A stretch of DNA of 64,000 nucleotides from Rhizaria sp. SCN 62-66 (GCA_001724265.1 MEDY01000081.1:62001-126000), one strand, 5' to 3'. Shown: positions 1 through 64,000, counted from the first letter of the stretch. Translations and numbers: made by a program. Notes: generated by a model not told the origin, from the sequence alone.

Positions 1-453
1 GCCGTGGCGGCCGTGCTGCGCGAGGGCAAGAGCAGGGCCATCAAGGCCAAGGCCGCCGCGGAGGCCGCCGCCGCTGCCGCCGCCGCGGCTGCTGAAGCCG
101 CCGCGAATGCTGCAACCGCGATGACCGACGGCGACACGGACGCCGTTGCGGCCGCGCCCGTCGCCGGCGCCCCCAGTGCCGGCGACAGCGGCGCGTCTGC
201 GGGCGGCGTCGGCGCGATCGCGGGGATGTCCATCGCCGTCATCGAAGAGGGCGACGAGGAGGAGGAAGAGGAGGAAGAGGAGGAGGACCGCGTGGTGCTC
301 GGCGGTAACGGCAGAGACGGCGCCCGCGCCGGCCTGCCCGCCTTCGCCGGCGCGACCGCGTCCGCGTCATCGTCATCCTCGCTTGCTCACCCGCTGTCCT
401 CAACGTCCTACCACACACCCGCCTCGCGCCGCTCGCGCTCCGCACTCAACCGC

Positions 454-486
<33 letters not shown>

Positions 487-2532
487 GCCGCCCACGGCAG
501 CGGCGTGCCTGGCTCCGCGAGCAGCCGCGTCGCTGCCGTTGCGACCGGCGCCGGCGCCAACGCTAGCGGGGCTGGTGGCAACACCAGCAGCGGTGGCGCG
601 GGCGGCAACAACAGGCTGCAGCCGCCCTCGACGTCTCTCTCTCGCCACGGCAGCGCCAGCGCGAGCACCAACGCCAACGCCGCTGCGGGCGCCAACGCTG
701 CCGCCTCCGCCCCCGTCTCGGGCCCCGCCGCCGCGGCCGCCGCCGCCGCGGCCGCGACCGCCGCTGCGGCCGGCGCGAGAGAGAAGGACAGCAAGAGCAA
801 GGCCGCGCCTGGCGAGTCGATGTGGGCGCACCTGCTGCACCTGCCTCTGCTCGAGTGCTACTTTTTGCTCCACGCGCCGGCGCTGCCCCCGCCCAGCCCG
901 CCCGCGGCACTGTCCTCGGTCTCGCGCGCGTCCATCCTCGCCGCGATGAACACCGGCAGCAACAACACCGCCAACAAGACCAGCTCCGCGAGCGCCAGCG
1001 CCGCCTCCTCTGGTTCGAGCTCGCTCGACGGCAACGACGCCAACGCGGGCGCGACCGCGAGCAACAGCTTCTCGCTGTTCGTGGACCGCCACCAGCGCGT
1101 GCTGTCGATGCTGTGCCGCAAAGTGCCGCGTCTGCTGGCCCCGCCCTCGGGCGCGTGGATCGCGGGCGTGTCTTCCGCGCCCAGCGGCGCGCACGGCCAC
1201 GGCCACCACCACGACGCGGGCGCCGCCGTCGCCTTCTCGCTCGCCGCGCCCGCGGCCCGCGCGAGCCTGGGCGCCGCGTCGAGTAGCACGGCCGCCGCCG
1301 CCGCCGCGGCCAGCAGCAACAGCAGCTCGGCCGATGGCTCCTTCAACCCGCTGCTGTGGCATCACAACAAGCAGGTGCTGGACTTCGACGTCCGCTTGCG
1401 GTACTTCCAGCAGTGCCTGCGCGCGGCGCACGCGCAGCGGCCGCGCGAGAAGCTGCAGCTGCACCTGCGCCGCGACCTGCTGTTCGAGGACGCGTGCCAG
1501 CAGGTGCTGCGGTACTCGCCCGCGGAGCTGCGGCGCCCGCTCGAGATCAAGTTTGTGGGCGAAGACGGCGTTGACGCGGGCGGGCTTACCAAGGAGTTCT
1601 TCGTTGTGCTGTCGCGCACGATGTTCAACCCCGACTACGGGCTGTTCGAGCCGACGACAGGGAACCCGAACGTGTTCGCGCCCAGCCCCAAGTCGCGGTG
1701 GAACCCGCAGCACCTGACGCTGCTGCGCTTCGTCGGCCGCCTCGTCGGCAAGGCGCTGTTCGAGGGCGAGCGCATCGAGTGCTACTTCACGCGCTCGCTG
1801 TACAAGCACCTCACGGGCGCCGAGATCACGCTGAGCGACCTGGAGGCCATCGACGCCGAGTACCACAAGTCGCTGGTTTGGATGCTGCGGAACCCCGTCG
1901 AGGGCGTGTTCGACCACCTGACGTTCGAGGCCGAGGTGGGCGACTTCGGTGCCACCTCCTCCATCGGACTGCTGCCCGGCGGCGCGGGCGCGGACGTGGG
2001 CGTGACGGACGAGAACAAGGTCGACTACGTGCACCTCATCACCGACTTCACGCTCACGCGCTCCGTCGACGCGCAGCTGCGCGCCTTCGTCGGCGGCGTC
2101 CACGACATCATCCCGCGCGAGTTGCTCTCCATCTTCACCGCGCCAGAGCTGGAGCTTGTGCTCTGTGGCCTGCCCGACATCGACGTCGCGGACCTCAAGG
2201 CGCACACCAGCTACACCGGCTTCGGCGTGTCCCCGCAGACGCACCGGTCCGTGCTCATGTTCTGGGAGTTGGTGGCGCAGATGGACCAGGAGGACCTCGC
2301 GCGCCTCATCCTCTTTGTGACGGGCACCAGCAAGGTCCCCATCACGGGCTTTAAGTCGCTGCAGCACCCGTTCACGATCCAGGCCATGGGCAGCGCCGAG
2401 GTCGACACGCTGCCGCGCGCGCACACGTGCTTCAACCAGCTCGACTTGCCGCAGTACAGCAGCATCGAGGTTATGCGCGAACGCGTGCTGCTTGCGCTCA
2501 GGGAGGGCTCGCTTGGTTTTGGCTCCGCGTAA
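1..2532 (+). CDS. HECT-domain E3 ubiquitin ligase, HUWE1/UPL1/Tom1-like (5' partial)
   Basis: Frame is open from base 1. LDFDVRLRYF pre-HECT motif; HECT domain with FVGEDGVDAGGLTKEFF, FVGRLVGKAL, LILFVTGTSKVP and LPRAHTCFNQLDLPQY (catalytic Cys TGC 2428-2430); C-terminal GFGSA; stop TAA. Confidence 0.93.
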
Positions 2533-3358
2533 AAGAATTGGGGCAAGATTACCATTGACATAACACAACACGATAACACAGAACGATAAAGCAAGCGCGG
2601 ACAAAAAGCGTTGCTTTGTTTTTACAACTACGAATGAAAAGATACCTAATAATCTGCGTACTAGTATTCAGGATATTACACTATGATAATGTTTATAACT
2701 ATATATGGCCTCTTCAAAAAGGAGAAATCCAATAAGAAAGTTTAACACTGAGAAAAATACAATCACCAAAATTAATGTTACACTTCAAGCGCGTTTATGT
2801 ACTGATTGTTTTCATGAGTGTGTTGATGCACTAAGGCTGGCTTATGTCTTGTCTGTGAGCCATGCTGGGCTTTTGCTTGCTTGATGGCTGAAACAAGTCC
2901 TTATGATGCTTTTTTTGTTTACTCTAATGAAGTTGAAGGTGGTAATTTGTGTAATTGTCTCAATTGACGCATGCTGTTATTTACAATGATATATGGTAGG
3001 ACATAATAAGATAAGTAAAAATACTTACTCTCTGCTATACAAAAACACTGCATAGTTAGTATACTAGAAAACTGGCGGTGCAGCTCATAAAACTGTTGAG
3101 ATGAAGATGAAAATAACAAAAAACTGCAGATGTTTCAAGCCAACGATACGAGTTTCAGGTGCGGCAGGGGTCGGCTTAAGTCGCAAACTTGTAAGATAGC
3201 CATATGCGTGTACTGATCGTCAAAGCTGCTTATATACATATATAATTTGTCAACATATCTAAAATATATTTTCCGAAAATTAAACGCTCCCATACTTTGG
3301 TTGCATAGTACAAACCGCTTGCGCACCTCGCCTCGTTGGTCGAGTCCTCCACCACACG

Positions 3359-4691
3359 ATGGCGCTACGGACTCGCTTCGAGTTGCCCCATCCACTGGTG
3401 CTCTACAAGCACCTGTTGCGGCAAGCGACCTTTTTACCCGACGCCGCATTGCAGTATCATGTACTTGCACTGACGAAGCAGAAATTCCGTCAGCGCCGAC
3501 ACTCACGGCGCATCGAGGAAGCCGAGCAGGGCTCGTACGAAGCCTTCACCCACCTCAAGCGCATCGTGCGGGCCAACTACGGCGCCGTCGAGGAGATGGC
3601 CTGGCTTGTGGGGCACGCATACGGGTTTATCGGCCCCGTTATTGCCATTAAGCAGGTTGCTGCAGAGCGTAGAAGCGTGAACAAAGGGCTGGCGACCATC
3701 ACTGCTGCTGGAACTGCAACTTCATTAGCTACAGATGGTGCGAGTGTGCCATTCGCGATGCCCAAGTGGGGCCAACTTCCTGACATGCGTATGTTCATCT
3801 TTTATTTTTATTTTGTGAACGTGGAAATAGTTTATTTTCATTCGACATGCAATCGCTAATGACGCTCACTCTTCCTCCTCTCTCATGTTTTCCATGGTCT
3901 CCTTTGCTCCGTCAGGCGTGCACCCCACGCACCCGCGCGTGCTGCTCACGGTCACCCCGCTGTCGGTGCCCGCGGCGGCGGAGCTGGAGCGCTTTCTCGC
4001 GCGGCTGCCGCGGCCGGTGCGGGCAGCCTACGCGCCGTGGCCGCTCCTGGCCTCGCTGCTCGACGACGACGCCCCAACCGACAACAACGCAGATAGCAGC
4101 AAGATGGGCGCGAGCGGTGACAATAGCAGGGGTGTCAGTAGCACCATTATCATCAACGGCCAGAGTGGCGTGCTGATGAACACAAACAGCGCAGGTCACG
4201 CCAGTTCAAAAGCCGATGCTCGCACTGACACAGCTACGGCCGCCACTGGCGCAAAAGTCAGTGCGAGTGTGAGCGCGACTGCTCCTGCAGGCGCGGACAC
4301 GGTTGGAAACATCAGTCTCAGTCGCGGCCTTGGGCTGCCGCTGCCGCTGCTCTCCTCGCTCGCCGCGCCGCCCCTCAATGTCAAGCCTCCGTCCGTGGCC
4401 GCCATTACAACACTCCGCGCCTCTGGCTCTGGCCCGGGCTCTGGCCCGGGCTCTGGCGCGGGTTATGCCGCCTCCTATACGCCGGCGTCGGCCTACGCCT
4501 CAGCGTACGCGTCCGCAGCCGCTGCGGGTGCGGTCGCGGCGGCCTCCAAGAGCACTGCTGGCGTGAGCGCGGCGACTGGTGGTGGCAACGTGGGTGATGC
4601 GAGTTCGGGAACTATGCTCAGTCGGAAGGCCAACAATGCCAAGCAACACAAACAGAAGGAGCAACAGCAACAGCAACAGCCCCAGAAATGA
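3359..4691 (+). CDS. LYR-motif (Complex1_LYR-like) protein with low-complexity C-terminus; exons 3359-3788 and 3916-4691
   Basis: N-terminal LYKHLLRQA...KQKFR pattern typical of LYR proteins. AT-rich intron 3789-3915 (GTATGT...CAG, phase 1) joins ORFs 3359 and 3885 in frame; stop TGA. Confidence 0.6.
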
Positions 4692-5165
4692 GCAGAGTGT
4701 TCAGCTGAAGAGTTACACATCTTACGAGTAGCATCGGATCAACGCTGTCGCTGCGCCCATTGTGTCGTAAGCGCTCCGATGCTCCTGTGAAGGTTACTTG
4801 TGATGAATATAACGGCTCAGCGTTGTGGGTTTATCAGTCTAATTATGATCCCGCCTCGCTCGGTTGTGTCTGTTCTGTCATGTATTTAAACACTGTCAGT
4901 GTGTCTTAATATTAATAGTCGATGCTACCTAGTTCAATAAATGTTGTTCCACACCGTTGTGCTTTAGTTTTATACACAAAAACAAATGTGAAAAATGTAG
5001 ACTGACGCTGAAGGAAGGAGGCTGACACAACAAAACATTGACTGCGAATGGCATAACGTAACCGCGGGGCGCTGCGTACTGAGTGTGACGGTGACGGAGC
5101 AAAATGAAAGGCCGGGAAAGCGTGCTAGAACGCTGCACTCGCGCGAGGGCATGGTTGGAATGGCC

Positions 5166-5175
5166 AAAAAAAAAA
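5166..5175 (-). terminator. RNA Pol III oligo-T terminator of tRNA-Leu copy 1
   Basis: T10 run on the minus strand 4 nt after the discriminator base. Confidence 0.75.
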
Positions 5176-5179
5176 GAAG

Positions 5180-5260
5180 TGTGCTAGACGGGGATCGAAC
5201 CCGCGCGTCCGGAGACACTACGGCCTTAACGTAGCACATTAACCACTTTGTTACCAGCAC
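5180..5260 (-). tRNA. tRNA-Leu(AAG), copy 1
   Basis: Minus-strand cloverleaf: acceptor GTGCTGG/CTAGCAC plus discriminator A, D-arm ACA-AAGTGGTTAA-TGT, anticodon stem CTACG/CGTAG with loop TT-AAG-GC, long variable arm GTC-TCCG-GAC, T-arm GCGGG-TTCGATC-CCCGT. Confidence 0.93.
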
Positions 5261-6665
5261 GAAAAAGGTACGCCGCGTATATAGCGGTTTACTTGGTCAA
5301 CAGCTATAATTTAGGGTATAAATATCTTTAATATTCAAAACTTTGAAGACATCTACCTCGTATGTATACAAATTGTTGAGATTTATTCGGTCAAAATATG
5401 TTACAATTGTTATTTTTCTATAATATATTACGGTTTCATTTGAGATTGTTCAGGTTGATATGTCTGTTCACGCAAAAATGGAAAGTCACGTTTTGCTACG
5501 CTCACTTCTTAGTTTGACGCTCACAGCAAGTAATGCAGCAAGTAATGCAGCGTAGCAGTGTGTGTTTTTAGTGGTTAAATGTGCGTTTTTGCATTTCAGC
5601 TTGATTCCATTGTGTTGGAGGCGACAAAAGGTGATATTTGACAGAAACGTCTCAGAACCTATGTCTTGAGAGAACTTTTGACTTGAATACTACAGGGAAT
5701 CGCAATAACAAAACCGATAAAAAGCATACACTGAACTTGATAAATACGACTAAGCTTATGTGGTAAGTTTTTCTCACGCTTCAGACCATATCGTCCCGCA
5801 ATTTGAAATTCATCGAACAGTGATCTCTTGCGAGTACTATCGGATACTGTCGATGTGTGCGTCGTATATCCATCATGGAGAATGTTTAGTCGTGTGATCT
5901 TGTTTCATGTCACAATTGCACTTTGTCTAATAAATATATTGAAGAATTTCGCGCATTTGCGCTCAGAATCTTACTTTTCGTTCAACACATACTTTTTGTG
6001 GTGAAATCCAGCCATTTGAAGTTTGCCGGACCTATCGTCATTTTCAGATAGCACTAACCACAAGTAGTTAAATAAAAGTAGGAAAAATCGTTTTAAACAT
6101 CACTGTGAATTAGAAATACACAAAGAGGTGATATTGGCAGATATTTCAAGTATTGCCAAACTGTTGTGGTATGACATGTTACTGTTTCAATTCAAGTCAC
6201 GCTGTTCAAGTTCATTGTGTTACATTTGTCGGCGAGAGGTATTAGTGCTGACATTCTCAAAGTGAGGAGACGTATAATCGCAAACATGTTGTCAATCTAC
6301 GAGTCGAGACAGCAGGAGCAGCTCATTGCATGTTCATTCTAAAGTCGGTGCTGATGCCATCAACAACCATTTGAGCACGCACGCAGCATAAACACTAAGC
6401 AAAGACTGTCATCTCGTTCGTCACTGCTCTCTTGCCAGTGGTGAGCGGCAACAAGTTGATGCGCTGTTGTTGCTGACTAGCTGTGGCGCAGTAAAATTGA
6501 CCTGTCTAATTCAGTCTTAGTTGCGTGGATTGCTAGGAACATGAGGAGCACGGAGGACATGTGCGCCGCCGTGCGTGCGGTGCCGAAGCAAAAAAAATAT
6601 GACGGGAAGCGAACCCAAGGTTGCGCGAGATGGTACGGATGGATGGGACGGGCAAAAAAAAGAAG

Positions 6666-6746
6666 TGTGCTAGACGGGGTTCGAACCCGCGCGTCCGGAG
6701 ACACTACGGCCTTAACGTAGCACATTAACCACTTTGTTACCAGCAC
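6666..6746 (-). tRNA. tRNA-Leu(AAG), copy 2
   Basis: Identical to copy 1 except the T-loop (TTCGAAC); followed by CTTC and an oligo-T run (about 6654-6661). Confidence 0.93.
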
Positions 6747-8028
6747 AGAAGATAAGTCGCGTTCTAATTGCGATTTCTTGGATAACGGTCAAATTTTTTG
6801 CATATAGAGCACATTAGTTATCAGTTTTTCAAAACGTTGTATCTTACGTCAATCAAAGATGCTGTCTAGTTTTTTTGTGTCATCTTATGTAGACGTATCA
6901 AATAAAACGCAAATTGTGTAATTACACAGATTCATACGTATTAAGGTTGCTTGCGACGCATTTGAAAATTGTCAAGCAACTGCCCGTTCGATCACGGCGA
7001 TCCTCGCCGTGCCGTCGGAGATGCACTCAATCCAATGAGATTTTCACAAATAAAGAATATGGTGATGTGATGTATATTGGTCTCGGGGGTTGCGCTGCGT
7101 CGTGTTGGTATGTAGACTCTATCAACACGACAAACGAACACTCACGCTCAGTCACGCACGCAAGTGCGCACATCAATCGTTACTGAACATAACATTGTGG
7201 CAACGCAGTTATAATGTCATAGTCTAGTACAATGCATGTGTGCATACCAGGCAAACATAAATGTTTCTTCATGAGGCATCGTTATGATGAGGTATTGTTG
7301 GCCATCCGTGTCAGGACAACTTGCAGGTGCGTGGCAGCAAATTGCTCACAGCCCTCTATTGCGCATTGTAACCAGAACCAAAGACAACCAACCTTTCCCA
7401 CATCTTTTACAACACAGTGTGGTAAGTGGTTTCATTTATAGGTCAGGCTCTAATACTCCTTATCGCTCACATCACAGCTGAGTGCGTAATTCTCCGGAGC
7501 GACGCGCCACAAGAGCGGAAGGTATTTTACGTACATACCGCGCTTTTGGAGGCGCAATTCAAATAGGAAAATATAGATACATAGCATTTGTATCAGGATA
7601 AATCAAAGTGTAGCAAGATTCGACGCAACTGACTAAGGTATCGTTTGTTTTCAGAAAGTATGCATTTTTTCGGTCCCACCCAAGCTTACATAAGCCGCCT
7701 GCCTGCCGATGAGCGTGGGCTTGAGCACAAAAGCGATGCGCTCATTGAGGGAGATTTGCGTGAAAACAAAGAAAGCTTTATATGTGCGTTGTGACGGCTG
7801 CTTCTGTATTAAGACTATTGTAGATAGATTTAATATGAGATGGTGATGCTGTGTATAATTTTCGCACTGCTTACCGCTATCAGGAGCATGCAGGATATGG
7901 GGTGCAAATAGGGCAGACGGAGATCCGGATGCGTGACGCATCCACGCCCCGGTTTCACCATCTTTCCTAATCTCAACCGCAGTTTTTCATGCTTAAACAA
8001 CGTTGTACATGTACTTTCTCACATATAA

Positions 8029-9767
<1,739 letters not shown>

Positions 9768-10029
9768 GTGCCTCAACAGCACTGCAGTAGTAGCAGGGAC
9801 GCTGCAGCACCGAGGCTACATCAGTAGTTAAACACGTGTGTTGTGGCTCTTGTTCTCTGTCGTCGTGATTTTTATCAATTCATAATGGTACGTTTCTCTC
9901 GGCGCTGTCAGGTTGTATAATTATCTCTTTCTTCATTTCTTATCTGGCCCTGCACGGTCGCGTATGCGATAGATCAACCCCACTCGCACTACCTAACATG
10001 TCAGGGCAACAACAATCTCCACGCAAACA

Positions 10030-10288
10030 TCCTGAGGACTGGCGGGCGACGTCGGTCCCGGCGCTTTCACGAGCGCTGAGCGTGTTTGTGTGTTGGCCGT
10101 CGATAAAATCCTCCAACACGGGAGTTCCCGCCTAATGAGGGGCAGCGCAGTGCTTCACGGCACTGAGTGTAGCCCCGCCACGGCCGCGCCGAATGCTACT
10201 ACACGGGGGGATGCGGAAACGCAGTGCCTCGCCGATAAGAGCGCGGCGGTCGCGGAAACGGGCACGGGGGGGCATCAACCCCACAGGA
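10030..10288 (+). ncRNA. Candidate structured non-coding RNA, family unassigned
   Basis: GC-rich island in an AT-rich spacer with nested helices (TCCTG/CAGGA, GGCGGG/CCCGCC, GGGGC/GCCCC, GTGCC/GGCAC), two TTCACG-capped hairpins and two GAAA tetraloop hairpins. Confidence 0.45.
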
Positions 10289-10925
10289 CCCTTACAGAGA
10301 GTTCTGGAACGACGGACATTTCACTACAAAACAACTTATCTTCATTTAACCTCGTTTAGTAAAACGCAACTTCTTGATCCATCGCTCACTTCGACTCTGT
10401 CCCTTCTTTACTTTTGTTTGCGCTTCTACAGTCACGACGGCGGTGATTGATGATGGTTGAACACTCCTTTATGATTTTACTTGCTCGCTTTTCTCTCTCG
10501 ACATTGCTACGGCGGTGGCGAGGTGTTGGTGAGTGAGTGCTCTTGTGCAGTATGTCACGTGACAAGACAGATTTCATTACTTTACGTACTATATCTAGTA
10601 GTATTACGTATTATAATACATCAGCGACTCTTTCTAATCTATAGCCAACAATAACAATCCTATTCAAATGGAAATAATGTTTATTCTTAACTTAAAAACA
10701 AAATAAATCTGCGTCCGACAGTTGCATGTCCATGACCTATGTAAGTGCTGGGTAGTGTTACATGGTAGCGGGAACACTGCTTAGTTAGAAAATAATGTTA
10801 ATGGTGCAGAAATTACACTTAGAAGTACAAAACGATCCGCTTTGGAAATAACTTATGATGATTACACAACTTAACTAGCGTTAACACACAACACAACTGA
10901 AAATAGGACAACACACACAGCAGAC

Positions 10926-11430
10926 TTAATTACTCCTCGTGGTGCTCGTCGCAGTGGCCTGGGCCTTGACCGTAGCCTTCGCCTTCGTGTTCCGGCGGCG
11001 GCTATTTGCATTCTTGTTCTTCTTGGTTGCACTCTTGCTTTGGCTTTGACTCTTACTCATACTCTTGCTTTGAGTGGTGGTCGCCGTCTTGGTCGCGGTG
11101 GCCCTAACACCAGCGCCAACGCCAACGACCTGCGCCTCGGCAGCCGCAGCCTCGGCAGCCGCGGCCTCGGCCTCCTCGGCCGCGCGCTTGGCGTCGGCCT
11201 CGGTCTCGTCCTGCGTCGCCGTCCCGGGTTCAAGCGCGCGCGCCCATGCCCGCAGCGCCGCCTCGCTGACGCCGCCGCGCTGCAGCGGGTCCGCGCCCAG
11301 CTGCAGGAACGCCACGCGGGGATCGTCCAGCGCCGCCGACACGGCAGCGGCCGCGGCCGCGGACACGGCGGCCAGCGCGGCGCGGCGCGCCTCGCGGCGC
11401 TGCTGCTGCGTGCGCTGGCGCGGGGTCAGC

Positions 11431-11482
<52 letters not shown>

Positions 11483-14400
11483 CTGGCTTGTCGCCGTTCG
11501 CAGCAGAGCCCGCCGCAGGGGCGGCGGGGGCCGCGGAATCGGACATGCGCGTGATGGTGGCTGAGACAGCAACCGCGGAGCCGGAGCGCACGGTGGAGCG
11601 GTACTTGCGAGCGCCACCGGTGGCCGGACCGGCGCCCGCGGCGGGCAGTGGCGGCAGCCAGGAGAGCCGCGCGAGCAGCGACGCAGCAGCCTCGGCGGCA
11701 GCGGCCGCCGCGACGACGCTGCTGCTCGCGTCCCCGCTTTTGGCGCCGGCCTCGCCCGTCTTGCTGGCAGAGCTCGCGGTGAAGTTAACCGAGAGCAGTC
11801 CGGGGTCGATGCGCGCCGCGACTGTGGCAAGCGCGGCGACGGCCTCCGCGCGGCCATGGAGCCGGCCCCAGCCCGCGAGCCCCTCGGCCAGCAGCACAGC
11901 CACGCCGCTCTGGTCCGCGTCGCGGTCCGCCGCCGCGCCGCCGGCCTGCGCGCTGGCACTCGTACTTGAGCTCGCAGTGAAAGAAGAACCAGAGCTTGAG
12001 TCAGAGCTAGAGCTAGAGCGGGAGCGAGCGCGGGTAGCCGGACCAGGGGCGGCGGCGGCAGCGGCGGCGGAAGCGGCGACGGAGGCCGCCAGCGCGGGGT
12101 TCTGCTGCGTCACAAGTGCGGCCTCGCCCGTTGACACGAGCGTGCTGCGCGCCCACACAGCGAAGTCGGGGAAGCGCACCAGCCCCGCCGGCGCGCCACG
12201 GCGCTCGGCCGTGCGCGTCAGGCTCTCGTGCAGCGCGAGCGCGCCGCGGCGCACGGCGGCCAGAGCGGCCACGGCGGCGCGCGCGGCCGCGGAAGCCACC
12301 GCCGGCTGCGACGCCGCGGTCGAGGTGACCGTGGCCGCCACGGCGAGCGGCAGCGCGGCGGCGGCGCCGGAGCGCACGCGAGCCGCGGCGCGGGCGGGCG
12401 CAGGCAGGGCCAGCAGGTCGAGCAACGACAGCACCACGCGCGTCGTGTCGCCGCCGTCGCTACCGCTAACGCCGTCACTGTTACCGTTGCCAACTTCGGT
12501 CGTGAGCGCGATCTCCACGGCCATGGCTGCCAGCACTGCGTCCGCGCCCAGCGGCAGGTATTCGCTGCGCTTGGGCACCAGCGCCGCCTCGTCCAGCGGC
12601 GCCGTGGCCGCGGGCACGGGCGCCATCACGGCCGCGGCCGCGGCGGCCCAGGCGAGCTGCTCGGCGAGCGCGAAGGCCTGGTCCGAGGTGATGACGTCGT
12701 CGCAGTCGTCGTCGGCGGCCGCAAAGGCGACGCGGAAGGGCACCCCCGCCGAGGCGCGCGCGCGGTAAAGTGCCACGGGCGCGGTGCCCGTGGGGAACAC
12801 GGCGCGGCCCACGGGCGCCAGCCCCGCGGTGGGGAGCGCCACGGCGGCGGCGAGCGCGGCGGAGCGCGCGCGCAGGCGGGCCGCGGCGGCGGCGGCGAAG
12901 CGTGGGAGCAGCGACGTGGGGTTGCCGGAGGGGCCCTCCTCGCCCTTGCCGTGCGCAGCCGAGACGGCGACAGGGCGGCTCTCGGTGCGACTGAAGACAT
13001 CGCTAGACGCAGCAGACGCAGCAGCAGCGGTAACAGTCCTGTTGCCGTTGCTGTGGAAGATAGCGCGCGCAGAGGGGCGCGCCGCGGCCGTGGCGGCGGA
13101 TGCGATTGCAGTGCCCGCCGCCGAGGCCGCCTCTGCCGCCGCGTCGGCCGAAGCCTCAGCCGCAAGGGCAGCCGCCGCGGCGGCCGCGTGGGGCCGCAGC
13201 AGCGCCCCATCGAGCAAGATGACGTCGGTCCAGTCGTCGCTCCACCGCAACACCACCGGGCCCTCACTGCCGCTGCCGCTGCCGGTGACAGCACCGCTGG
13301 CGGCGGCTTCGGCGGCCTCGGCCTCGGCGTATTCGGCCCGCGCGACGGCGGCGGCGCTGCTGGCGTCGCCGTCGCCGTCGTCGTCGCCGTCGTCCGCGGA
13401 CACCGTCGCGGCGGAGGACGTGGCGGCGGCGGCGGTGCGTGGAAGCGCGCGCGCGACGCCGCCGCCCGTGCCCCAGGCCGCGCCGCGCAGGACGCTCGCG
13501 TGCAGCGCCGGCACCGAGGGGTCGCGCGCGTGCGGCAGCCGGTGCGCGGCCGCGGCCCACGTCTCGGCGGGATAGCGCGTGGCCAGAGAGGCGAGCACGG
13601 CCGTGTTGAGCACCAGCGGCGCCGCGGCGGAGGGCACCACCAGCGGCAGCGGCGGGTGCGCGGCGCGCGGCGACTGCGCCCAGGGCGCGGCCGATCCGGG
13701 CCGTGGCAGCACGTGCGCCGACAGCACGGGGAGCCGACCGGTGCTGGCGGCGCTGGCGCTGCCGCGGTCGCCCTCTCTGGCCAGGGCGACAGAGCGCGCG
13801 CGAGAGCCTGAGCCGGACGGGGTCGTCTGATGCTGAGCCTGCGACTGCGACAGTGAGCGGGCGAGACGAGCGCCTGGCGTGTTGTGCCGCGCACGCGGCG
13901 CAGCGCCAGACTCGTCCTCTCCCTCCTCGTCGTCGTCAGCACTGTCGCGGCCGCTGTAGTACGACAGCAGAGGAGCGGGGGCGCCGTCCGCGCGCGGCGG
14001 GCGGGCCAGCGGCACCAGCGGCGCCGCCAGCAGGGCCGCCGCGGCCTCGCGCTGCGACTGGTCCAGCGAGGACGCGGCGCGGGGCACGCCGAACGCGGCT
14101 GTAGCCGCCTGCTCTGCAGTTGCAGAAGCAGCAGAGCTGGACTGGGTCTCGCCTGCGTTCGTGATATCAGCGCCGGTGGCGGCGCCGGCGGCGGCCACGG
14201 CGGGCGCGAAGAGCGTCACGAGCGTCTTAGCCTCAAGCGCCCGCGCGCGCGCCTGTCGCGACAGCAGCGAGGGCGCGATCACGGCCACGTTCGGCCGCCG
14301 CAGCTCCAGCGCCAGCGCCGCCGCGGCCGCCGCCGCACGCGGGGAGGCGCCGATAGCGTCGGTGTAAGCGGGCAGCGGCGCCGCGGCGAGCGCGGCGGCG

Positions 14401-17400
14401 CGCGGCGCGTGCGCGCGGCGGCGGCGGGCGAGGAAGAGCGCGACCTCGCGCGCCGCACACGTTTGCAGCGCGTGGAAGGCGATAGACTCGGGGTACTGGC
14501 CCTCGTAATCGAGCTCGTCCAGCACGCCCGCGCTAGAGTCCGAGCCCGAGGACAGGTCGGAGTGCGCGGCCGACACCGCGGGGGCGCGGCCACTGCCAGT
14601 GCCCCCAGTGGCAGCGCCGCTGTCGTCGCGGAGCACAGACATCGTGTTGTTGCCCGAGTGCACAGCACGGGCGGCGCGAGAGGCGCGGGGCTTGCCCTCG
14701 GTCGCAACCCTGTGGCCACTCGTGGCTGCCACGGCGCCCCACGTCGCGCCGAGCAGGTCCTCCGCGAGTCCCGGCACCGCGGCACCACGAAGCACAGTCG
14801 CAGCCGAACCAGTCGCCGCGCCATCCGTGGCCACGACGCCAGTTAGCGCGCGCGCGCCGAGCGCGGCGTAGGTGTAGAGCACCTCGTTCGCGGCCGACTC
14901 GGCGGGGCCCCAGTCTTTGCCCAGCACCTGGTCCGCGCACGAGAAGGGCCGCGGCATGCGCGGCCGCCGCAGCGTCACCTGCGCGCGGAAGCGGCGGCCC
15001 AGCGAGCGTGCGCCCAGGGGCAGGTACGGCCACAGCGCTGCGACGTGGTCGCCGGCGCCAGTCGCGTTCACGGCAGGGCTACCCGTCTTGGCGTTCCGGT
15101 TATTGACGTTGTTGTTGTTGTTGCCCATCGCAGTCTGGATCTTCGAGTCGACGTTGCTCTTTGCATTGACGCTTGTCGCCGCAGCTGCGTCGGGTGAGTG
15201 TTCGTGCAGCCACTTGGCGAGCGGCGTGGCCATGCGCGGCAGTACGCCCTCGACGGTAACCGTGAGCACGTCCCACGCGCGGTCCGCGTCGCCCCAGTCC
15301 TCGCGGCCCGGCCGCGGCGCGCCGCGCTCCACGGGCGTAGTCGAGGTCTGCACGACGGCCTCGCTCGCTGTGCGGCCCGCGGCGCCGCCCGCGTCGCGCC
15401 GCGCGGGCCGCACGGCTCCGACGGGCCGCAGCAGCAGCGCGACGGTGCCGGCCACTGGATCGAGCACGGCGCGCCGCACCATCCGTGGGTTGTCCAGCAG
15501 CAGTGAGCGCGCCGAGCCTCGCGTCGCCCACAGAGACGCCTCGGGCGGCAGCGACAGCGGCGATGACGACGACGACGACGACGATGACGATGAAGGGCTA
15601 GAGCCGGTGCTCGTAGTCTTCGCGTTACCAGTGGCGTGCGCACTGGCGCCATTTGTGTTCGCGGCGCCCTTTGCGGCCACAGTGTCGGCGCCCGCCAAGG
15701 GGCCCGGCAACAGATCGGAGGGCAGGATGACTGAGGCCGGACGCGCCGCGGCGGCCGTGGCGGTGGCGGCGGCGGCGGCGAGCTTGTGGTAGGCGGCCCA
15801 GAGGTACGTGACAGAGCTTTGTGGCGAATCGTTCTTCGCGTTCTTGCTCTTCTTAACATTGCCGTTAGCATTGGCGTTGGCCCAGGCTAAGAACGCCTTG
15901 AATCGCGCCCGGTCCCCCTCCTCAGCACCCCTCAGACTGGCATTGCTGTTAGCGGCGAAGCGCGGCCAGAGCTGGTGCGCGGCGGCGACGGGTCCCAGCC
16001 CCGCGGCCGCGGTCGCCGCCGCCTCGGACGCGGCCTGTCCGGCGAGGCACTTGCTGCCCAGCCCGCCGTCGAGCAGCGTGATGTTCACTGCGCCGGCGCT
16101 GCGCCAGGCGCGCGCCGCAAGGCGGGCCACGTCAGCGGGCAGCGCCGAGTGGCCGCCGCCGCCCAGTTCGGAGCGCAGACCGAGGCGCGCGCCCGCGAGC
16201 TCAAGCGAGACGTCGTCAAACGCGGTCAGCAGCGCAAGCGCCACGGTGTTCACGCCGCTACTGCCTGCAACACCGCCAACGTTGTTGTTATTGGTGTTCG
16301 CGTTGTTGTTGTCGGTGCTGGTGGGCGTGTTGGAGGCGGTGATGTCGCGCGCGAGCGAGAGCAGCGGCCCCAGCTGCGGCGCGCCGGCGGCCAGCGCCAG
16401 CGCGCGCGAGGCCGAGTGCACCGCGCGCCACCACTCGGCGTCGCCGACCTTCGCCTCCACCGCAGCGCTCGCACTCGCGCTCGCACTCGCGCCAGCACCG
16501 GAGGAAAGCGCGGCGGCGAGCGCGGCGGCGAGGTTGTCTGCGGCGGCGTCGACGGCGGTGGGGCGCGACGGCAGGCTGGGCGGACCCCCGCTGCGGCCGC
16601 CAGCAACGCCGCGCGGGCGCAACGCGGGCGCGCGCGGGGACGGCGGGCGGCGCACGCGCGCGCTCTGACGGTCCTCCAACAGCGCCTGCAGCGGCGACAG
16701 GTCCACCTCCACCGGCGCGGCGGCCGCGGCAGCAGAGCCAGAAGCAGTGGCAAAGGCGGGGCGCGCGGAATACGGCAGTAGGCGGGCGCGCGAGGAGCGC
16801 GGGCGGGCGGTGCCGGCGTCGGCCGCGGTCGCGCCGCCCTGCATCGTAGAATTGACAAAGAAACAAATTAGTTCATACAACATGAGATTAATTTAATAGA
16901 TGGTGTCGATAATATTGTGAAACAGGCTTTCATTTGCAGATTGATCATTTTAGTGCAAGTATTGAACGTACCATTCTTTCGTCGGCTTCAGCCTCAGTCT
17001 CAGCCTCGTCATTATCATCGTCGCTGACATCAATCGCAGCGGCCTGATCGTCGCTGTTGTCGTTATCATGGTCATCATCGTCACCGTGCGTAACCTTAAA
17101 GACACCGAGATTCGCCCGAGTACTTGCAACCAAAGCCTTCTTCGCGCGTTTCGCGTTCTTTGAAGCAGCCTTCGTCTTAGACACAGCAGTCATAGCACCG
17201 ACCTCGGCTTCGGTTTCGTCAAACTCCCCGATGCCGCCTCTCGCCACGTCGTCGTCATCGTCGTACTCGGCCTCGTCCTCGTCGTCGCCGTCGCCGTCGC
17301 CGCTATGCGCGAACACGACGTCGATAGGGGTGACCGTGAGCACGTCGCGCAGACTCAGCAGCACTGCATCGTGGCCCCACGGCAGCGTCAACACCGCCGG

Positions 17401-20400
17401 CGCGCGCCGCGGCCCCAACAGCGGCTGCTCCGCCACGGGGTCGCCGTGCGGGTACCGCGCCAGCAGAGGCGACGAGCCGGCCACGCTCAGCACGTCGCTC
17501 GCCTTCGGGCTGCGGCCCTGGCTCTGGCTCTCACTTTTGCCGTGGCCGTCGCCGTCGTCATTGTCGTCGACCGCGTACGCGTTGGTGGGCACCGTGAGCA
17601 CTGGCAGCGGCACGACCACCTCGCCGCTGTGCGCGGCGTCGCCCGCGCCGCCGACCCCGTCGCCGTCGCCCCAACCCGCGAGCTCGAACCCGGCGGCCGC
17701 GTCGTGCCACCCGCCGCGCTCGCCGACCGCTTCGGCCTCGTCCGCGGCCGCTGCGGCGGCGCGCGCCGCGGCGGGCAGCGGCAGCACAGCCGCTAAGTGC
17801 GCGCTGGCGTCGACCAGCCCGCGGCGCGCGGGGGCGGACGCGGAGGCCCAACCCCACCGGCTGCGCGTGCCAGCGCCGACAGCACTCGAGCCGGATCCAG
17901 AGCCATGAGAGCCAGAGGCTGAGCCTGCGTTGCTGTGCGCCGCGCCGTTACCACTGCTGCTGCTCGCGGTTGACTTCGCGGCGGGAACGCGCGCGTGCAC
18001 GAGCACAGGCGCGCCGTAGGGGGCGAGTCCGGCTCTGTGCTGCAGCTGCATCAGCTGTCCCACGGTCAAGTTCCCCACGCCCCCGGCGTGCCGGGCCTCC
18101 GCATCGGTGTCGGCGGCGCGGTCCAGCGCGTGCAGCGCAAGGGAGAGCGTGTCGTGTAGCGTCCCGCGGTGGCCGGTGCCCGTGTAGCCCGTGTCGGCCA
18201 GCGCGCCCGGCATGCGCAGCGGCGGTAGGCGGCGCGGCGCCTGAAGCGGGTTGAACGGACTCTCCCACAGACCTGTCTCCACCAGCGGCTGCACCGGCGG
18301 CCGCTGCGTCTGCGACTGCGCAGAGCTCGAGCTGCCGTGGTTGTCAGTGACTGTGAACCTCTGGGTGTTCGAGTGTGAGTGGCCTTGCGTCGACTCCATT
18401 GCCGTCGTAGTCGCGGTCGGCTTGCCAGTCGTGCTCACCCGGGCACGCACAGTTGCCTTGCCAGTACTCGCACCAGTACTCGCACCGGTACTCATGGGGG
18501 TACCCGTGCCAGTACTCGTGCCACCGGTGCTCGCTGCGCCCCTGCGCAGCGCGCGCGCGAGCGCCGAGGCGTGGAGCGCGGTAATGGGGGCCGCGACGGC
18601 GCCGCAGTCGCCCAGGTCCCAGCCGCAGCGCGCGCCGAGGCAGGCAAGGTCGCAAACGCCGTCGCCGAGCCAGGCCAGCGGGCAGCCAGGCGCGCACAGG
18701 GGGGACTCGCCGGGCGGGCCCGCAACCCAGGCCGGCACTGCTGACTCAGCAGGCGCAGTGTCGCTTGCGCTCGTACTGCTCGTGTTGTTGTTTCTGCTGT
18801 TGCTTGTGTTGTTGCTGTTGTTGTGGGCGTAGGGCGGGATCGGGGGCGCCGAGAGCCGGTTGGCGGCGCAGGCGGCGGCCCAGTGCAGGGCCGACACGCG
18901 GCCGGCCAGTGCGCGGGCCACCGAGCCCGTGCTACTTCCGGCAGCAGAGGCGTCGCCGCCGGCGGTCTGACTGGGCAGCGCGAGCGCGCCGTCGCGGAAG
19001 CGCGCCGCGGCGAGCGCGCGCTCGGCGGGCGCCGCGATGCAGGCCGAGAGGCAGAGCGGGGACGCGGCGGCCGCGGCGGGGGATAGCGGGCACGGGCCGG
19101 CGATGAGAGAAGGCGCCGCCACCGCGAGCGGGGGCTCCGGCACAGGCTCCGATACAGGGGTAGTCCCAGCAGGCGCAGGCGCCTTGGCTGCAGGTGCATC
19201 AGGCGCGGCAGAGTTGTCAGACTTGGCTGCGGGCTTTGCTTTGATCTTGGCACCGGCCACCGCAACGCTGTCGACCCCCAGTGTGCTGTGCTCGTCGTCG
19301 TCGGTGTAGATGACCGTGCCCGCGAAGGGGTCGGCGACCATCGCCGCGGTCAGCGGCCGCGTCAGAATGGTGTAGGGCGCGAACCCCAGCGCGAGCGCCG
19401 CGGCCACGGGCTCCAGCACCGCAGCTGCCGCGCCCGTCCGGTTGCGCACTGCGCCGTCGCCCGCAGCACCGCTCGCGTCGCCGCCGTGCTTACCGCCTCT
19501 CGCGGCAACGCTGGCGGCCGCGGCGTCTGCGATGCGGCCCGCAAGCTCGCCGCCGTCTCGCGGCAGCCCGCCCAGCACCAGCAGGTGCGACGCCAGCGGG
19601 GGCGGCAGGCGCGGGAGCCCGGCCAGCAGCGCGTTAACGTTGACGGATGGCCACAGCAGCGCGGGCCGCGGCAGCAGCGTCGAGGCCGCGACGGCGATGA
19701 CGCGGAACGGCAGCAGCGCCGGCAGCGCGGCGGCCAGCTCTGCGGGCAGGGATGACAGCGGCACCGGGTGCAGGCGCGTCTGCTTGACGCTCTGCGTCGC
19801 GGCCTTCGTCTTGACAGCGGTCTTGGCGGCGGCGGTGGCGGCGGCGGCGGCGGCGGCGGCGGTCTTGGTCTTCAGCGCGCGGGGCTTCGCCGAGGCAGCG
19901 AGTGGCTTGGCGTCCCTCAAACCCGTGTTGATGCTCTGTGTCTTCACGTCGTCGTTGTCGGCGTCACTGCGCTTGGAATCGTTGTCTGTGTCGGTCTCCG
20001 CCGTCGTCACATCGCCGTCACCCCTAGAGTCATCGCCACCAGCGTCCTCGTCGTCCTCAGCACCATCGGCGGCGGCGGCGGCGGTGTTGGCGGGGAGCAG
20101 GTGGTCCGGCACCACGATGAGCACACGGCCCACGGCGCGCGGCACAGGCACCCCCGCCCGCGCGGCCGCGGGGCCCACCCAGTCGCCCTCGACGCCACCG
20201 CTGGAGCCAGAACCGGTGGGTGAAGCCTTGGCGGTATCCGTGGCGGCGCTCGCGGCCCCCGAGGCGTGACGCGCAAGCGAGCGGAGCGACATCGCCAGCA
20301 GGCGCGCCTGCAGCGACCGGGGCGGGCGCGACGGCAGCGGCACGCGTAGCTCGGCCGCGGCGGCGGCGGTGGACAACGCAGACGCGGTAGAGCTCGCCTT

Positions 20401-22566
20401 CGCTTTGCTGTATGTGCTGGAGAGGGCGCGCGGACCCCAGAGCGCAAAGTGCGCCCTGGTCATCGCGGCGAGCTCTGGGGATGGCACCAGCAGCACTGGC
20501 TCGGCCTCGGCCTCAGCCTCCGCGTCTGGGTCAGCCTCTGCGTCATCGCTAGCGTCGACCCCGTCGTTATCGAGATCGGCGCCGCGCGATGCAAGACCTA
20601 AGGGGTTTCCATTCTCGCCCTCATCGTCGTCACCGTCGCCGTCGCCGTCGTCGTCGCCGAAGCCGTCGCCGTCGCTGGTCGCGGCCACTACCGTGGGCTC
20701 GCCCCAGTAGAAGTACACCGCGTCGACGGGCTACCCGCACAGCGCCGCCGCCGACACAGCGCGCCTGGCCGCCGCCACGGCCGCCACGGACCCGGACCCG
20801 GCCCCTGACTCGGACTCGGGGTCAGTGTCGCGATCTCCGTCGCGGTAGTCGAAGCCGTCGTCGTCGTCAAGGCTATCGCCATCGTCGCCGCCAGTGCTGC
20901 TGGCGGCGCGGCGGCCGCTGCGGCTGTGGCCGTCCGTGGTGGCCGTGGCGGCGAGCGCGGCGGCGTGCGCGGCGGCGGGGTCAGCGTCCGGTGCGGCGGC
21001 CGAGGGTGCGCCGTGCAGCGCGGCGCACGCGCGGCACAGCGGCTGCTGCTGCTGCCGCCGCAGGGACGGCAACGCAAACCCAGAGTTGGCGTCGTGGTCG
21101 TTGCTGCGGCCGTAGGTATCGCCGTCCAGGTCGGCGGCAACGGCCTCGAGCAGCGACACCACAAGTGCGGGCGTCGACGACGGCAGCGGCCGGACACCTG
21201 GCACGAGCGCCGTGAAGTAGCCGTACCCCGGGTCGCGGATGGACGCGGCCGCGGCTCCTGCGCCGCCATGGCCGCGGCCGTTGCGGGCGCCGGCGCCGGA
21301 CGCGGGGAGCACAGTCGCGGCCGGCAACTGTGCCTGCGCCTGTGCTTGTTGTGCCGTAATGCTGGCCTGGAGCGGCACAAAGCCCGACGCCTGCGCCTGC
21401 GTCTGTGCCAGTTGTGACACTGAGGCGCCATCACGGCCGCCACCGTAGTCTCCAGCGATGCCGATAGCATGATCGTCATCGTTAGCGCTGTCACGGTCGA
21501 TGCTGCGGCTGCTGCTTGGGCTCACACCCTCGCTGGCATCTGCAGCCGCCGCCGCCTCCGCGTCCGCCGCCGCCGCCTCCGCCGCCGCCGCCGCGGCCCC
21601 CGCGGCGGCCGGGACCGGTGCCAGTGCGGCGGGCCATGGCAGCAGCGTCGCCGCCTCGGCTTCTGTAACGGCGGAGAGCCCCAGCACGGCAAAGAGCGAC
21701 TCGGGCGGCAGCGGGAGCCCGGTGGCGGCGTGCTCCCACAGCGGGGGCGCGTACGACAGCGCGGTCGCCTCGCCGCCGCCGCCGCCGATGCTGCTGTTGC
21801 TGCCACTGCTAGAGCTAGAGCTGGAGCTAGAGCCGGTGACGTCAGCGTCAGAAGCGGAGTCATCCTTGGAGCCTGAACCAGAGCCGGACCCGGCCTCAGA
21901 GGCCGAGTCGTCCTTTCTCTCGCCGCTGCCGCTGCCGCTGCCGCTGCTGCTGCCACCGGGGCTGTCGCCGGTGATTTCGCCGGTGAGTTCGCTGCCGTCG
22001 CCGTCGCCCGCGCCCGGCGTCGAGGGGCTGTAGATCGAGTAGCCGCCGCCGAGCCCGGCCGTGGTGGCGAGGAGCAGCATGGCCGTGACCAGCGCGATGA
22101 CCGCGGCGACGGCCAGCATCACGCGCGGCGCACAGCGGCGGCCGCTGGAGTCGCCGGCGGAGCCCCCACTGGTGGCACCGGTGGCAGCGCTGTAGCTGCC
22201 GTTAATGCTGGCGTAGTCATCATCGACGTCGTCGTCGCTGTCGCCGATGTCCTCGTCGTTGTCGTTGTCATCCGACGCGGTGGCGTCGTTGTCATGGTAA
22301 GTCGGGGCGTCGTCGCTGGGGGCGGTGTACCACTGAGCGCCAATGCCCAGCCGCTGCCACAGCTGCGAGAACCACTGCGCAGGGCCGCCGGAACCAGCAG
22401 CGGATGCCGAGGGGCGCGGACGGCGGCGACGGGGGCGACTGCTGCGCCCGCCGCTGCCGCCGCTGTTGCTGTTAGCAACACTACCGCTGCCGCCGCCGCC
22501 GCCGATGCCGCTCGGGGCTCGGGAGGCGACGACCGGCCGGGATTCCATGTCGCTATCGGCAAGCAT
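10926..22566 (-). CDS. Giant degenerate Stealth-family / GNPTAB-like (GlcNAc-1-phosphotransferase alpha/beta-like) protein, about 3835 codons; exon 22566-16972 (in-frame TAG at 20733-20731) and exon 16838-10926
   Basis: Collinear GNPTAB-like architecture across three ORF-track ORFs: N-terminal TM helix (~22060-22125), CR1-like PVDAVYFYW (20730-20704), CR2-like LAMSLRSL / RVLIVV / WPSVNVNALLAGLPRLP, LNR repeat CAPGCPLAWLGDGVCDLACLGARCGWDLGDC (18604-18696), CR3-like VPSAAAPLVLN...LATRYPAETWAAAAHRLPHARD (~13490-13650), EF-hand-like DDDCDDVIT, CR4-like DDPRVAFLQLGAD...LRAWARALEP (~11225-11330). Intron 16971-16839 GTACGT...CAG, phase 0, restores the frame; stop TAA. Confidence 0.72.
11433..11481. 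repeat. (CTG)n trinucleotide tract encoding poly-Ser in the Stealth-like gene
   Basis: About 16 uninterrupted GCT/CTG units, read as AGC codons on the minus strand. Confidence 0.85.
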
Positions 22567-23262
22567 CGCACGCAAGGCCTCTGGGCGGAGCGGCTAGAAC
22601 GCTGCTAAGTGAGAACGGGGTGAGGGCGGTGCTCGGGGCAGTCGCGTGCGGGGTGTTCTGTTTGACTGTGTTGGAGGCGTGAAAAAGACTTGTAGGGAAG
22701 TGCGAAACCTATGCAACGAAAAATATTATTTGAACATATGAGTTGTTAATTTAGCGTCTATCGGGATTAGATGTCAAAGCTGTAAATGGCGGACGATATA
22801 CAGATTCTGAAATACGCCAACGCGAGATGCCTCCGGATCCGACACCCCAGCCATCCACCACAGCCGTCACCCACGAATGCATATAATGAAGACAAAACAA
22901 TGCATATCTAAAAGTTATCAGTTCTAAGTACGATTTTATTTAGACATGTTGTTAGCTGATTAAAAATACATATTTGGCTGGTGCTTTTATTGATCGAAGC
23001 ATTGTATTGATAGTGTATAACGAGCTTCTCTACTACGCCAAGGTGACGTGTGACTTCCGGTACAGCATAGCAACACGGGTTTGGCGCACTCAATCAACAG
23101 CGCGTATAATGTGGCTACAGCAACAAAGACTATTACAAACAAAATTAAGGATAAACGTATCAAATCATAACATATACAGACAGCAAACATAATGAGACTT
23201 CTCAGCAAGTCCTTGTCGGCACACAGCAGCGCTGCAGCTCATTGCCCCCGTCCCTCGCCGCC

Positions 23263-24267
23263 TTACTTGCCCTTGCCCGCGCCCGCGGCGCCGCGGCCGG
23301 CCCCAACGCCGCCGGCGGTGGCCGCGAAGGGCGAGACGCCCCAGTTAAGCGTGTACGAGTCCGCGAAGAGGGTCACCTCGGAGGACTTGAGGCCGCGGTG
23401 GAAGCCGCCGTCCTCGGGGCGGCGCAGCGCCTCGCTCACGCCGGAGCCCGCGTCGTCGTCGTAGTCGTCGCCGGCGGGACGCTTGGGCGCCACGGGGGGG
23501 AACCAGCCGTACTCCTGAAAGAAGCAGATTGAGCAAAGTTAGAACAACAACATGGGATATAACGTGGTATAGATGAGATTATAATGTGAAACGTGATTAA
23601 CCATTGACAGAATTGTTCAATCAATTTAACAGTATGATATACCCGCAAGATATGTTACAAAGTGTGAGATATCTAGTTCAAAGCTGTAACTCTTCAGTGC
23701 AGAGCGCACAACACATACCTGGTTGGAGGAGGCCGGGAAGGGGTGGCGCGCCTGGGGCGGCAGCAGCGAGCGGTGCATCGTGCTGAACAGCTCCTCGCGC
23801 AACGCCGCAACGGTCGCCGAGTCCAGGCGCCCGCTCTTGCCACCGGTCCGGCCCATATTGCTCCCGTTGCCGCGGCCAGTGCTGCTCATCGTGCTGTTGT
23901 TGCCGCCGTTGCGCGCAGTGGCGTCGAGGCCCGCCGCGGCGAGGGTCGCGGATCGGCCCTGGCCAGACTGCGTAAAGCTCGCGTTGGCGCTGCCGTTGCT
24001 GTTGCCGCTGCCGTTCACGCAGGCGGAGGAGGACGAGGCGGTCGCGATCGCGGCAGGGCGCGGGCAGCGCGACTCGAAGGAAACGGCGGTGGGCTTCTCG
24101 GGAAGCATCACCAGTGTGCGTGGGTTCGGCGCGTACGCGTGCTTGGGGAAGTTTTCGTACTGACGCGCCTCTTTTTCAACGCGCTCGCGCCAGATAGAAA
24201 GCTTGGCGACCTCGTCCGTGCGCTGCGCGCCTGTCGCAGAGGCTGAGGTGTGCGACTTGGAAAACAT
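23263..24267 (-). CDS. FAM183/CFAP144-like cilia- and flagella-associated protein; exons 24267-23719 and 23514-23263
   Basis: IWRERVEKE...LPEKP N-terminus; PQARHPFPASSNQ|EYGWF formed across intron 23718-23515 (GTATGT...CAG, phase 0); C-terminal SSEVTLFADSYTLNWGVSPF; stop TAA. Confidence 0.75.
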
Positions 24268-24727
24268 CGCCCTGGGGGAGTCAATAGCATTATTTAACGG
24301 ACGTGTAAGTTAGTGAGTGGATATAAAAGTTGACGTTTTATACTACCATCGCGCGGCATTTGACCCTGACGGAGTTACACATCTCTTGAGAGTGGTTACT
24401 AAAACGTAAGTTTCGCCTGTTTCTGTGTCGCTCGCTCGACCGCGCTCTGACCACAAATATTGTTGCGGTACTTATCAATCGTTTATTCCATCAATGAGTC
24501 GACCTAAAGTGCCACCATCTTGCTGCCGCATTTACGCGTTGCTTTTACTTAATAATCCATTTTTACACTTACAAAACACTGCATTTATCGCCCCTGTGCG
24601 CTTCATATCTTTTCGACCCTAGCAGCCCAGGCCTTCTTCCCCATCAACCAGATCTCTACGCCCATAACCACCATCCCCGCGTGTCCGTCCTCGCGCCGTT
24701 TCACTCGCGCGTTGTCAATCTGCTTAA

Positions 24728-26671
24728 ATGTACTCCTCCTTTGCTGCCGAGGCTTCCAGGGGTCCTGCCCACTCTCGTCCGACTCCTCTTGCGAGCGCCG
24801 CCGACGACCTCGCCCGTGTTGCCGCGGGCCGCAGCGCCGGCCTGCGCTCCTCTCTGCCGATCTCCAACGCTGTCATGTCGGTGGGTGACGCGAGCGACGA
24901 CGAGCTGTTTGCATGCAACGAGGCTGATGTTGCGGCACTCCGCAAGGCCAAACCTTGGGCTAACAAGTACGTCCGTAAAATCCTCTCTCGTATGTACATG
25001 CCATCAAATGCGCTTTATGTTGACTTAATGAAACTATCACGTGTAAATATTAATGATCACGGGTGCATCTTGTATTATTTTATCGGTATGCGACGCATTA
25101 CTCTTTCGGTCACAAATATACATGCGTGTATCCCTTCTGTATCTCACATCATCTCTTCTTTCGACTCGCCTGCATTGCACCGCTCAGCCCGTACTTCTTC
25201 CACTCGTGCTCCGTGTCCGCGCTGGCGGCCATGAAGATGCTGCGCCACACCATCACGGGCCTTGTGCCCGTCCCCAACGCGAACATCAACGCCAGCGCTG
25301 ACAACAGCACGGGCAGCACTGGTACCTCCGACGCTGCGCCCTCCGCGGACTCCGCTTCCGGCCCCACGGGCCCCGTCGAGGTGATGGGGCTGCTGTTGGG
25401 CTTCCCCCGCGCCGACGGCACGGTTGTGGTGACCGACGCCTTCCCTTTGCCCGTGCGCGGCATTGAGTACCGCGTTGAGGCCGCAGAGCAGGTACGGCGA
25501 CAGCTCCAATCATTGCTTTTACGCGAGATCTATTCGGACGTGGTTGAGATGTGTGAACTTTGTTGTGGTTAATGTCAGTTCATATGCGTTTAACTTGTCT
25601 TTTTCCGTGAAACTTTTTACATCTAAGTGATATATCCTCTCAAAACACGCTTCACTCCATTCCCTCTCTTTGCTCCACCTCGCATCGCAGGCCCTGGCGA
25701 TCGCCACGAAGCTGCAGGACTCCGTCGAGGCACGCCGCGTGGAGCGCTTTGTGGGCTGGTATCACTCGCACCCGTTCCCGCTGGCGCCATACTCGCACTG
25801 CCACCTGTCTGCGACGGATGTGTCGACGCAGGCCAACTGGCAGCTCATGGCGCCCGCGTGGACGGCTATTGTGGTCGACCCGCAGCGCGCGCTTGCGACG
25901 GCCTCGCTCGAGCTCGCCGCCTTCCGCACGCTGCCGGCGACCTTCGCGCCTGACGCGGACCGCGCGCCCGATGGCGCGCTCATCGAGGACAAGCGCGCGC
26001 ACACGCGCCGCTGGGGGCTCTCGGCCGGCCGCTACTACTGCCTGCCAGTCAACTTCTTCGCGTCCTCGCTTGGCGCGCGCGCGCTGGGAGAACTCTCGCG
26101 CTCCTCACTCTGGGCGCAGGCGCTCCAGCAGCAACAGCAGCAGCAGCAGGCGCAGGCGCAGGTGATGCAGCAGTTCGCGGCGTCCTCAGCCCCTGCCACG
26201 GCTGCGCGCGCGGCCGCCGCCGTGGCCGAGGCGGCGGCGCGCGCGGCGGCCGCCGGCGACGCGGCGGATGCGGCCGTCGCGGCGGTGGGCGAGGCCGAGC
26301 ACAAGTTCATGACCAAGAGGAGCATTGACGGCGCTTATGATGAGGGCTACAATATCGGCGGCGGCGGCGGTGGTGCTGCTGCGGCTGTCAACAACCTCGC
26401 CGACCGTTCGCGCCAGCTGAGCGTCAAGCACGCCGCCGCTGCGGCAAGCGCGGCGACGGCGGCGGAGCGCGCCCGCGACGTCTCGGTTGCGGCGGGCGCC
26501 GCTGCGGGGACGGCGTGCTGTGACGCCGCAGCCTCGCTCATGCGGCTCGTCGCTCTCACGGTCACGCGCGGGCAGCGCGAAGACGACGACGGCGGCTGCC
26601 ACGGCCACGGCAGCGGCGCCTGCGCTGGGGTGGCCAGTGGCGCCAGCGCGATGCAAGACAATTTTGATTGA
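24728..26671 (+). CDS. CSN5: COP9 signalosome subunit 5-like MPN+/JAMM metalloprotease; exons 24728-24966, 25188-25491, 25691-26671
   Basis: Spliced KPWANNPYFFHSCSVSALAAMKMLRH, EVMGLLLG, DAFPLPVRGIEYRVEA, JAMM motif VGWYHSHP...LSATDVSTQ, AIVVDP, WGLSAGRYYCLPVNFFASSL. Introns 24967-25187 (GTACGT...CAG) and 25492-25690 (GTACGG...CAG); stop TGA. Confidence 0.88.
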
Positions 26672-27339
26672 AAGAGTGGCTTGTGAATTGAGAACCTGAT
26701 GCTTTCCGTAGGGGAGCTTCAATGTCAACGATGATGGCCTGAGGTCCGAGAGTTGTCATGCTTCCAATACATCAATACAAAGACTTTTACCCAAATAACA
26801 ATGTGTATCGTGGTGTCGATATAGTATGTTTGCATTCCTGTTGAGTGATATTATCCTCGAAGTCGTCGTCGCTGTCGCTACAGCTGCTACTAAACCCGTT
26901 GCAGCGGCGCAGCGGGAGCTCCTCCATCACAACGGTGTGGAAGTGCAAGATGGCATCGTAAATCTCGCACCACTTCTCGTCGGTGGCCTCCGCGTTGACC
27001 TTGTCGGTCAGATAGACAATCGCCCGCGCCAGCTCCGGCGAGTCCAGGAGCGAGCGGCGACGAGGGCCAACCGCGGAGGATGCAGAGACCCCCCACCCCC
27101 CCCTAAAAAAATCATGTCGCGGTAACAGTAACGTTACTATTAAGGTACGTAAGCAAACATCAAAGATAATGAAAAGAATTATATGTATCAAAGAGCTTTA
27201 AATTAACGCGCATCAAGCAAAAAAAATCATTAAACATTGATAATCACCATACAGGTGTTCCATGAAAGTCTCTTCGTAGTGTTACGCGCAGCACAGACTG
27301 CGAGCTTACAAATTTTCATCGACTTTCCTAACTGGAGGT

Positions 27340-30300
27340 TTACAACATCAGGAAGTCCGCCTTCTTGTCCGGTACGGAATAAACATAGACATACCGTGGC
27401 GCATTGCTGCCCGTCGCCCTGCATGCATCCGTCACGAGCTCCATCAGCGCAATCGCCTTGATCCTGGAGCTCTTGCTGGGGAAGTGCAGCTCCGACAGCC
27501 GCTGGTCTGCAGTCTGCCTGCCCGCAGGCAGCGCGGCGCGCGCCATGACCCGACGCAGAATGCCGAACTCAAGCTCGATCGCGTACAGCAAGTACGACGA
27601 GGGCGCCAGCGGGCCGAGCAGCGGCCGGAGCACGCGGATCACTTCGTGCTCGATGTTGGTCTTCTTGAACGACGAGAGCGAGTTGGCGGGGTCGATCATG
27701 GTCACGACCATCATGTTCGCGTTGCTGCCACCGCTGTCCTTGCCGCCAGCACCGGATCCAGAGGCTCCCGCACCGCCGGAGCCCTTGCCGTCACCGCCGG
27801 TACCGTCTGCAGCCGCGGCAGCCGCAGCGGCAGCGGCAGCGGCAGCCGCCGCAGCTGCAGCCGCACGCTTGGTCATCCGCGCCGGCGGCCCCGCAGCCGC
27901 AGCCGCGCCCGCTGCGCCAGTCGTTGCGTCGCCGCCAGCGCCAGCGGCGCCAGAGTCCCCGGCGCCCGCCGAGGCTGCTGTGGGGGCGCCCGTGGTCGGG
28001 ATGCGGCGGCCCGTGACGTGGCCGACGGCCTCGATGACCGCGGCGGCGTGTTTGTCCTCAACCCAGCCGATGAACTCCTTGGTGGAGATGAGCAGCGTGG
28101 CGACCATGCCGCCGGGCGCGAGGTCGTACACCTCGACCACGTCGCGCTGCTTCAGCAGGTGCGGCTTGAGCAGCACGAGCCAGCGCAACCCGAGCTGCTT
28201 GCAGTACTCCCGCGCCTGCTCGCTGCCCATGACGCTCTCGCGACTCATCTCGGCCCGCATGCCCGCGCGCCACATTTGCGACAGCCACCCGCCCGCGGTC
28301 GCCGTCGCCACGCCCGTCGCTAGCCACAACAGCACGCCCGTACGCGGCTCGCGCTTGGCGAGCGCCTTGAGCCGCTTCTGCAGCAGCTGCGCGTCGTGCG
28401 AGTCGCGCGCCTGGGGCTCCATTGCGAACGCCACGATGCGGTCGAGCGCGAAACACGCGCTGGCGCCTCGGAGCGAAGCGGCCGTCGTCGAGGTCGTCGT
28501 AGACAGCGTGAACGAGGCGAGGGTAGAGTCGAAGCGACCGCCGGAGCACCAAATAGTGCGTTGCTCGACAGAGACAATCGCGGCAGCCGTGGCAGCAGCA
28601 GCGGCAGCAGCAGTGGTTGTCATCGCACTGTTGCCCGCGCCACCAGCGCTGTTCGCATAGGTTGAGAGCGAAGACGAAGAAGCCGAGGACGTGAGGTTCG
28701 AGGGCGTCGTGAAGAGCGCAGCAAGGTTGTTCATCGACGCGGACGTCGTGAACGACTCGCTCGACAGCAGGCCGCCCGTCGCGCCGGTCACAGAGCCGCG
28801 GGACTTGACGATCTTGTCCACCGACGTGTGCAGCTGGTAGATGATGCCGGACGAAAACACGCTCTCGTGCGGCGGCTGCAGAATGAGACCCAGGTCCAGC
28901 GTCGCCGTGATGCCGAGAGACGCCGTGGCTTCAAAGAAACGGCGCAGCTCGGCGAACGTGTCACTCATCATGTGCTGCCAGCGGTGCGCGTTGTCGTCAT
29001 CGCCCAGCGCAAGCGGCACAAAGGGCAGTCCGTGCCCGCCCTGTCCAGGGGCAGCGGTTGTTCCGGTGGCCACAGTGGTCGAGGATGCCATCGCTGCGAG
29101 CACGCGCGTCCGCGGCGGCGTGAGCACGAGCAGCGCGTCGTTGACGCGCAAGAACGCGTTCTCAACGTGTTCGCGCGACGGGTTAGGAAGCAGCGTCGAC
29201 GCGACCATGAAGAGCGACTCGAGCACGAGCGTCGGCACCATGTGCGAGCGCAGCTTGGGCGCGAACTTGCTCATCGCGCGGTCAGAGATCGCTTCGAGCC
29301 GCTTCGCGATCTCCACGAGAGCCTGCGCGGGCGACAGCGGGAACGGGGCCGCGTGCGCGCTGTTGAGGCGAGATGACCGGACACCAGTGCTACTGCCGGG
29401 GGCAGAGCCGGGCGGGACCGCAGCGGTGTTCGCGGCGGTCGTAGCGGCGAGCGCGAGCGTGCTCAGAGCACGCACGTGCGGCATCAGCAAAGTCACGAAC
29501 TCCTTAAAAAACGCCAAGAACGCATTGTACACCTCGGCTGGAGTGTATGTGGGCGCGGCACGCTCGTTGCTGTTGGCAGTAGCCGCAGCGGCGGTCTTGC
29601 CGTCCTTGGCAAGGTGCTCAGTGAGATCAAGCGTCGAGTGAGACAAGTCGTTGCCACCGCGACCAAAACTGCTGCCGAAGCCTGCACTGTTGCTGTTATC
29701 ACCCTTGCTGTGGTTGCTCTTGCGTTGCAGCCCGTTGGTGCCGACGGTGTTGATCGTCGGCGGCGGCAGCTGGTGGTGCGAGGGCGAGGCCAGGTCCAGA
29801 CTCAACGGAGCCAGCACCGTCGCCGGCGACAATGCGGCCGAGAAGTACGGCGACTTGGACGCCAGCGACGGCGCGCGGGCTTGCGGCTGCTGCAGCGTCG
29901 CGGCGACGGGGTGCTCGAAGAAGCAGTGCTGCGCTGCCAGCGCGAGGACGATCTGCATCACAGTCGCGTGCGAGACGTGGGCCGCGAAGCTGGGGATGCA
30001 GCAGTGCGTCAGCGCCTCAGTCGCAGTGTACAACACTTCAGCTGTGAGGATCGAGGACCGCATGTGGGAGGTGTCTTTGTCGACGGTCCATGCAATGTCG
30101 AAACCCGCCTCGAGCGAAGAGCGGAACGGGGGACCCGTGGACGCGGTCTGGTCCGAACGCGTCTTGTACACGCTGTCGAAGTCGTAGCGCCGCAGCTCGA
30201 CGGGGATCGACTGCGGACCCCGCGTCGCCGCGCTGCCTGTGGCCGTGTCCGCAGTGGGGATGGAAAAGAGCCTGTCGCTTTCGTAGTTGTGCGCCACAAA

Positions 30301-33300
30301 GCGCGCGAACGGCAGCGTGAGTGACGGCGGCAACTGCAGCAGCGTGCCCGCAGCGTCCATGAGATAGGTCGCGCGGGGCAAGTCAGAGCGCGAGGTGCGC
30401 GGGATCAGCAGCGGCGTAGACAGGTGCACCGCGCCGTGGCGCTGGAACACGGTCGTCAGTCCGCTCACGACACGGTCCTTGACGCGCGCCTTAGTGGCTA
30501 GTGCGAAGACGCGCTTCGAGTGCGACGACGATGGCGCAGCGATGGTGATCAGTCCGGTGTCGTACACAGTGTCGAACCGGGCGTCGGCGACACGAGAGAA
30601 GAGCTGCTGCACGAGAGGTGTAAAGTAGCCCGACGACTCGTCGCACGCGTACATCAGCGCCTGGTTCATCGTTTCGTGCTCGACCTCGAATGGTACGTAA
30701 CCCGACTGCAGCAATTCTGCCGCGGTCGGCCTGTCCGCGGACCGGCGCTGCACTGAACGCTCGATGATCTCTACGACCTGCTCCTGCTCGAGCGGCTTCA
30801 CCGTGGACTGTGGCGGGAACGCAGCGGCGAGGAAGCCCTCGGGCACGGATCCAACGTCGCGGAGATGGCCGATCTCGACCGCGCGCTCGTATCCGGAGTT
30901 GAACGGGCGCCACATCTCGTAGAACATGATGCCGAGCGCGTAGATATCCGTCTTTGAGTCATAAGCCTGCCCTGCAAGCTGCTCGGGTGAAGAATACACG
31001 CGAGTGCCGACCGCGCCAGTGGTTTCTGACTGGGCCCAGTCGACGGGCCGCAGCGAGTTGTGCCGCGCGAGCACTGCGGTCGACGTCGACGCGTTAACGC
31101 TGCCGCTTTGCGACGCAATCGCGAGACCGAAATCACCCAGCTTCGCGTTGCCGGACGAGTCAATAAACACGTTGGCTGGCTTGATATCGCGGTGGATGAC
31201 GCCGTTGTCGTGGACAAACCGAAGCGCCTGTAGGATCTGACGGTAGTACTTCCACAGCGCGTCGGGCGTCTGCCACAGGGTGTTAGCCTTAATAACGTCG
31301 TAAAGTGTCTCGTTGGCACAGAACTCCATCTGAATGTACAGGTACTCGTACAGACGCAGCGCCTTAGGAACCTTAGCCTCAGCCTTGCGCTGACGCTGTC
31401 GGCGGCGCCTCTCCTGCTCGCGCTTCTTATGGGCTGCAGTCGCCGTCGCTGTCGCAGCAGCCACAGTCGTGGCCTTGACCCTGCCCTTGCCAGCCTTGTA
31501 GTCGGTTTTTCCACTGCTCTTCGCCTTGCCCTTGTCGCTTTTGGCGCCCTTGCACTTGCTGCGCTTGTCAGGCCTGTCAAAGATTTCGGTGAAGTCACCG
31601 TAGTCGTCGTGGGAGAGTGACTTTGTCGCAGTTGCGGAAGATGACGTGGAAGCACAGTTAGCACCAGCAGCAGCACTCAAGCCACGCGCGCTTTTGCCGG
31701 TAGCCTTGTTCTTGCTCTTGTCCTGACCCTTGCTCTTGCTCTTTTGCATCAAGCCGTGACCGTCGTCGTCGTCGTCAGTGGTGCTGTTGTCACCGAACGA
31801 GTAGTCGCTGCCAGATTCAGACTCGGCAGGAGCGAAAGTGAACCCGCCGTCGTCGTCATCGTCAACATCATCATTTTCGTCTTCGTCCTCATCCTCATCC
31901 TCGTCCTCGTCCTCATCAGTCGTGATGTCGGTGCCGTGAGAGCTCCCCATGAACGAGCTGCGCGCAAAGACAACACTGCCGTCATTGTCGTCCTCGTCCT
32001 CATCATGCTCATCGTCGTCGTCCTCGTCATCTTCGTTGTCATCACCCGAGATGTTAGAATCGTAGTCAGAGGGTGAGTACTCATCGCTCCAATCCTCGTC
32101 CTCATCCTCATCCTCATCCTCGTCTTCGTCCTCATCCTCGTCTTTATCCTGCGAGTCATCATCAGGCATCCGCTGAGGCCCAATGCTCTTCTCAACCCAC
32201 GCGTGGTAATACCGCACGATATGCCTGTGGTTCAACCGCGCAAGAGTTGACACCTCGCGCAGAGTCTTCTTGTTCGTAGCAGGATCGTTCGCTTTGAGCT
32301 GAATGCGCTTCACCGCATACGTCAGCTTGTCGACGTTGTGGCGCGCCTTCATCACCTCGCCCTGGCCGCCGGCGCCGAGCCGGCCCAGGTGCGTGTAGTC
32401 GGAACGATAGCGCGAGGGCGTCACGCCGTACTCGGCCTCGAGTGCGGCCTTCTTCTCCGCGAACGCGGCGCGCTCGGTCTCCGCATCGGCGCCGATGAAC
32501 ACGTCCGAAATGCCCGTTCTCATCACGAGCGCGCTGCGTAGTCCGGGCGACACGGTCGTCGAGCCAGGGCGCTGCTGTTGCGACTGCGATTGCGTAGGCT
32601 GCATATGTGTGCGCGCGAACATGATCCCCGTCGCGGAGTTCGACGCGGGCTGTGCAGCGGGAGACAAAGCCAGTCCGCTGCCGCCGCTGGCCGTCGCAGC
32701 GGCCGCGAGCGAGGCCGGCACGAGCGCGGGGGAGCCTGCAAACGACGAGCGCCCGCTAAGCGACGACGACGCGTGCGTGGTGAGCGACGGGGGCGCGAAG
32801 CGAGTGAGCGCGACGGCAGCAGCAGTGCCGGGAGACATCTGCTGTTGGTGCAATGCAAGTGAGTGCGGCGTCGAGCTCAAGCCGGCGCCGCCAGTGCTCG
32901 CAGGCTGAGCTTGCGAGGAAAGCACGAACGACGTGCCGGTGCTGCTCGATGAAGCAGCCGCGGCAGCATCAGATGCGGAGGCAAATGTAGGGGAAGATGG
33001 CGGAAACGGCAGAGGGACTGTCTCGATGAATGGGCTCGCTGAGCGAGAAATCGGACGCGATACTACGCGGTTGATCGGCTTCTCGTGCTTCGTGCGACCA
33101 GTGAGACTCGCCGAGTCAGCCGCCGCGGCCTTTGTATCCTTGCTGGCCTTCGTTGTGGTAGCTTTGTTTGAGTCGGTTGTCTTCGTGCGGCCTAACTTCT
33201 GCGAAGACGGCGCTGCAAGCGAAAGACTGTGTTCATCAAGCCCCAGTAAGCCGAGAGTCAGAGCGCCGCTGCCGCCAATGTTGCCATTGTTGTGTGCATT

Positions 33301-36300
33301 CGGCCCGTGACCGTGAGTGCTGCCACCGAGAGACTCCCAGAGAGCATCAGCGCCCTCGCTTCCGCTGTCACTAGCACCAGCGTCGTCCTCATCCTCATCC
33401 TCATCGTCAGTGTAGTCGCTGGCATCGTTAGTATCGTCGTCGCCGTCCTTGTCCTCGTCGTAAGAGTCGTCGTCGTCGCTGTCACCGCCCTGTGCAAACA
33501 TAGAGCTGCTTAGCGGGCCCAAGGAAAGACTTACACGGCGCTGAGACGACTTCTCAGGAGGAGGCGCGGAAGCCTGTGATGACGACAGAGACTCGCTGCC
33601 CTTTGACGAAGACTTCGACTTTGAGCTAGACTTGGACTTAGCGCCCTTCGTAGACTCGGCGTCGCCCTTAGACTTGGAGTCACCAGCCTTCGCCTTCTTG
33701 CCAGCGCCCTTGGACAATCCGCCGAGAAGCGAGTCAATGATCGCGCTCTTGGTCGGCGAGCCGCGCAGGGCCGCAGCGGCGCCCTTGAGCGACGGCGGGT
33801 GCTCGCGGTCCCCGAGGCTGCTGCTGGGCGTGCTGGGCGACTGGTGCGAGCTCGGGCCGGAGCCGCGGCGCGCGCGGGAGAACATGCCGCCGGGGCTGCC
33901 GATGGTCACGTTGGCGCTCGCGGCGTTGGGAAACGCGCTCGTGAGGGCGCCAGCGTTCGCGGTGGAGTGAGAGAGGAGCGCGGGGGACGGCACCGGGGAC
34001 GGCGGGGCCAGGCCGGGCGGCAGCGGCAGCGGGAACGGGAGTAGAGCCACGGGGCCGTGCTCGCCGTCGGTGTCGCTATCGGCCCCCGCGACAATGTGGG
34101 GGCGCGTAGAGCCTGTGTCGGAGAGACGCGAGCTAGACTTGCGCAACACAGTCGCTCCAACAGCACCGGTTGTCCCAGCACTAGGAGCAATTGTAGCAGC
34201 GGTAGCGCTTGAACTTGCCCCAGTCGCGCGCATGGTCCCAAACGCGGTTTGCTTGCCGGCTGCGTCGCTACCACTCGAGAATGAGTCGTCGGGAGCCTCA
34301 CCAAGCGCGATTGTCGTGGTTCTGCCAGTCGCATTGCTGTTACTCGCACCATTAGTTGCACTCGGGGCAGCTGCCGCGTTACTGGTGCTGTTGCTGCTGC
34401 TGCTAATAGTGCTGCTGTTGCTCGGGTTTGCGCGCGACGACGCCGTCGCCGCGGTCGTCGAGCCCGGCGCCGCGACGCCGCGGGCGCCCAGCGGTCCCGA
34501 CAGGAGCATCGGGCCCGACGTGATCAGCAGCCCGCCCTTGCCAAACTGCGCGCTGCGGCCCGCGCCGCCCGCACCCGCGCCCGCGCTCGAGCTCCCACCA
34601 GCGCCCCCGCCCGCAGCGCCGCCGACGGCCGCGGAAGCGGCGCCGGAGATGGAGAGCGGGCCGGGCAGGTGCGCGAGCCCGCCGACGGCGACGAAGGACG
34701 GCGAGTCGCGGCCGAACTCGCCGCGCAGCAGCCCACTGGGGCGCGTGCTGCGGCTCGCGCTCGTCGCGTCCGACAACATGTCGGAGCCAGAGTCAGAGTC
34801 AGAGTCGCCAGACCCGCTGGCGCGCGGGCCCGCGGCGTGGCCGCGGCGGGACCCGCTGACGTTGGCGGCGTTGCTGGAGACATTGGCGCCGGATGTAGTC
34901 GTGGTGGGGTAAAACACGTCGTCGTCATCGTCGTCATCGTCGTCGTCGCCGTTGCCTCTGTTTCTACCGGCGATCGCGTTGCCGGCCGCAGCCGCATTGC
35001 CGCCACGCTGGTGCAGCTTGCCCTTGCTCTTGCTCTTGCCGAGAATCGTGGTCGTCGTAAGGAACTGATCCGAGTACAGCGGCTGGCGTCCGCTGCGCGC
35101 ATCGTTGCCGTCCTCGTCGTAGTCATAGTCGCCGCCGTCGTCGTCGTCACCATCAGCGTAGCTGCGGCCGTCGTCGCCGTCGTCGTCGTCGCCGTGGCCG
35201 CCGTTATTGTCGTCGTCGTCAATGCCGTAGTCACGGAACTCGCCCACGACTTCGGCGTACACCTCGTGCTCGCCGCTCTCCGCAGTCAGAGACAACAGCT
35301 GCTGGCGCATGCGGGCGCGGTTCTTCGCCTTGGCCGCAGCTGCAGCGGCCGCGGCGGCGGCGTCGCTCGCGCTCTCAGGCTCTTTGCCTGACGAGCTTGA
35401 CTTAGCCTTGTCTTTGTGCTTGCTGCCGTGCTTGCTGCGTTCTTTACTAGGATCGCGATCCTTGGGCTTGTCTTTGCCGTGTCCGCTGCGGCGCTCGCGG
35501 TCCTTTTGCTTCTCCTTCTTGTCGTTGAAGTGCTTCTCGCCGCGGCTGTCGCGGTGACCGCCGCCACCGCCGGAAACGCCCGTGATCGTGATTGTCGGCG
35601 CAATCGCCGCGGTGACCGTAGCGCGAGAAGAGCTGCGCGGCGTGCCCGCTGCAGTCGCGCTCGCTACGACGCGAGCGCGGCTGTCGGCGTGAGGCTGAGG
35701 CTGAGACTGCGACTGCGACTGCGAGAGCTGCGACGGCGTCTGCGACTCGATCTGCGAGACGAGCCCGCCGATGCTGCTCGCGTGCCCGCTGCCAGTGCTG
35801 TTCACGGTCGACTGACGCAGGAATGCCTCGAAGCTGAGCCCGACGCCGCTGTCGTTGTCGTCGAACGCGTTGGCCAGCGCGGCGCCCATGCCGGTGCTTG
35901 TCGTGCTGATGCCGCTGGCCGCGGGCGCGAGGGGCTTGACGCTGATGGCGGCCGACAGACTCGGGCTGGGCGACAGAATCGCGCGCGCCACCGCGCTGCT
36001 GCCGCCTCCGTTGGCGTTCACAGCCGCGCCAGTGTTGTTGTTAACGCCACCGGTGTTCGTGGGAAGCAACGGTGACGATGCGGCAGCGAGCGCCCTCGCG
36101 GTCGCCGTGCGCGGAGACTGCACCGGCAGCAGCAGCGGCGACGTCGAGTCGAGCGGAATCATCATGACCCCGCCGCCGCCGCCGCCGAGCGCGCCCGGGA
36201 GCCCGTGCGGGTGGCCGTGTGGGTGGCCGTGGGGCGGGGCGAGCGCGGTGGGCAGCATCGGGGAGCCCGAGGCCGCGAACAGGGCGGGATCCAGCGACTG

Positions 36301-39300
36301 CGGGTGCGGGTGGTGCGGCAGCGACAGCAGGGCCGGGGACTGCGAGTGCGCGGCCGCCTTGACGGTCGCGCTCGCGCTTCCCTGCGGCTGGGACTGCGCA
36401 GGCGCCGGGAAGACGTACACGCTGCTGTTGCCCGTGCCATTGCCCGTGGCAGCAGCAGCAGCAGCGGGAGCTGGAGCAGCAGCAGTGCTAGATTTAGCAT
36501 GAGTATCGACCTTGGCAGCAGCAGCGGGAGCCGGCCCAGCCGTTGCAGCGGCAGCGCCAGCAGCGCCGGCAGCGAGGTTCGTGCTGCTGCCAGTGCGCGA
36601 CATCGCGCCGGGCGCTCCAGCAGAGGACGCCGCCGCGATGGCGCCGGCCGCGGGCTTCGACGCCGCCAGAGTCGCGGCGAGCGCGGCCTTCCACGACAGG
36701 CCGGCGACCACGGTCGCCGCGGGCGGCGGCCCGTGTGCGGCGGACGGGCTGGCCGCGGGGGCCGAGGCGTCTCTGCCCTCGGTCGCGGCGGGAGCAGCAG
36801 CAGCGGCGACAGCGCTCTCAGCGGCTGTGTCAGGGGCGGCGCCCGCGTTGTTGTTGATGGCAGGCGACGTGGCCGGCAGATTGTACTTCTTAGACTTAGG
36901 AGACGCGCCAGTGGCCGCAGCAGCGCTCGCACCCGCAGTTGCAGCCGCATTCGCGGGAGCAAAAGCAGCAGGCGCAGCAGGCGCGAGAGAGCCGCGCCGG
37001 CTCACACCGGGCTTGCCGGCGCAAGCGCCTGTCTTTGTAACGGGAGTAGCGCCGCCAGCAACGGCCGCAAACGACGGCGACCGATCAACAGCCACAGCGC
37101 CAGCAGGGCTCTTGTCCTTATCAGCCTTGTCCTTATCAGCGGCCTTCTCTGGCGCGGCCACGACCGGCGCTGCAGGTATGCCTGCGGTCGCACTAGCGGG
37201 CGTGCTGTTGAGGCCCGTGAAGACCACTTGCCTGTGGGGCACTGCCATCTTGAGACTGCTATGCAGCTTACTGCCCTTGGGCGCGGCCAGAGCGGACGCG
37301 TACGACACGGCGCTGGCGGCAGCGCCCGCGCCCGCACTCGACTCGACGCCGCCGTGCTTGTCATGCTTGTCGTGCTTATCGTGCTTATCGTGAGGTTGCT
37401 GTTGCTTGCTTTGCGCCAGGATCTGCGCCAGAGTCAGCGGCGCACCGCTGGCCTCGCTGGCGGCCGAGGACGCCGTGGTCGCCGCGGTGGACGTCGCCGA
37501 CGGCAGAGTGCCCGAGACGGGCGACGCGAGCGTGCTTTCGCTCGTCGTCACCACGGCCGCGCTCGCCGCAGCAGCAGCAGCAGCGGCAGCGGCAGCGGCA
37601 GCAGCAGCGGCGGCGGCGGCCCGTTCCTCTTTCTGCCTCTCCTTTTCGGCCGCCTTGCGCCGCGCCTCGATCACTTTGGCCTCCGCGGCGGCCGCGGCCT
37701 CGGCGCCGGCGACGGCCGCCTCGGCCGCCTCCGTGGCCGCCTGCAGCCGCTGGCGGCGTGCCGTCGCGCGCGCGGCCGCGGTGCGCGCCGCAGCGAGCGC
37801 GAGCTCGGCCAGCGGTATCTGCGAGTCCAGGTCCGCGCTGCGCGCCTGCAGCAGCGCCTCCTGCTCGACCTGCTGCCGCGCAAGCGCCGTGCGCTGCTTC
37901 TGCGCGCGAGAGAGCAGCGAGAGCATGCTGCTGCCACTGCCGCCCGCATCTTCGTCCTCGTCGTCGCCGTTGCTGTTCGCGGCGGCGCTCGTGTTCAGCG
38001 CGCTGGCGGCGTCGCCGTCGTCGACGCTGCGGCCCGCGCTGGGCGCGGTGGGGCTGGTGGGCGGCGGCAAGGCTGGCTGCGACGACAGCAGCCCGAGGCC
38101 GCTCTTGTCGCCCAAAGGCAAGCCGCCCAGCGGCGCGCCGCTACCGCTGAAGGACTTGCTGCTCTTCGCGGTGCCGGCCTTCGCTGAGGACAGCGAGATC
38201 TCGCCGACCGCGATCGCGGCCGAGGACGACAGCAGCGACAGGTGGTGGCCGGCGCCGGGGCTGTGGCGGCTCGCGGCGCCCCCGCGCGCGGCGGCCGCGC
38301 CCGCGCCCGCGGGCAGCGCCGGGGCGATGATAGCGCGCAGCGGCGGAGACCGGCGGCGCTGCTCGCTGTCGAAGTCGGCCAGCTCCTCGCCGTCTCTATC
38401 GCCGGCGGCGGTCCCGTCACGGGACGCGATGCCCGCCAGCACAGCGGCCGCCGCAGTCACGACCGCCGAGGCGGTGGCAACAGCAGCGGCGGTGGCGGCA
38501 GCCGCGGTGGCCACAGCGTCGGTGCTAGAGTTAGAACTAGAGCTAGAGCCGGAAGCGGGCGAAGTTGCGTTAGCAGGAGCAAACACGCCCTTTTGCTGTT
38601 GTTGCATATCAGTTAAGTTCGCAATCGTTTTCGCAAGCCGCTCGATCTCGCCAGTGGCCGCGCTCGCTGCGGCCTCGCACTTCTGCGTGTCGGCCGTGAT
38701 CTGTGCGAGCGTGCTCTCCTTGCTGCGCACTGCGGCGGCCAGCCGGGCAGCGAGCGAGTCGGTCACCAGTGTCAGGCCTGTGGAGCTGAATGAGAAAGGC
38801 AGCAACGGCGCGTTGGCAGCGGCCTTGCCCGTTGCCATCACCGTGCTGCTGCTGGTGGTGCTGTTGGTTGCGGCGGCGCGGGCACTCGCGCCCGCTGCCG
38901 TCGTGGACGCAGGGGGTGACGACATCGCCGGCGTCGCACTTGTTGAGGCAGCCGTGGTTGCAGTGGTTTGCATTATCATTGGCGACAGCTCTGATAAGCC
39001 AGCTTTCCCACTGCTGCCAAACACACCCGCACCCGTGCCCGTGCCACCGGCACTGCTGGCAACAAAGTCACCGGAGGAGAACAAAGACAACCCGTGTCCC
39101 GGACTCTGGCCGCCACCGCTGCTGAGTTGCTGCTGTGGCGGCTGAAGCGGGTGATGCTGTGGGTGATTGGGGTGCCGCGACGACATCGCGTACGACCCGT
39201 GGCCACTGCCTGCGCTGGAACTGCTGGAACTCGAGGTGCTCATGGTCACTCCGCTGCCGCTGCTCGCACCGTGGCCAGCAAGGCTCAGCACCGCAGGCCC

Positions 39301-40281
39301 CTGCGTCGCCGCAGTCGTCGCAGTCGCATGGAACGACGACGATGTCGCTGCAGCAGTGTTGCTGTTGGTGTTGGCGGCGCCAAAGGGCCCCGAGGCCGGG
39401 GTCGTGGGGCCAAGCCGCGGCGTGCCCTTGCCCGCCTTCCCGCCCTTGCCGCTCGCAGCGGTATTAGCGCCCGTGTGTGCGCCCGCGTGCGCGGGCGTCG
39501 CCGCGGCCGCGGGCGGGCTCGTAACGCCGCTCACCGCAACACTCGCGGTCGCAGCACTCGCGGCGGCACCGGCAGCCGCGGTCGCGGGGCCGGCGGCGGG
39601 CGACTTGGCCGTGGCCGTGACCGCCGCAGCCGCCGCGGCCTGGCTCTGGAGGTACTGCTGGTGGAGCGAAAGCGCGGGCTTGTTGCGCGGGCGCATGAAC
39701 CGGTCCTCGACCTCCTGCAGCGCGTCAGTCACGTGCGCCACGCCGGCCGCCGCCGCGGGCGCCGCCACGGCGGCCCACAGCGCGACGGCCTGCGGCAGGT
39801 CGGCGGCGACGACGTTGTCGCTCGCGGTGACCGAGAGCAGCGCAGGCGCCGAGGGGTACAGGAAAGGCAGCGTGATCGTCGCGGTCAGGCTGCAGTGCGA
39901 GTCCTGCTTGTTGCTGTCGCCCCGCAGGGTAATCTTGTACGCCGCGCCGCCCACGCCGGCAGCCTCGGGCGAGATCGCGTCCTTGCTGTTGCTGCTGCTG
40001 GAGACGGCAGGAGCAGCGGGAGCAACGGCAGTGACGGTAGTGGGGTCGGGGAACGGCGTCGTGACGGAGAAATCGCTGTCGTACATCGACGATAACACCT
40101 CCAGTTCGTCCTCGCGCTGGGACAGCAGCGAGGCGCGCGTGTCCGCAGGCAGCGCGGCCCACTGCGAGGCTAGGGTGACTGGCGCGGCCGAAGCGGATGA
40201 TCCAGCCGCTGCAGAGGAGCCCTTGCCGCCGGTGCCGTCAGCAGCGGCGGAGCCGGTGCTGGCTCGTTTGCGGGGTGGCAT
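27340..40281 (-). CDS. GCN2: eIF2-alpha kinase GCN2-like (RWD, kinase, HisRS-like and anticodon-binding-like domains), 4313 aa, no introns seen
   Basis: RWD QREDELEVLSSMY...LPFLYPSAP (~39670-40125); kinase SRYRSDY..LGAGGQGEV..YAVKRI, HIVRYYHAWVE, long acidic insert, YLYIQMEFC, HRDIKPANVF, DFGLA, GTRVYSSPE; HisRS-like FQRHGAVHLSTPLL, LTLPFARFVA, GGRFD; MWRAGMRAE anticodon-binding-like region; stop TAA. Confidence 0.92.
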   Translation of the reverse strand: MPPRKRASTGSAAADGTGGKGSSAAAGSSASAAPVTLASQWAALPADTRASLLSQREDELEVLSSMYDSDFSVTTPFPDPTTVTAVAPAAPAVSSSSNSKDAISPEAAGVGGAAYKITLRGDSNKQDSHCSLTATITLPFLYPSAPALLSVTASDNVVAADLPQAVALWAAVAAPAAAAGVAHVTDALQEVEDRFMRPRNKPALSLHQQYLQSQAAAAAAVTATAKSPAAGPATAAAGAAASAATASVAVSGVTSPPAAAATPAHAGAHTGANTAASGKGGKAGKGTPRLGPTTPASGPFGAANTNSNTAAATSSSFHATATTAATQGPAVLSLAGHGASSGSGVTMSTSSSSSSSAGSGHGSYAMSSRHPNHPQHHPLQPPQQQLSSGGGQSPGHGLSLFSSGDFVASSAGGTGTGAGVFGSSGKAGLSELSPMIMQTTATTAASTSATPAMSSPPASTTAAGASARAAATNSTTSSSTVMATGKAAANAPLLPFSFSSTGLTLVTDSLAARLAAAVRSKESTLAQITADTQKCEAAASAATGEIERLAKTIANLTDMQQQQKGVFAPANATSPASGSSSSSNSSTDAVATAAAATAAAVATASAVVTAAAAVLAGIASRDGTAAGDRDGEELADFDSEQRRRSPPLRAIIAPALPAGAGAAAARGGAASRHSPGAGHHLSLLSSSAAIAVGEISLSSAKAGTAKSSKSFSGSGAPLGGLPLGDKSGLGLLSSQPALPPPTSPTAPSAGRSVDDGDAASALNTSAAANSNGDDEDEDAGGSGSSMLSLLSRAQKQRTALARQQVEQEALLQARSADLDSQIPLAELALAAARTAAARATARRQRLQAATEAAEAAVAGAEAAAAAEAKVIEARRKAAEKERQKEERAAAAAAAAAAAAAAAAAAASAAVVTTSESTLASPVSGTLPSATSTAATTASSAASEASGAPLTLAQILAQSKQQQPHDKHDKHDKHDKHGGVESSAGAGAAASAVSYASALAAPKGSKLHSSLKMAVPHRQVVFTGLNSTPASATAGIPAAPVVAAPEKAADKDKADKDKSPAGAVAVDRSPSFAAVAGGATPVTKTGACAGKPGVSRRGSLAPAAPAAFAPANAAATAGASAAAATGASPKSKKYNLPATSPAINNNAGAAPDTAAESAVAAAAAPAATEGRDASAPAASPSAAHGPPPAATVVAGLSWKAALAATLAASKPAAGAIAAASSAGAPGAMSRTGSSTNLAAGAAGAAAATAGPAPAAAAKVDTHAKSSTAAAPAPAAAAAATGNGTGNSSVYVFPAPAQSQPQGSASATVKAAAHSQSPALLSLPHHPHPQSLDPALFAASGSPMLPTALAPPHGHPHGHPHGLPGALGGGGGGVMMIPLDSTSPLLLPVQSPRTATARALAAASSPLLPTNTGGVNNNTGAAVNANGGGSSAVARAILSPSPSLSAAISVKPLAPAASGISTTSTGMGAALANAFDDNDSGVGLSFEAFLRQSTVNSTGSGHASSIGGLVSQIESQTPSQLSQSQSQSQPQPHADSRARVVASATAAGTPRSSSRATVTAAIAPTITITGVSGGGGGHRDSRGEKHFNDKKEKQKDRERRSGHGKDKPKDRDPSKERSKHGSKHKDKAKSSSSGKEPESASDAAAAAAAAAAKAKNRARMRQQLLSLTAESGEHEVYAEVVGEFRDYGIDDDDNNGGHGDDDDGDDGRSYADGDDDDGGDYDYDEDGNDARSGRQPLYSDQFLTTTTILGKSKSKGKLHQRGGNAAAAGNAIAGRNRGNGDDDDDDDDDDVFYPTTTTSGANVSSNAANVSGSRRGHAAGPRASGSGDSDSDSGSDMLSDATSASRSTRPSGLLRGEFGRDSPSFVAVGGLAHLPGPLSISGAASAAVGGAAGGGAGGSSSAGAGAGGAGRSAQFGKGGLLITSGPMLLSGPLGARGVAAPGSTTAATASSRANPSNSSTISSSSNSTSNAAAAPSATNGASNSNATGRTTTIALGEAPDDSFSSGSDAAGKQTAFGTMRATGASSSATAATIAPSAGTTGAVGATVLRKSSSRLSDTGSTRPHIVAGADSDTDGEHGPVALLPFPLPLPPGLAPPSPVPSPALLSHSTANAGALTSAFPNAASANVTIGSPGGMFSRARRGSGPSSHQSPSTPSSSLGDREHPPSLKGAAAALRGSPTKSAIIDSLLGGLSKGAGKKAKAGDSKSKGDAESTKGAKSKSSSKSKSSSKGSESLSSSQASAPPPEKSSQRRVSLSLGPLSSSMFAQGGDSDDDDSYDEDKDGDDDTNDASDYTDDEDEDEDDAGASDSGSEGADALWESLGGSTHGHGPNAHNNGNIGGSGALTLGLLGLDEHSLSLAAPSSQKLGRTKTTDSNKATTTKASKDTKAAAADSASLTGRTKHEKPINRVVSRPISRSASPFIETVPLPFPPSSPTFASASDAAAAASSSSTGTSFVLSSQAQPASTGGAGLSSTPHSLALHQQQMSPGTAAAVALTRFAPPSLTTHASSSLSGRSSFAGSPALVPASLAAAATASGGSGLALSPAAQPASNSATGIMFARTHMQPTQSQSQQQRPGSTTVSPGLRSALVMRTGISDVFIGADAETERAAFAEKKAALEAEYGVTPSRYRSDYTHLGRLGAGGQGEVMKARHNVDKLTYAVKRIQLKANDPATNKKTLREVSTLARLNHRHIVRYYHAWVEKSIGPQRMPDDDSQDKDEDEDEDEDEDEDEDEDWSDEYSPSDYDSNISGDDNEDDEDDDDEHDEDEDDNDGSVVFARSSFMGSSHGTDITTDEDEDEDEDEDEDENDDVDDDDDGGFTFAPAESESGSDYSFGDNSTTDDDDDGHGLMQKSKSKGQDKSKNKATGKSARGLSAAAGANCASTSSSATATKSLSHDDYGDFTEIFDRPDKRSKCKGAKSDKGKAKSSGKTDYKAGKGRVKATTVAAATATATAAHKKREQERRRRQRQRKAEAKVPKALRLYEYLYIQMEFCANETLYDVIKANTLWQTPDALWKYYRQILQALRFVHDNGVIHRDIKPANVFIDSSGNAKLGDFGLAIASQSGSVNASTSTAVLARHNSLRPVDWAQSETTGAVGTRVYSSPEQLAGQAYDSKTDIYALGIMFYEMWRPFNSGYERAVEIGHLRDVGSVPEGFLAAAFPPQSTVKPLEQEQVVEIIERSVQRRSADRPTAAELLQSGYVPFEVEHETMNQALMYACDESSGYFTPLVQQLFSRVADARFDTVYDTGLITIAAPSSSHSKRVFALATKARVKDRVVSGLTTVFQRHGAVHLSTPLLIPRTSRSDLPRATYLMDAAGTLLQLPPSLTLPFARFVAHNYESDRLFSIPTADTATGSAATRGPQSIPVELRRYDFDSVYKTRSDQTASTGPPFRSSLEAGFDIAWTVDKDTSHMRSSILTAEVLYTATEALTHCCIPSFAAHVSHATVMQIVLALAAQHCFFEHPVAATLQQPQARAPSLASKSPYFSAALSPATVLAPLSLDLASPSHHQLPPPTINTVGTNGLQRKSNHSKGDNSNSAGFGSSFGRGGNDLSHSTLDLTEHLAKDGKTAAAATANSNERAAPTYTPAEVYNAFLAFFKEFVTLLMPHVRALSTLALAATTAANTAAVPPGSAPGSSTGVRSSRLNSAHAAPFPLSPAQALVEIAKRLEAISDRAMSKFAPKLRSHMVPTLVLESLFMVASTLLPNPSREHVENAFLRVNDALLVLTPPRTRVLAAMASSTTVATGTTAAPGQGGHGLPFVPLALGDDDNAHRWQHMMSDTFAELRRFFEATASLGITATLDLGLILQPPHESVFSSGIIYQLHTSVDKIVKSRGSVTGATGGLLSSESFTTSASMNNLAALFTTPSNLTSSASSSSLSTYANSAGGAGNSAMTTTAAAAAAATAAAIVSVEQRTIWCSGGRFDSTLASFTLSTTTSTTAASLRGASACFALDRIVAFAMEPQARDSHDAQLLQKRLKALAKREPRTGVLLWLATGVATATAGGWLSQMWRAGMRAEMSRESVMGSEQAREYCKQLGLRWLVLLKPHLLKQRDVVEVYDLAPGGMVATLLISTKEFIGWVEDKHAAAVIEAVGHVTGRRIPTTGAPTAASAGAGDSGAAGAGGDATTGAAGAAAAAGPPARMTKRAAAAAAAAAAAAAAAAAAADGTGGDGKGSGGAGASGSGAGGKDSGGSNANMMVVTMIDPANSLSSFKKTNIEHEVIRVLRPLLGPLAPSSYLLYAIELEFGILRRVMARAALPAGRQTADQRLSELHFPSKSSRIKAIALMELVTDACRATGSNAPRYVYVYSVPDKKADFLML

Positions 40282-41185
40282 ACAGTGAAGAAAAAAACCT
40301 GTTGTTTGTTAAATCAGCCGCGGAACGCAACTGGGAGAGAAGAAAAGTCGCTAGTGCAGGTCTGAGATTGTTGATGACAGTGCGGTGGTGAACTGAGCTG
40401 AGTCTGGGGGGCGAGACATCAAGCGCACATAGAGGAAAGCATAAGAGGTGTGAGGAGAAATGCGCAATAGATGGTGTTAAATACAGCAAAAACAATGTCT
40501 GAGCGTCTGCATATGCGTCGAGATAGTTGTTGATGCAGCTGCCAAAGAGAAATTGAAGGAGAGCAGCTAAACGGTCAGCAGTCACTGCAATGGTAGGGTC
40601 AAAGACCCCATTGAACTGTCACAATGCCTGAAGGATGTGAGACCACAATTTAAAACAGATATATTTCATGGCTGGAGCAGTTCACACATAGGCTTTTATA
40701 TTATACTGGCGATTGTGTATCTAGATATCTTTGTGCAAAGATGCATGATTGGTGACTTTTTTCGGAACAGGCCCCGAATCGGCTGATAGTGGTTCGCAAC
40801 CTTCCAGCGCGCCAAACTCGTTCCTTTTCCTGTGGCGGCAGCCTCTCCGTCAGTTAGCATTTGGCGCGTATTCCGTAAAACTACATTATCTTTTGTAAAC
40901 AAGCGTTCAATTGTAAACCCATAGTAGCACGATAAATCTTCGAAATCACTCCGCTGAAACGCGTCCGCGAACCATGTCGCTTCCCTACTGCTCGCCTCTA
41001 TTCTACACGCTCGTATGGCCTATAACATCTCACAATACGCTATATTATCTTTTTTTCCTGCGCAGCATTTGCTTTGGCTTTGCTTTGCGCTTAGTATACC
41101 CTTAAGCACTTGCATAGCCCTCCTGTGCAGCGCCCCTCCCTCCTGCCCCCCCAGTTCGCGCCGCGGGCCCGCCGCCCCGTCCCCG

Positions 41186-44100
41186 ATGCCCGCGCCCCCC
41201 GCCCTGCCAGCGGTCCTCCCGCCCGCGGCCGCGCCCCCAGCGGAGCCGGCGGACCCTTCTGACGACTCTGCGGTGGCGTGCGACGTGTGCGGCATCGGCG
41301 CCTTCGATGACGACAACCTGATCGTCATCTGCAGCCTCTGCGACGTGGCCGTGCACCAGGGCTGCTACTCCGTGCATGACGTCCCCGCGGGCAACTGGTA
41401 CTGCAAGGCGTGCACCTGCCTTATCAACGACGCCGCCGCGGCTGCCGACGCGTCCCCGTACGTGCGTCTGCCGTGCTGCCTCGTGTGCCAGCCAGAGTCG
41501 CGCCTCGTATTCGCTCACGACGATCTGCTGGCCACCACGGCCGCCGCGGCGGGCGCGCGCACCAGCCAGGCCGTGCGCGCCGCCGTCAGCGCCGGCGAGG
41601 GCTACTGCTACGCTCCGCGCGCGCCCACGGCCGCGCTGCCCATCCCCGTCGCGCCCGCGCGCCCGGACCTCCCCGCCAGCTACTATGACAAAGTCTCCGG
41701 CTCCTGGTCCGCGCCGTCGGCCAACGCCAACGCCGCCGCCAGTAGCGCCGCCGATGCCGGTGGCAGCAGCGGCCGCAAGCCATCTTCGCGGCGGAGTAAG
41801 CCCGACAGCTCGTGCGCCGCCGCAGCGGCCGGGGATGCACTGCACCCGCTGCCCGCCCCATCGCCGACTTACGTGTACCCGACGCGGCCATCGCCCTTCG
41901 CGCCAGTGCCGTGTCTGCCGCAACTTTACAGCTGCTTTCCTGCGCCCGCGCCTGCAGACGCCGCCGCGGCCGCCGCGCTTGCCGCCGCTATGACCGGCCC
42001 CACCAGCTCCAGCTCGAGCTCGAGCGCGAGTGCAAGTGCTGGGGAGGGCTCGATCCGTGTCAAGCTCGAGAAGCCCTCTGCCGCCGCGGCTGCGAGCAAC
42101 AACAACGACGACGACAATGACGACAACGGCGATGATGAAGCGAACTCGCACGAGAGCGAGAGCCTGCTGCTGCGGCCGCCGCCGCGGTGGGGGCAGGTGG
42201 TCGGCGCGCTCACCACGGTTGACCCCGCCGACCTCGCCGCGCTCGCCGTCGCCGCCAAGGTCCGCGCGCGCCCGCGGCCGCCCGGTGCGGGTGAGGCGCC
42301 AGCCGTGACGCTGCTCAAGGCCGCCACTGGCGAGGTCCTGGCCAAAGCGGCCGACGCGGCTGCCCGGCCGGCGGGCAAGTTGGGGCCGGACGCGGAGTGG
42401 CGCCTCGTGCCCGCGCCGCCGCGGCCGCCGTCACTTTACTGCGTCGCTGCGGCCACGGGCGCCGCGGCCATCGTCGGCCCCGCAGCGGCCGCCACAGGAG
42501 TGGAAGTGAGCCCAGGGCCGAGGTTCTACTGTCACGTGTCGTGCGCAGACTGGTTGCCCAACTTATCCTTCGCTGACGACGACGCCGATGTCGGCGTGCG
42601 CGGGCTTGGTGCGAGCGAGACGGGGCGTTACAACCTCGTGTGCACCGTGTGCAAGCAGAAGGGCATGTGTCTGCAGTGCTCGCTGGGCAGCTGCAAGGTC
42701 GCCTTCCACGCGCACTGCGCTGTCAAGGGCGGGCTGGAACTCTCATTTAAGCAAGTCCAGCCGCACGGCGCTAAGCTCAACGGCAGCGGTGATTATGTCG
42801 TTGAAAAGCGGATCATCAGGTGCGCGGCGCACAGGGACGACAAAGTTGACTACTTTGTGACACCGCGGCATCGGGAATTTTGGAAGAATATCGCCAATGC
42901 CCCTGCATTGCATCAACCGCCCATGGTTGCTGACGATGCATCTGCAGTTTATCACAACAACAATACCAATCAAAAGAACAGCAATATCAAAACTGACAAG
43001 GACAATCACGGTAACAGCAAGAACTCAAGCTCAAAGAAGCTCGACTCGAAGCCTAGTGCTGCTGCGACAGCGGCTGGTCTCGGCCCGAGTCCTGCTTTGA
43101 TGGGCACTGTGGGGAATGCCACCATCAGCCCCTCTGACGCCAGCGCCTTCCCTGCCAGTGCCCCCGCTGCGAGCGCCCCCGCGCAGTCTGCTGCGAGCGC
43201 CAGCGCCAGCGCCAGCAGCGACGCCGACGCCTCCGCCCCCGTGCGCCGTGTCACGCGGTTCACGCCGCCGCAGTCGCCATCGCTTACCGCCCCGCGCACA
43301 GCGCCGCGCACTGTGCCGCGCACTGTCGCGCCCAGTCCGCCGCGTGAATCTGCGTCTGTGGCCGCCAGGATGAAAGACTCCGACGACGACGATAACGATG
43401 ATGACGACGACGGCGAAGACAAGGCTGTCAAGACTGAAAACGCATCGACGGCCAACGTAACCGCTGACGGCGACGGTGCCATCCCCGGTAACGCCGAGAG
43501 CGAGGGCGAGGTTTGGAGCGAGATCAGCGACAACTACGACGACTACGACGACGACCTGTACTGTTTTCCGCCGATTTGCGACAACTACACGTCGCGGAAG
43601 CTCACCTTCGCGCCCGTCCTTACCAACAACAGCAGCAGCAGCAGCGGCGGCGGCGGCGGTGCCAATGCGCGCGCGCGTGGCATGAGCCAGAAGCTGCGCA
43701 TCCGCCTGACGCCGGGGCTACGTTTTTCCTCCCCGTTCGCGTACGGGCTGGTGGACCGGCCCGAGGAGCAGCTGCCCACGCTCGAGCTCGACTCCGCCCT
43801 CGCCCTCGTCAGTGCAGGCAGCGCGGCGCCGGTCAAGAAGAAGGGCGCGGCGTCTGGCGCGGCCAAGGGTGCGCAGGGCAAGGCGGGCGCCGGCCTGCGC
43901 GGCGCGGCCAAGAGCGACAGCGACGACGACGCAAGCGACGGCGGCGCGGCCGAGGACGGCGGCCGGCGCAAGCGAGTGATCAAGTCCAAGTACGGCGGTG
44001 TGGCGGGCTCTTTCGGCGGCTTCGACGACGATGAAGAGTGGGAAAAGATCATGGCCCACGGCTCCAACATCTACGACGACGGGCTCAGCGACGATGCGGA

Positions 44101-47100
44101 GGAAGAGGATGGCTGGGGTGGCAGCGGCAGCAAGGGCAAGGGGAAAAAAGGCAGCAGCAAGAAGGCCAGTGGCAACGCCAGTGGCAAGAACAAGACGTTT
44201 TTCGGTGTCAATGCAACCGCAGGCAAGAGTGGGGGCAACAGCATCTCTGACCTCTACGCCTCCGTCTCGTCGCTGCCCTCTGGCGGGCGTGGCGGCAGCA
44301 GCAGCCTGAGCGCGCTCGCCGCCGTCAGCGACGACAACGTCAGCGTCGCGCAGTCGCTACGCGCGCTCGCCTCCTTCCTCCCGGTCCCGGGCACTGCCGC
44401 TGCCGCTTCCGCCGGCGCTGGCGCTGCTGCGGCGGCGGAGACTGCGGCGGCCGCGAGCGCCGGCTGTGGCAAACTCATCGACCTTCTCAACGCCACCGCG
44501 GACGCCGCCGCGACGGACGCGCTGAACGCGGCCATCTGCGTCGACGTCAACAACGCCGCGGCCGCCGAGCTCGCTCTGTCTCACATCAACAGCAACGGCC
44601 ACGGCCCGTCCGGCTCGCCCACCGCGTCGCTGCACCTTAACCCGGCTGCGCTGAGCCTCGCCTCCTCGGCGGCGCACCCGCTGTCCCCACTGGCCTTCTC
44701 GCCCACGCCGTCGCTCTCGCTGGCCGCGCTCGCGAGCGGCGGCGCGGGCAGCGGGCCCGGCGGCGAGGTGACTGCCGACGACGCCGCCGCGCTGGGCGTC
44801 GAGTTGGCCGACTGGGCGCTCCAGGCGCCCGCGCTGCGCCGCGTCTTCGTCAAGGAGGTCCTCGCGGCGGCCAGGAACAGGTCCAAGTACCTGCCGGGGT
44901 TCGCGCACCTGCGTCAGGATGACAAGGCGAGCACTATGAGCCTGGATAACGCGGAGAACGCTGGAACTAGTAAGAGCGCGGCTAGCAATAGCAAAAACGC
45001 TGCTTCCGCCGCCAGTCAGCAGATCAACGGCAACAAGAGCGACGCCGCGTCTGCGTTCGAATGGTACGGCAGCGACGTCAAGTCTGCTGGCGAGTTCATT
45101 GCGCGTGTCAACACCGAGTACTTTGCGGACAACATCGCGCTTAACATCAGTGATAAGACAGTCACGGTGACTCCGGTCGAGCTCCTGCAGTGCATCGCTC
45201 GCGACGGCGGCTTAACTGCATCTTTCACCTGCGACGAGCAACCTTTGAACGAGGAGTCTTTGCTTTCTGTTAACTCTAACTCCAAGAGCAAGACTGTCTC
45301 TGCGACCATGACTGTCGAGCTGGTGACTAAGTCTGACAGCAAAATGACGCAGAAGAACAAGAAGGGCGCCGAGACTGAAGAGAAACATGCGACCGTGAGC
45401 GCGAACGAGTGGCCGCTGGAAACAACGTTGCTTCCTCTCACCACGGCCACTGCTGCGAAAAGCAACGGCAACGAAGTCACTGCGGGTGACAACAAGAACA
45501 CTGCGCCGGCTCTCCTCCTGACTCGCATTGCTCCATCGATGTCTGACGATGCATCTGCTCAGACTGCTGCTGACGGCAAGGCCCGCGCTCTCTTCGCGCT
45601 GCGGCTGCAGCCCGCCACGGTCTCCGCTCTCGCCGCTGACGCCGCCACGAGCACTGATGCCGCGAGCGCGAGCGTGCATGCGAGCAGCATGCGCCACGCA
45701 GGTGTTGCGATGAGCGATAATGCCGATGACACCGACATTAGCAACCGTACCAGCGACAGCAGCGTCATCTCGCGCCTTCGTGGTGAAACTGCATTTGTCA
45801 CTGCCGGCGGTGCTAGTGCCTTTGAGATCCCCCTTAGCTCTGCGCACGCAGCCTCAATGGCGGCTGCGCTCGCACTCGAGTCTGACACGCTCCAGCAGCC
45901 CCCCGCGCCGTTCAGCTACACGCGCGTCTCAGTCATGCCCGACGGCGCGGCCGTGCCTGAGATCTACAGCAAGCACTACAACAACTGCGACAACAGCAAT
46001 AGCTCCAGTTTGAATGCGAACTCCTCTGTCAACCACACTGGGGCTGTGGTGGACTCTGCAGCGGTTGCGTTTGGACAAGTCAACTTCCCTCCCGTTCAAG
46101 CCGTCTCAGATGTCAGCACCCTGATCCCCCGTGCATCCCCTTGTGAAGAGAAATCGCCCAGCGCGACCCCCTTGCTCACGGTCACCCTCGGTCATGTCGA
46201 CGCCAAAGCCGCCGCCGCTGCCACCGCAGCGGCAGCGGCGGCGGCTGCAGCGGCTGCGAGCGCTTCAAAGAAGGGTGGTATCTGTAACCAGAATAAGGCA
46301 TCAAGCGGCCGTTTTTCGCGCGCCCCCAATACGCACACAGCGCCAGTCGTCCCGGAAGTTGATGACAACAGCGGCGACAGCAAGCGGCTGGAGTATCAAC
46401 AGCGGATGAGCTCGCTCTACTCCCAAACAGCCGGTTTCTACAGTCCACTTGGCGCGGACAACGGGCCCAACGTCGTTGTGGCTGACACAAGTCTTCTGCT
46501 CCTCAACAAGCAGCAGCAACAAGAGCAACAGAAGCAATGCGAAGCTCCTGTTGGCGCTGGTCTCAACAGCGCTCTGACTCTGCACTTGCAGACCGCGTCA
46601 GTTGCCCAGTTGCCCTCTGGCGACTCGGCTCCGAGCGCCGTCAAGCAGGTTGCGGTGACTGTGACCGCGGGCGACTGGTGCTTGCGCGCAGTCCATTTGC
46701 TCAAGAAGCCCCCCACCATGTTCCCCGGGTCTGACGCCGCGGGGGACGCCGCCGAGGCAGGCGCCCCCGGCACGCCGTCGCAGCGGAGCAAGTCGCGGCA
46801 AAGCGGCAGGACGGCCGCCAAGTTGGGTGCGAGCGACGACTCGGCGGCGCCGGTCGGCGCGGCGCACGTGTTGACCGAGCTTCACACTGCGTATGCACTG
46901 CTGCGCGCTGTTCAGGTGGAGAACGCACGTCTCGCGAGCATCGCGCTCGCAAACGCCAACGCCGCACCTGCGAAAGATGTTGTGAAGGTGGAACACGTCG
47001 CGCCAGTGCCGCAGCAGAAGCAAAGTCCGCAACAGCGCAGCGACGCTCTGATTGCTCTGCTCGCGCGCTACCGTGCCTGGCGCCAGCGCGTGTCCGTGGC

Positions 47101-50100
47101 GCTGCTTCGCATCGAGCGCCTCGAGGCGCGCGCGCGGCGCAGGGACAGGGCCGTGGCCAAGGCCGGCGCTGTGGCTTGGCAAGCGTTCGTGCCGACGCCT
47201 TCAAGCAACGTCATCAGCAAGGATAGCGCGACTGCAGATGACGCCGAGAGCAAGCATGAAGAGTCTGCTCCCATTAGTGTGGTTGCGAAGGATGTCATTG
47301 CTATGGCAGACGAGACTAAGGATGCTTCTCTCAGCTCTAACAAGGCTGCTGGGGACGGTGATGTGATTGCCATCGACACGACTACTGCCACAACAAGTAC
47401 GCTTAACGCTACCGCGGAGTCAGCGTTTTCGTACGACGTCGGCAACGACTCTTCGCTGCTGCAGTGGCTGCCCCCGCTGAAGTCTGTCAAGTGCGACGCC
47501 AACGCGCTGTGCTCGGTCTGCGGTCTGCTCGACGACGATGATGACGACGACGAGGATGAGGCTGGTGAGAATCAGAGCGACGCCTCTGACACGGACGCCG
47601 ACTCAATCGCCGACCCTAACACGGCTGACTCTCAGCACGACAGTGACAACGGCGACTCGAGTGTTGTCAATCGTGGCAAAAGCGCATCGTTGCCAACGAT
47701 GGTTCAATGCATGGGCTGCCTCGTAACTGTCCACCCGCGTTGCTACGGAGATAATCTCAATTTGTTCTCTCCTCTCCAGCAAATTCTCGCTCGCCAGCAG
47801 CAGCAGGAGCAAAACACCAGCTTCCCGTGGCTTTGTGCGCGCTGTGTGATGAGCTCTCTCGAACTTCACAAGGCCTGCGTCGTGTGCGGCTTGACTTCCG
47901 GCGCGATGCGTCCCATCGAGCTTACGCGTGAGCCGTGCTCCTCCGCTGCCGCCAAGCCTGTACTGACGGCGGCAGCAGCGTGGGTAGTCAGGTATCACAG
48001 CACACTGCAAGACGTGCTGAAGCAAGCTGTCGACAAGATCAAGGAAAAACGCCAACAGCAGTACAAGGCAGCTGTTCGCGCCGCCAAGACCGCAGCTCCT
48101 ACGGCGGAGACTGAGGCCAAGCAGCCTGTGGCTATGACCGACAATGACGAAAACATCATTGGCAACACTGATTCGTCAGCGGCTGACAGTACTAGCGTCG
48201 ACACTGCGGCACTCAACGAGATCCTCACTGCGCCGCCGACTGCTGCTGAGTCCGCGTCTATCGAGGCCGCAGTGCGCGTTGCTGCCGCCGAGTTCAGGCC
48301 GTCCCCGATTCAGTGGGCGCACCTCTCGTGCTCGCTCTGGGTGCCGGAAATGTACTTCCGCGCTGCGGATTTCTGCGAACCGGTCGCCAGCGACGCCGTG
48401 TCCTCACTGCCCGCGAAGCGCCGCGCGCTCCCGTGCTACATCTGCAACGACCGCGAGCGCGGCGGCGCCGCCGTGCAGTGCATGGAGAAGAAGTGTTTCG
48501 CGTCGTTCCACGTCCACTGCGCGCGCACGCGCGGCCAGGCCGAACTCTGCCTGCACACGGACCAGCACACTGGCGACTCGGCGTACGTCTCCTACTGCCG
48601 CAAGCACCGCAACGACCTCGTGGCCCCGAACGCGCTCTCGCCCGCGGGTGTGGCCAACCGCGGCCCCGGGCCCGCCGAGCCCTTCACTCTGGAGGACCGT
48701 GCGGCGTCGCACGGGCTGCCGACGACGTCCCCCACGCTCGCGCTGCGGTTGCCCACCGCGGTCATCCGCGGGCACTACACCGGGCACATGGGCGACGAGA
48801 ATGTGCGCACGAGACTCGCGCCGTCGATGGCCGAGGCCGCAGCTGCCGCCGCCAAGCAGCGCCTGCTCGAGGTCCACCAAGAGAACGTGCTGCTCGAGTG
48901 GCAGCAGCAGCAGCAGGGCGGCATTTCCGGTCCAGCTGGCGGCAAAAACACTGGCAAGCAACCGCTCGGCGCCGCCGCTGCTGCTGCTGCTGCCGTGGTG
49001 GCCGGCGGGGCGCGTGCCGAGGTGCCTCTGTGGAGGCTGCTCGGCCTCAGCTCCCCCATGGACAACGCGAACGCTTCCGCCGCGCACCCTGTGGCCGCGC
49101 AACATCCGTGGGCGTGCTTTGTGCGCACCACGCTCTCCGGCCTTGCGGTGGGGATCGCGCGGCCCTTCTTGCGCCTGCAACAGCAGCAGAGCGGCTCACC
49201 GACGCTGCCGCAGTTCGCGCTGCCGTTCCTGCTCTCGCTGCCGACGCACGTGCGCTGGCTGCTGCTGCCGCCGGCGCTGCGCGCCTCGATGCGCCGCCTG
49301 CGCTCCGCCGCGGTCTGGGCTCGCGGTGCCACCGTGCTGGGGCAGGACGTGTGGCCGCAGCTTCAGTGGGCCCGCTCCGCGCTCCAACAGCAGCAGCGTA
49401 ACAAGACCGATGGTGGCCGTCAGAAGCCTGTCGTGCTGCGTCTGCCCTTTACGCCGTGCCACGCCGCCGCTGTCTCGGGTGTTGCCGTCGACAGTCTGAG
49501 TGGCGATGGCGGCGAGACCGTTGTCTGTCGCGACGGCCGCTGCAATGGCAGTTGCATTCAAAGCCCCGAAGCTGTTGCCGCCGGCGCCGCGACTGTGGCA
49601 GAGGTGCTGCGGTGCTCCTGCTGCTGGGGCGGTGGTGTGACCGTGGGCACTCTTTTCTCGACGCTGCTCGGTCTTAACACGCCTTTTGTTCCAACTTACA
49701 CAGAGACTACCCTGACTGACACAACGAACTCGACTGATGCCGTTTCGAAGCCTGATGCTCCGACGGCGGACCCATCGTTTTCAGGAGCTACCGCGAGCAA
49801 CAGTCCCTTTGTCATCGCAGCGCTGCCCAGCCAGACAGAGTCTCCGTGGTGGCTTCGCTTCTTTGCCGAGCTTGTCCGCGGCTCGATCCCGCTCGAGCGC
49901 GAGACGTACTGGCTCAACGGACTCGACGCGGCCGCCAAGGCTGCGTCGAGCAAGCCTGCGAGCGCACGTGACCCGCAGGGAGGCTCCGCTGCCGCTGCTG
50001 TGGCCGTCTTAGCGCACCGCATCCCGGTTCCGGATCTGCTGTTAGAGCCCGCGTCCGGCCCCGTGACCGCGAGCGGGGCCACCCTGCACATGCCGCGGCT

Positions 50101-53100
50101 CACGCGGCTAGCGCTGAGCAACGAGTTTGACGCCGTCTGCAGCGCGTGGAAGAGGCTGCCCGTGCTCCCGAGCTTCAACCCCACCGTGGCGGGCAGTGAA
50201 GCCTACGGCACGGGCATCGGCGGCTGGATGGGAAGCAGCACCATCGGTCTCGGGGTCGTCCCCAGTCCTGGCGCTGCTTCTCCGAGTGCGATGAGTGATG
50301 CTGTGGGTGAGAATGAAAAGGTGATGGTGTTCTCTGCTAGCGCCAGCTCCAGCGCGAGTCGCATTGTTGATGCCGACGCCACTGTCTCTGCTGTAGGTTC
50401 CACGAACAGTACGAACCCCGCTAGTTCTCTTGCAATGGGTAGCTGCAGTGGCCCAGTCAGTACGCAGAGTTTGCGTCAACAGCTGCTGTCTCTCATCGCA
50501 GCGGACTTTGCGTTCACTCATCCGTAGCTCGTGGCGACTCCTGACCACTCGCAGGCATTGGATGCCTTGGCTGCAGCGACTACCGACTCCCTCTGCTACT
50601 CCCTTGCAACTTCAGTCACTTTCATGAACACAGAGGCCGGTGGTAACACGAGTGGGAGCAGTGCGCTTCCGCCTTTGATCTCACTCTTCACTGCTCCTAC
50701 CTCAGCACTCGCGCTTTCGTGCTTCGCACTACCTGCTTCTCTTGTCCTTCCCAGTGGAAACTCCCCCACAAGCGCGGCGAACACGTTGCACCCGTCGTCT
50801 CAGTCTGGAGGTGTCTCCGCAGCCGCGTCTCTGTCCCTCGCCGGCCCCAGCAACTCCACCTATATCGCCTCTCTGCCCGACGCGGCGGAGGTCGAGGCTG
50901 AGCTCGACTTTGCCGCCTCGCAGCAGTGCGAAGACATCGAGGAAGCGTACACGAGCGGCGATACACACGGCGAGGCGCACGCTGAAGAGTGGGCGAGCAT
51001 GGGACACTGGCTGCGCCACTTTGCCTCTGCTACCACGGCGACGGACTCGGCTTCGAGCGCGAGTGTGCGTGCGATTCAGAGCGCAGCGTTCTTGCCGCTG
51101 CCGTCGCACCCCGTCCCCCTGACTCCGTTCGCATTCATCCCCGTCGACCCCGTCCTGTCGTGCTGGAACTGCGAGAAGTTAGGCCGCACAACTGCGGCGC
51201 ACGCCGAGTGCCTTGGCATGCCTCCCGCGACGTGGGTCCCCTCGGTCGCGCGGTTCCTGCGCGCGGTGGTGTTCCTGTACAAGCAGGCGCTGAAGCACAC
51301 GAACCCCGAGCTCAACGACACGACGATGAACAACGTTGGCCTCCGCGACCTCAATAGTGATCTTGCCACTGAGCTCACTGCTGCTGCTGCAGTATCGACA
51401 GCGCCCGCGGTGACTGCCCCGACCGGCGTCCCCGCGCTGGACCCCCACTGCATCGAGCACGCCGCCATCCCGCTCGTCATTCCCACCGAGGCGCTCGCGG
51501 CCCCGACGCTCGCTCTGTGCCCGCTCGCGCTGCGCCGCGCGCTCACGCAGGCTAGCGCGCTTTTCTGGGGACCGGACGCATTCGCCGCCGCGGTCGCGCT
51601 CACGACGCCCTGCTCCCAGACCGCCCAGCCGCTCGGCAACGCCAACGACAGGCTCGCCGCCAACCGGCTCGATGTCGCGTACGCTCGGCTGCAGCGCGCG
51701 GTGGGCGCCGTCGTGCCCTACTATACGTGCCCGACGTGCGACGCCGCGCCGCTGCCCATGGCCGCCACGGCCGCCGCCGCCGCGGGTGCGACGGGCACGG
51801 CCGCGGGCAATGGCAGCGCGCGCAGCGGGCGCGGGCGTGGGCGCGGCGGCGCTCGCGGGCAGATCAGCTCCACGGGTGCGCGCCTCGCGTCCACGGCCGC
51901 GGCAGCGACGGTTAACGTCGACGACGCGGACGACGACGACGAGGAAGACGAGGACGAGGCCGTGCGCGTGCGTGCGCGCGCGGCGGGCGTGGGCCACGGC
52001 CGCGGCAAGTCTGCGCGCGACCGGCGCGCTGACAACCAGCGCATCGGGATGTCCGCGCTGGGTGCTGACAGCAACAGCAACAAAGCCAACGGCAGTCAGA
52101 ACAAGGACAGCGGCGCCCGGAGCACCACCAGCGGCGCGCGCAGCAACGGCAGCAGGGGCGGTCGTGGCGGCAGCAACGCCGCAGGCAATAGAGGCCGCGG
52201 CCGTCATGCCAGCGCGGGCTGTGAGTCCGACAGCTCAGACAGCGACGCTGGCCCCGGCTCAGCCGAGCCCGCCTCTGCCGCGCTGCCGCCGTCCCCGCTG
52301 CCGGCGGGCGCGCGCTGGCCCGGCTGCGTGCTGCTGGCACCGAGCGACCGCAGTCTGTACCGCAACCCGTACTGGCCGCTCGAGGCCGAGTCCGCCGCCG
52401 CCTTCAACAGCGCGTGCTCGGTCACGGTCCGCACACGCATTGCGTCTATCTCGCTCGCGCGCACGGTCGCCGCAGGCGCCGTCGCGCTGCTGTCGGGCGC
52501 CGCGGCCCCTGCGCCCGGCGCGGTGGGGTTGAGCGACGCCAACGAGTCGGTGTCGCACGCGCGCGCGGCCTGGACCGCTGTGCAGACGCGGCTCGACAAG
52601 CACCGCGCATTGGCGCAGCACGCGGCGGCGCTCGACCACGCGCTCGCGCTGTCGCCGCCGCAGTTCCTGCCCCCGCGGTGCGCGGCGTGTCTGTCGCGCG
52701 GTGGCATCATGCGGCCCACGGCCGACGGCTCGGGCCTCTGGGTGCACCCCATCTGCGTCGTCTACACGCCCGAGCTTTTCTATCGCGGCCAGGCCCCCGA
52801 CGACGAAGTGCGCGGCCTCAGCGCGGCGCTGCTCGCGCGGCGATCGCTGCAGTGCGGCGTGTGTCGCATCAAGGGCGGCGCCTGCGTGCAGTGCGACGCG
52901 CGGCACTGCTACACCGCGCTGCACGTCACGTGCGGTCTGCGCGCCGGACTGTTGCTGCGCGACGCGCGCGTGCGGCGCTCCTACCAGGCCGACCCGCTGG
53001 ACCCGTACTCGGGCATGTACAGCGCGTTCGACGGCACGCTCGTCGGCCGCGTCGACGGCGAGGCCAACGATGAGGAAACCATCACCGGCGGCGCCGACGA

Positions 53101-55405
53101 TAGGGACATTGTGTTGACGGATCACGACTTCGTCCGTCTTCGTGCCAAGGGTCCCTTCTTCGGAACAGAAGTCTCCGCGCTTCCGCAGCGGCCCTCGTTG
53201 GCGCCGCCCTCTCAGACCTCTATCGCTGCGGTCGCGGCCGCCAACGGCGACATCCCGCCCAGCAACGCCGTCGGCGTGTATATCAAGTGCCCCCGCCACA
53301 CGCCGCACCATTGTCCCGTCACGGGCGCGCCGCTGCGGCCGAAGCTCTTCCGCTTCGCGGCCGGCGGCGACTGCGTGGCGCCGTCGCTCTTGGCGCCCGG
53401 GGAGCCCTTGGGTGGCAGCGTGCTCGCCGTGGCGCCGCCATCACCGCGCCGCGCCGCCACGACTGCGGCCGCGAGCGCCAGCAACAAAGCGTCAGCGCCC
53501 GCGCCCGCGCTCTCACACACACAGTCAGACTCGTACGCCAAGAGCGTCCAGTCAAGCTTGTCGCGGTTTTCGACAGTGCCGGCAGGTCCCACAGGAGTGC
53601 GCATGTCAGTAATCTCAACCCGTGCGCAACCCGGGGAGTTTGCTCCCTCACCGCCGCCGCCGCCGCAGCCGCGCGCTCACAGCAACACTGTCTCCACCGA
53701 GTATTTTACTGTGCAGCTCGATGGCACGTACATCAGGCGCGCGCGCGGTCGGCCGAAGCGCATCTCCCCCCCGTATGTGCGGACCGTGATGGGCGTCATC
53801 ATCAATACGAACGAGGTCGTTCGCGAGGGCGCGCTTGCAAGTGAGTTCATTCGCAACAGGGCCAAGGGGCTCATGAGTGGCGAGGACATCACGCCCGAGC
53901 GCCCTCTCGCGCACTCCCCCGCCCGCAACGCCGCTGGCTACACTCCCAAGAGCGAGCACGGGAGCCCGGCGACGTCCGCGCCGCAGTCGCCGTCGAGCGC
54001 GCGGTCCGGCACTCTCAATGCCAACGCGGGGAGCGCTCCCGTCTCGCCCGCAGCCTCCGCCTTTGCCAGTGCGAATGCTCGCTACGCGAGTCCGAGCTCC
54101 CGTGCTGGCGCCGATGCGAGCCTCACTGCGAGCCCCGGTGCCGTCAGTGGACCGAGCGCGCCCGACCTGCAGGACCCGCAGCTGAGGCCGTCTGACTGGA
54201 GCGAACAGAGTGCGGAGGCTGCGGCGTACTTGAAGCAGTACTTCAGAAAGAGCAACGCTGACGATAGCAACTGCACGAGTGGCAATCACAAGTCGGTGCT
54301 TGTTTCTGATCACGATGACTTTGATGACGACATCAGCGACAAGATTTACAGCAACAATGACTCCGAGATGACGGCGAACAAGGATGTGAGCGCCAGTAAT
54401 CTTGCCGCGTCCACGGCTGCTGCCCCTGCCGCTGACTCTGCGAGCTCCTCCTCCTCTGCCAGTGTCGTTGAGATCGACGACGGTGAGTCCCAGAACGATG
54501 TCATCTCGACGCCAGCTGACTGCCCCACGCCACCCGCCAACGCTACGCCGACTCTGCGCAGTGTCTCTCGCCTCGGCACCGCTGGCGTCAGCTCCTCTGA
54601 TGACATCATTGCTGATGCAAGTAGCGCGACTCGTTCCGTCACCGATAAGTCGGCTGCCTCAGGCTCTCCGTCTTCGTCTTCTCATGCACTAGCCTCCTCC
54701 TCTCGTGTCAATCGGGTGTACTGCGGTGTCATCACTTTTGATGACGAGAAAGACGAGAAGGAGAAAGAGGCGGACGCTGCCAAGATTGCGCAGCCCGTCA
54801 CTGCCGCTGTTGCTGCGGCAGCGGCTGCAGCTGCTATGGTTGCTGTGACAGCGGGATCGGTCGCCGCTGCGGCAGGAATGGACGACGAATTCGACGAGAG
54901 AGAGGTCCCGCCTCTGGCCGCCCTCACGCCCGTCAGGACGCCCTCCTCTTGCAGTGCGGGCGCCGGCAATCCCGGCAGTATCCGCAGCAGCAGCCGTCGC
55001 AGTCTGGCGCCGGCGCTCTTGGCCGTTTCGGCCGACTCGGCGGTGCCGACTCGCCCCATGGCCACGGCCGACCACGGCAACAGCACCATTAACACTAAGG
55101 AAGACAGTGGTAACAATGACGTCCCTGCTTCTGCCCCTGCGTCCTCTAGCGCTGGTAGCCCGACGGCTAGTGAGAGCTCTGCTACTGGTCCGCCTGCGGC
55201 TGCGGCGACACGGGGCAATGCGAACACGAAGCCGAAGCGCCCTGCTGAGACTGCAATGGGTGGAAACGACAAGCGTGCCCGCCCTGCTAACAACAACAAC
55301 AATAACACTCACGCGAACGCAAACAACAGTGGCAACGGTAGCAATAAGGCGGCCAATGGAGGAAAGACGTCTATTCTTAACTTTTTCTCGAAGGTTAACA
55401 AGTAA
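41186..55405 (+). CDS. Chromatin protein with three PZP (PHD, Zn knuckle, ePHD) modules, JADE/BRPF/AF10-type, plus an AT-hook; about 4740 codons with an in-frame TAG at 50525-50527
   Basis: PHD1 CDVC..CSLC..HQGCY..WYCKAC (41279-41415) and ePHD HVSC..CTVC..CLQC..FHAHC; second module CSVC..CMGC..HPRCY..WLCARC, WAHLSCSLWVPE; third module after the TAG with CAAC..WVHPIC..CGVC..CVQC..LHVTCG; RRARGRPKR AT-hook (~53736-53762). ORFs 41015-50527 and 50531-55405 are in the same frame; final stop TAA. The start codon is uncertain. Confidence 0.78.
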
Positions 55406-55696
55406 AACTGTTGGGTCGCGCTCCCAGTCTACGAGACTGACTTTATACTGCTAAACTACTACTGATAAGATAATTAGACTTTATGGGTTTAAGTTTCACC
55501 AATATATATTAGAAACAGATACAATACAATCATTGAACTGCGAACACCTCGTCACGTAACGAACATATAGAATCTATCGTCAGATGGCATTGAGATAAAA
55601 TGAAAGACTATGTATTGTGTGATGAACTAGATAACAATATACTTCGATGATTTGCCGCAAGACAACTTCTTAACGAACTAAGGAGCGTGCCACGTC

Positions 55697-56293
55697 TTAG
55701 ATTGAGGAAAAGTTGCGGTTGTTGTAGGGAAATGTCTTGCGCGCTGCCTTGAGCCTGCGCAGCGCCTCTGTCAAATGCCACTTCTCCAGCGGCCCGCCGT
55801 ATACGCCGGACTCCATGCGGACCTGCTTGGCCTTCTCCACAAGTTCTTTGGCGAACACAAGACCGCAGTCCTTGACAGCGAGGGGCACGAGAGGGTCCGA
55901 GGCGGCGCCGGGCACAACGGTGTTGACCAGCTGCGTCGCGAAAAGGGTGTCGATCGTCGCAGGCTCGGTCGGGATCGCCGCGGAGTAGTCAAAGAACGGG
56001 TGTGGGGCCGCAGTGGTGGACGAAGATAAGGCCTCCGCAGAAGCCTGAGACGTGGTCGCGGCAGGGGTGGCTGCAGTGGTGGCAGCAGCGATGGTGGTTG
56101 TTGGTTGAGTCTTGCTTGAAGCAGCTGGCGCGGGAGCAGCTGTAGTTGTGATAACAACAGCAGACCCGTTAAAAGAAGCCGCGGTGGACTTCAATGCACC
56201 GGTACTGTCTGTTGTGATTGTGTAGGACTGAACAGCCGCGGAGGCCTTCTTCGGACCACCCATCGACAGAGTCAGGGGCTTCGACTGTGACAT
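55697..56293 (-). CDS. TAF11: TAF11 (TAFII28)-like histone-fold TFIID subunit
   Basis: LAVKDCGLVFAKELVEKAKQV...GPLEKWHLTEALRRL resembles the TAF11 core (K-V-F-VGE-VE-A...PL-P-H-REA-RRL); low-complexity N-terminus; stop TAA. Confidence 0.7.
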   Translation of the reverse strand: MSQSKPLTLSMGGPKKASAAVQSYTITTDSTGALKSTAASFNGSAVVITTTAAPAPAASSKTQPTTTIAAATTAATPAATTSQASAEALSSSTTAAPHPFFDYSAAIPTEPATIDTLFATQLVNTVVPGAASDPLVPLAVKDCGLVFAKELVEKAKQVRMESGVYGGPLEKWHLTEALRRLKAARKTFPYNNRNFSSI

Positions 56294-56715
56294 GAATGAC
56301 CCAGATGTCTACAGAAGCAAAGATGCAGTTCAATAGAAAATAAATAAGTGGGAATATGTGAAACAAAGATTCAAAATCGTTCAAACAAAAAGAAGTACAT
56401 TTGACGATCGCTACAGCTTTGAAATAGAATGAAAAGCTCCGTCCAAGCCACTCTGCGTTGTCGCCTCATCTTCCGCGCCCACCCTTGACCACTTTCTTTT
56501 GACTTATCCACTGGTGTCACTTAATCGTAAAATCGTCTGCATGTGGTACTTTATGAACTTTTTCTTAAATTTTAACACTATAATTAAGTTTCATACTCAC
56601 AGGCACTTTTATTGTCTCGATATCCCGAAAGTAATTGTCGACACTCCACTGAAGTATCACACTTCCTGTCACAAGTCCTCCAGCTCCGCTCTCCGGCGCT
56701 CCCTGCTCTCCCGCG

Positions 56716-59700
56716 ATGTCTGACAGGGCGCCACCCGTTGGCGCCTCACTTTCCGCGGTACTCGCGGCGGACGGCTCTCCTCCCTTGAGCAACTCCGAGC
56801 GTTTCGCGCGGCAACTGCTTCGCGACCGCGGTCTCTACACCACACACATCGAGCGCGAGCTGGAGCGTGTCTCAGCCGACTACCTCCGCGTGAGCGAGAT
56901 GACCACGAGCCTTACTGACGTTCGCGGTACTCTTCAACTCCACGCCACGCGCCTGTCATCTCTGTCCTCGGCCGTCACGGCGACCGCCGAGGCGCACGAA
57001 GCCAGCGAGCTCGAGGCCGCCCGCGCGTCCACCGCCCTGCGCGCGCGCAACAAGGCGCTCGACGAACGGCTCTCCCACGTTGAGGCGCTTATCACCACCG
57101 TCCGTTCGACCCCGGCGCCCGTGCTGCCGCCCCCTGCGCCCGCGCCGGCGCCGCCTGCGCCCGTCGCGGTCAGCGCCGCACCCGCGTTTGGACCAGTGCA
57201 GTGTGCGCAGGAGGTGCGCTCACAGCTCGCCCCCGCGACCGCCGCGCTCACTGCGCGCCTCGACGCGGGCATCGAGGCCGTCGAGGACGTCATCACGCGC
57301 GTTGATGCGCGGGTCTCGGCGCGCGTCGAGAGCGCGCTGGCCAAGGTGGAGGCCGCGGGGAGCAAGGCGGCCACGGCTGCTGACGCTGCGGCCGCCGCTG
57401 AGGCTGCTGCTGACAAAGCGGACGCCGCAGCGGCGCGCGCTCAGAACGAAACCGCAGCGCTTGCCACCGCGGTTGCGCAGTGCAGCGCGCAGCAGCAACT
57501 ACTGAAGGCGGCCCTTGCTGCCATCCCCGCAACACCGACGGTAATCGCCGCCCCGCCAGCGCCTGCGCCTGCGGTGGCTGCAGCTGCGCCGGCGCGCCCG
57601 GGCCCACAGTCGCCCCTGTCTGCCTCCGAGGAGTCCTTCTGGGCAGACCACGTGTGCTCGTGGACCGTAAACGACCTCACATCCCGGCCGGACAGCGCCC
57701 TCGCGCGCGCGGTCGCGACGCTCACGACCGCCGCGGTGGCTCCTGTCGCCAAGACCGCTGCCGACGCAACCGCGGCCGCCGCTGCGGCCTCGCGCGCCGC
57801 AGCCGCCGCGCAAGCGACCGCCACAGCCGCGCAGGCCTCCGCGGCGGACGCCGTGGCGGGTGCCGAGGCCGCGGCGCAGGCGGCCGCACAGCGCGCTGAC
57901 ACAGCCGCGCTGTCGCTGCAGCGGCGGCTGCAGAGCCTTGAGACGAAGGCTGACGCCGCCGCCGCCGCCGCGTCCAACGCAGCCGAGGCCGCAGATGCCG
58001 CGACCGCCGCGGCAGAGGCTGCTGCGGCGCCAGTCAAGCTTAAGGCTGCGGTCGCCGCCGAAGTGAGTCGCGCTGTCGACGCCGCAGTCGCCGCCGCCGT
58101 TGCCGCCGCAGTCGCGGACGCAGTCACTGCAGCTGTCGCAGCGGCGCGCAGCGAGTGGGAGACGGCCGCCGCCGCGCGCGAAGCTGCGACCGCGACCAAG
58201 CTGCGCGCAGCGGCCGAGACCGCGGCCGCTGCGGCGGCGACTGAGGCCGTCTCCGAGGTCGAGTCGCGCTTGCTGGCGACAGCGCGCGCGCAGGCGCAGG
58301 CGCAGGCGCGCGAGCGTGATCGTGAGCGCGCAGTCCAGCGTGAGGGCGAGACGGCAGCAGTCGTGGCGCTGACCAGCAAGGTCGACGCCGCGCTGCTGAC
58401 GGCGCAACAAAGTCAGGCCGCCTCGGAGCGTGCGCGCGAGGCCTGTGCAGGCATCGGCGCCGCGCACAAGGCTGAGGCGGCGGCAGTGCTGGCCGCTATT
58501 GCTGAGGCCGAGACCAGGGCCGCTGCGGCCAGGACTGAGGCTGAAGCGAGGGCTAATGAGGCCGAGGCGCGGCTGTTGGCACAGTCGCAGTCCGTGGCAG
58601 CTGCAGTCGACGAGAAGGCCAGCAAAGCCTTGGCTGCAACGGAAGCCAAGTTGCAGGGGGCCACCACCGCTGCGAACGAGAAAGCCAGCAAGGCTCTTGC
58701 TGCGGCGGAGGCCGCGCGCAAGGCGGCTGCTGAGACGACCGCGAAGGTCACCGAGTGCACTACTGTTGCGAAGCAAGCTAGTGCAGCGATGCAGGCTCTG
58801 AAGATCGCGAGCGACGAGGCGCGTTCTCGCTTAACGCCGCTTGCGACTGCTGTCAAAACGCTGGCAACTCGTATCGACGCCACGGAAGCCGGGTTCGCGT
58901 CTAAGCTTGCTGCAGCCGCTAAGCAGACTGAGGCAAGCGTTGATGCTCGCTTTGCTGCTGTTTCAAACGCGTTCGATGCTAATTTGGCGCGCTTCAACAC
59001 AGCGCAGGCTGCCGTTGTCGAGGACCTTTCGGCGCGCGTGTGGAGCGCGGAACAGGTCGCCGCACGTGTCGCTGCAGACACGGTAGCGCGGACGACCCAA
59101 CTGGAGCAAAACATTGCCGAGGCAGCTGCAGCTGCTGTGAGGACCGCCGAGGCCGCTGTCGCGAAGGTCGCTGCGGACGCGGCCGCAGAGGCACGGGCCC
59201 GCGGGGACAGTGGCGCTGCTGCGGCGCGCGCGGCGGTGTCTGCAGCAGAGTCTGCCGCGGCCGCGGCCACAGCGAGCGCTGACGACGCCCGCCGCACTGC
59301 CGATGCGGGGCAGCGGGCGGCGGAGACGGCGCGGCGCGAGAGCGCGCGGGAACTGGCCCAGGCGCTGCGCGCGGCGGAGCAAAGCAACGAGCGAGCTGTG
59401 CGTGAGGCGCGTGACGCGATGGGCGACGTGACGCGCGCGCATAAGGATGACTTGGAGAACAAGATGCGCGACTCGGTCGACTTGATGCGTGATTTTGAGC
59501 GCAGCATCGGCGAAAAGCTTGCGCAGACGGCGCGTGCTGGCGAGGAAACGATGCGCGCTGCTGTGGAACAAGTGCGCCGAGTGCAGGATCGGTTTTCGGC
59601 TTCGCTGGACGCAGCACTTGCCGCGGAGCATGTGGCGCGTGCGGCGCACGCGGCAGCGACCGCGGAGACCGCCGCCCGCGTGGAGCTCGACTCCACCGTC

Positions 59701-62700
59701 CGTGGCGAACTGCAACGCATTGCGCAGGCTGTGAAGAACGTCACTGCGGAGGCTAAGGCCGTCGTGGGCGACGTCGCTCGCACTGCAACCATCGCAGCTG
59801 TCGCTGCATCGGGCAACGCTAGCGACGCTATTGGTGGTGGGAAGGAAACAACAGCCGCTGTAGGCGAGCTCCAGAGCGTCGTGAACGGCATCTGTGTCGA
59901 GCTCGATCATCTCAAACACACAGGCAGCGCGCATGATGTTGCTGCACTCGCAGACGCTCTTGCTGCGACGCGTGTTGTCGTCGATAGTCTTGTCGCAAAC
60001 CGCAACAGTCACGACGCCGCGTTTGCCGCTCTTGCGGCCAGCGCAGAGCATGACCGCGCCGCAGTCACCACTGCGCTCCGGCAAGTCGGCGCTGCGACCG
60101 ATGCGACGGCGGACCTCGCCCGTGTTGCGTGCGGCGAGCTGGCGGCACGCGTTGACCGCGAGCTGCGTACGCTACGCGCTGAGACTGCAGCGCAAATCGC
60201 TGCGGTCGGCGCGCGCGCGAGGTCCGCTGCGGCTGCTGTGAGCGAGCGCGTGCGCGGTGTGGGCGACGAGCTCGCGAGCCAAAAATCGTCGCTGAATGCG
60301 CTCAACGCCAGTGTGAATGACATCATTGTGAACAACGAGAACAACAGCAGGAACGCGAGCATGTGCGATGTTTCGATGGCGGAGATGCGCGCTGTCGCAG
60401 TTGAAGCCGCTGAGGACGCTGTAGAGGACACAGAAGTGCGTCTCCAACGCTCAGTTTCTCACGCGCGTGATGCCTCTAAGCGCGCGGTCTCAGCCTCGAC
60501 CACGGCCGTCACTGCCACGCTCTCCATGGTAGAGAAGATGGAGGAGTCTCTGTCCGCAATCACAAAGCGCCTTAACGTGAACGACGTTGCCCTTGCGGCG
60601 CTGCACAACGACGCATCCGCGGCCGCCGACGCTGCTGCCGCCGCAGCCGCTGCCGCTGAAGCGAGTGCGCGGGCTGCTGATGAAGCCATCACAGTCGCGC
60701 GCCGCGCTGAGACAACGGCGGACTCTGCGGCCGCGCGCGCGCGTGCCGAAGCTGAAACCACTGCTGCCCGCGTCAGTGCAGCTGCGAGCGCCACCGAGGC
60801 CGCTGCCCGCGCCGCAGCTGCGACCGCAAGCGATGCCGCCACCGGCGCTGCTGCTGTTGCGGCGGCGCGTGAGGAGGCACAGCGCGAAGCGAAGGCTGTG
60901 CTTGCAGATAAATCGCTCGCCCGCGCGGTCGCCCGCGTTCTTGCGCGGGCGACAAGCGCCCCGCCGCGTCAGCAGCAGTCTAAGGCAGCGGAAGCAACAG
61001 ACGCCGCTCTGGCGCCGCTGCGAGACGCCGTCGACGCTGCAGTCGACAGCGCGCTTGCAGCACGGCAGGGTGTCATCACCGCAGCCGTGGCTTCTGCAGT
61101 CCCTGCGGTCGTAACTGCGCTGCTCGCTCCGACGACAGCAGCGGCAAATCACGAGACGGCGACTGCCGTCGTGCAGTCGGTGCTTGCCACCGCTGCGGAG
61201 GCCGCTGCTGCTGCCCCTGTTGCGTGCGCCGTCGCAGCCGTTGCTGCTGCTGAGCGCGGCCTATTATCACGCGTTGGCGACGCCCTTGTGTCCGCCGGCG
61301 CTACGGCTTCCGCTGCGAAGCAAGCCGCTGCAGACGCAGTTGCTGCTGGTGCTGCAGGTGGCGAGGCTGCTAAGGCTGCCGCTAGCGCCGCATTGGCTGC
61401 GGCAGAGCGCGCTGAGACTGCTGCAACGCTTGCGAAGGAACAGGCAGAGGCTGCCATTGCCGCTGCGGCTGTGGAAACTGCCGCTGCGAAGACTCAACAA
61501 GCGAGCGCGGTCGCGCAAAGGGACGCTGCGCGCTCGGCAACAGTCGCAGCGACTGAGCGCGAGAGTGAGCGTGCTCGTGCGGCCGAGACTGCAGCCGCAA
61601 GGACAGCTGCGGCGGTGCGCGCTCGTGTGCGCAAGATTCGTCGCAAGGCGGCGCGCGCGCTGGCGGTGGCGACCAAGGCTGCGGCGGCAACACAAGCGTT
61701 GCGACAGGCTGTGGTGGCGAAGCTGCGGGTGCCGAAGCCTGCTGCTGTGCCTCTGAGCGCGCTTGCGGCTGCGCTGGGTCCTGACGTAGCTGCAACTTCC
61801 GCCGGTATTAAGACAGGGCCGACGCACGCACAGAAGCGCGCCGAAGCTCGGGCCGCAGCTACGAAGGCTAAGAACGCACCCGCACCTGTCTCAGGTAAGG
61901 TTCAGAAGAGCAAGAAGGCTGCTACCAGCGCGCGCAAAAAGAAGGCAACTTCATCGAATGGCGACAGCGACACCAGCACTTCTCTTGGCGACGACGATGG
62001 GTTCAGTGATACCAGCGACAGTGACGGCGATGAGGACAATGACGATCTCGAAGCATTGTTTGCCTCAAGTCTCAACACCAGTCTTGATCACCTCCTTGAC
62101 TCTGACCCTGACAATGCCAGTGCGACGAACAGCGCTGCAGCAGTGAGTGACGCGAGTGAGAACACCCCAGTGTTGGCGACGGATGCGATTGCGTTGCTAC
62201 AAGCCCACAGCGCTGCCCACCGCCGTTGGCTGCGTGCGTCACTGACCTCAGCCATCGACGCACTGCGCAACGCAGTCACGACTGCAGTTGACGCTCGTGT
62301 TGCGGCCAGCACCAAGCGTGTCCGTGCTGCGGCTGCAGCCGCGACCAATGCTGCGGCAACCGCCAGCAAGGCCGCGGAGTCTGCCACGGCCGCTGTGACA
62401 TCTGACCGCGTAAGTGACGCTGCAACACAGCGCCTGCTTGCGCTTGAGTCTGCAATGGGATCGGATCGCGCTGCCGCTGCACAGGCGCACGCAGCACTAG
62501 CCACCCAAGCCTCACGGCTCTCGCTGGCTCAGGACGAGCTCGCGCAACGGCTCGCGCGTGTGGCTTCTGACAAGGAGCAGCACGTTGCGCAACGGCAAGC
62601 TCACGCTGCGGCAGCGTCTGAAGTTGTTTCACTCAAGGAAGAACTCTCGCGTCAGCGCGCGGCGTTAGCAGCAGTCTCTACGGCCGCGGAAGAAGTGCCG

Positions 62701-64000
62701 AAGATGCGTGCCGCTCTCGCAACACTCACGGAAGACGCAGCAGCGGCTGCCGCGGCGCGTGCACGCGACAATGCTGAGACGGGCGAGACTGCGCGCAAAG
62801 CAGCCGCGCTTGCTGGGGCTGTGGATGCGCACTTAGACGCGCTCTCCCGCCGCGTGACGGCTCTCAGCGAAGATACCGCTGCTGCTGCGCGCGAGGTAGC
62901 CGCATCTCGCGCCGCGGCGGCCGAGGCTGCGACTGTGAGCAGCGGTGTGGAGCGTGACGTTTCGCAGAACGCGGCCGAGACTGCGCTTCGTGTGGCTGCG
63001 ACGCAGGACCACGTGGCGCGTCTCCGCACTGAGCTCACTGGCGAGCTTGAGAGTTTGCGCTCGCTCCTCCACGACGCAACCACTCGCGCTGCCACACAGG
63101 CCGCATCTGCTGATGCTGCCGCTCACAGCGCTCTTGCGAGCGCACGTGCAGCTGAAGACTACTCAGCCCAAGCGCTGCGGCGCGCTGGAGAGAGTATGGA
63201 GGCCGCCGCGTCCGGCGCTGCAGTCGCAGTCGCTGCCCGAGAGGCCACACAGCAGGCCGCAGCCGCGCAGGAGGCCGACGTCCGGTCGCTGGGCGAAGCT
63301 CTGGCCATGGCAGCGGCAATGGCCAAAGCGGCGCAGGCGAAGGCGGACGACGCCGTGGCTGCAGCGCAGCGCGGACGCAAGGACGCCGCTGCTGCGGCCG
63401 CAACTGTTGAAGCGCTCGCGACCGCGCCCAGCCGCCTCGACCCCGCTGACCGCGCCAGCCTGATCTCCGAGGTCACTGCCACTGCGCGCGGCTTCGTTGA
63501 CGACGCAGTGGCGCGCGCCCGCGTCGAGATCGCTGACGGCGCGGACGCGATGCTGCGCACCGCGCTCGCGGCGTGGGCAGTGGCGGAGCGCGAGGTCGTG
63601 CGCGGACACGCAGCCGAGGCTGCTGTGGAGGCCGTGCGGCGAGGCGACGGCATGGCCGACATAGAGCAGCTCGTCGGTCGCAAGGTTGGTAAGGCGGAGC
63701 TTGCGCGCGTCCTCGGTCTTGCCAACAACAATGCGCAGAAGAACGGCGCCAGCCCCGCTGCTGCGCCAGCGCGAGTCGGTGAGTTGAGCGAGAAGGAAGC
63801 AGAGCTTGTTGCTGCAGCTGCGGCGCCGCTAGTGCAGCGCAAGGTTGCCGCCGCGTGTGCTGCTGCAGCGCGCAAGGCCGCTGCGGAGGCCGCTACAGAG
63901 GTTGTCCGGCCTGTCGCGGCGACTGCGGCAGGCCTGGAGAAGGCGTTGGTGCGCGTCGACACTCGGGCCACGCGCGCTGAGGCCACCGCGACGCGCGCTG
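56716..64000 (+). CDS. Very large Ala-rich predicted coiled-coil protein (3' partial, more than 2400 aa), function unknown
   Basis: ATG at 56716 (MSDRAPPVGASLSAV...). Frame +1 stays open to the window end, which is why it is absent from the ORF track. Helical A/E/R-rich composition with a K-rich then D/S-rich linker at about 61800-62150. Confidence 0.85.
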   Translation, partial: MSDRAPPVGASLSAVLAADGSPPLSNSERFARQLLRDRGLYTTHIERELERVSADYLRVSEMTTSLTDVRGTLQLHATRLSSLSSAVTATAEAHEASELEAARASTALRARNKALDERLSHVEALITTVRSTPAPVLPPPAPAPAPPAPVAVSAAPAFGPVQCAQEVRSQLAPATAALTARLDAGIEAVEDVITRVDARVSARVESALAKVEAAGSKAATAADAAAAAEAAADKADAAAARAQNETAALATAVAQCSAQQQLLKAALAAIPATPTVIAAPPAPAPAVAAAAPARPGPQSPLSASEESFWADHVCSWTVNDLTSRPDSALARAVATLTTAAVAPVAKTAADATAAAAAASRAAAAAQATATAAQASAADAVAGAEAAAQAAAQRADTAALSLQRRLQSLETKADAAAAAASNAAEAADAATAAAEAAAAPVKLKAAVAAEVSRAVDAAVAAAVAAAVADAVTAAVAAARSEWETAAAAREAATATKLRAAAETAAAAAATEAVSEVESRLLATARAQAQAQARERDRERAVQREGETAAVVALTSKVDAALLTAQQSQAASERAREACAGIGAAHKAEAAAVLAAIAEAETRAAAARTEAEARANEAEARLLAQSQSVAAAVDEKASKALAATEAKLQGATTAANEKASKALAAAEAARKAAAETTAKVTECTTVAKQASAAMQALKIASDEARSRLTPLATAVKTLATRIDATEAGFASKLAAAAKQTEASVDARFAAVSNAFDANLARFNTAQAAVVEDLSARVWSAEQVAARVAADTVARTTQLEQNIAEAAAAAVRTAEAAVAKVAADAAAEARARGDSGAAAARAAVSAAESAAAAATASADDARRTADAGQRAAETARRESARELAQALRAAEQSNERAVREARDAMGDVTRAHKDDLENKMRDSVDLMRDFERSIGEKLAQTARAGEETMRAAVEQVRRVQDRFSASLDAALAAEHVARAAHAAATAETAARVELDSTVRGELQRIAQAVKNVTAEAKAVVGDVARTATIAAVAASGNASDAIGGGKETTAAVGELQSVVNGICVELDHLKHTGSAHDVAALADALAATRVVVDSLVANRNSHDAAFAALAASAEHDRAAVTTALRQVGAATDATADLARVACGELAARVDRELRTLRAETAAQIAAVGARARSAAAAVSERVRGVGDELASQKSSLNALNASVNDIIVNNENNSRNASMCDVSMAEMRAVAVEAAEDAVEDTEVRLQRSVSHARDASKRAVSASTTAVTATLSMVEKMEESLSAITKRLNVNDVALAALHNDASAAADAAAAAAAAAEASARAADEAITVARRAETTADSAAARARAEAETTAARVSAAASATEAAARAAAATASDAATGAAAVAAAREEAQREAKAVLADKSLARAVARVLARATSAPPRQQQSKAAEATDAALAPLRDAVDAAVDSALAARQGVITAAVASAVPAVVTALLAPTTAAANHETATAVVQSVLATAAEAAAAAPVACAVAAVAAAERGLLSRVGDALVSAGATASAAKQAAADAVAAGAAGGEAAKAAASAALAAAERAETAATLAKEQAEAAIAAAAVETAAAKTQQASAVAQRDAARSATVAATERESERARAAETAAARTAAAVRARVRKIRRKAARALAVATKAAAATQALRQAVVAKLRVPKPAAVPLSALAAALGPDVAATSAGIKTGPTHAQKRAEARAAATKAKNAPAPVSGKVQKSKKAATSARKKKATSSNGDSDTSTSLGDDDGFSDTSDSDGDEDNDDLEALFASSLNTSLDHLLDSDPDNASATNSAAAVSDASENTPVLATDAIALLQAHSAAHRRWLRASLTSAIDALRNAVTTAVDARVAASTKRVRAAAAAATNAAATASKAAESATAAVTSDRVSDAATQRLLALESAMGSDRAAAAQAHAALATQASRLSLAQDELAQRLARVASDKEQHVAQRQAHAAAASEVVSLKEELSRQRAALAAVSTAAEEVPKMRAALATLTEDAAAAAAARARDNAETGETARKAAALAGAVDAHLDALSRRVTALSEDTAAAAREVAASRAAAAEAATVSSGVERDVSQNAAETALRVAATQDHVARLRTELTGELESLRSLLHDATTRAATQAASADAAAHSALASARAAEDYSAQALRRAGESMEAAASGAAVAVAAREATQQAAAAQEADVRSLGEALAMAAAMAKAAQAKADDAVAAAQRGRKDAAAAAATVEALATAPSRLDPADRASLISEVTATARGFVDDAVARARVEIADGADAMLRTALAAWAVAEREVVRGHAAEAAVEAVRRGDGMADIEQLVGRKVGKAELARVLGLANNNAQKNGASPAAAPARVGELSEKEAELVAAAAAPLVQRKVAAACAAAARKAAAEAATEVVRPVAATAAGLEKALVRVDTRATRAEATATRA

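Follow-up and report, generated by a model that had tools for sequence, protein, structure and literature searches.

In several lineages UAG alone among the stops is known to have become a sense codon of the nuclear code. Two such codes were described by Panek et al. 2017 (PMC5304391): UAG=Leu in the rhizarian exLh and UAG=Gln in Iotanema spirale. The portions of that paper drawn on here give 56 UAA and 15 UGA gene ends for exLh and 104 UAA and 15 UGA for Iotanema, and they count 384 UAG codons in 71 genes of exLh and 204 in 126 genes of Iotanema, many of them in conserved Leu or Gln columns, with confirmation in RNA reads. Phyllopharyngean ciliates, too, translate UAG, as Leu or as Gln (McGowan et al. 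2024, PMC11687900), and in the sections cited UAA ends 92.6-96% of their aligned C-termini. The same sections add three further UAG-only events in these ciliates (PMC11687900), and the statement that such codes are very rare, made in an earlier reading of the present DNA from sequence alone (the sequence-only reading), has to be revised. In filamentous ascomycetes, as set out in parts of two reports, premature UAG undergoes A-to-I editing to UGG (PMC11156358, PMC5496914). Here we analysed a 64-kb stretch of DNA (the window), for which the sequence-only reading had proposed that UAG may be translated as an amino acid.

Six large frames of the window, 16,273 codons in all, contain two in-frame stops, both TAG (TAG1 and TAG2), with zero TAA and zero TGA; the alternative frames of the same DNA contain 730 stops (234 in frame +1 and 496 in frame +2). 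Both codons were read where they had been reported, at 20733-20731 on the minus strand (TAG1) and 50525-50527 on the plus strand (TAG2), and the claim of more than 600 open codons on either side was borne out. Stop to stop, 620 codons lie upstream of TAG1 (20731..22593) and 1261 downstream (16945..20730); for TAG2 the figures are 3189 (40958..50527) and 1625 (50528..55405). DNA so rich in GC also has long open frames on the antisense strand, for example 755 codons at 400..2667 on the minus strand, so openness alone is little proof and the codon-usage signal decides. The other spacers and introns of the window appear as AT-rich islands, the other intergenic gaps extending from a few hundred bases to ~1.2 kb overall. 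No 60-nt window below 45% GC was found near either TAG, the minimum within 600 nt being 0.58 at TAG1 and 0.50 at TAG2, in agreement with the earlier statement that no AT-rich spacer is present. Both TAGs are confirmed as real in-frame codons inside coding sequence, which is more than chance; there is in-frame coding on both sides of each, and the signal is strong at TAG1.

TAG1 (context gcgggTAGcccgtc, read directly from the sequence; followed by C) is codon 621 of exon 1 of a giant LNR-domain gene and the stronger of the two sites. Exon 1 (16972..22593, minus strand) has 1874 codons including TAG1, with its earliest ATG, counted from the translation, at 22566-22564, and ends ...AGAATG before gtacgt. 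An AT-rich spliceosomal intron of 133 nt (16839..16971, minus strand; gtacgt...gcag, GC 0.32) joins two large minus-strand frames, both sides fitting phase 0, and leads into exon 2 (10926..16838, minus strand; 1970 codons), which ends in TAA followed by G. The TGA at 16945-16947 sits within this intron and was rejected as the gene end. The protein of 3844 residues has one strong hydrophobic segment (Kyte-Doolittle, 19-residue window, threshold 2.2), a likely signal anchor, at residues 158-176 in exon 1 (22066..22122, minus strand), upstream of TAG1; exon 2 has none. Downstream of TAG1 lies a cysteine-rich LNR (Notch) module (PF00066; 18604..18696, minus strand), with a score of 26.3 bits (cut-off 21.2), and in the Kyte-Doolittle scan the LNR-bearing part lacked a separate hydrophobic leader. 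LNR modules face the cell exterior or a lumen, so this part would need the anchor encoded upstream. A Stealth GlcNAc-1-phosphotransferase-like identity for the gene was rejected, CR3 alone among CR1-CR4 being matched, in exon 2, at 19.2 bits (cut-off 24.2).

Frame 0 had the best codon-usage log-likelihood in all 40-codon windows from -300 to +280 codons of TAG1, GC3 was 0.75-0.95 from -100 to +20 codons, and stops in frames 0, 1 and 2 numbered 1, 8 and 28 within 400 codons on each side. The nearest Met past TAG1 is 90 codons on, beyond sequence still scoring as coding. A family scan (E up to 10) of the 551 residues around TAG1 found no protein family. Contigs assembled separately from runs X2 and X3 match 19875-21533 across TAG1 with 0 differences in 1659 nt, so an assembly error specific to the contig of the window is unlikely at this site. 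X2 and the probable source run belong to one study, and X3 resembles the same data filed twice; the confirmation is therefore not one from an independent population. Pieces of RNA run X5 flank TAG1 (20039-20539 and 21961-22476), and none among the matches listed spans it.

TAG2 (context atccgTAGctcgtg, also read directly; followed by C) is codon 3190 of a giant PHD-finger gene (40958..55405, plus strand; 4815 codons stop to stop including TAG2) that ends in TAA followed by A. Upstream of TAG2, Pfam matches a PHD and two PHD-like zinc modules; past it lies one PHD-like module, at residues 717-814 of the downstream part. TAG2 is the sole frame-0 stop within 400 codons in either direction, the counts for frames 0, 1 and 2 being 1, 18 and 23. 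It is nevertheless the weaker site. From -60 to +60 codons the codon-usage log-likelihood is near zero (-1.5 to +6.9), GC3 is 0.50-0.62 and the three codon positions are flat in GC. No relatives could be aligned here: homology searches returned the window's own two frames alone and a metagenome scan was empty. TAG1 and TAG2 both lie outside Pfam domains, so the inserted amino acid cannot be inferred from the window, as the sequence-only reading had itself concluded.

Our own gene models reproduced the earlier tally of nine gene ends, seven TAA, two TGA and no TAG, despite a GC3 near 0.8. TAA ends are found at 2530-2532, 9765..9767 (plus strand, S-adenosylhomocysteine (SAH) hydrolase gene), 10926-10928, 23263-23265, 26787-26789 (a small unverified frame, counted among the nine), 27340-27342 and 55403-55405, and TGA ends at 4689-4691 and 26669-26671. 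If TAG ended 20% of genes, the chance of seeing it at none of the nine would be ~0.13. Internally, even the four least used sense codons of the six frames (ATA 7, CGA 17, AGA 19 and TTA 19) outnumber TAG 3.5- to 9.5-fold, and a sense-like TAG frequency across unrelated genes was not found, with 2 in 16,273 codons, in two unrelated genes of one 64-kb window. A tRNA-CUA gene is absent from the window, in which two tRNA genes were found, both Leu(AAG).

The explanation we tentatively prefer, as a possible one rather than a probable one, is that UAG is read as sense in this organism. TAG1 and TAG2 would then be genuine codons in continuous coding sequence, both of which ribosomes must pass to make the full-length proteins. 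UAG would be an ineffective terminator, a tRNA whose gene lies beyond the window would decode it as an amino acid, and genes would end by UAA (mainly) and UGA. Because TAG is so rare, the change, if reassignment is right, would be young or its decoding inefficient. The narrower proposal, that UAG reassignment is at its very start, with TAG nearly gone from gene ends and internal positions and the remainder read as an amino acid, is rather doubtful; if true, such an early stage would be a living case of 'codon capture', predicted by theory and hardly observed in nuclear genomes. The structural premises on which the sequence-only reading built its inference stood up. The step to translation, which we infer together with its genome-wide validity, does not follow from them: the sites are two and rare, random nonsense changes would also favour TAG, TAG2 has an intron candidate, the listed RNA pieces span neither site, the window has no tRNA-CUA and TAG2 has no aligned homologue. 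Two sites are insufficient proof, and TAG may be an amino acid codon in this uncultured, GC-rich wastewater eukaryote.

Under the standard code, one or both TAGs could be recent nonsense alleles (heterozygous or strain-specific loss-of-function) or very young pseudogenes caught by the assembly, which we consider unlikely. Given the codon usage here, a random single-base substitution that creates a stop yields TAG in 67% of cases (~0.45 for both), as nonsense alleles would predict, and that both codons are TAG therefore carries little weight. Contigs lose minor variants, and at a depth of ~5-7x for the organism in runs X2 and X3 allele fractions are invisible. Giant low-complexity proteins may moreover tolerate truncation, and where many windows are screened rare events get selected. 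However, the rate would be high, with two such alleles in six genes; no other defect (TAA, TGA or frameshift) is present in 3844 and 4815 codons, and a protein cut short at TAG1 would lose the LNR module and all else past residue 621. TAG1 was also unchanged in a sample whose filing followed that of the likely source run by a year, and the strain of X4 and X5, for which at least 22 base differences are listed in 20 kb, has none listed at TAG1, although its cover of TAG1 is not shown.

Programmed or leaky readthrough under the standard code would produce a 620-residue anchor protein and a 3189-residue PHD protein, plus minor long forms. C follows both TAGs, as against A or G after all nine true stops, and C at +4 is the leakiest stop context in eukaryotes; the coding signal also persists past both codons. 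C at this position is nevertheless expected from composition (36% C). Motifs of the CAR-YYA type are absent, the downstream codons being CCC GUC at TAG1 and CUC GUG at TAG2, and the 120 nt 3' of the TAGs fold no better than shuffles (z +1.29 and +0.08). Two readthrough genes among ~10 would lie far above known rates, and the downstream domains look integral rather than like optional extensions. Readthrough appears distinctly improbable.

We give a similarly small chance to removal or alteration of the TAGs in RNA, whether by an in-phase intron, plausible for TAG2, or by A-to-I editing of UAG to UGG. The six introns seen in the window have GTACG (four) or GTATGT (two) as the 5' site and YAG at the 3' end, and are AT-rich and 127-230 nt long; that of the SAH hydrolase gene (8524..8675, plus strand; 152 nt, GTACGC...aacag) served as a reference for local intron features. 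The sequence-only reading had seen no consensus intron at either TAG. This holds for TAG1, where none of 73 in-phase GT..AG candidates has a GTAYG 5' site and the surrounding DNA is 0.71-0.75 GC, but is less clear for TAG2, which lies in an unproven in-phase candidate of 246 nt (50460..50705, plus strand; GTACGC...cctacctcag). This candidate begins with the local 5' splice pentamer, ends with a pyrimidine run and CAG, and coincides with the weak-coding, flat-GC stretch around TAG2. TAG2 is preceded, at 116 and 65 nt, by two GTACG motifs, of which the coding sense strand has 30 in 48,819 nt. The candidate's composition (GC 0.57, G 0.24) is nonetheless unlike that of two measured introns (GC 0.32-0.38, G 0.11-0.13), a GC as low occurs in ~5% of ordinary coding windows, and its flanks, A before GT (G in five of the six known introns) and C after AG, are atypical exon bases.

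For editing, part of one report states that the fungal process prefers UAG (PMC11156358). Here, however, the UAG is paired at TAG2, that at TAG1 occupies an internal rather than a hairpin loop, and the folds are unremarkable (z +0.73 and -1.69). U at -1, part of the editing context, comes with any UAG. The SAH hydrolase belongs to the long type, PDB 3ond being the closest entry, and not to the short type, which is the opisthokont form; an ascomycete host is therefore unlikely, which counts against editing of the ascomycete type.

Low depth, and a second-assembly comparison that covers TAG1 alone, might raise suspicion of a miscalled base or a misassembly at TAG1, TAG2 or both, but such an error is very unlikely, since TAG1 recurs unchanged in the separate assembly of another run and two stop-creating errors in 48.8 kb of intact frames would hardly be expected in a short-read consensus. 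Just as implausible is that the TAGs are ordinary gene ends and that new genes happen to begin just 3' in frame with them: downstream of TAG2 there are a separate PHD-like module and, 31 codons on, an ATG, but other gaps are AT-rich islands while the GC minimum here is 0.50-0.58, the first ATG past TAG1 lies beyond coding-scoring sequence, and the LNR part lacks its own leader.

Several known systems resemble the two genes in part. In ascomycete editing, as far as the cited parts of those reports go, genes seemingly broken by one in-frame TAG likewise encode full-length proteins; here the UAG sits in a hairpin loop at neither site, and the host looks unlike an ascomycete. Functional readthrough in animals and viruses shares the lone in-frame stop with C at +4 and a coding signal that runs on past it, whereas our sites have no known stimulatory motif or structure and their downstream parts run to thousands of codons with core domains. 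Amoebophrya sp. ex Karlodinium veneficum reportedly has in-frame stops at low frequency, a likeness in that reassigned stops are very rare, but all three stops are said to be involved there and TAG alone is here. If UAG is sense in the present organism, as we prefer, the phyllopharyngean ciliates offer a likeness within the sections cited, with UAG as sense, UAA fixed as the preferred stop and discovery in metagenome-assembled genomes; the window, with exons of 65-77% GC and introns of 127-230 nt, bears no ciliate sign. With exLh and Iotanema, as represented in the cited portions of their description, the difference is one of amount and position, the window having 2 TAG among 16,273 codons, both outside the Pfam-matched domains and TAG2 without an aligned relative. 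The likeness to both is in the pattern itself: UAG alone occurs internally, never UAA or UGA, and the gene ends, nine of them in the window, are a majority of UAA and a minority of UGA, with no UAG.

Two in-frame TAG codons, TAG1 at 20733-20731 (minus) in a giant LNR-domain gene and TAG2 at 50525-50527 (plus) in a giant PHD-finger gene, were confirmed as the sole stops in 16,273 in-frame codons of six large frames, with 234 and 496 stops in the two alternative frames. The TAGs lie 29.8 kb apart. From these codons the sequence-only reading had proposed that UAG is sense and UAA and UGA are stops, and its tally of the nine gene ends in the window was reproduced (seven TAA, two TGA, no TAG). The absence of TAG from these ends is suggestive of a sense UAG, but weakly so. 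The base following the stop was A or G at all nine gene ends and C at both internal TAGs. That UAG is read as sense in this organism is a reading we hold tentatively, at rather less than an even chance: the stop pattern fits that of published UAG-only codes, but the TAG frequency does not.

The two TAGs compare with 7 ATA, 17 CGA, 19 AGA and 19 TTA among the rarest sense codons, and with 362 CAG, 107 TTG and 162 TAC among candidate synonyms. As a free synonym of CAG, TTG or TAC, TAG would be expected many more times, so any reassignment would be young or inefficient, with TAG rarely used. Under the window's codon usage, random stop-creating substitutions yield TAG in 67% of cases because G-ending codons dominate; finding TAG at both sites hence favours none of the explanations over another. 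The search for a tRNA with a CUA anticodon, which the sequence-only reading had put forward as a check, returned none in the 64-kb window.

The genes in the window are eukaryotic, and exons of 65-77% GC take turns with spacers of 36-44% GC. The window opens with the end of a HECT ubiquitin ligase (1-2532, plus), followed by a two-exon gene (3284-4691), two tRNA-Leu(AAG) genes (5179-5260 and 6665-6746, minus) and an S-adenosylhomocysteine (SAH) hydrolase (about 8100-9767, plus). Beyond these are the LNR-domain gene (22593-10926, minus), a two-exon gene ending at 23263, a JAMM/MPN gene (about 24729-26671), an RWD-plus-kinase gene of GCN2 type (40308-27340, minus), the PHD-finger gene of 4815 codons (40958-55405, plus) and an open frame of 2449 codons that reaches the window end. 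The GCN2-like kinase owes its length of 4322 codons to extended stretches of Ala, Ser, Gly and Asp, and such low-complexity expansion is common to every large gene in the window. The two tRNA-Leu(AAG) genes, separated by about 1.5 kb, share an AT-rich stretch; the near-identical translations of the frames across them point to tandem duplication of the gene with its flank. In DNA this rich in GC, antisense frames escape stops by chance over as many as 755 codons (for example 400-2667, minus), so frame length by itself is poor coding evidence here.

Runs containing the window's DNA are labelled as bioreactor, wastewater and activated-sludge metagenomes, and the source contig measures 131,644 bp. 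Exon 2 of the SAH hydrolase had relatives at 88, 88, 85, 82 and 82% identity, the closest (88%) on environmental contigs; a further relative at 79%, labelled as a dinoflagellate transcriptome entry, also occurs on metagenome contigs. Bacterial enzymes reached at most 66%. The closest solved structures were 3ond, which we take to be a plant enzyme, then 1v8b, 6uk3 and 5v96. With relatives at up to 88%, bacteria no higher than 66% and 3ond as the best structure, the host is a microbial eukaryote with a long, plant/SAR-type SAH hydrolase. All clusters listed by the Atlas carry bacterial labels. A relative of the host is present in another collection, since a transcript-sized, single-gene SAH hydrolase contig of 1909 nt (L001, 88% identity) likewise has a high GC3 (0.89) and ends its gene with TAA.

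Six introns were seen in the window and serve as a local reference: 8524-8675 (GTACGC...aacag), 16971-16839 (minus, GTACGT...gcag, 133 nt, in the LNR-domain gene), a pair in the JAMM gene that begin at 24967 (GTACGT) and 25492 (GTACGG), 3789-3915 (GTATGT...gtcag) and about 23717 to 23515 (minus, GTATGT...ttcag). All six, about 127-230 nt long by eye, fall within AT-rich islands; each has GTACG or GTATG at its 5' end and is rich in AT or in pyrimidines. The two that were measured had GC of 0.32 and 0.38 and G of 0.11-0.13. The contrast in GC with exons is sharp enough for introns and spacers to be recognised from composition alone.

The structural premises of a sense UAG are firm at TAG1. The minus-strand frames 16945..22593 and 10926..16892 form one 3844-codon gene with a single intron (16971-16839), joined in phase 0, which places the TGA at 16945 within the intron. 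Around TAG1, local GC was 0.71-0.75, GC3 was 0.75-0.95 from -100 to +20 codons, and the codon-usage score settled on one frame throughout, in each 40-codon window between -300 and +280 codons. None of the 73 in-phase GT..AG pairs across TAG1 was a GTAYG intron candidate. The sole strong hydrophobic segment of the 3844-residue protein is an N-terminal anchor (residues 158-176), TAG1 is residue 621, and about 680 residues further downstream comes an LNR module that scores above its Pfam cut-off. LNR modules function outside the cytosol; the part after TAG1 would thus need the upstream anchor, which argues that ribosomes read through TAG1. The motif PVDAVYFYW directly after TAG1, which we had presumed to be Stealth CR1-like, was without Pfam support and was dropped, and membership of the GlcNAc-1-phosphotransferase family was not supported, the Stealth CR3 match in this gene being below threshold.

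Sequencing contigs were compared over 10001-30000, on the TAG1 side. Contigs from runs X2 and X3 covered 19875-21533, TAG1 included, with zero differences. Although the two runs were filed under different studies and labels, the same contig pieces are listed for both, with equal lengths and depths; a single data set was probably deposited twice, and the pair should be treated as one. X2 comes from the same study as the likely source run; the agreement hence rules out an assembly slip at TAG1 while allowing a variant fixed in that population. Nonsense alleles at one or both TAGs are the foremost alternative, if an unlikely one. Among the pieces listed for X4 and for the RNA run X5, none lay over TAG1 or the intron at 16839-16971, which is uninformative either way. 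Mapping at 90% likeness attached many bacterial contigs to GC-rich repeats, making depth bins unusable. One X4 contig carried seven base differences in 49 nt (14957-15005), where the LNR gene is repetitive and Ala-rich, probably reflecting another repeat copy or organism rather than strain variation.

Programmed or leaky readthrough, in which UAG keeps its role as a stop, would also carry ribosomes past these codons; no unusual structure was found downstream of TAG1 or TAG2, and we consider this explanation quite improbable.

At TAG2 the premises are less secure, owing to a weak coding signal and an intron candidate. Here GC dips to 0.57, GC1, GC2 and GC3 are flat (0.42-0.72) and, between -60 and +60 codons, the codon-usage score hardly departs from zero. 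Within 400 codons of TAG2, frame 0 nonetheless has no further stop, compared with 18 and 23 stops in the alternative frames. Of the ordinary 246-nt coding windows in these genes, about 5-7% have GC as low as this and are still open. GTACG, a motif with 30 occurrences across 48,819 nt of coding sense strand, is found twice upstream of TAG2, at distances of 116 and 65 nt. The second copy would open an in-phase candidate intron (50460-50705) that closes with cctacctcag and overlaps with the part devoid of coding signal. However, its GC of 0.57 and G of 0.24 are unlike the measured introns, and it has A before GT and C after AG, where known introns mostly have G. Neither TAG sits in an editing-type hairpin loop. 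Removal or editing at the RNA level, mainly as an intron at TAG2, is likewise considered quite improbable.

Homology searches of the TAG2 region returned only the window's own frame (database proteins P0001 and P0002), both by word index, among proteins of 2648-8427 and of 30-2647 residues, and by full HMMER with 1200 residues against 1.84 billion representatives. A metagenome scan with 1000 residues around TAG2 gave 593 pattern matches and no relatives. Sequence error at the TAGs is very unlikely, the agreeing contigs at TAG1 speaking against it, and separate genes for which the TAGs are ordinary ends are hardly credible.

Standard gene callers break both giant genes at the TAG, and in the protein database they appear as a 3113-residue and a 1593-residue protein. 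If UAG is indeed sense, this would be a lineage with TAG near-absent both as stop and as sense codon, an early step of code change that would directly test codon-disappears-first against ambiguous-decoding-first models; its chief value would be the extremely low use of the codon. With nonsense alleles or an intron instead, the finding would be ordinary.

Among the papers listed by a literature search, titles and abstract openings pointed to neither this organism nor any wastewater eukaryote with a variant code. Only a handful of lineages are on record as separating UAG from UAA in the nuclear code, all with a reassigned codon that is already common (PMC5304391, PMC11687900). UAG-only reassignment, with UAA as main and UGA as minor stop, has been described for exLh, a rhizarian, and for Iotanema, a fornicate (PMC5304391), and in three events for phyllopharyngean ciliates (PMC11687900). 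The window's stop pattern matches that of these lineages, but its TAG frequency does not: in exLh, Iotanema and the ciliates UAG is common and stands at conserved Leu or Gln positions, whereas in the window TAG is rare.
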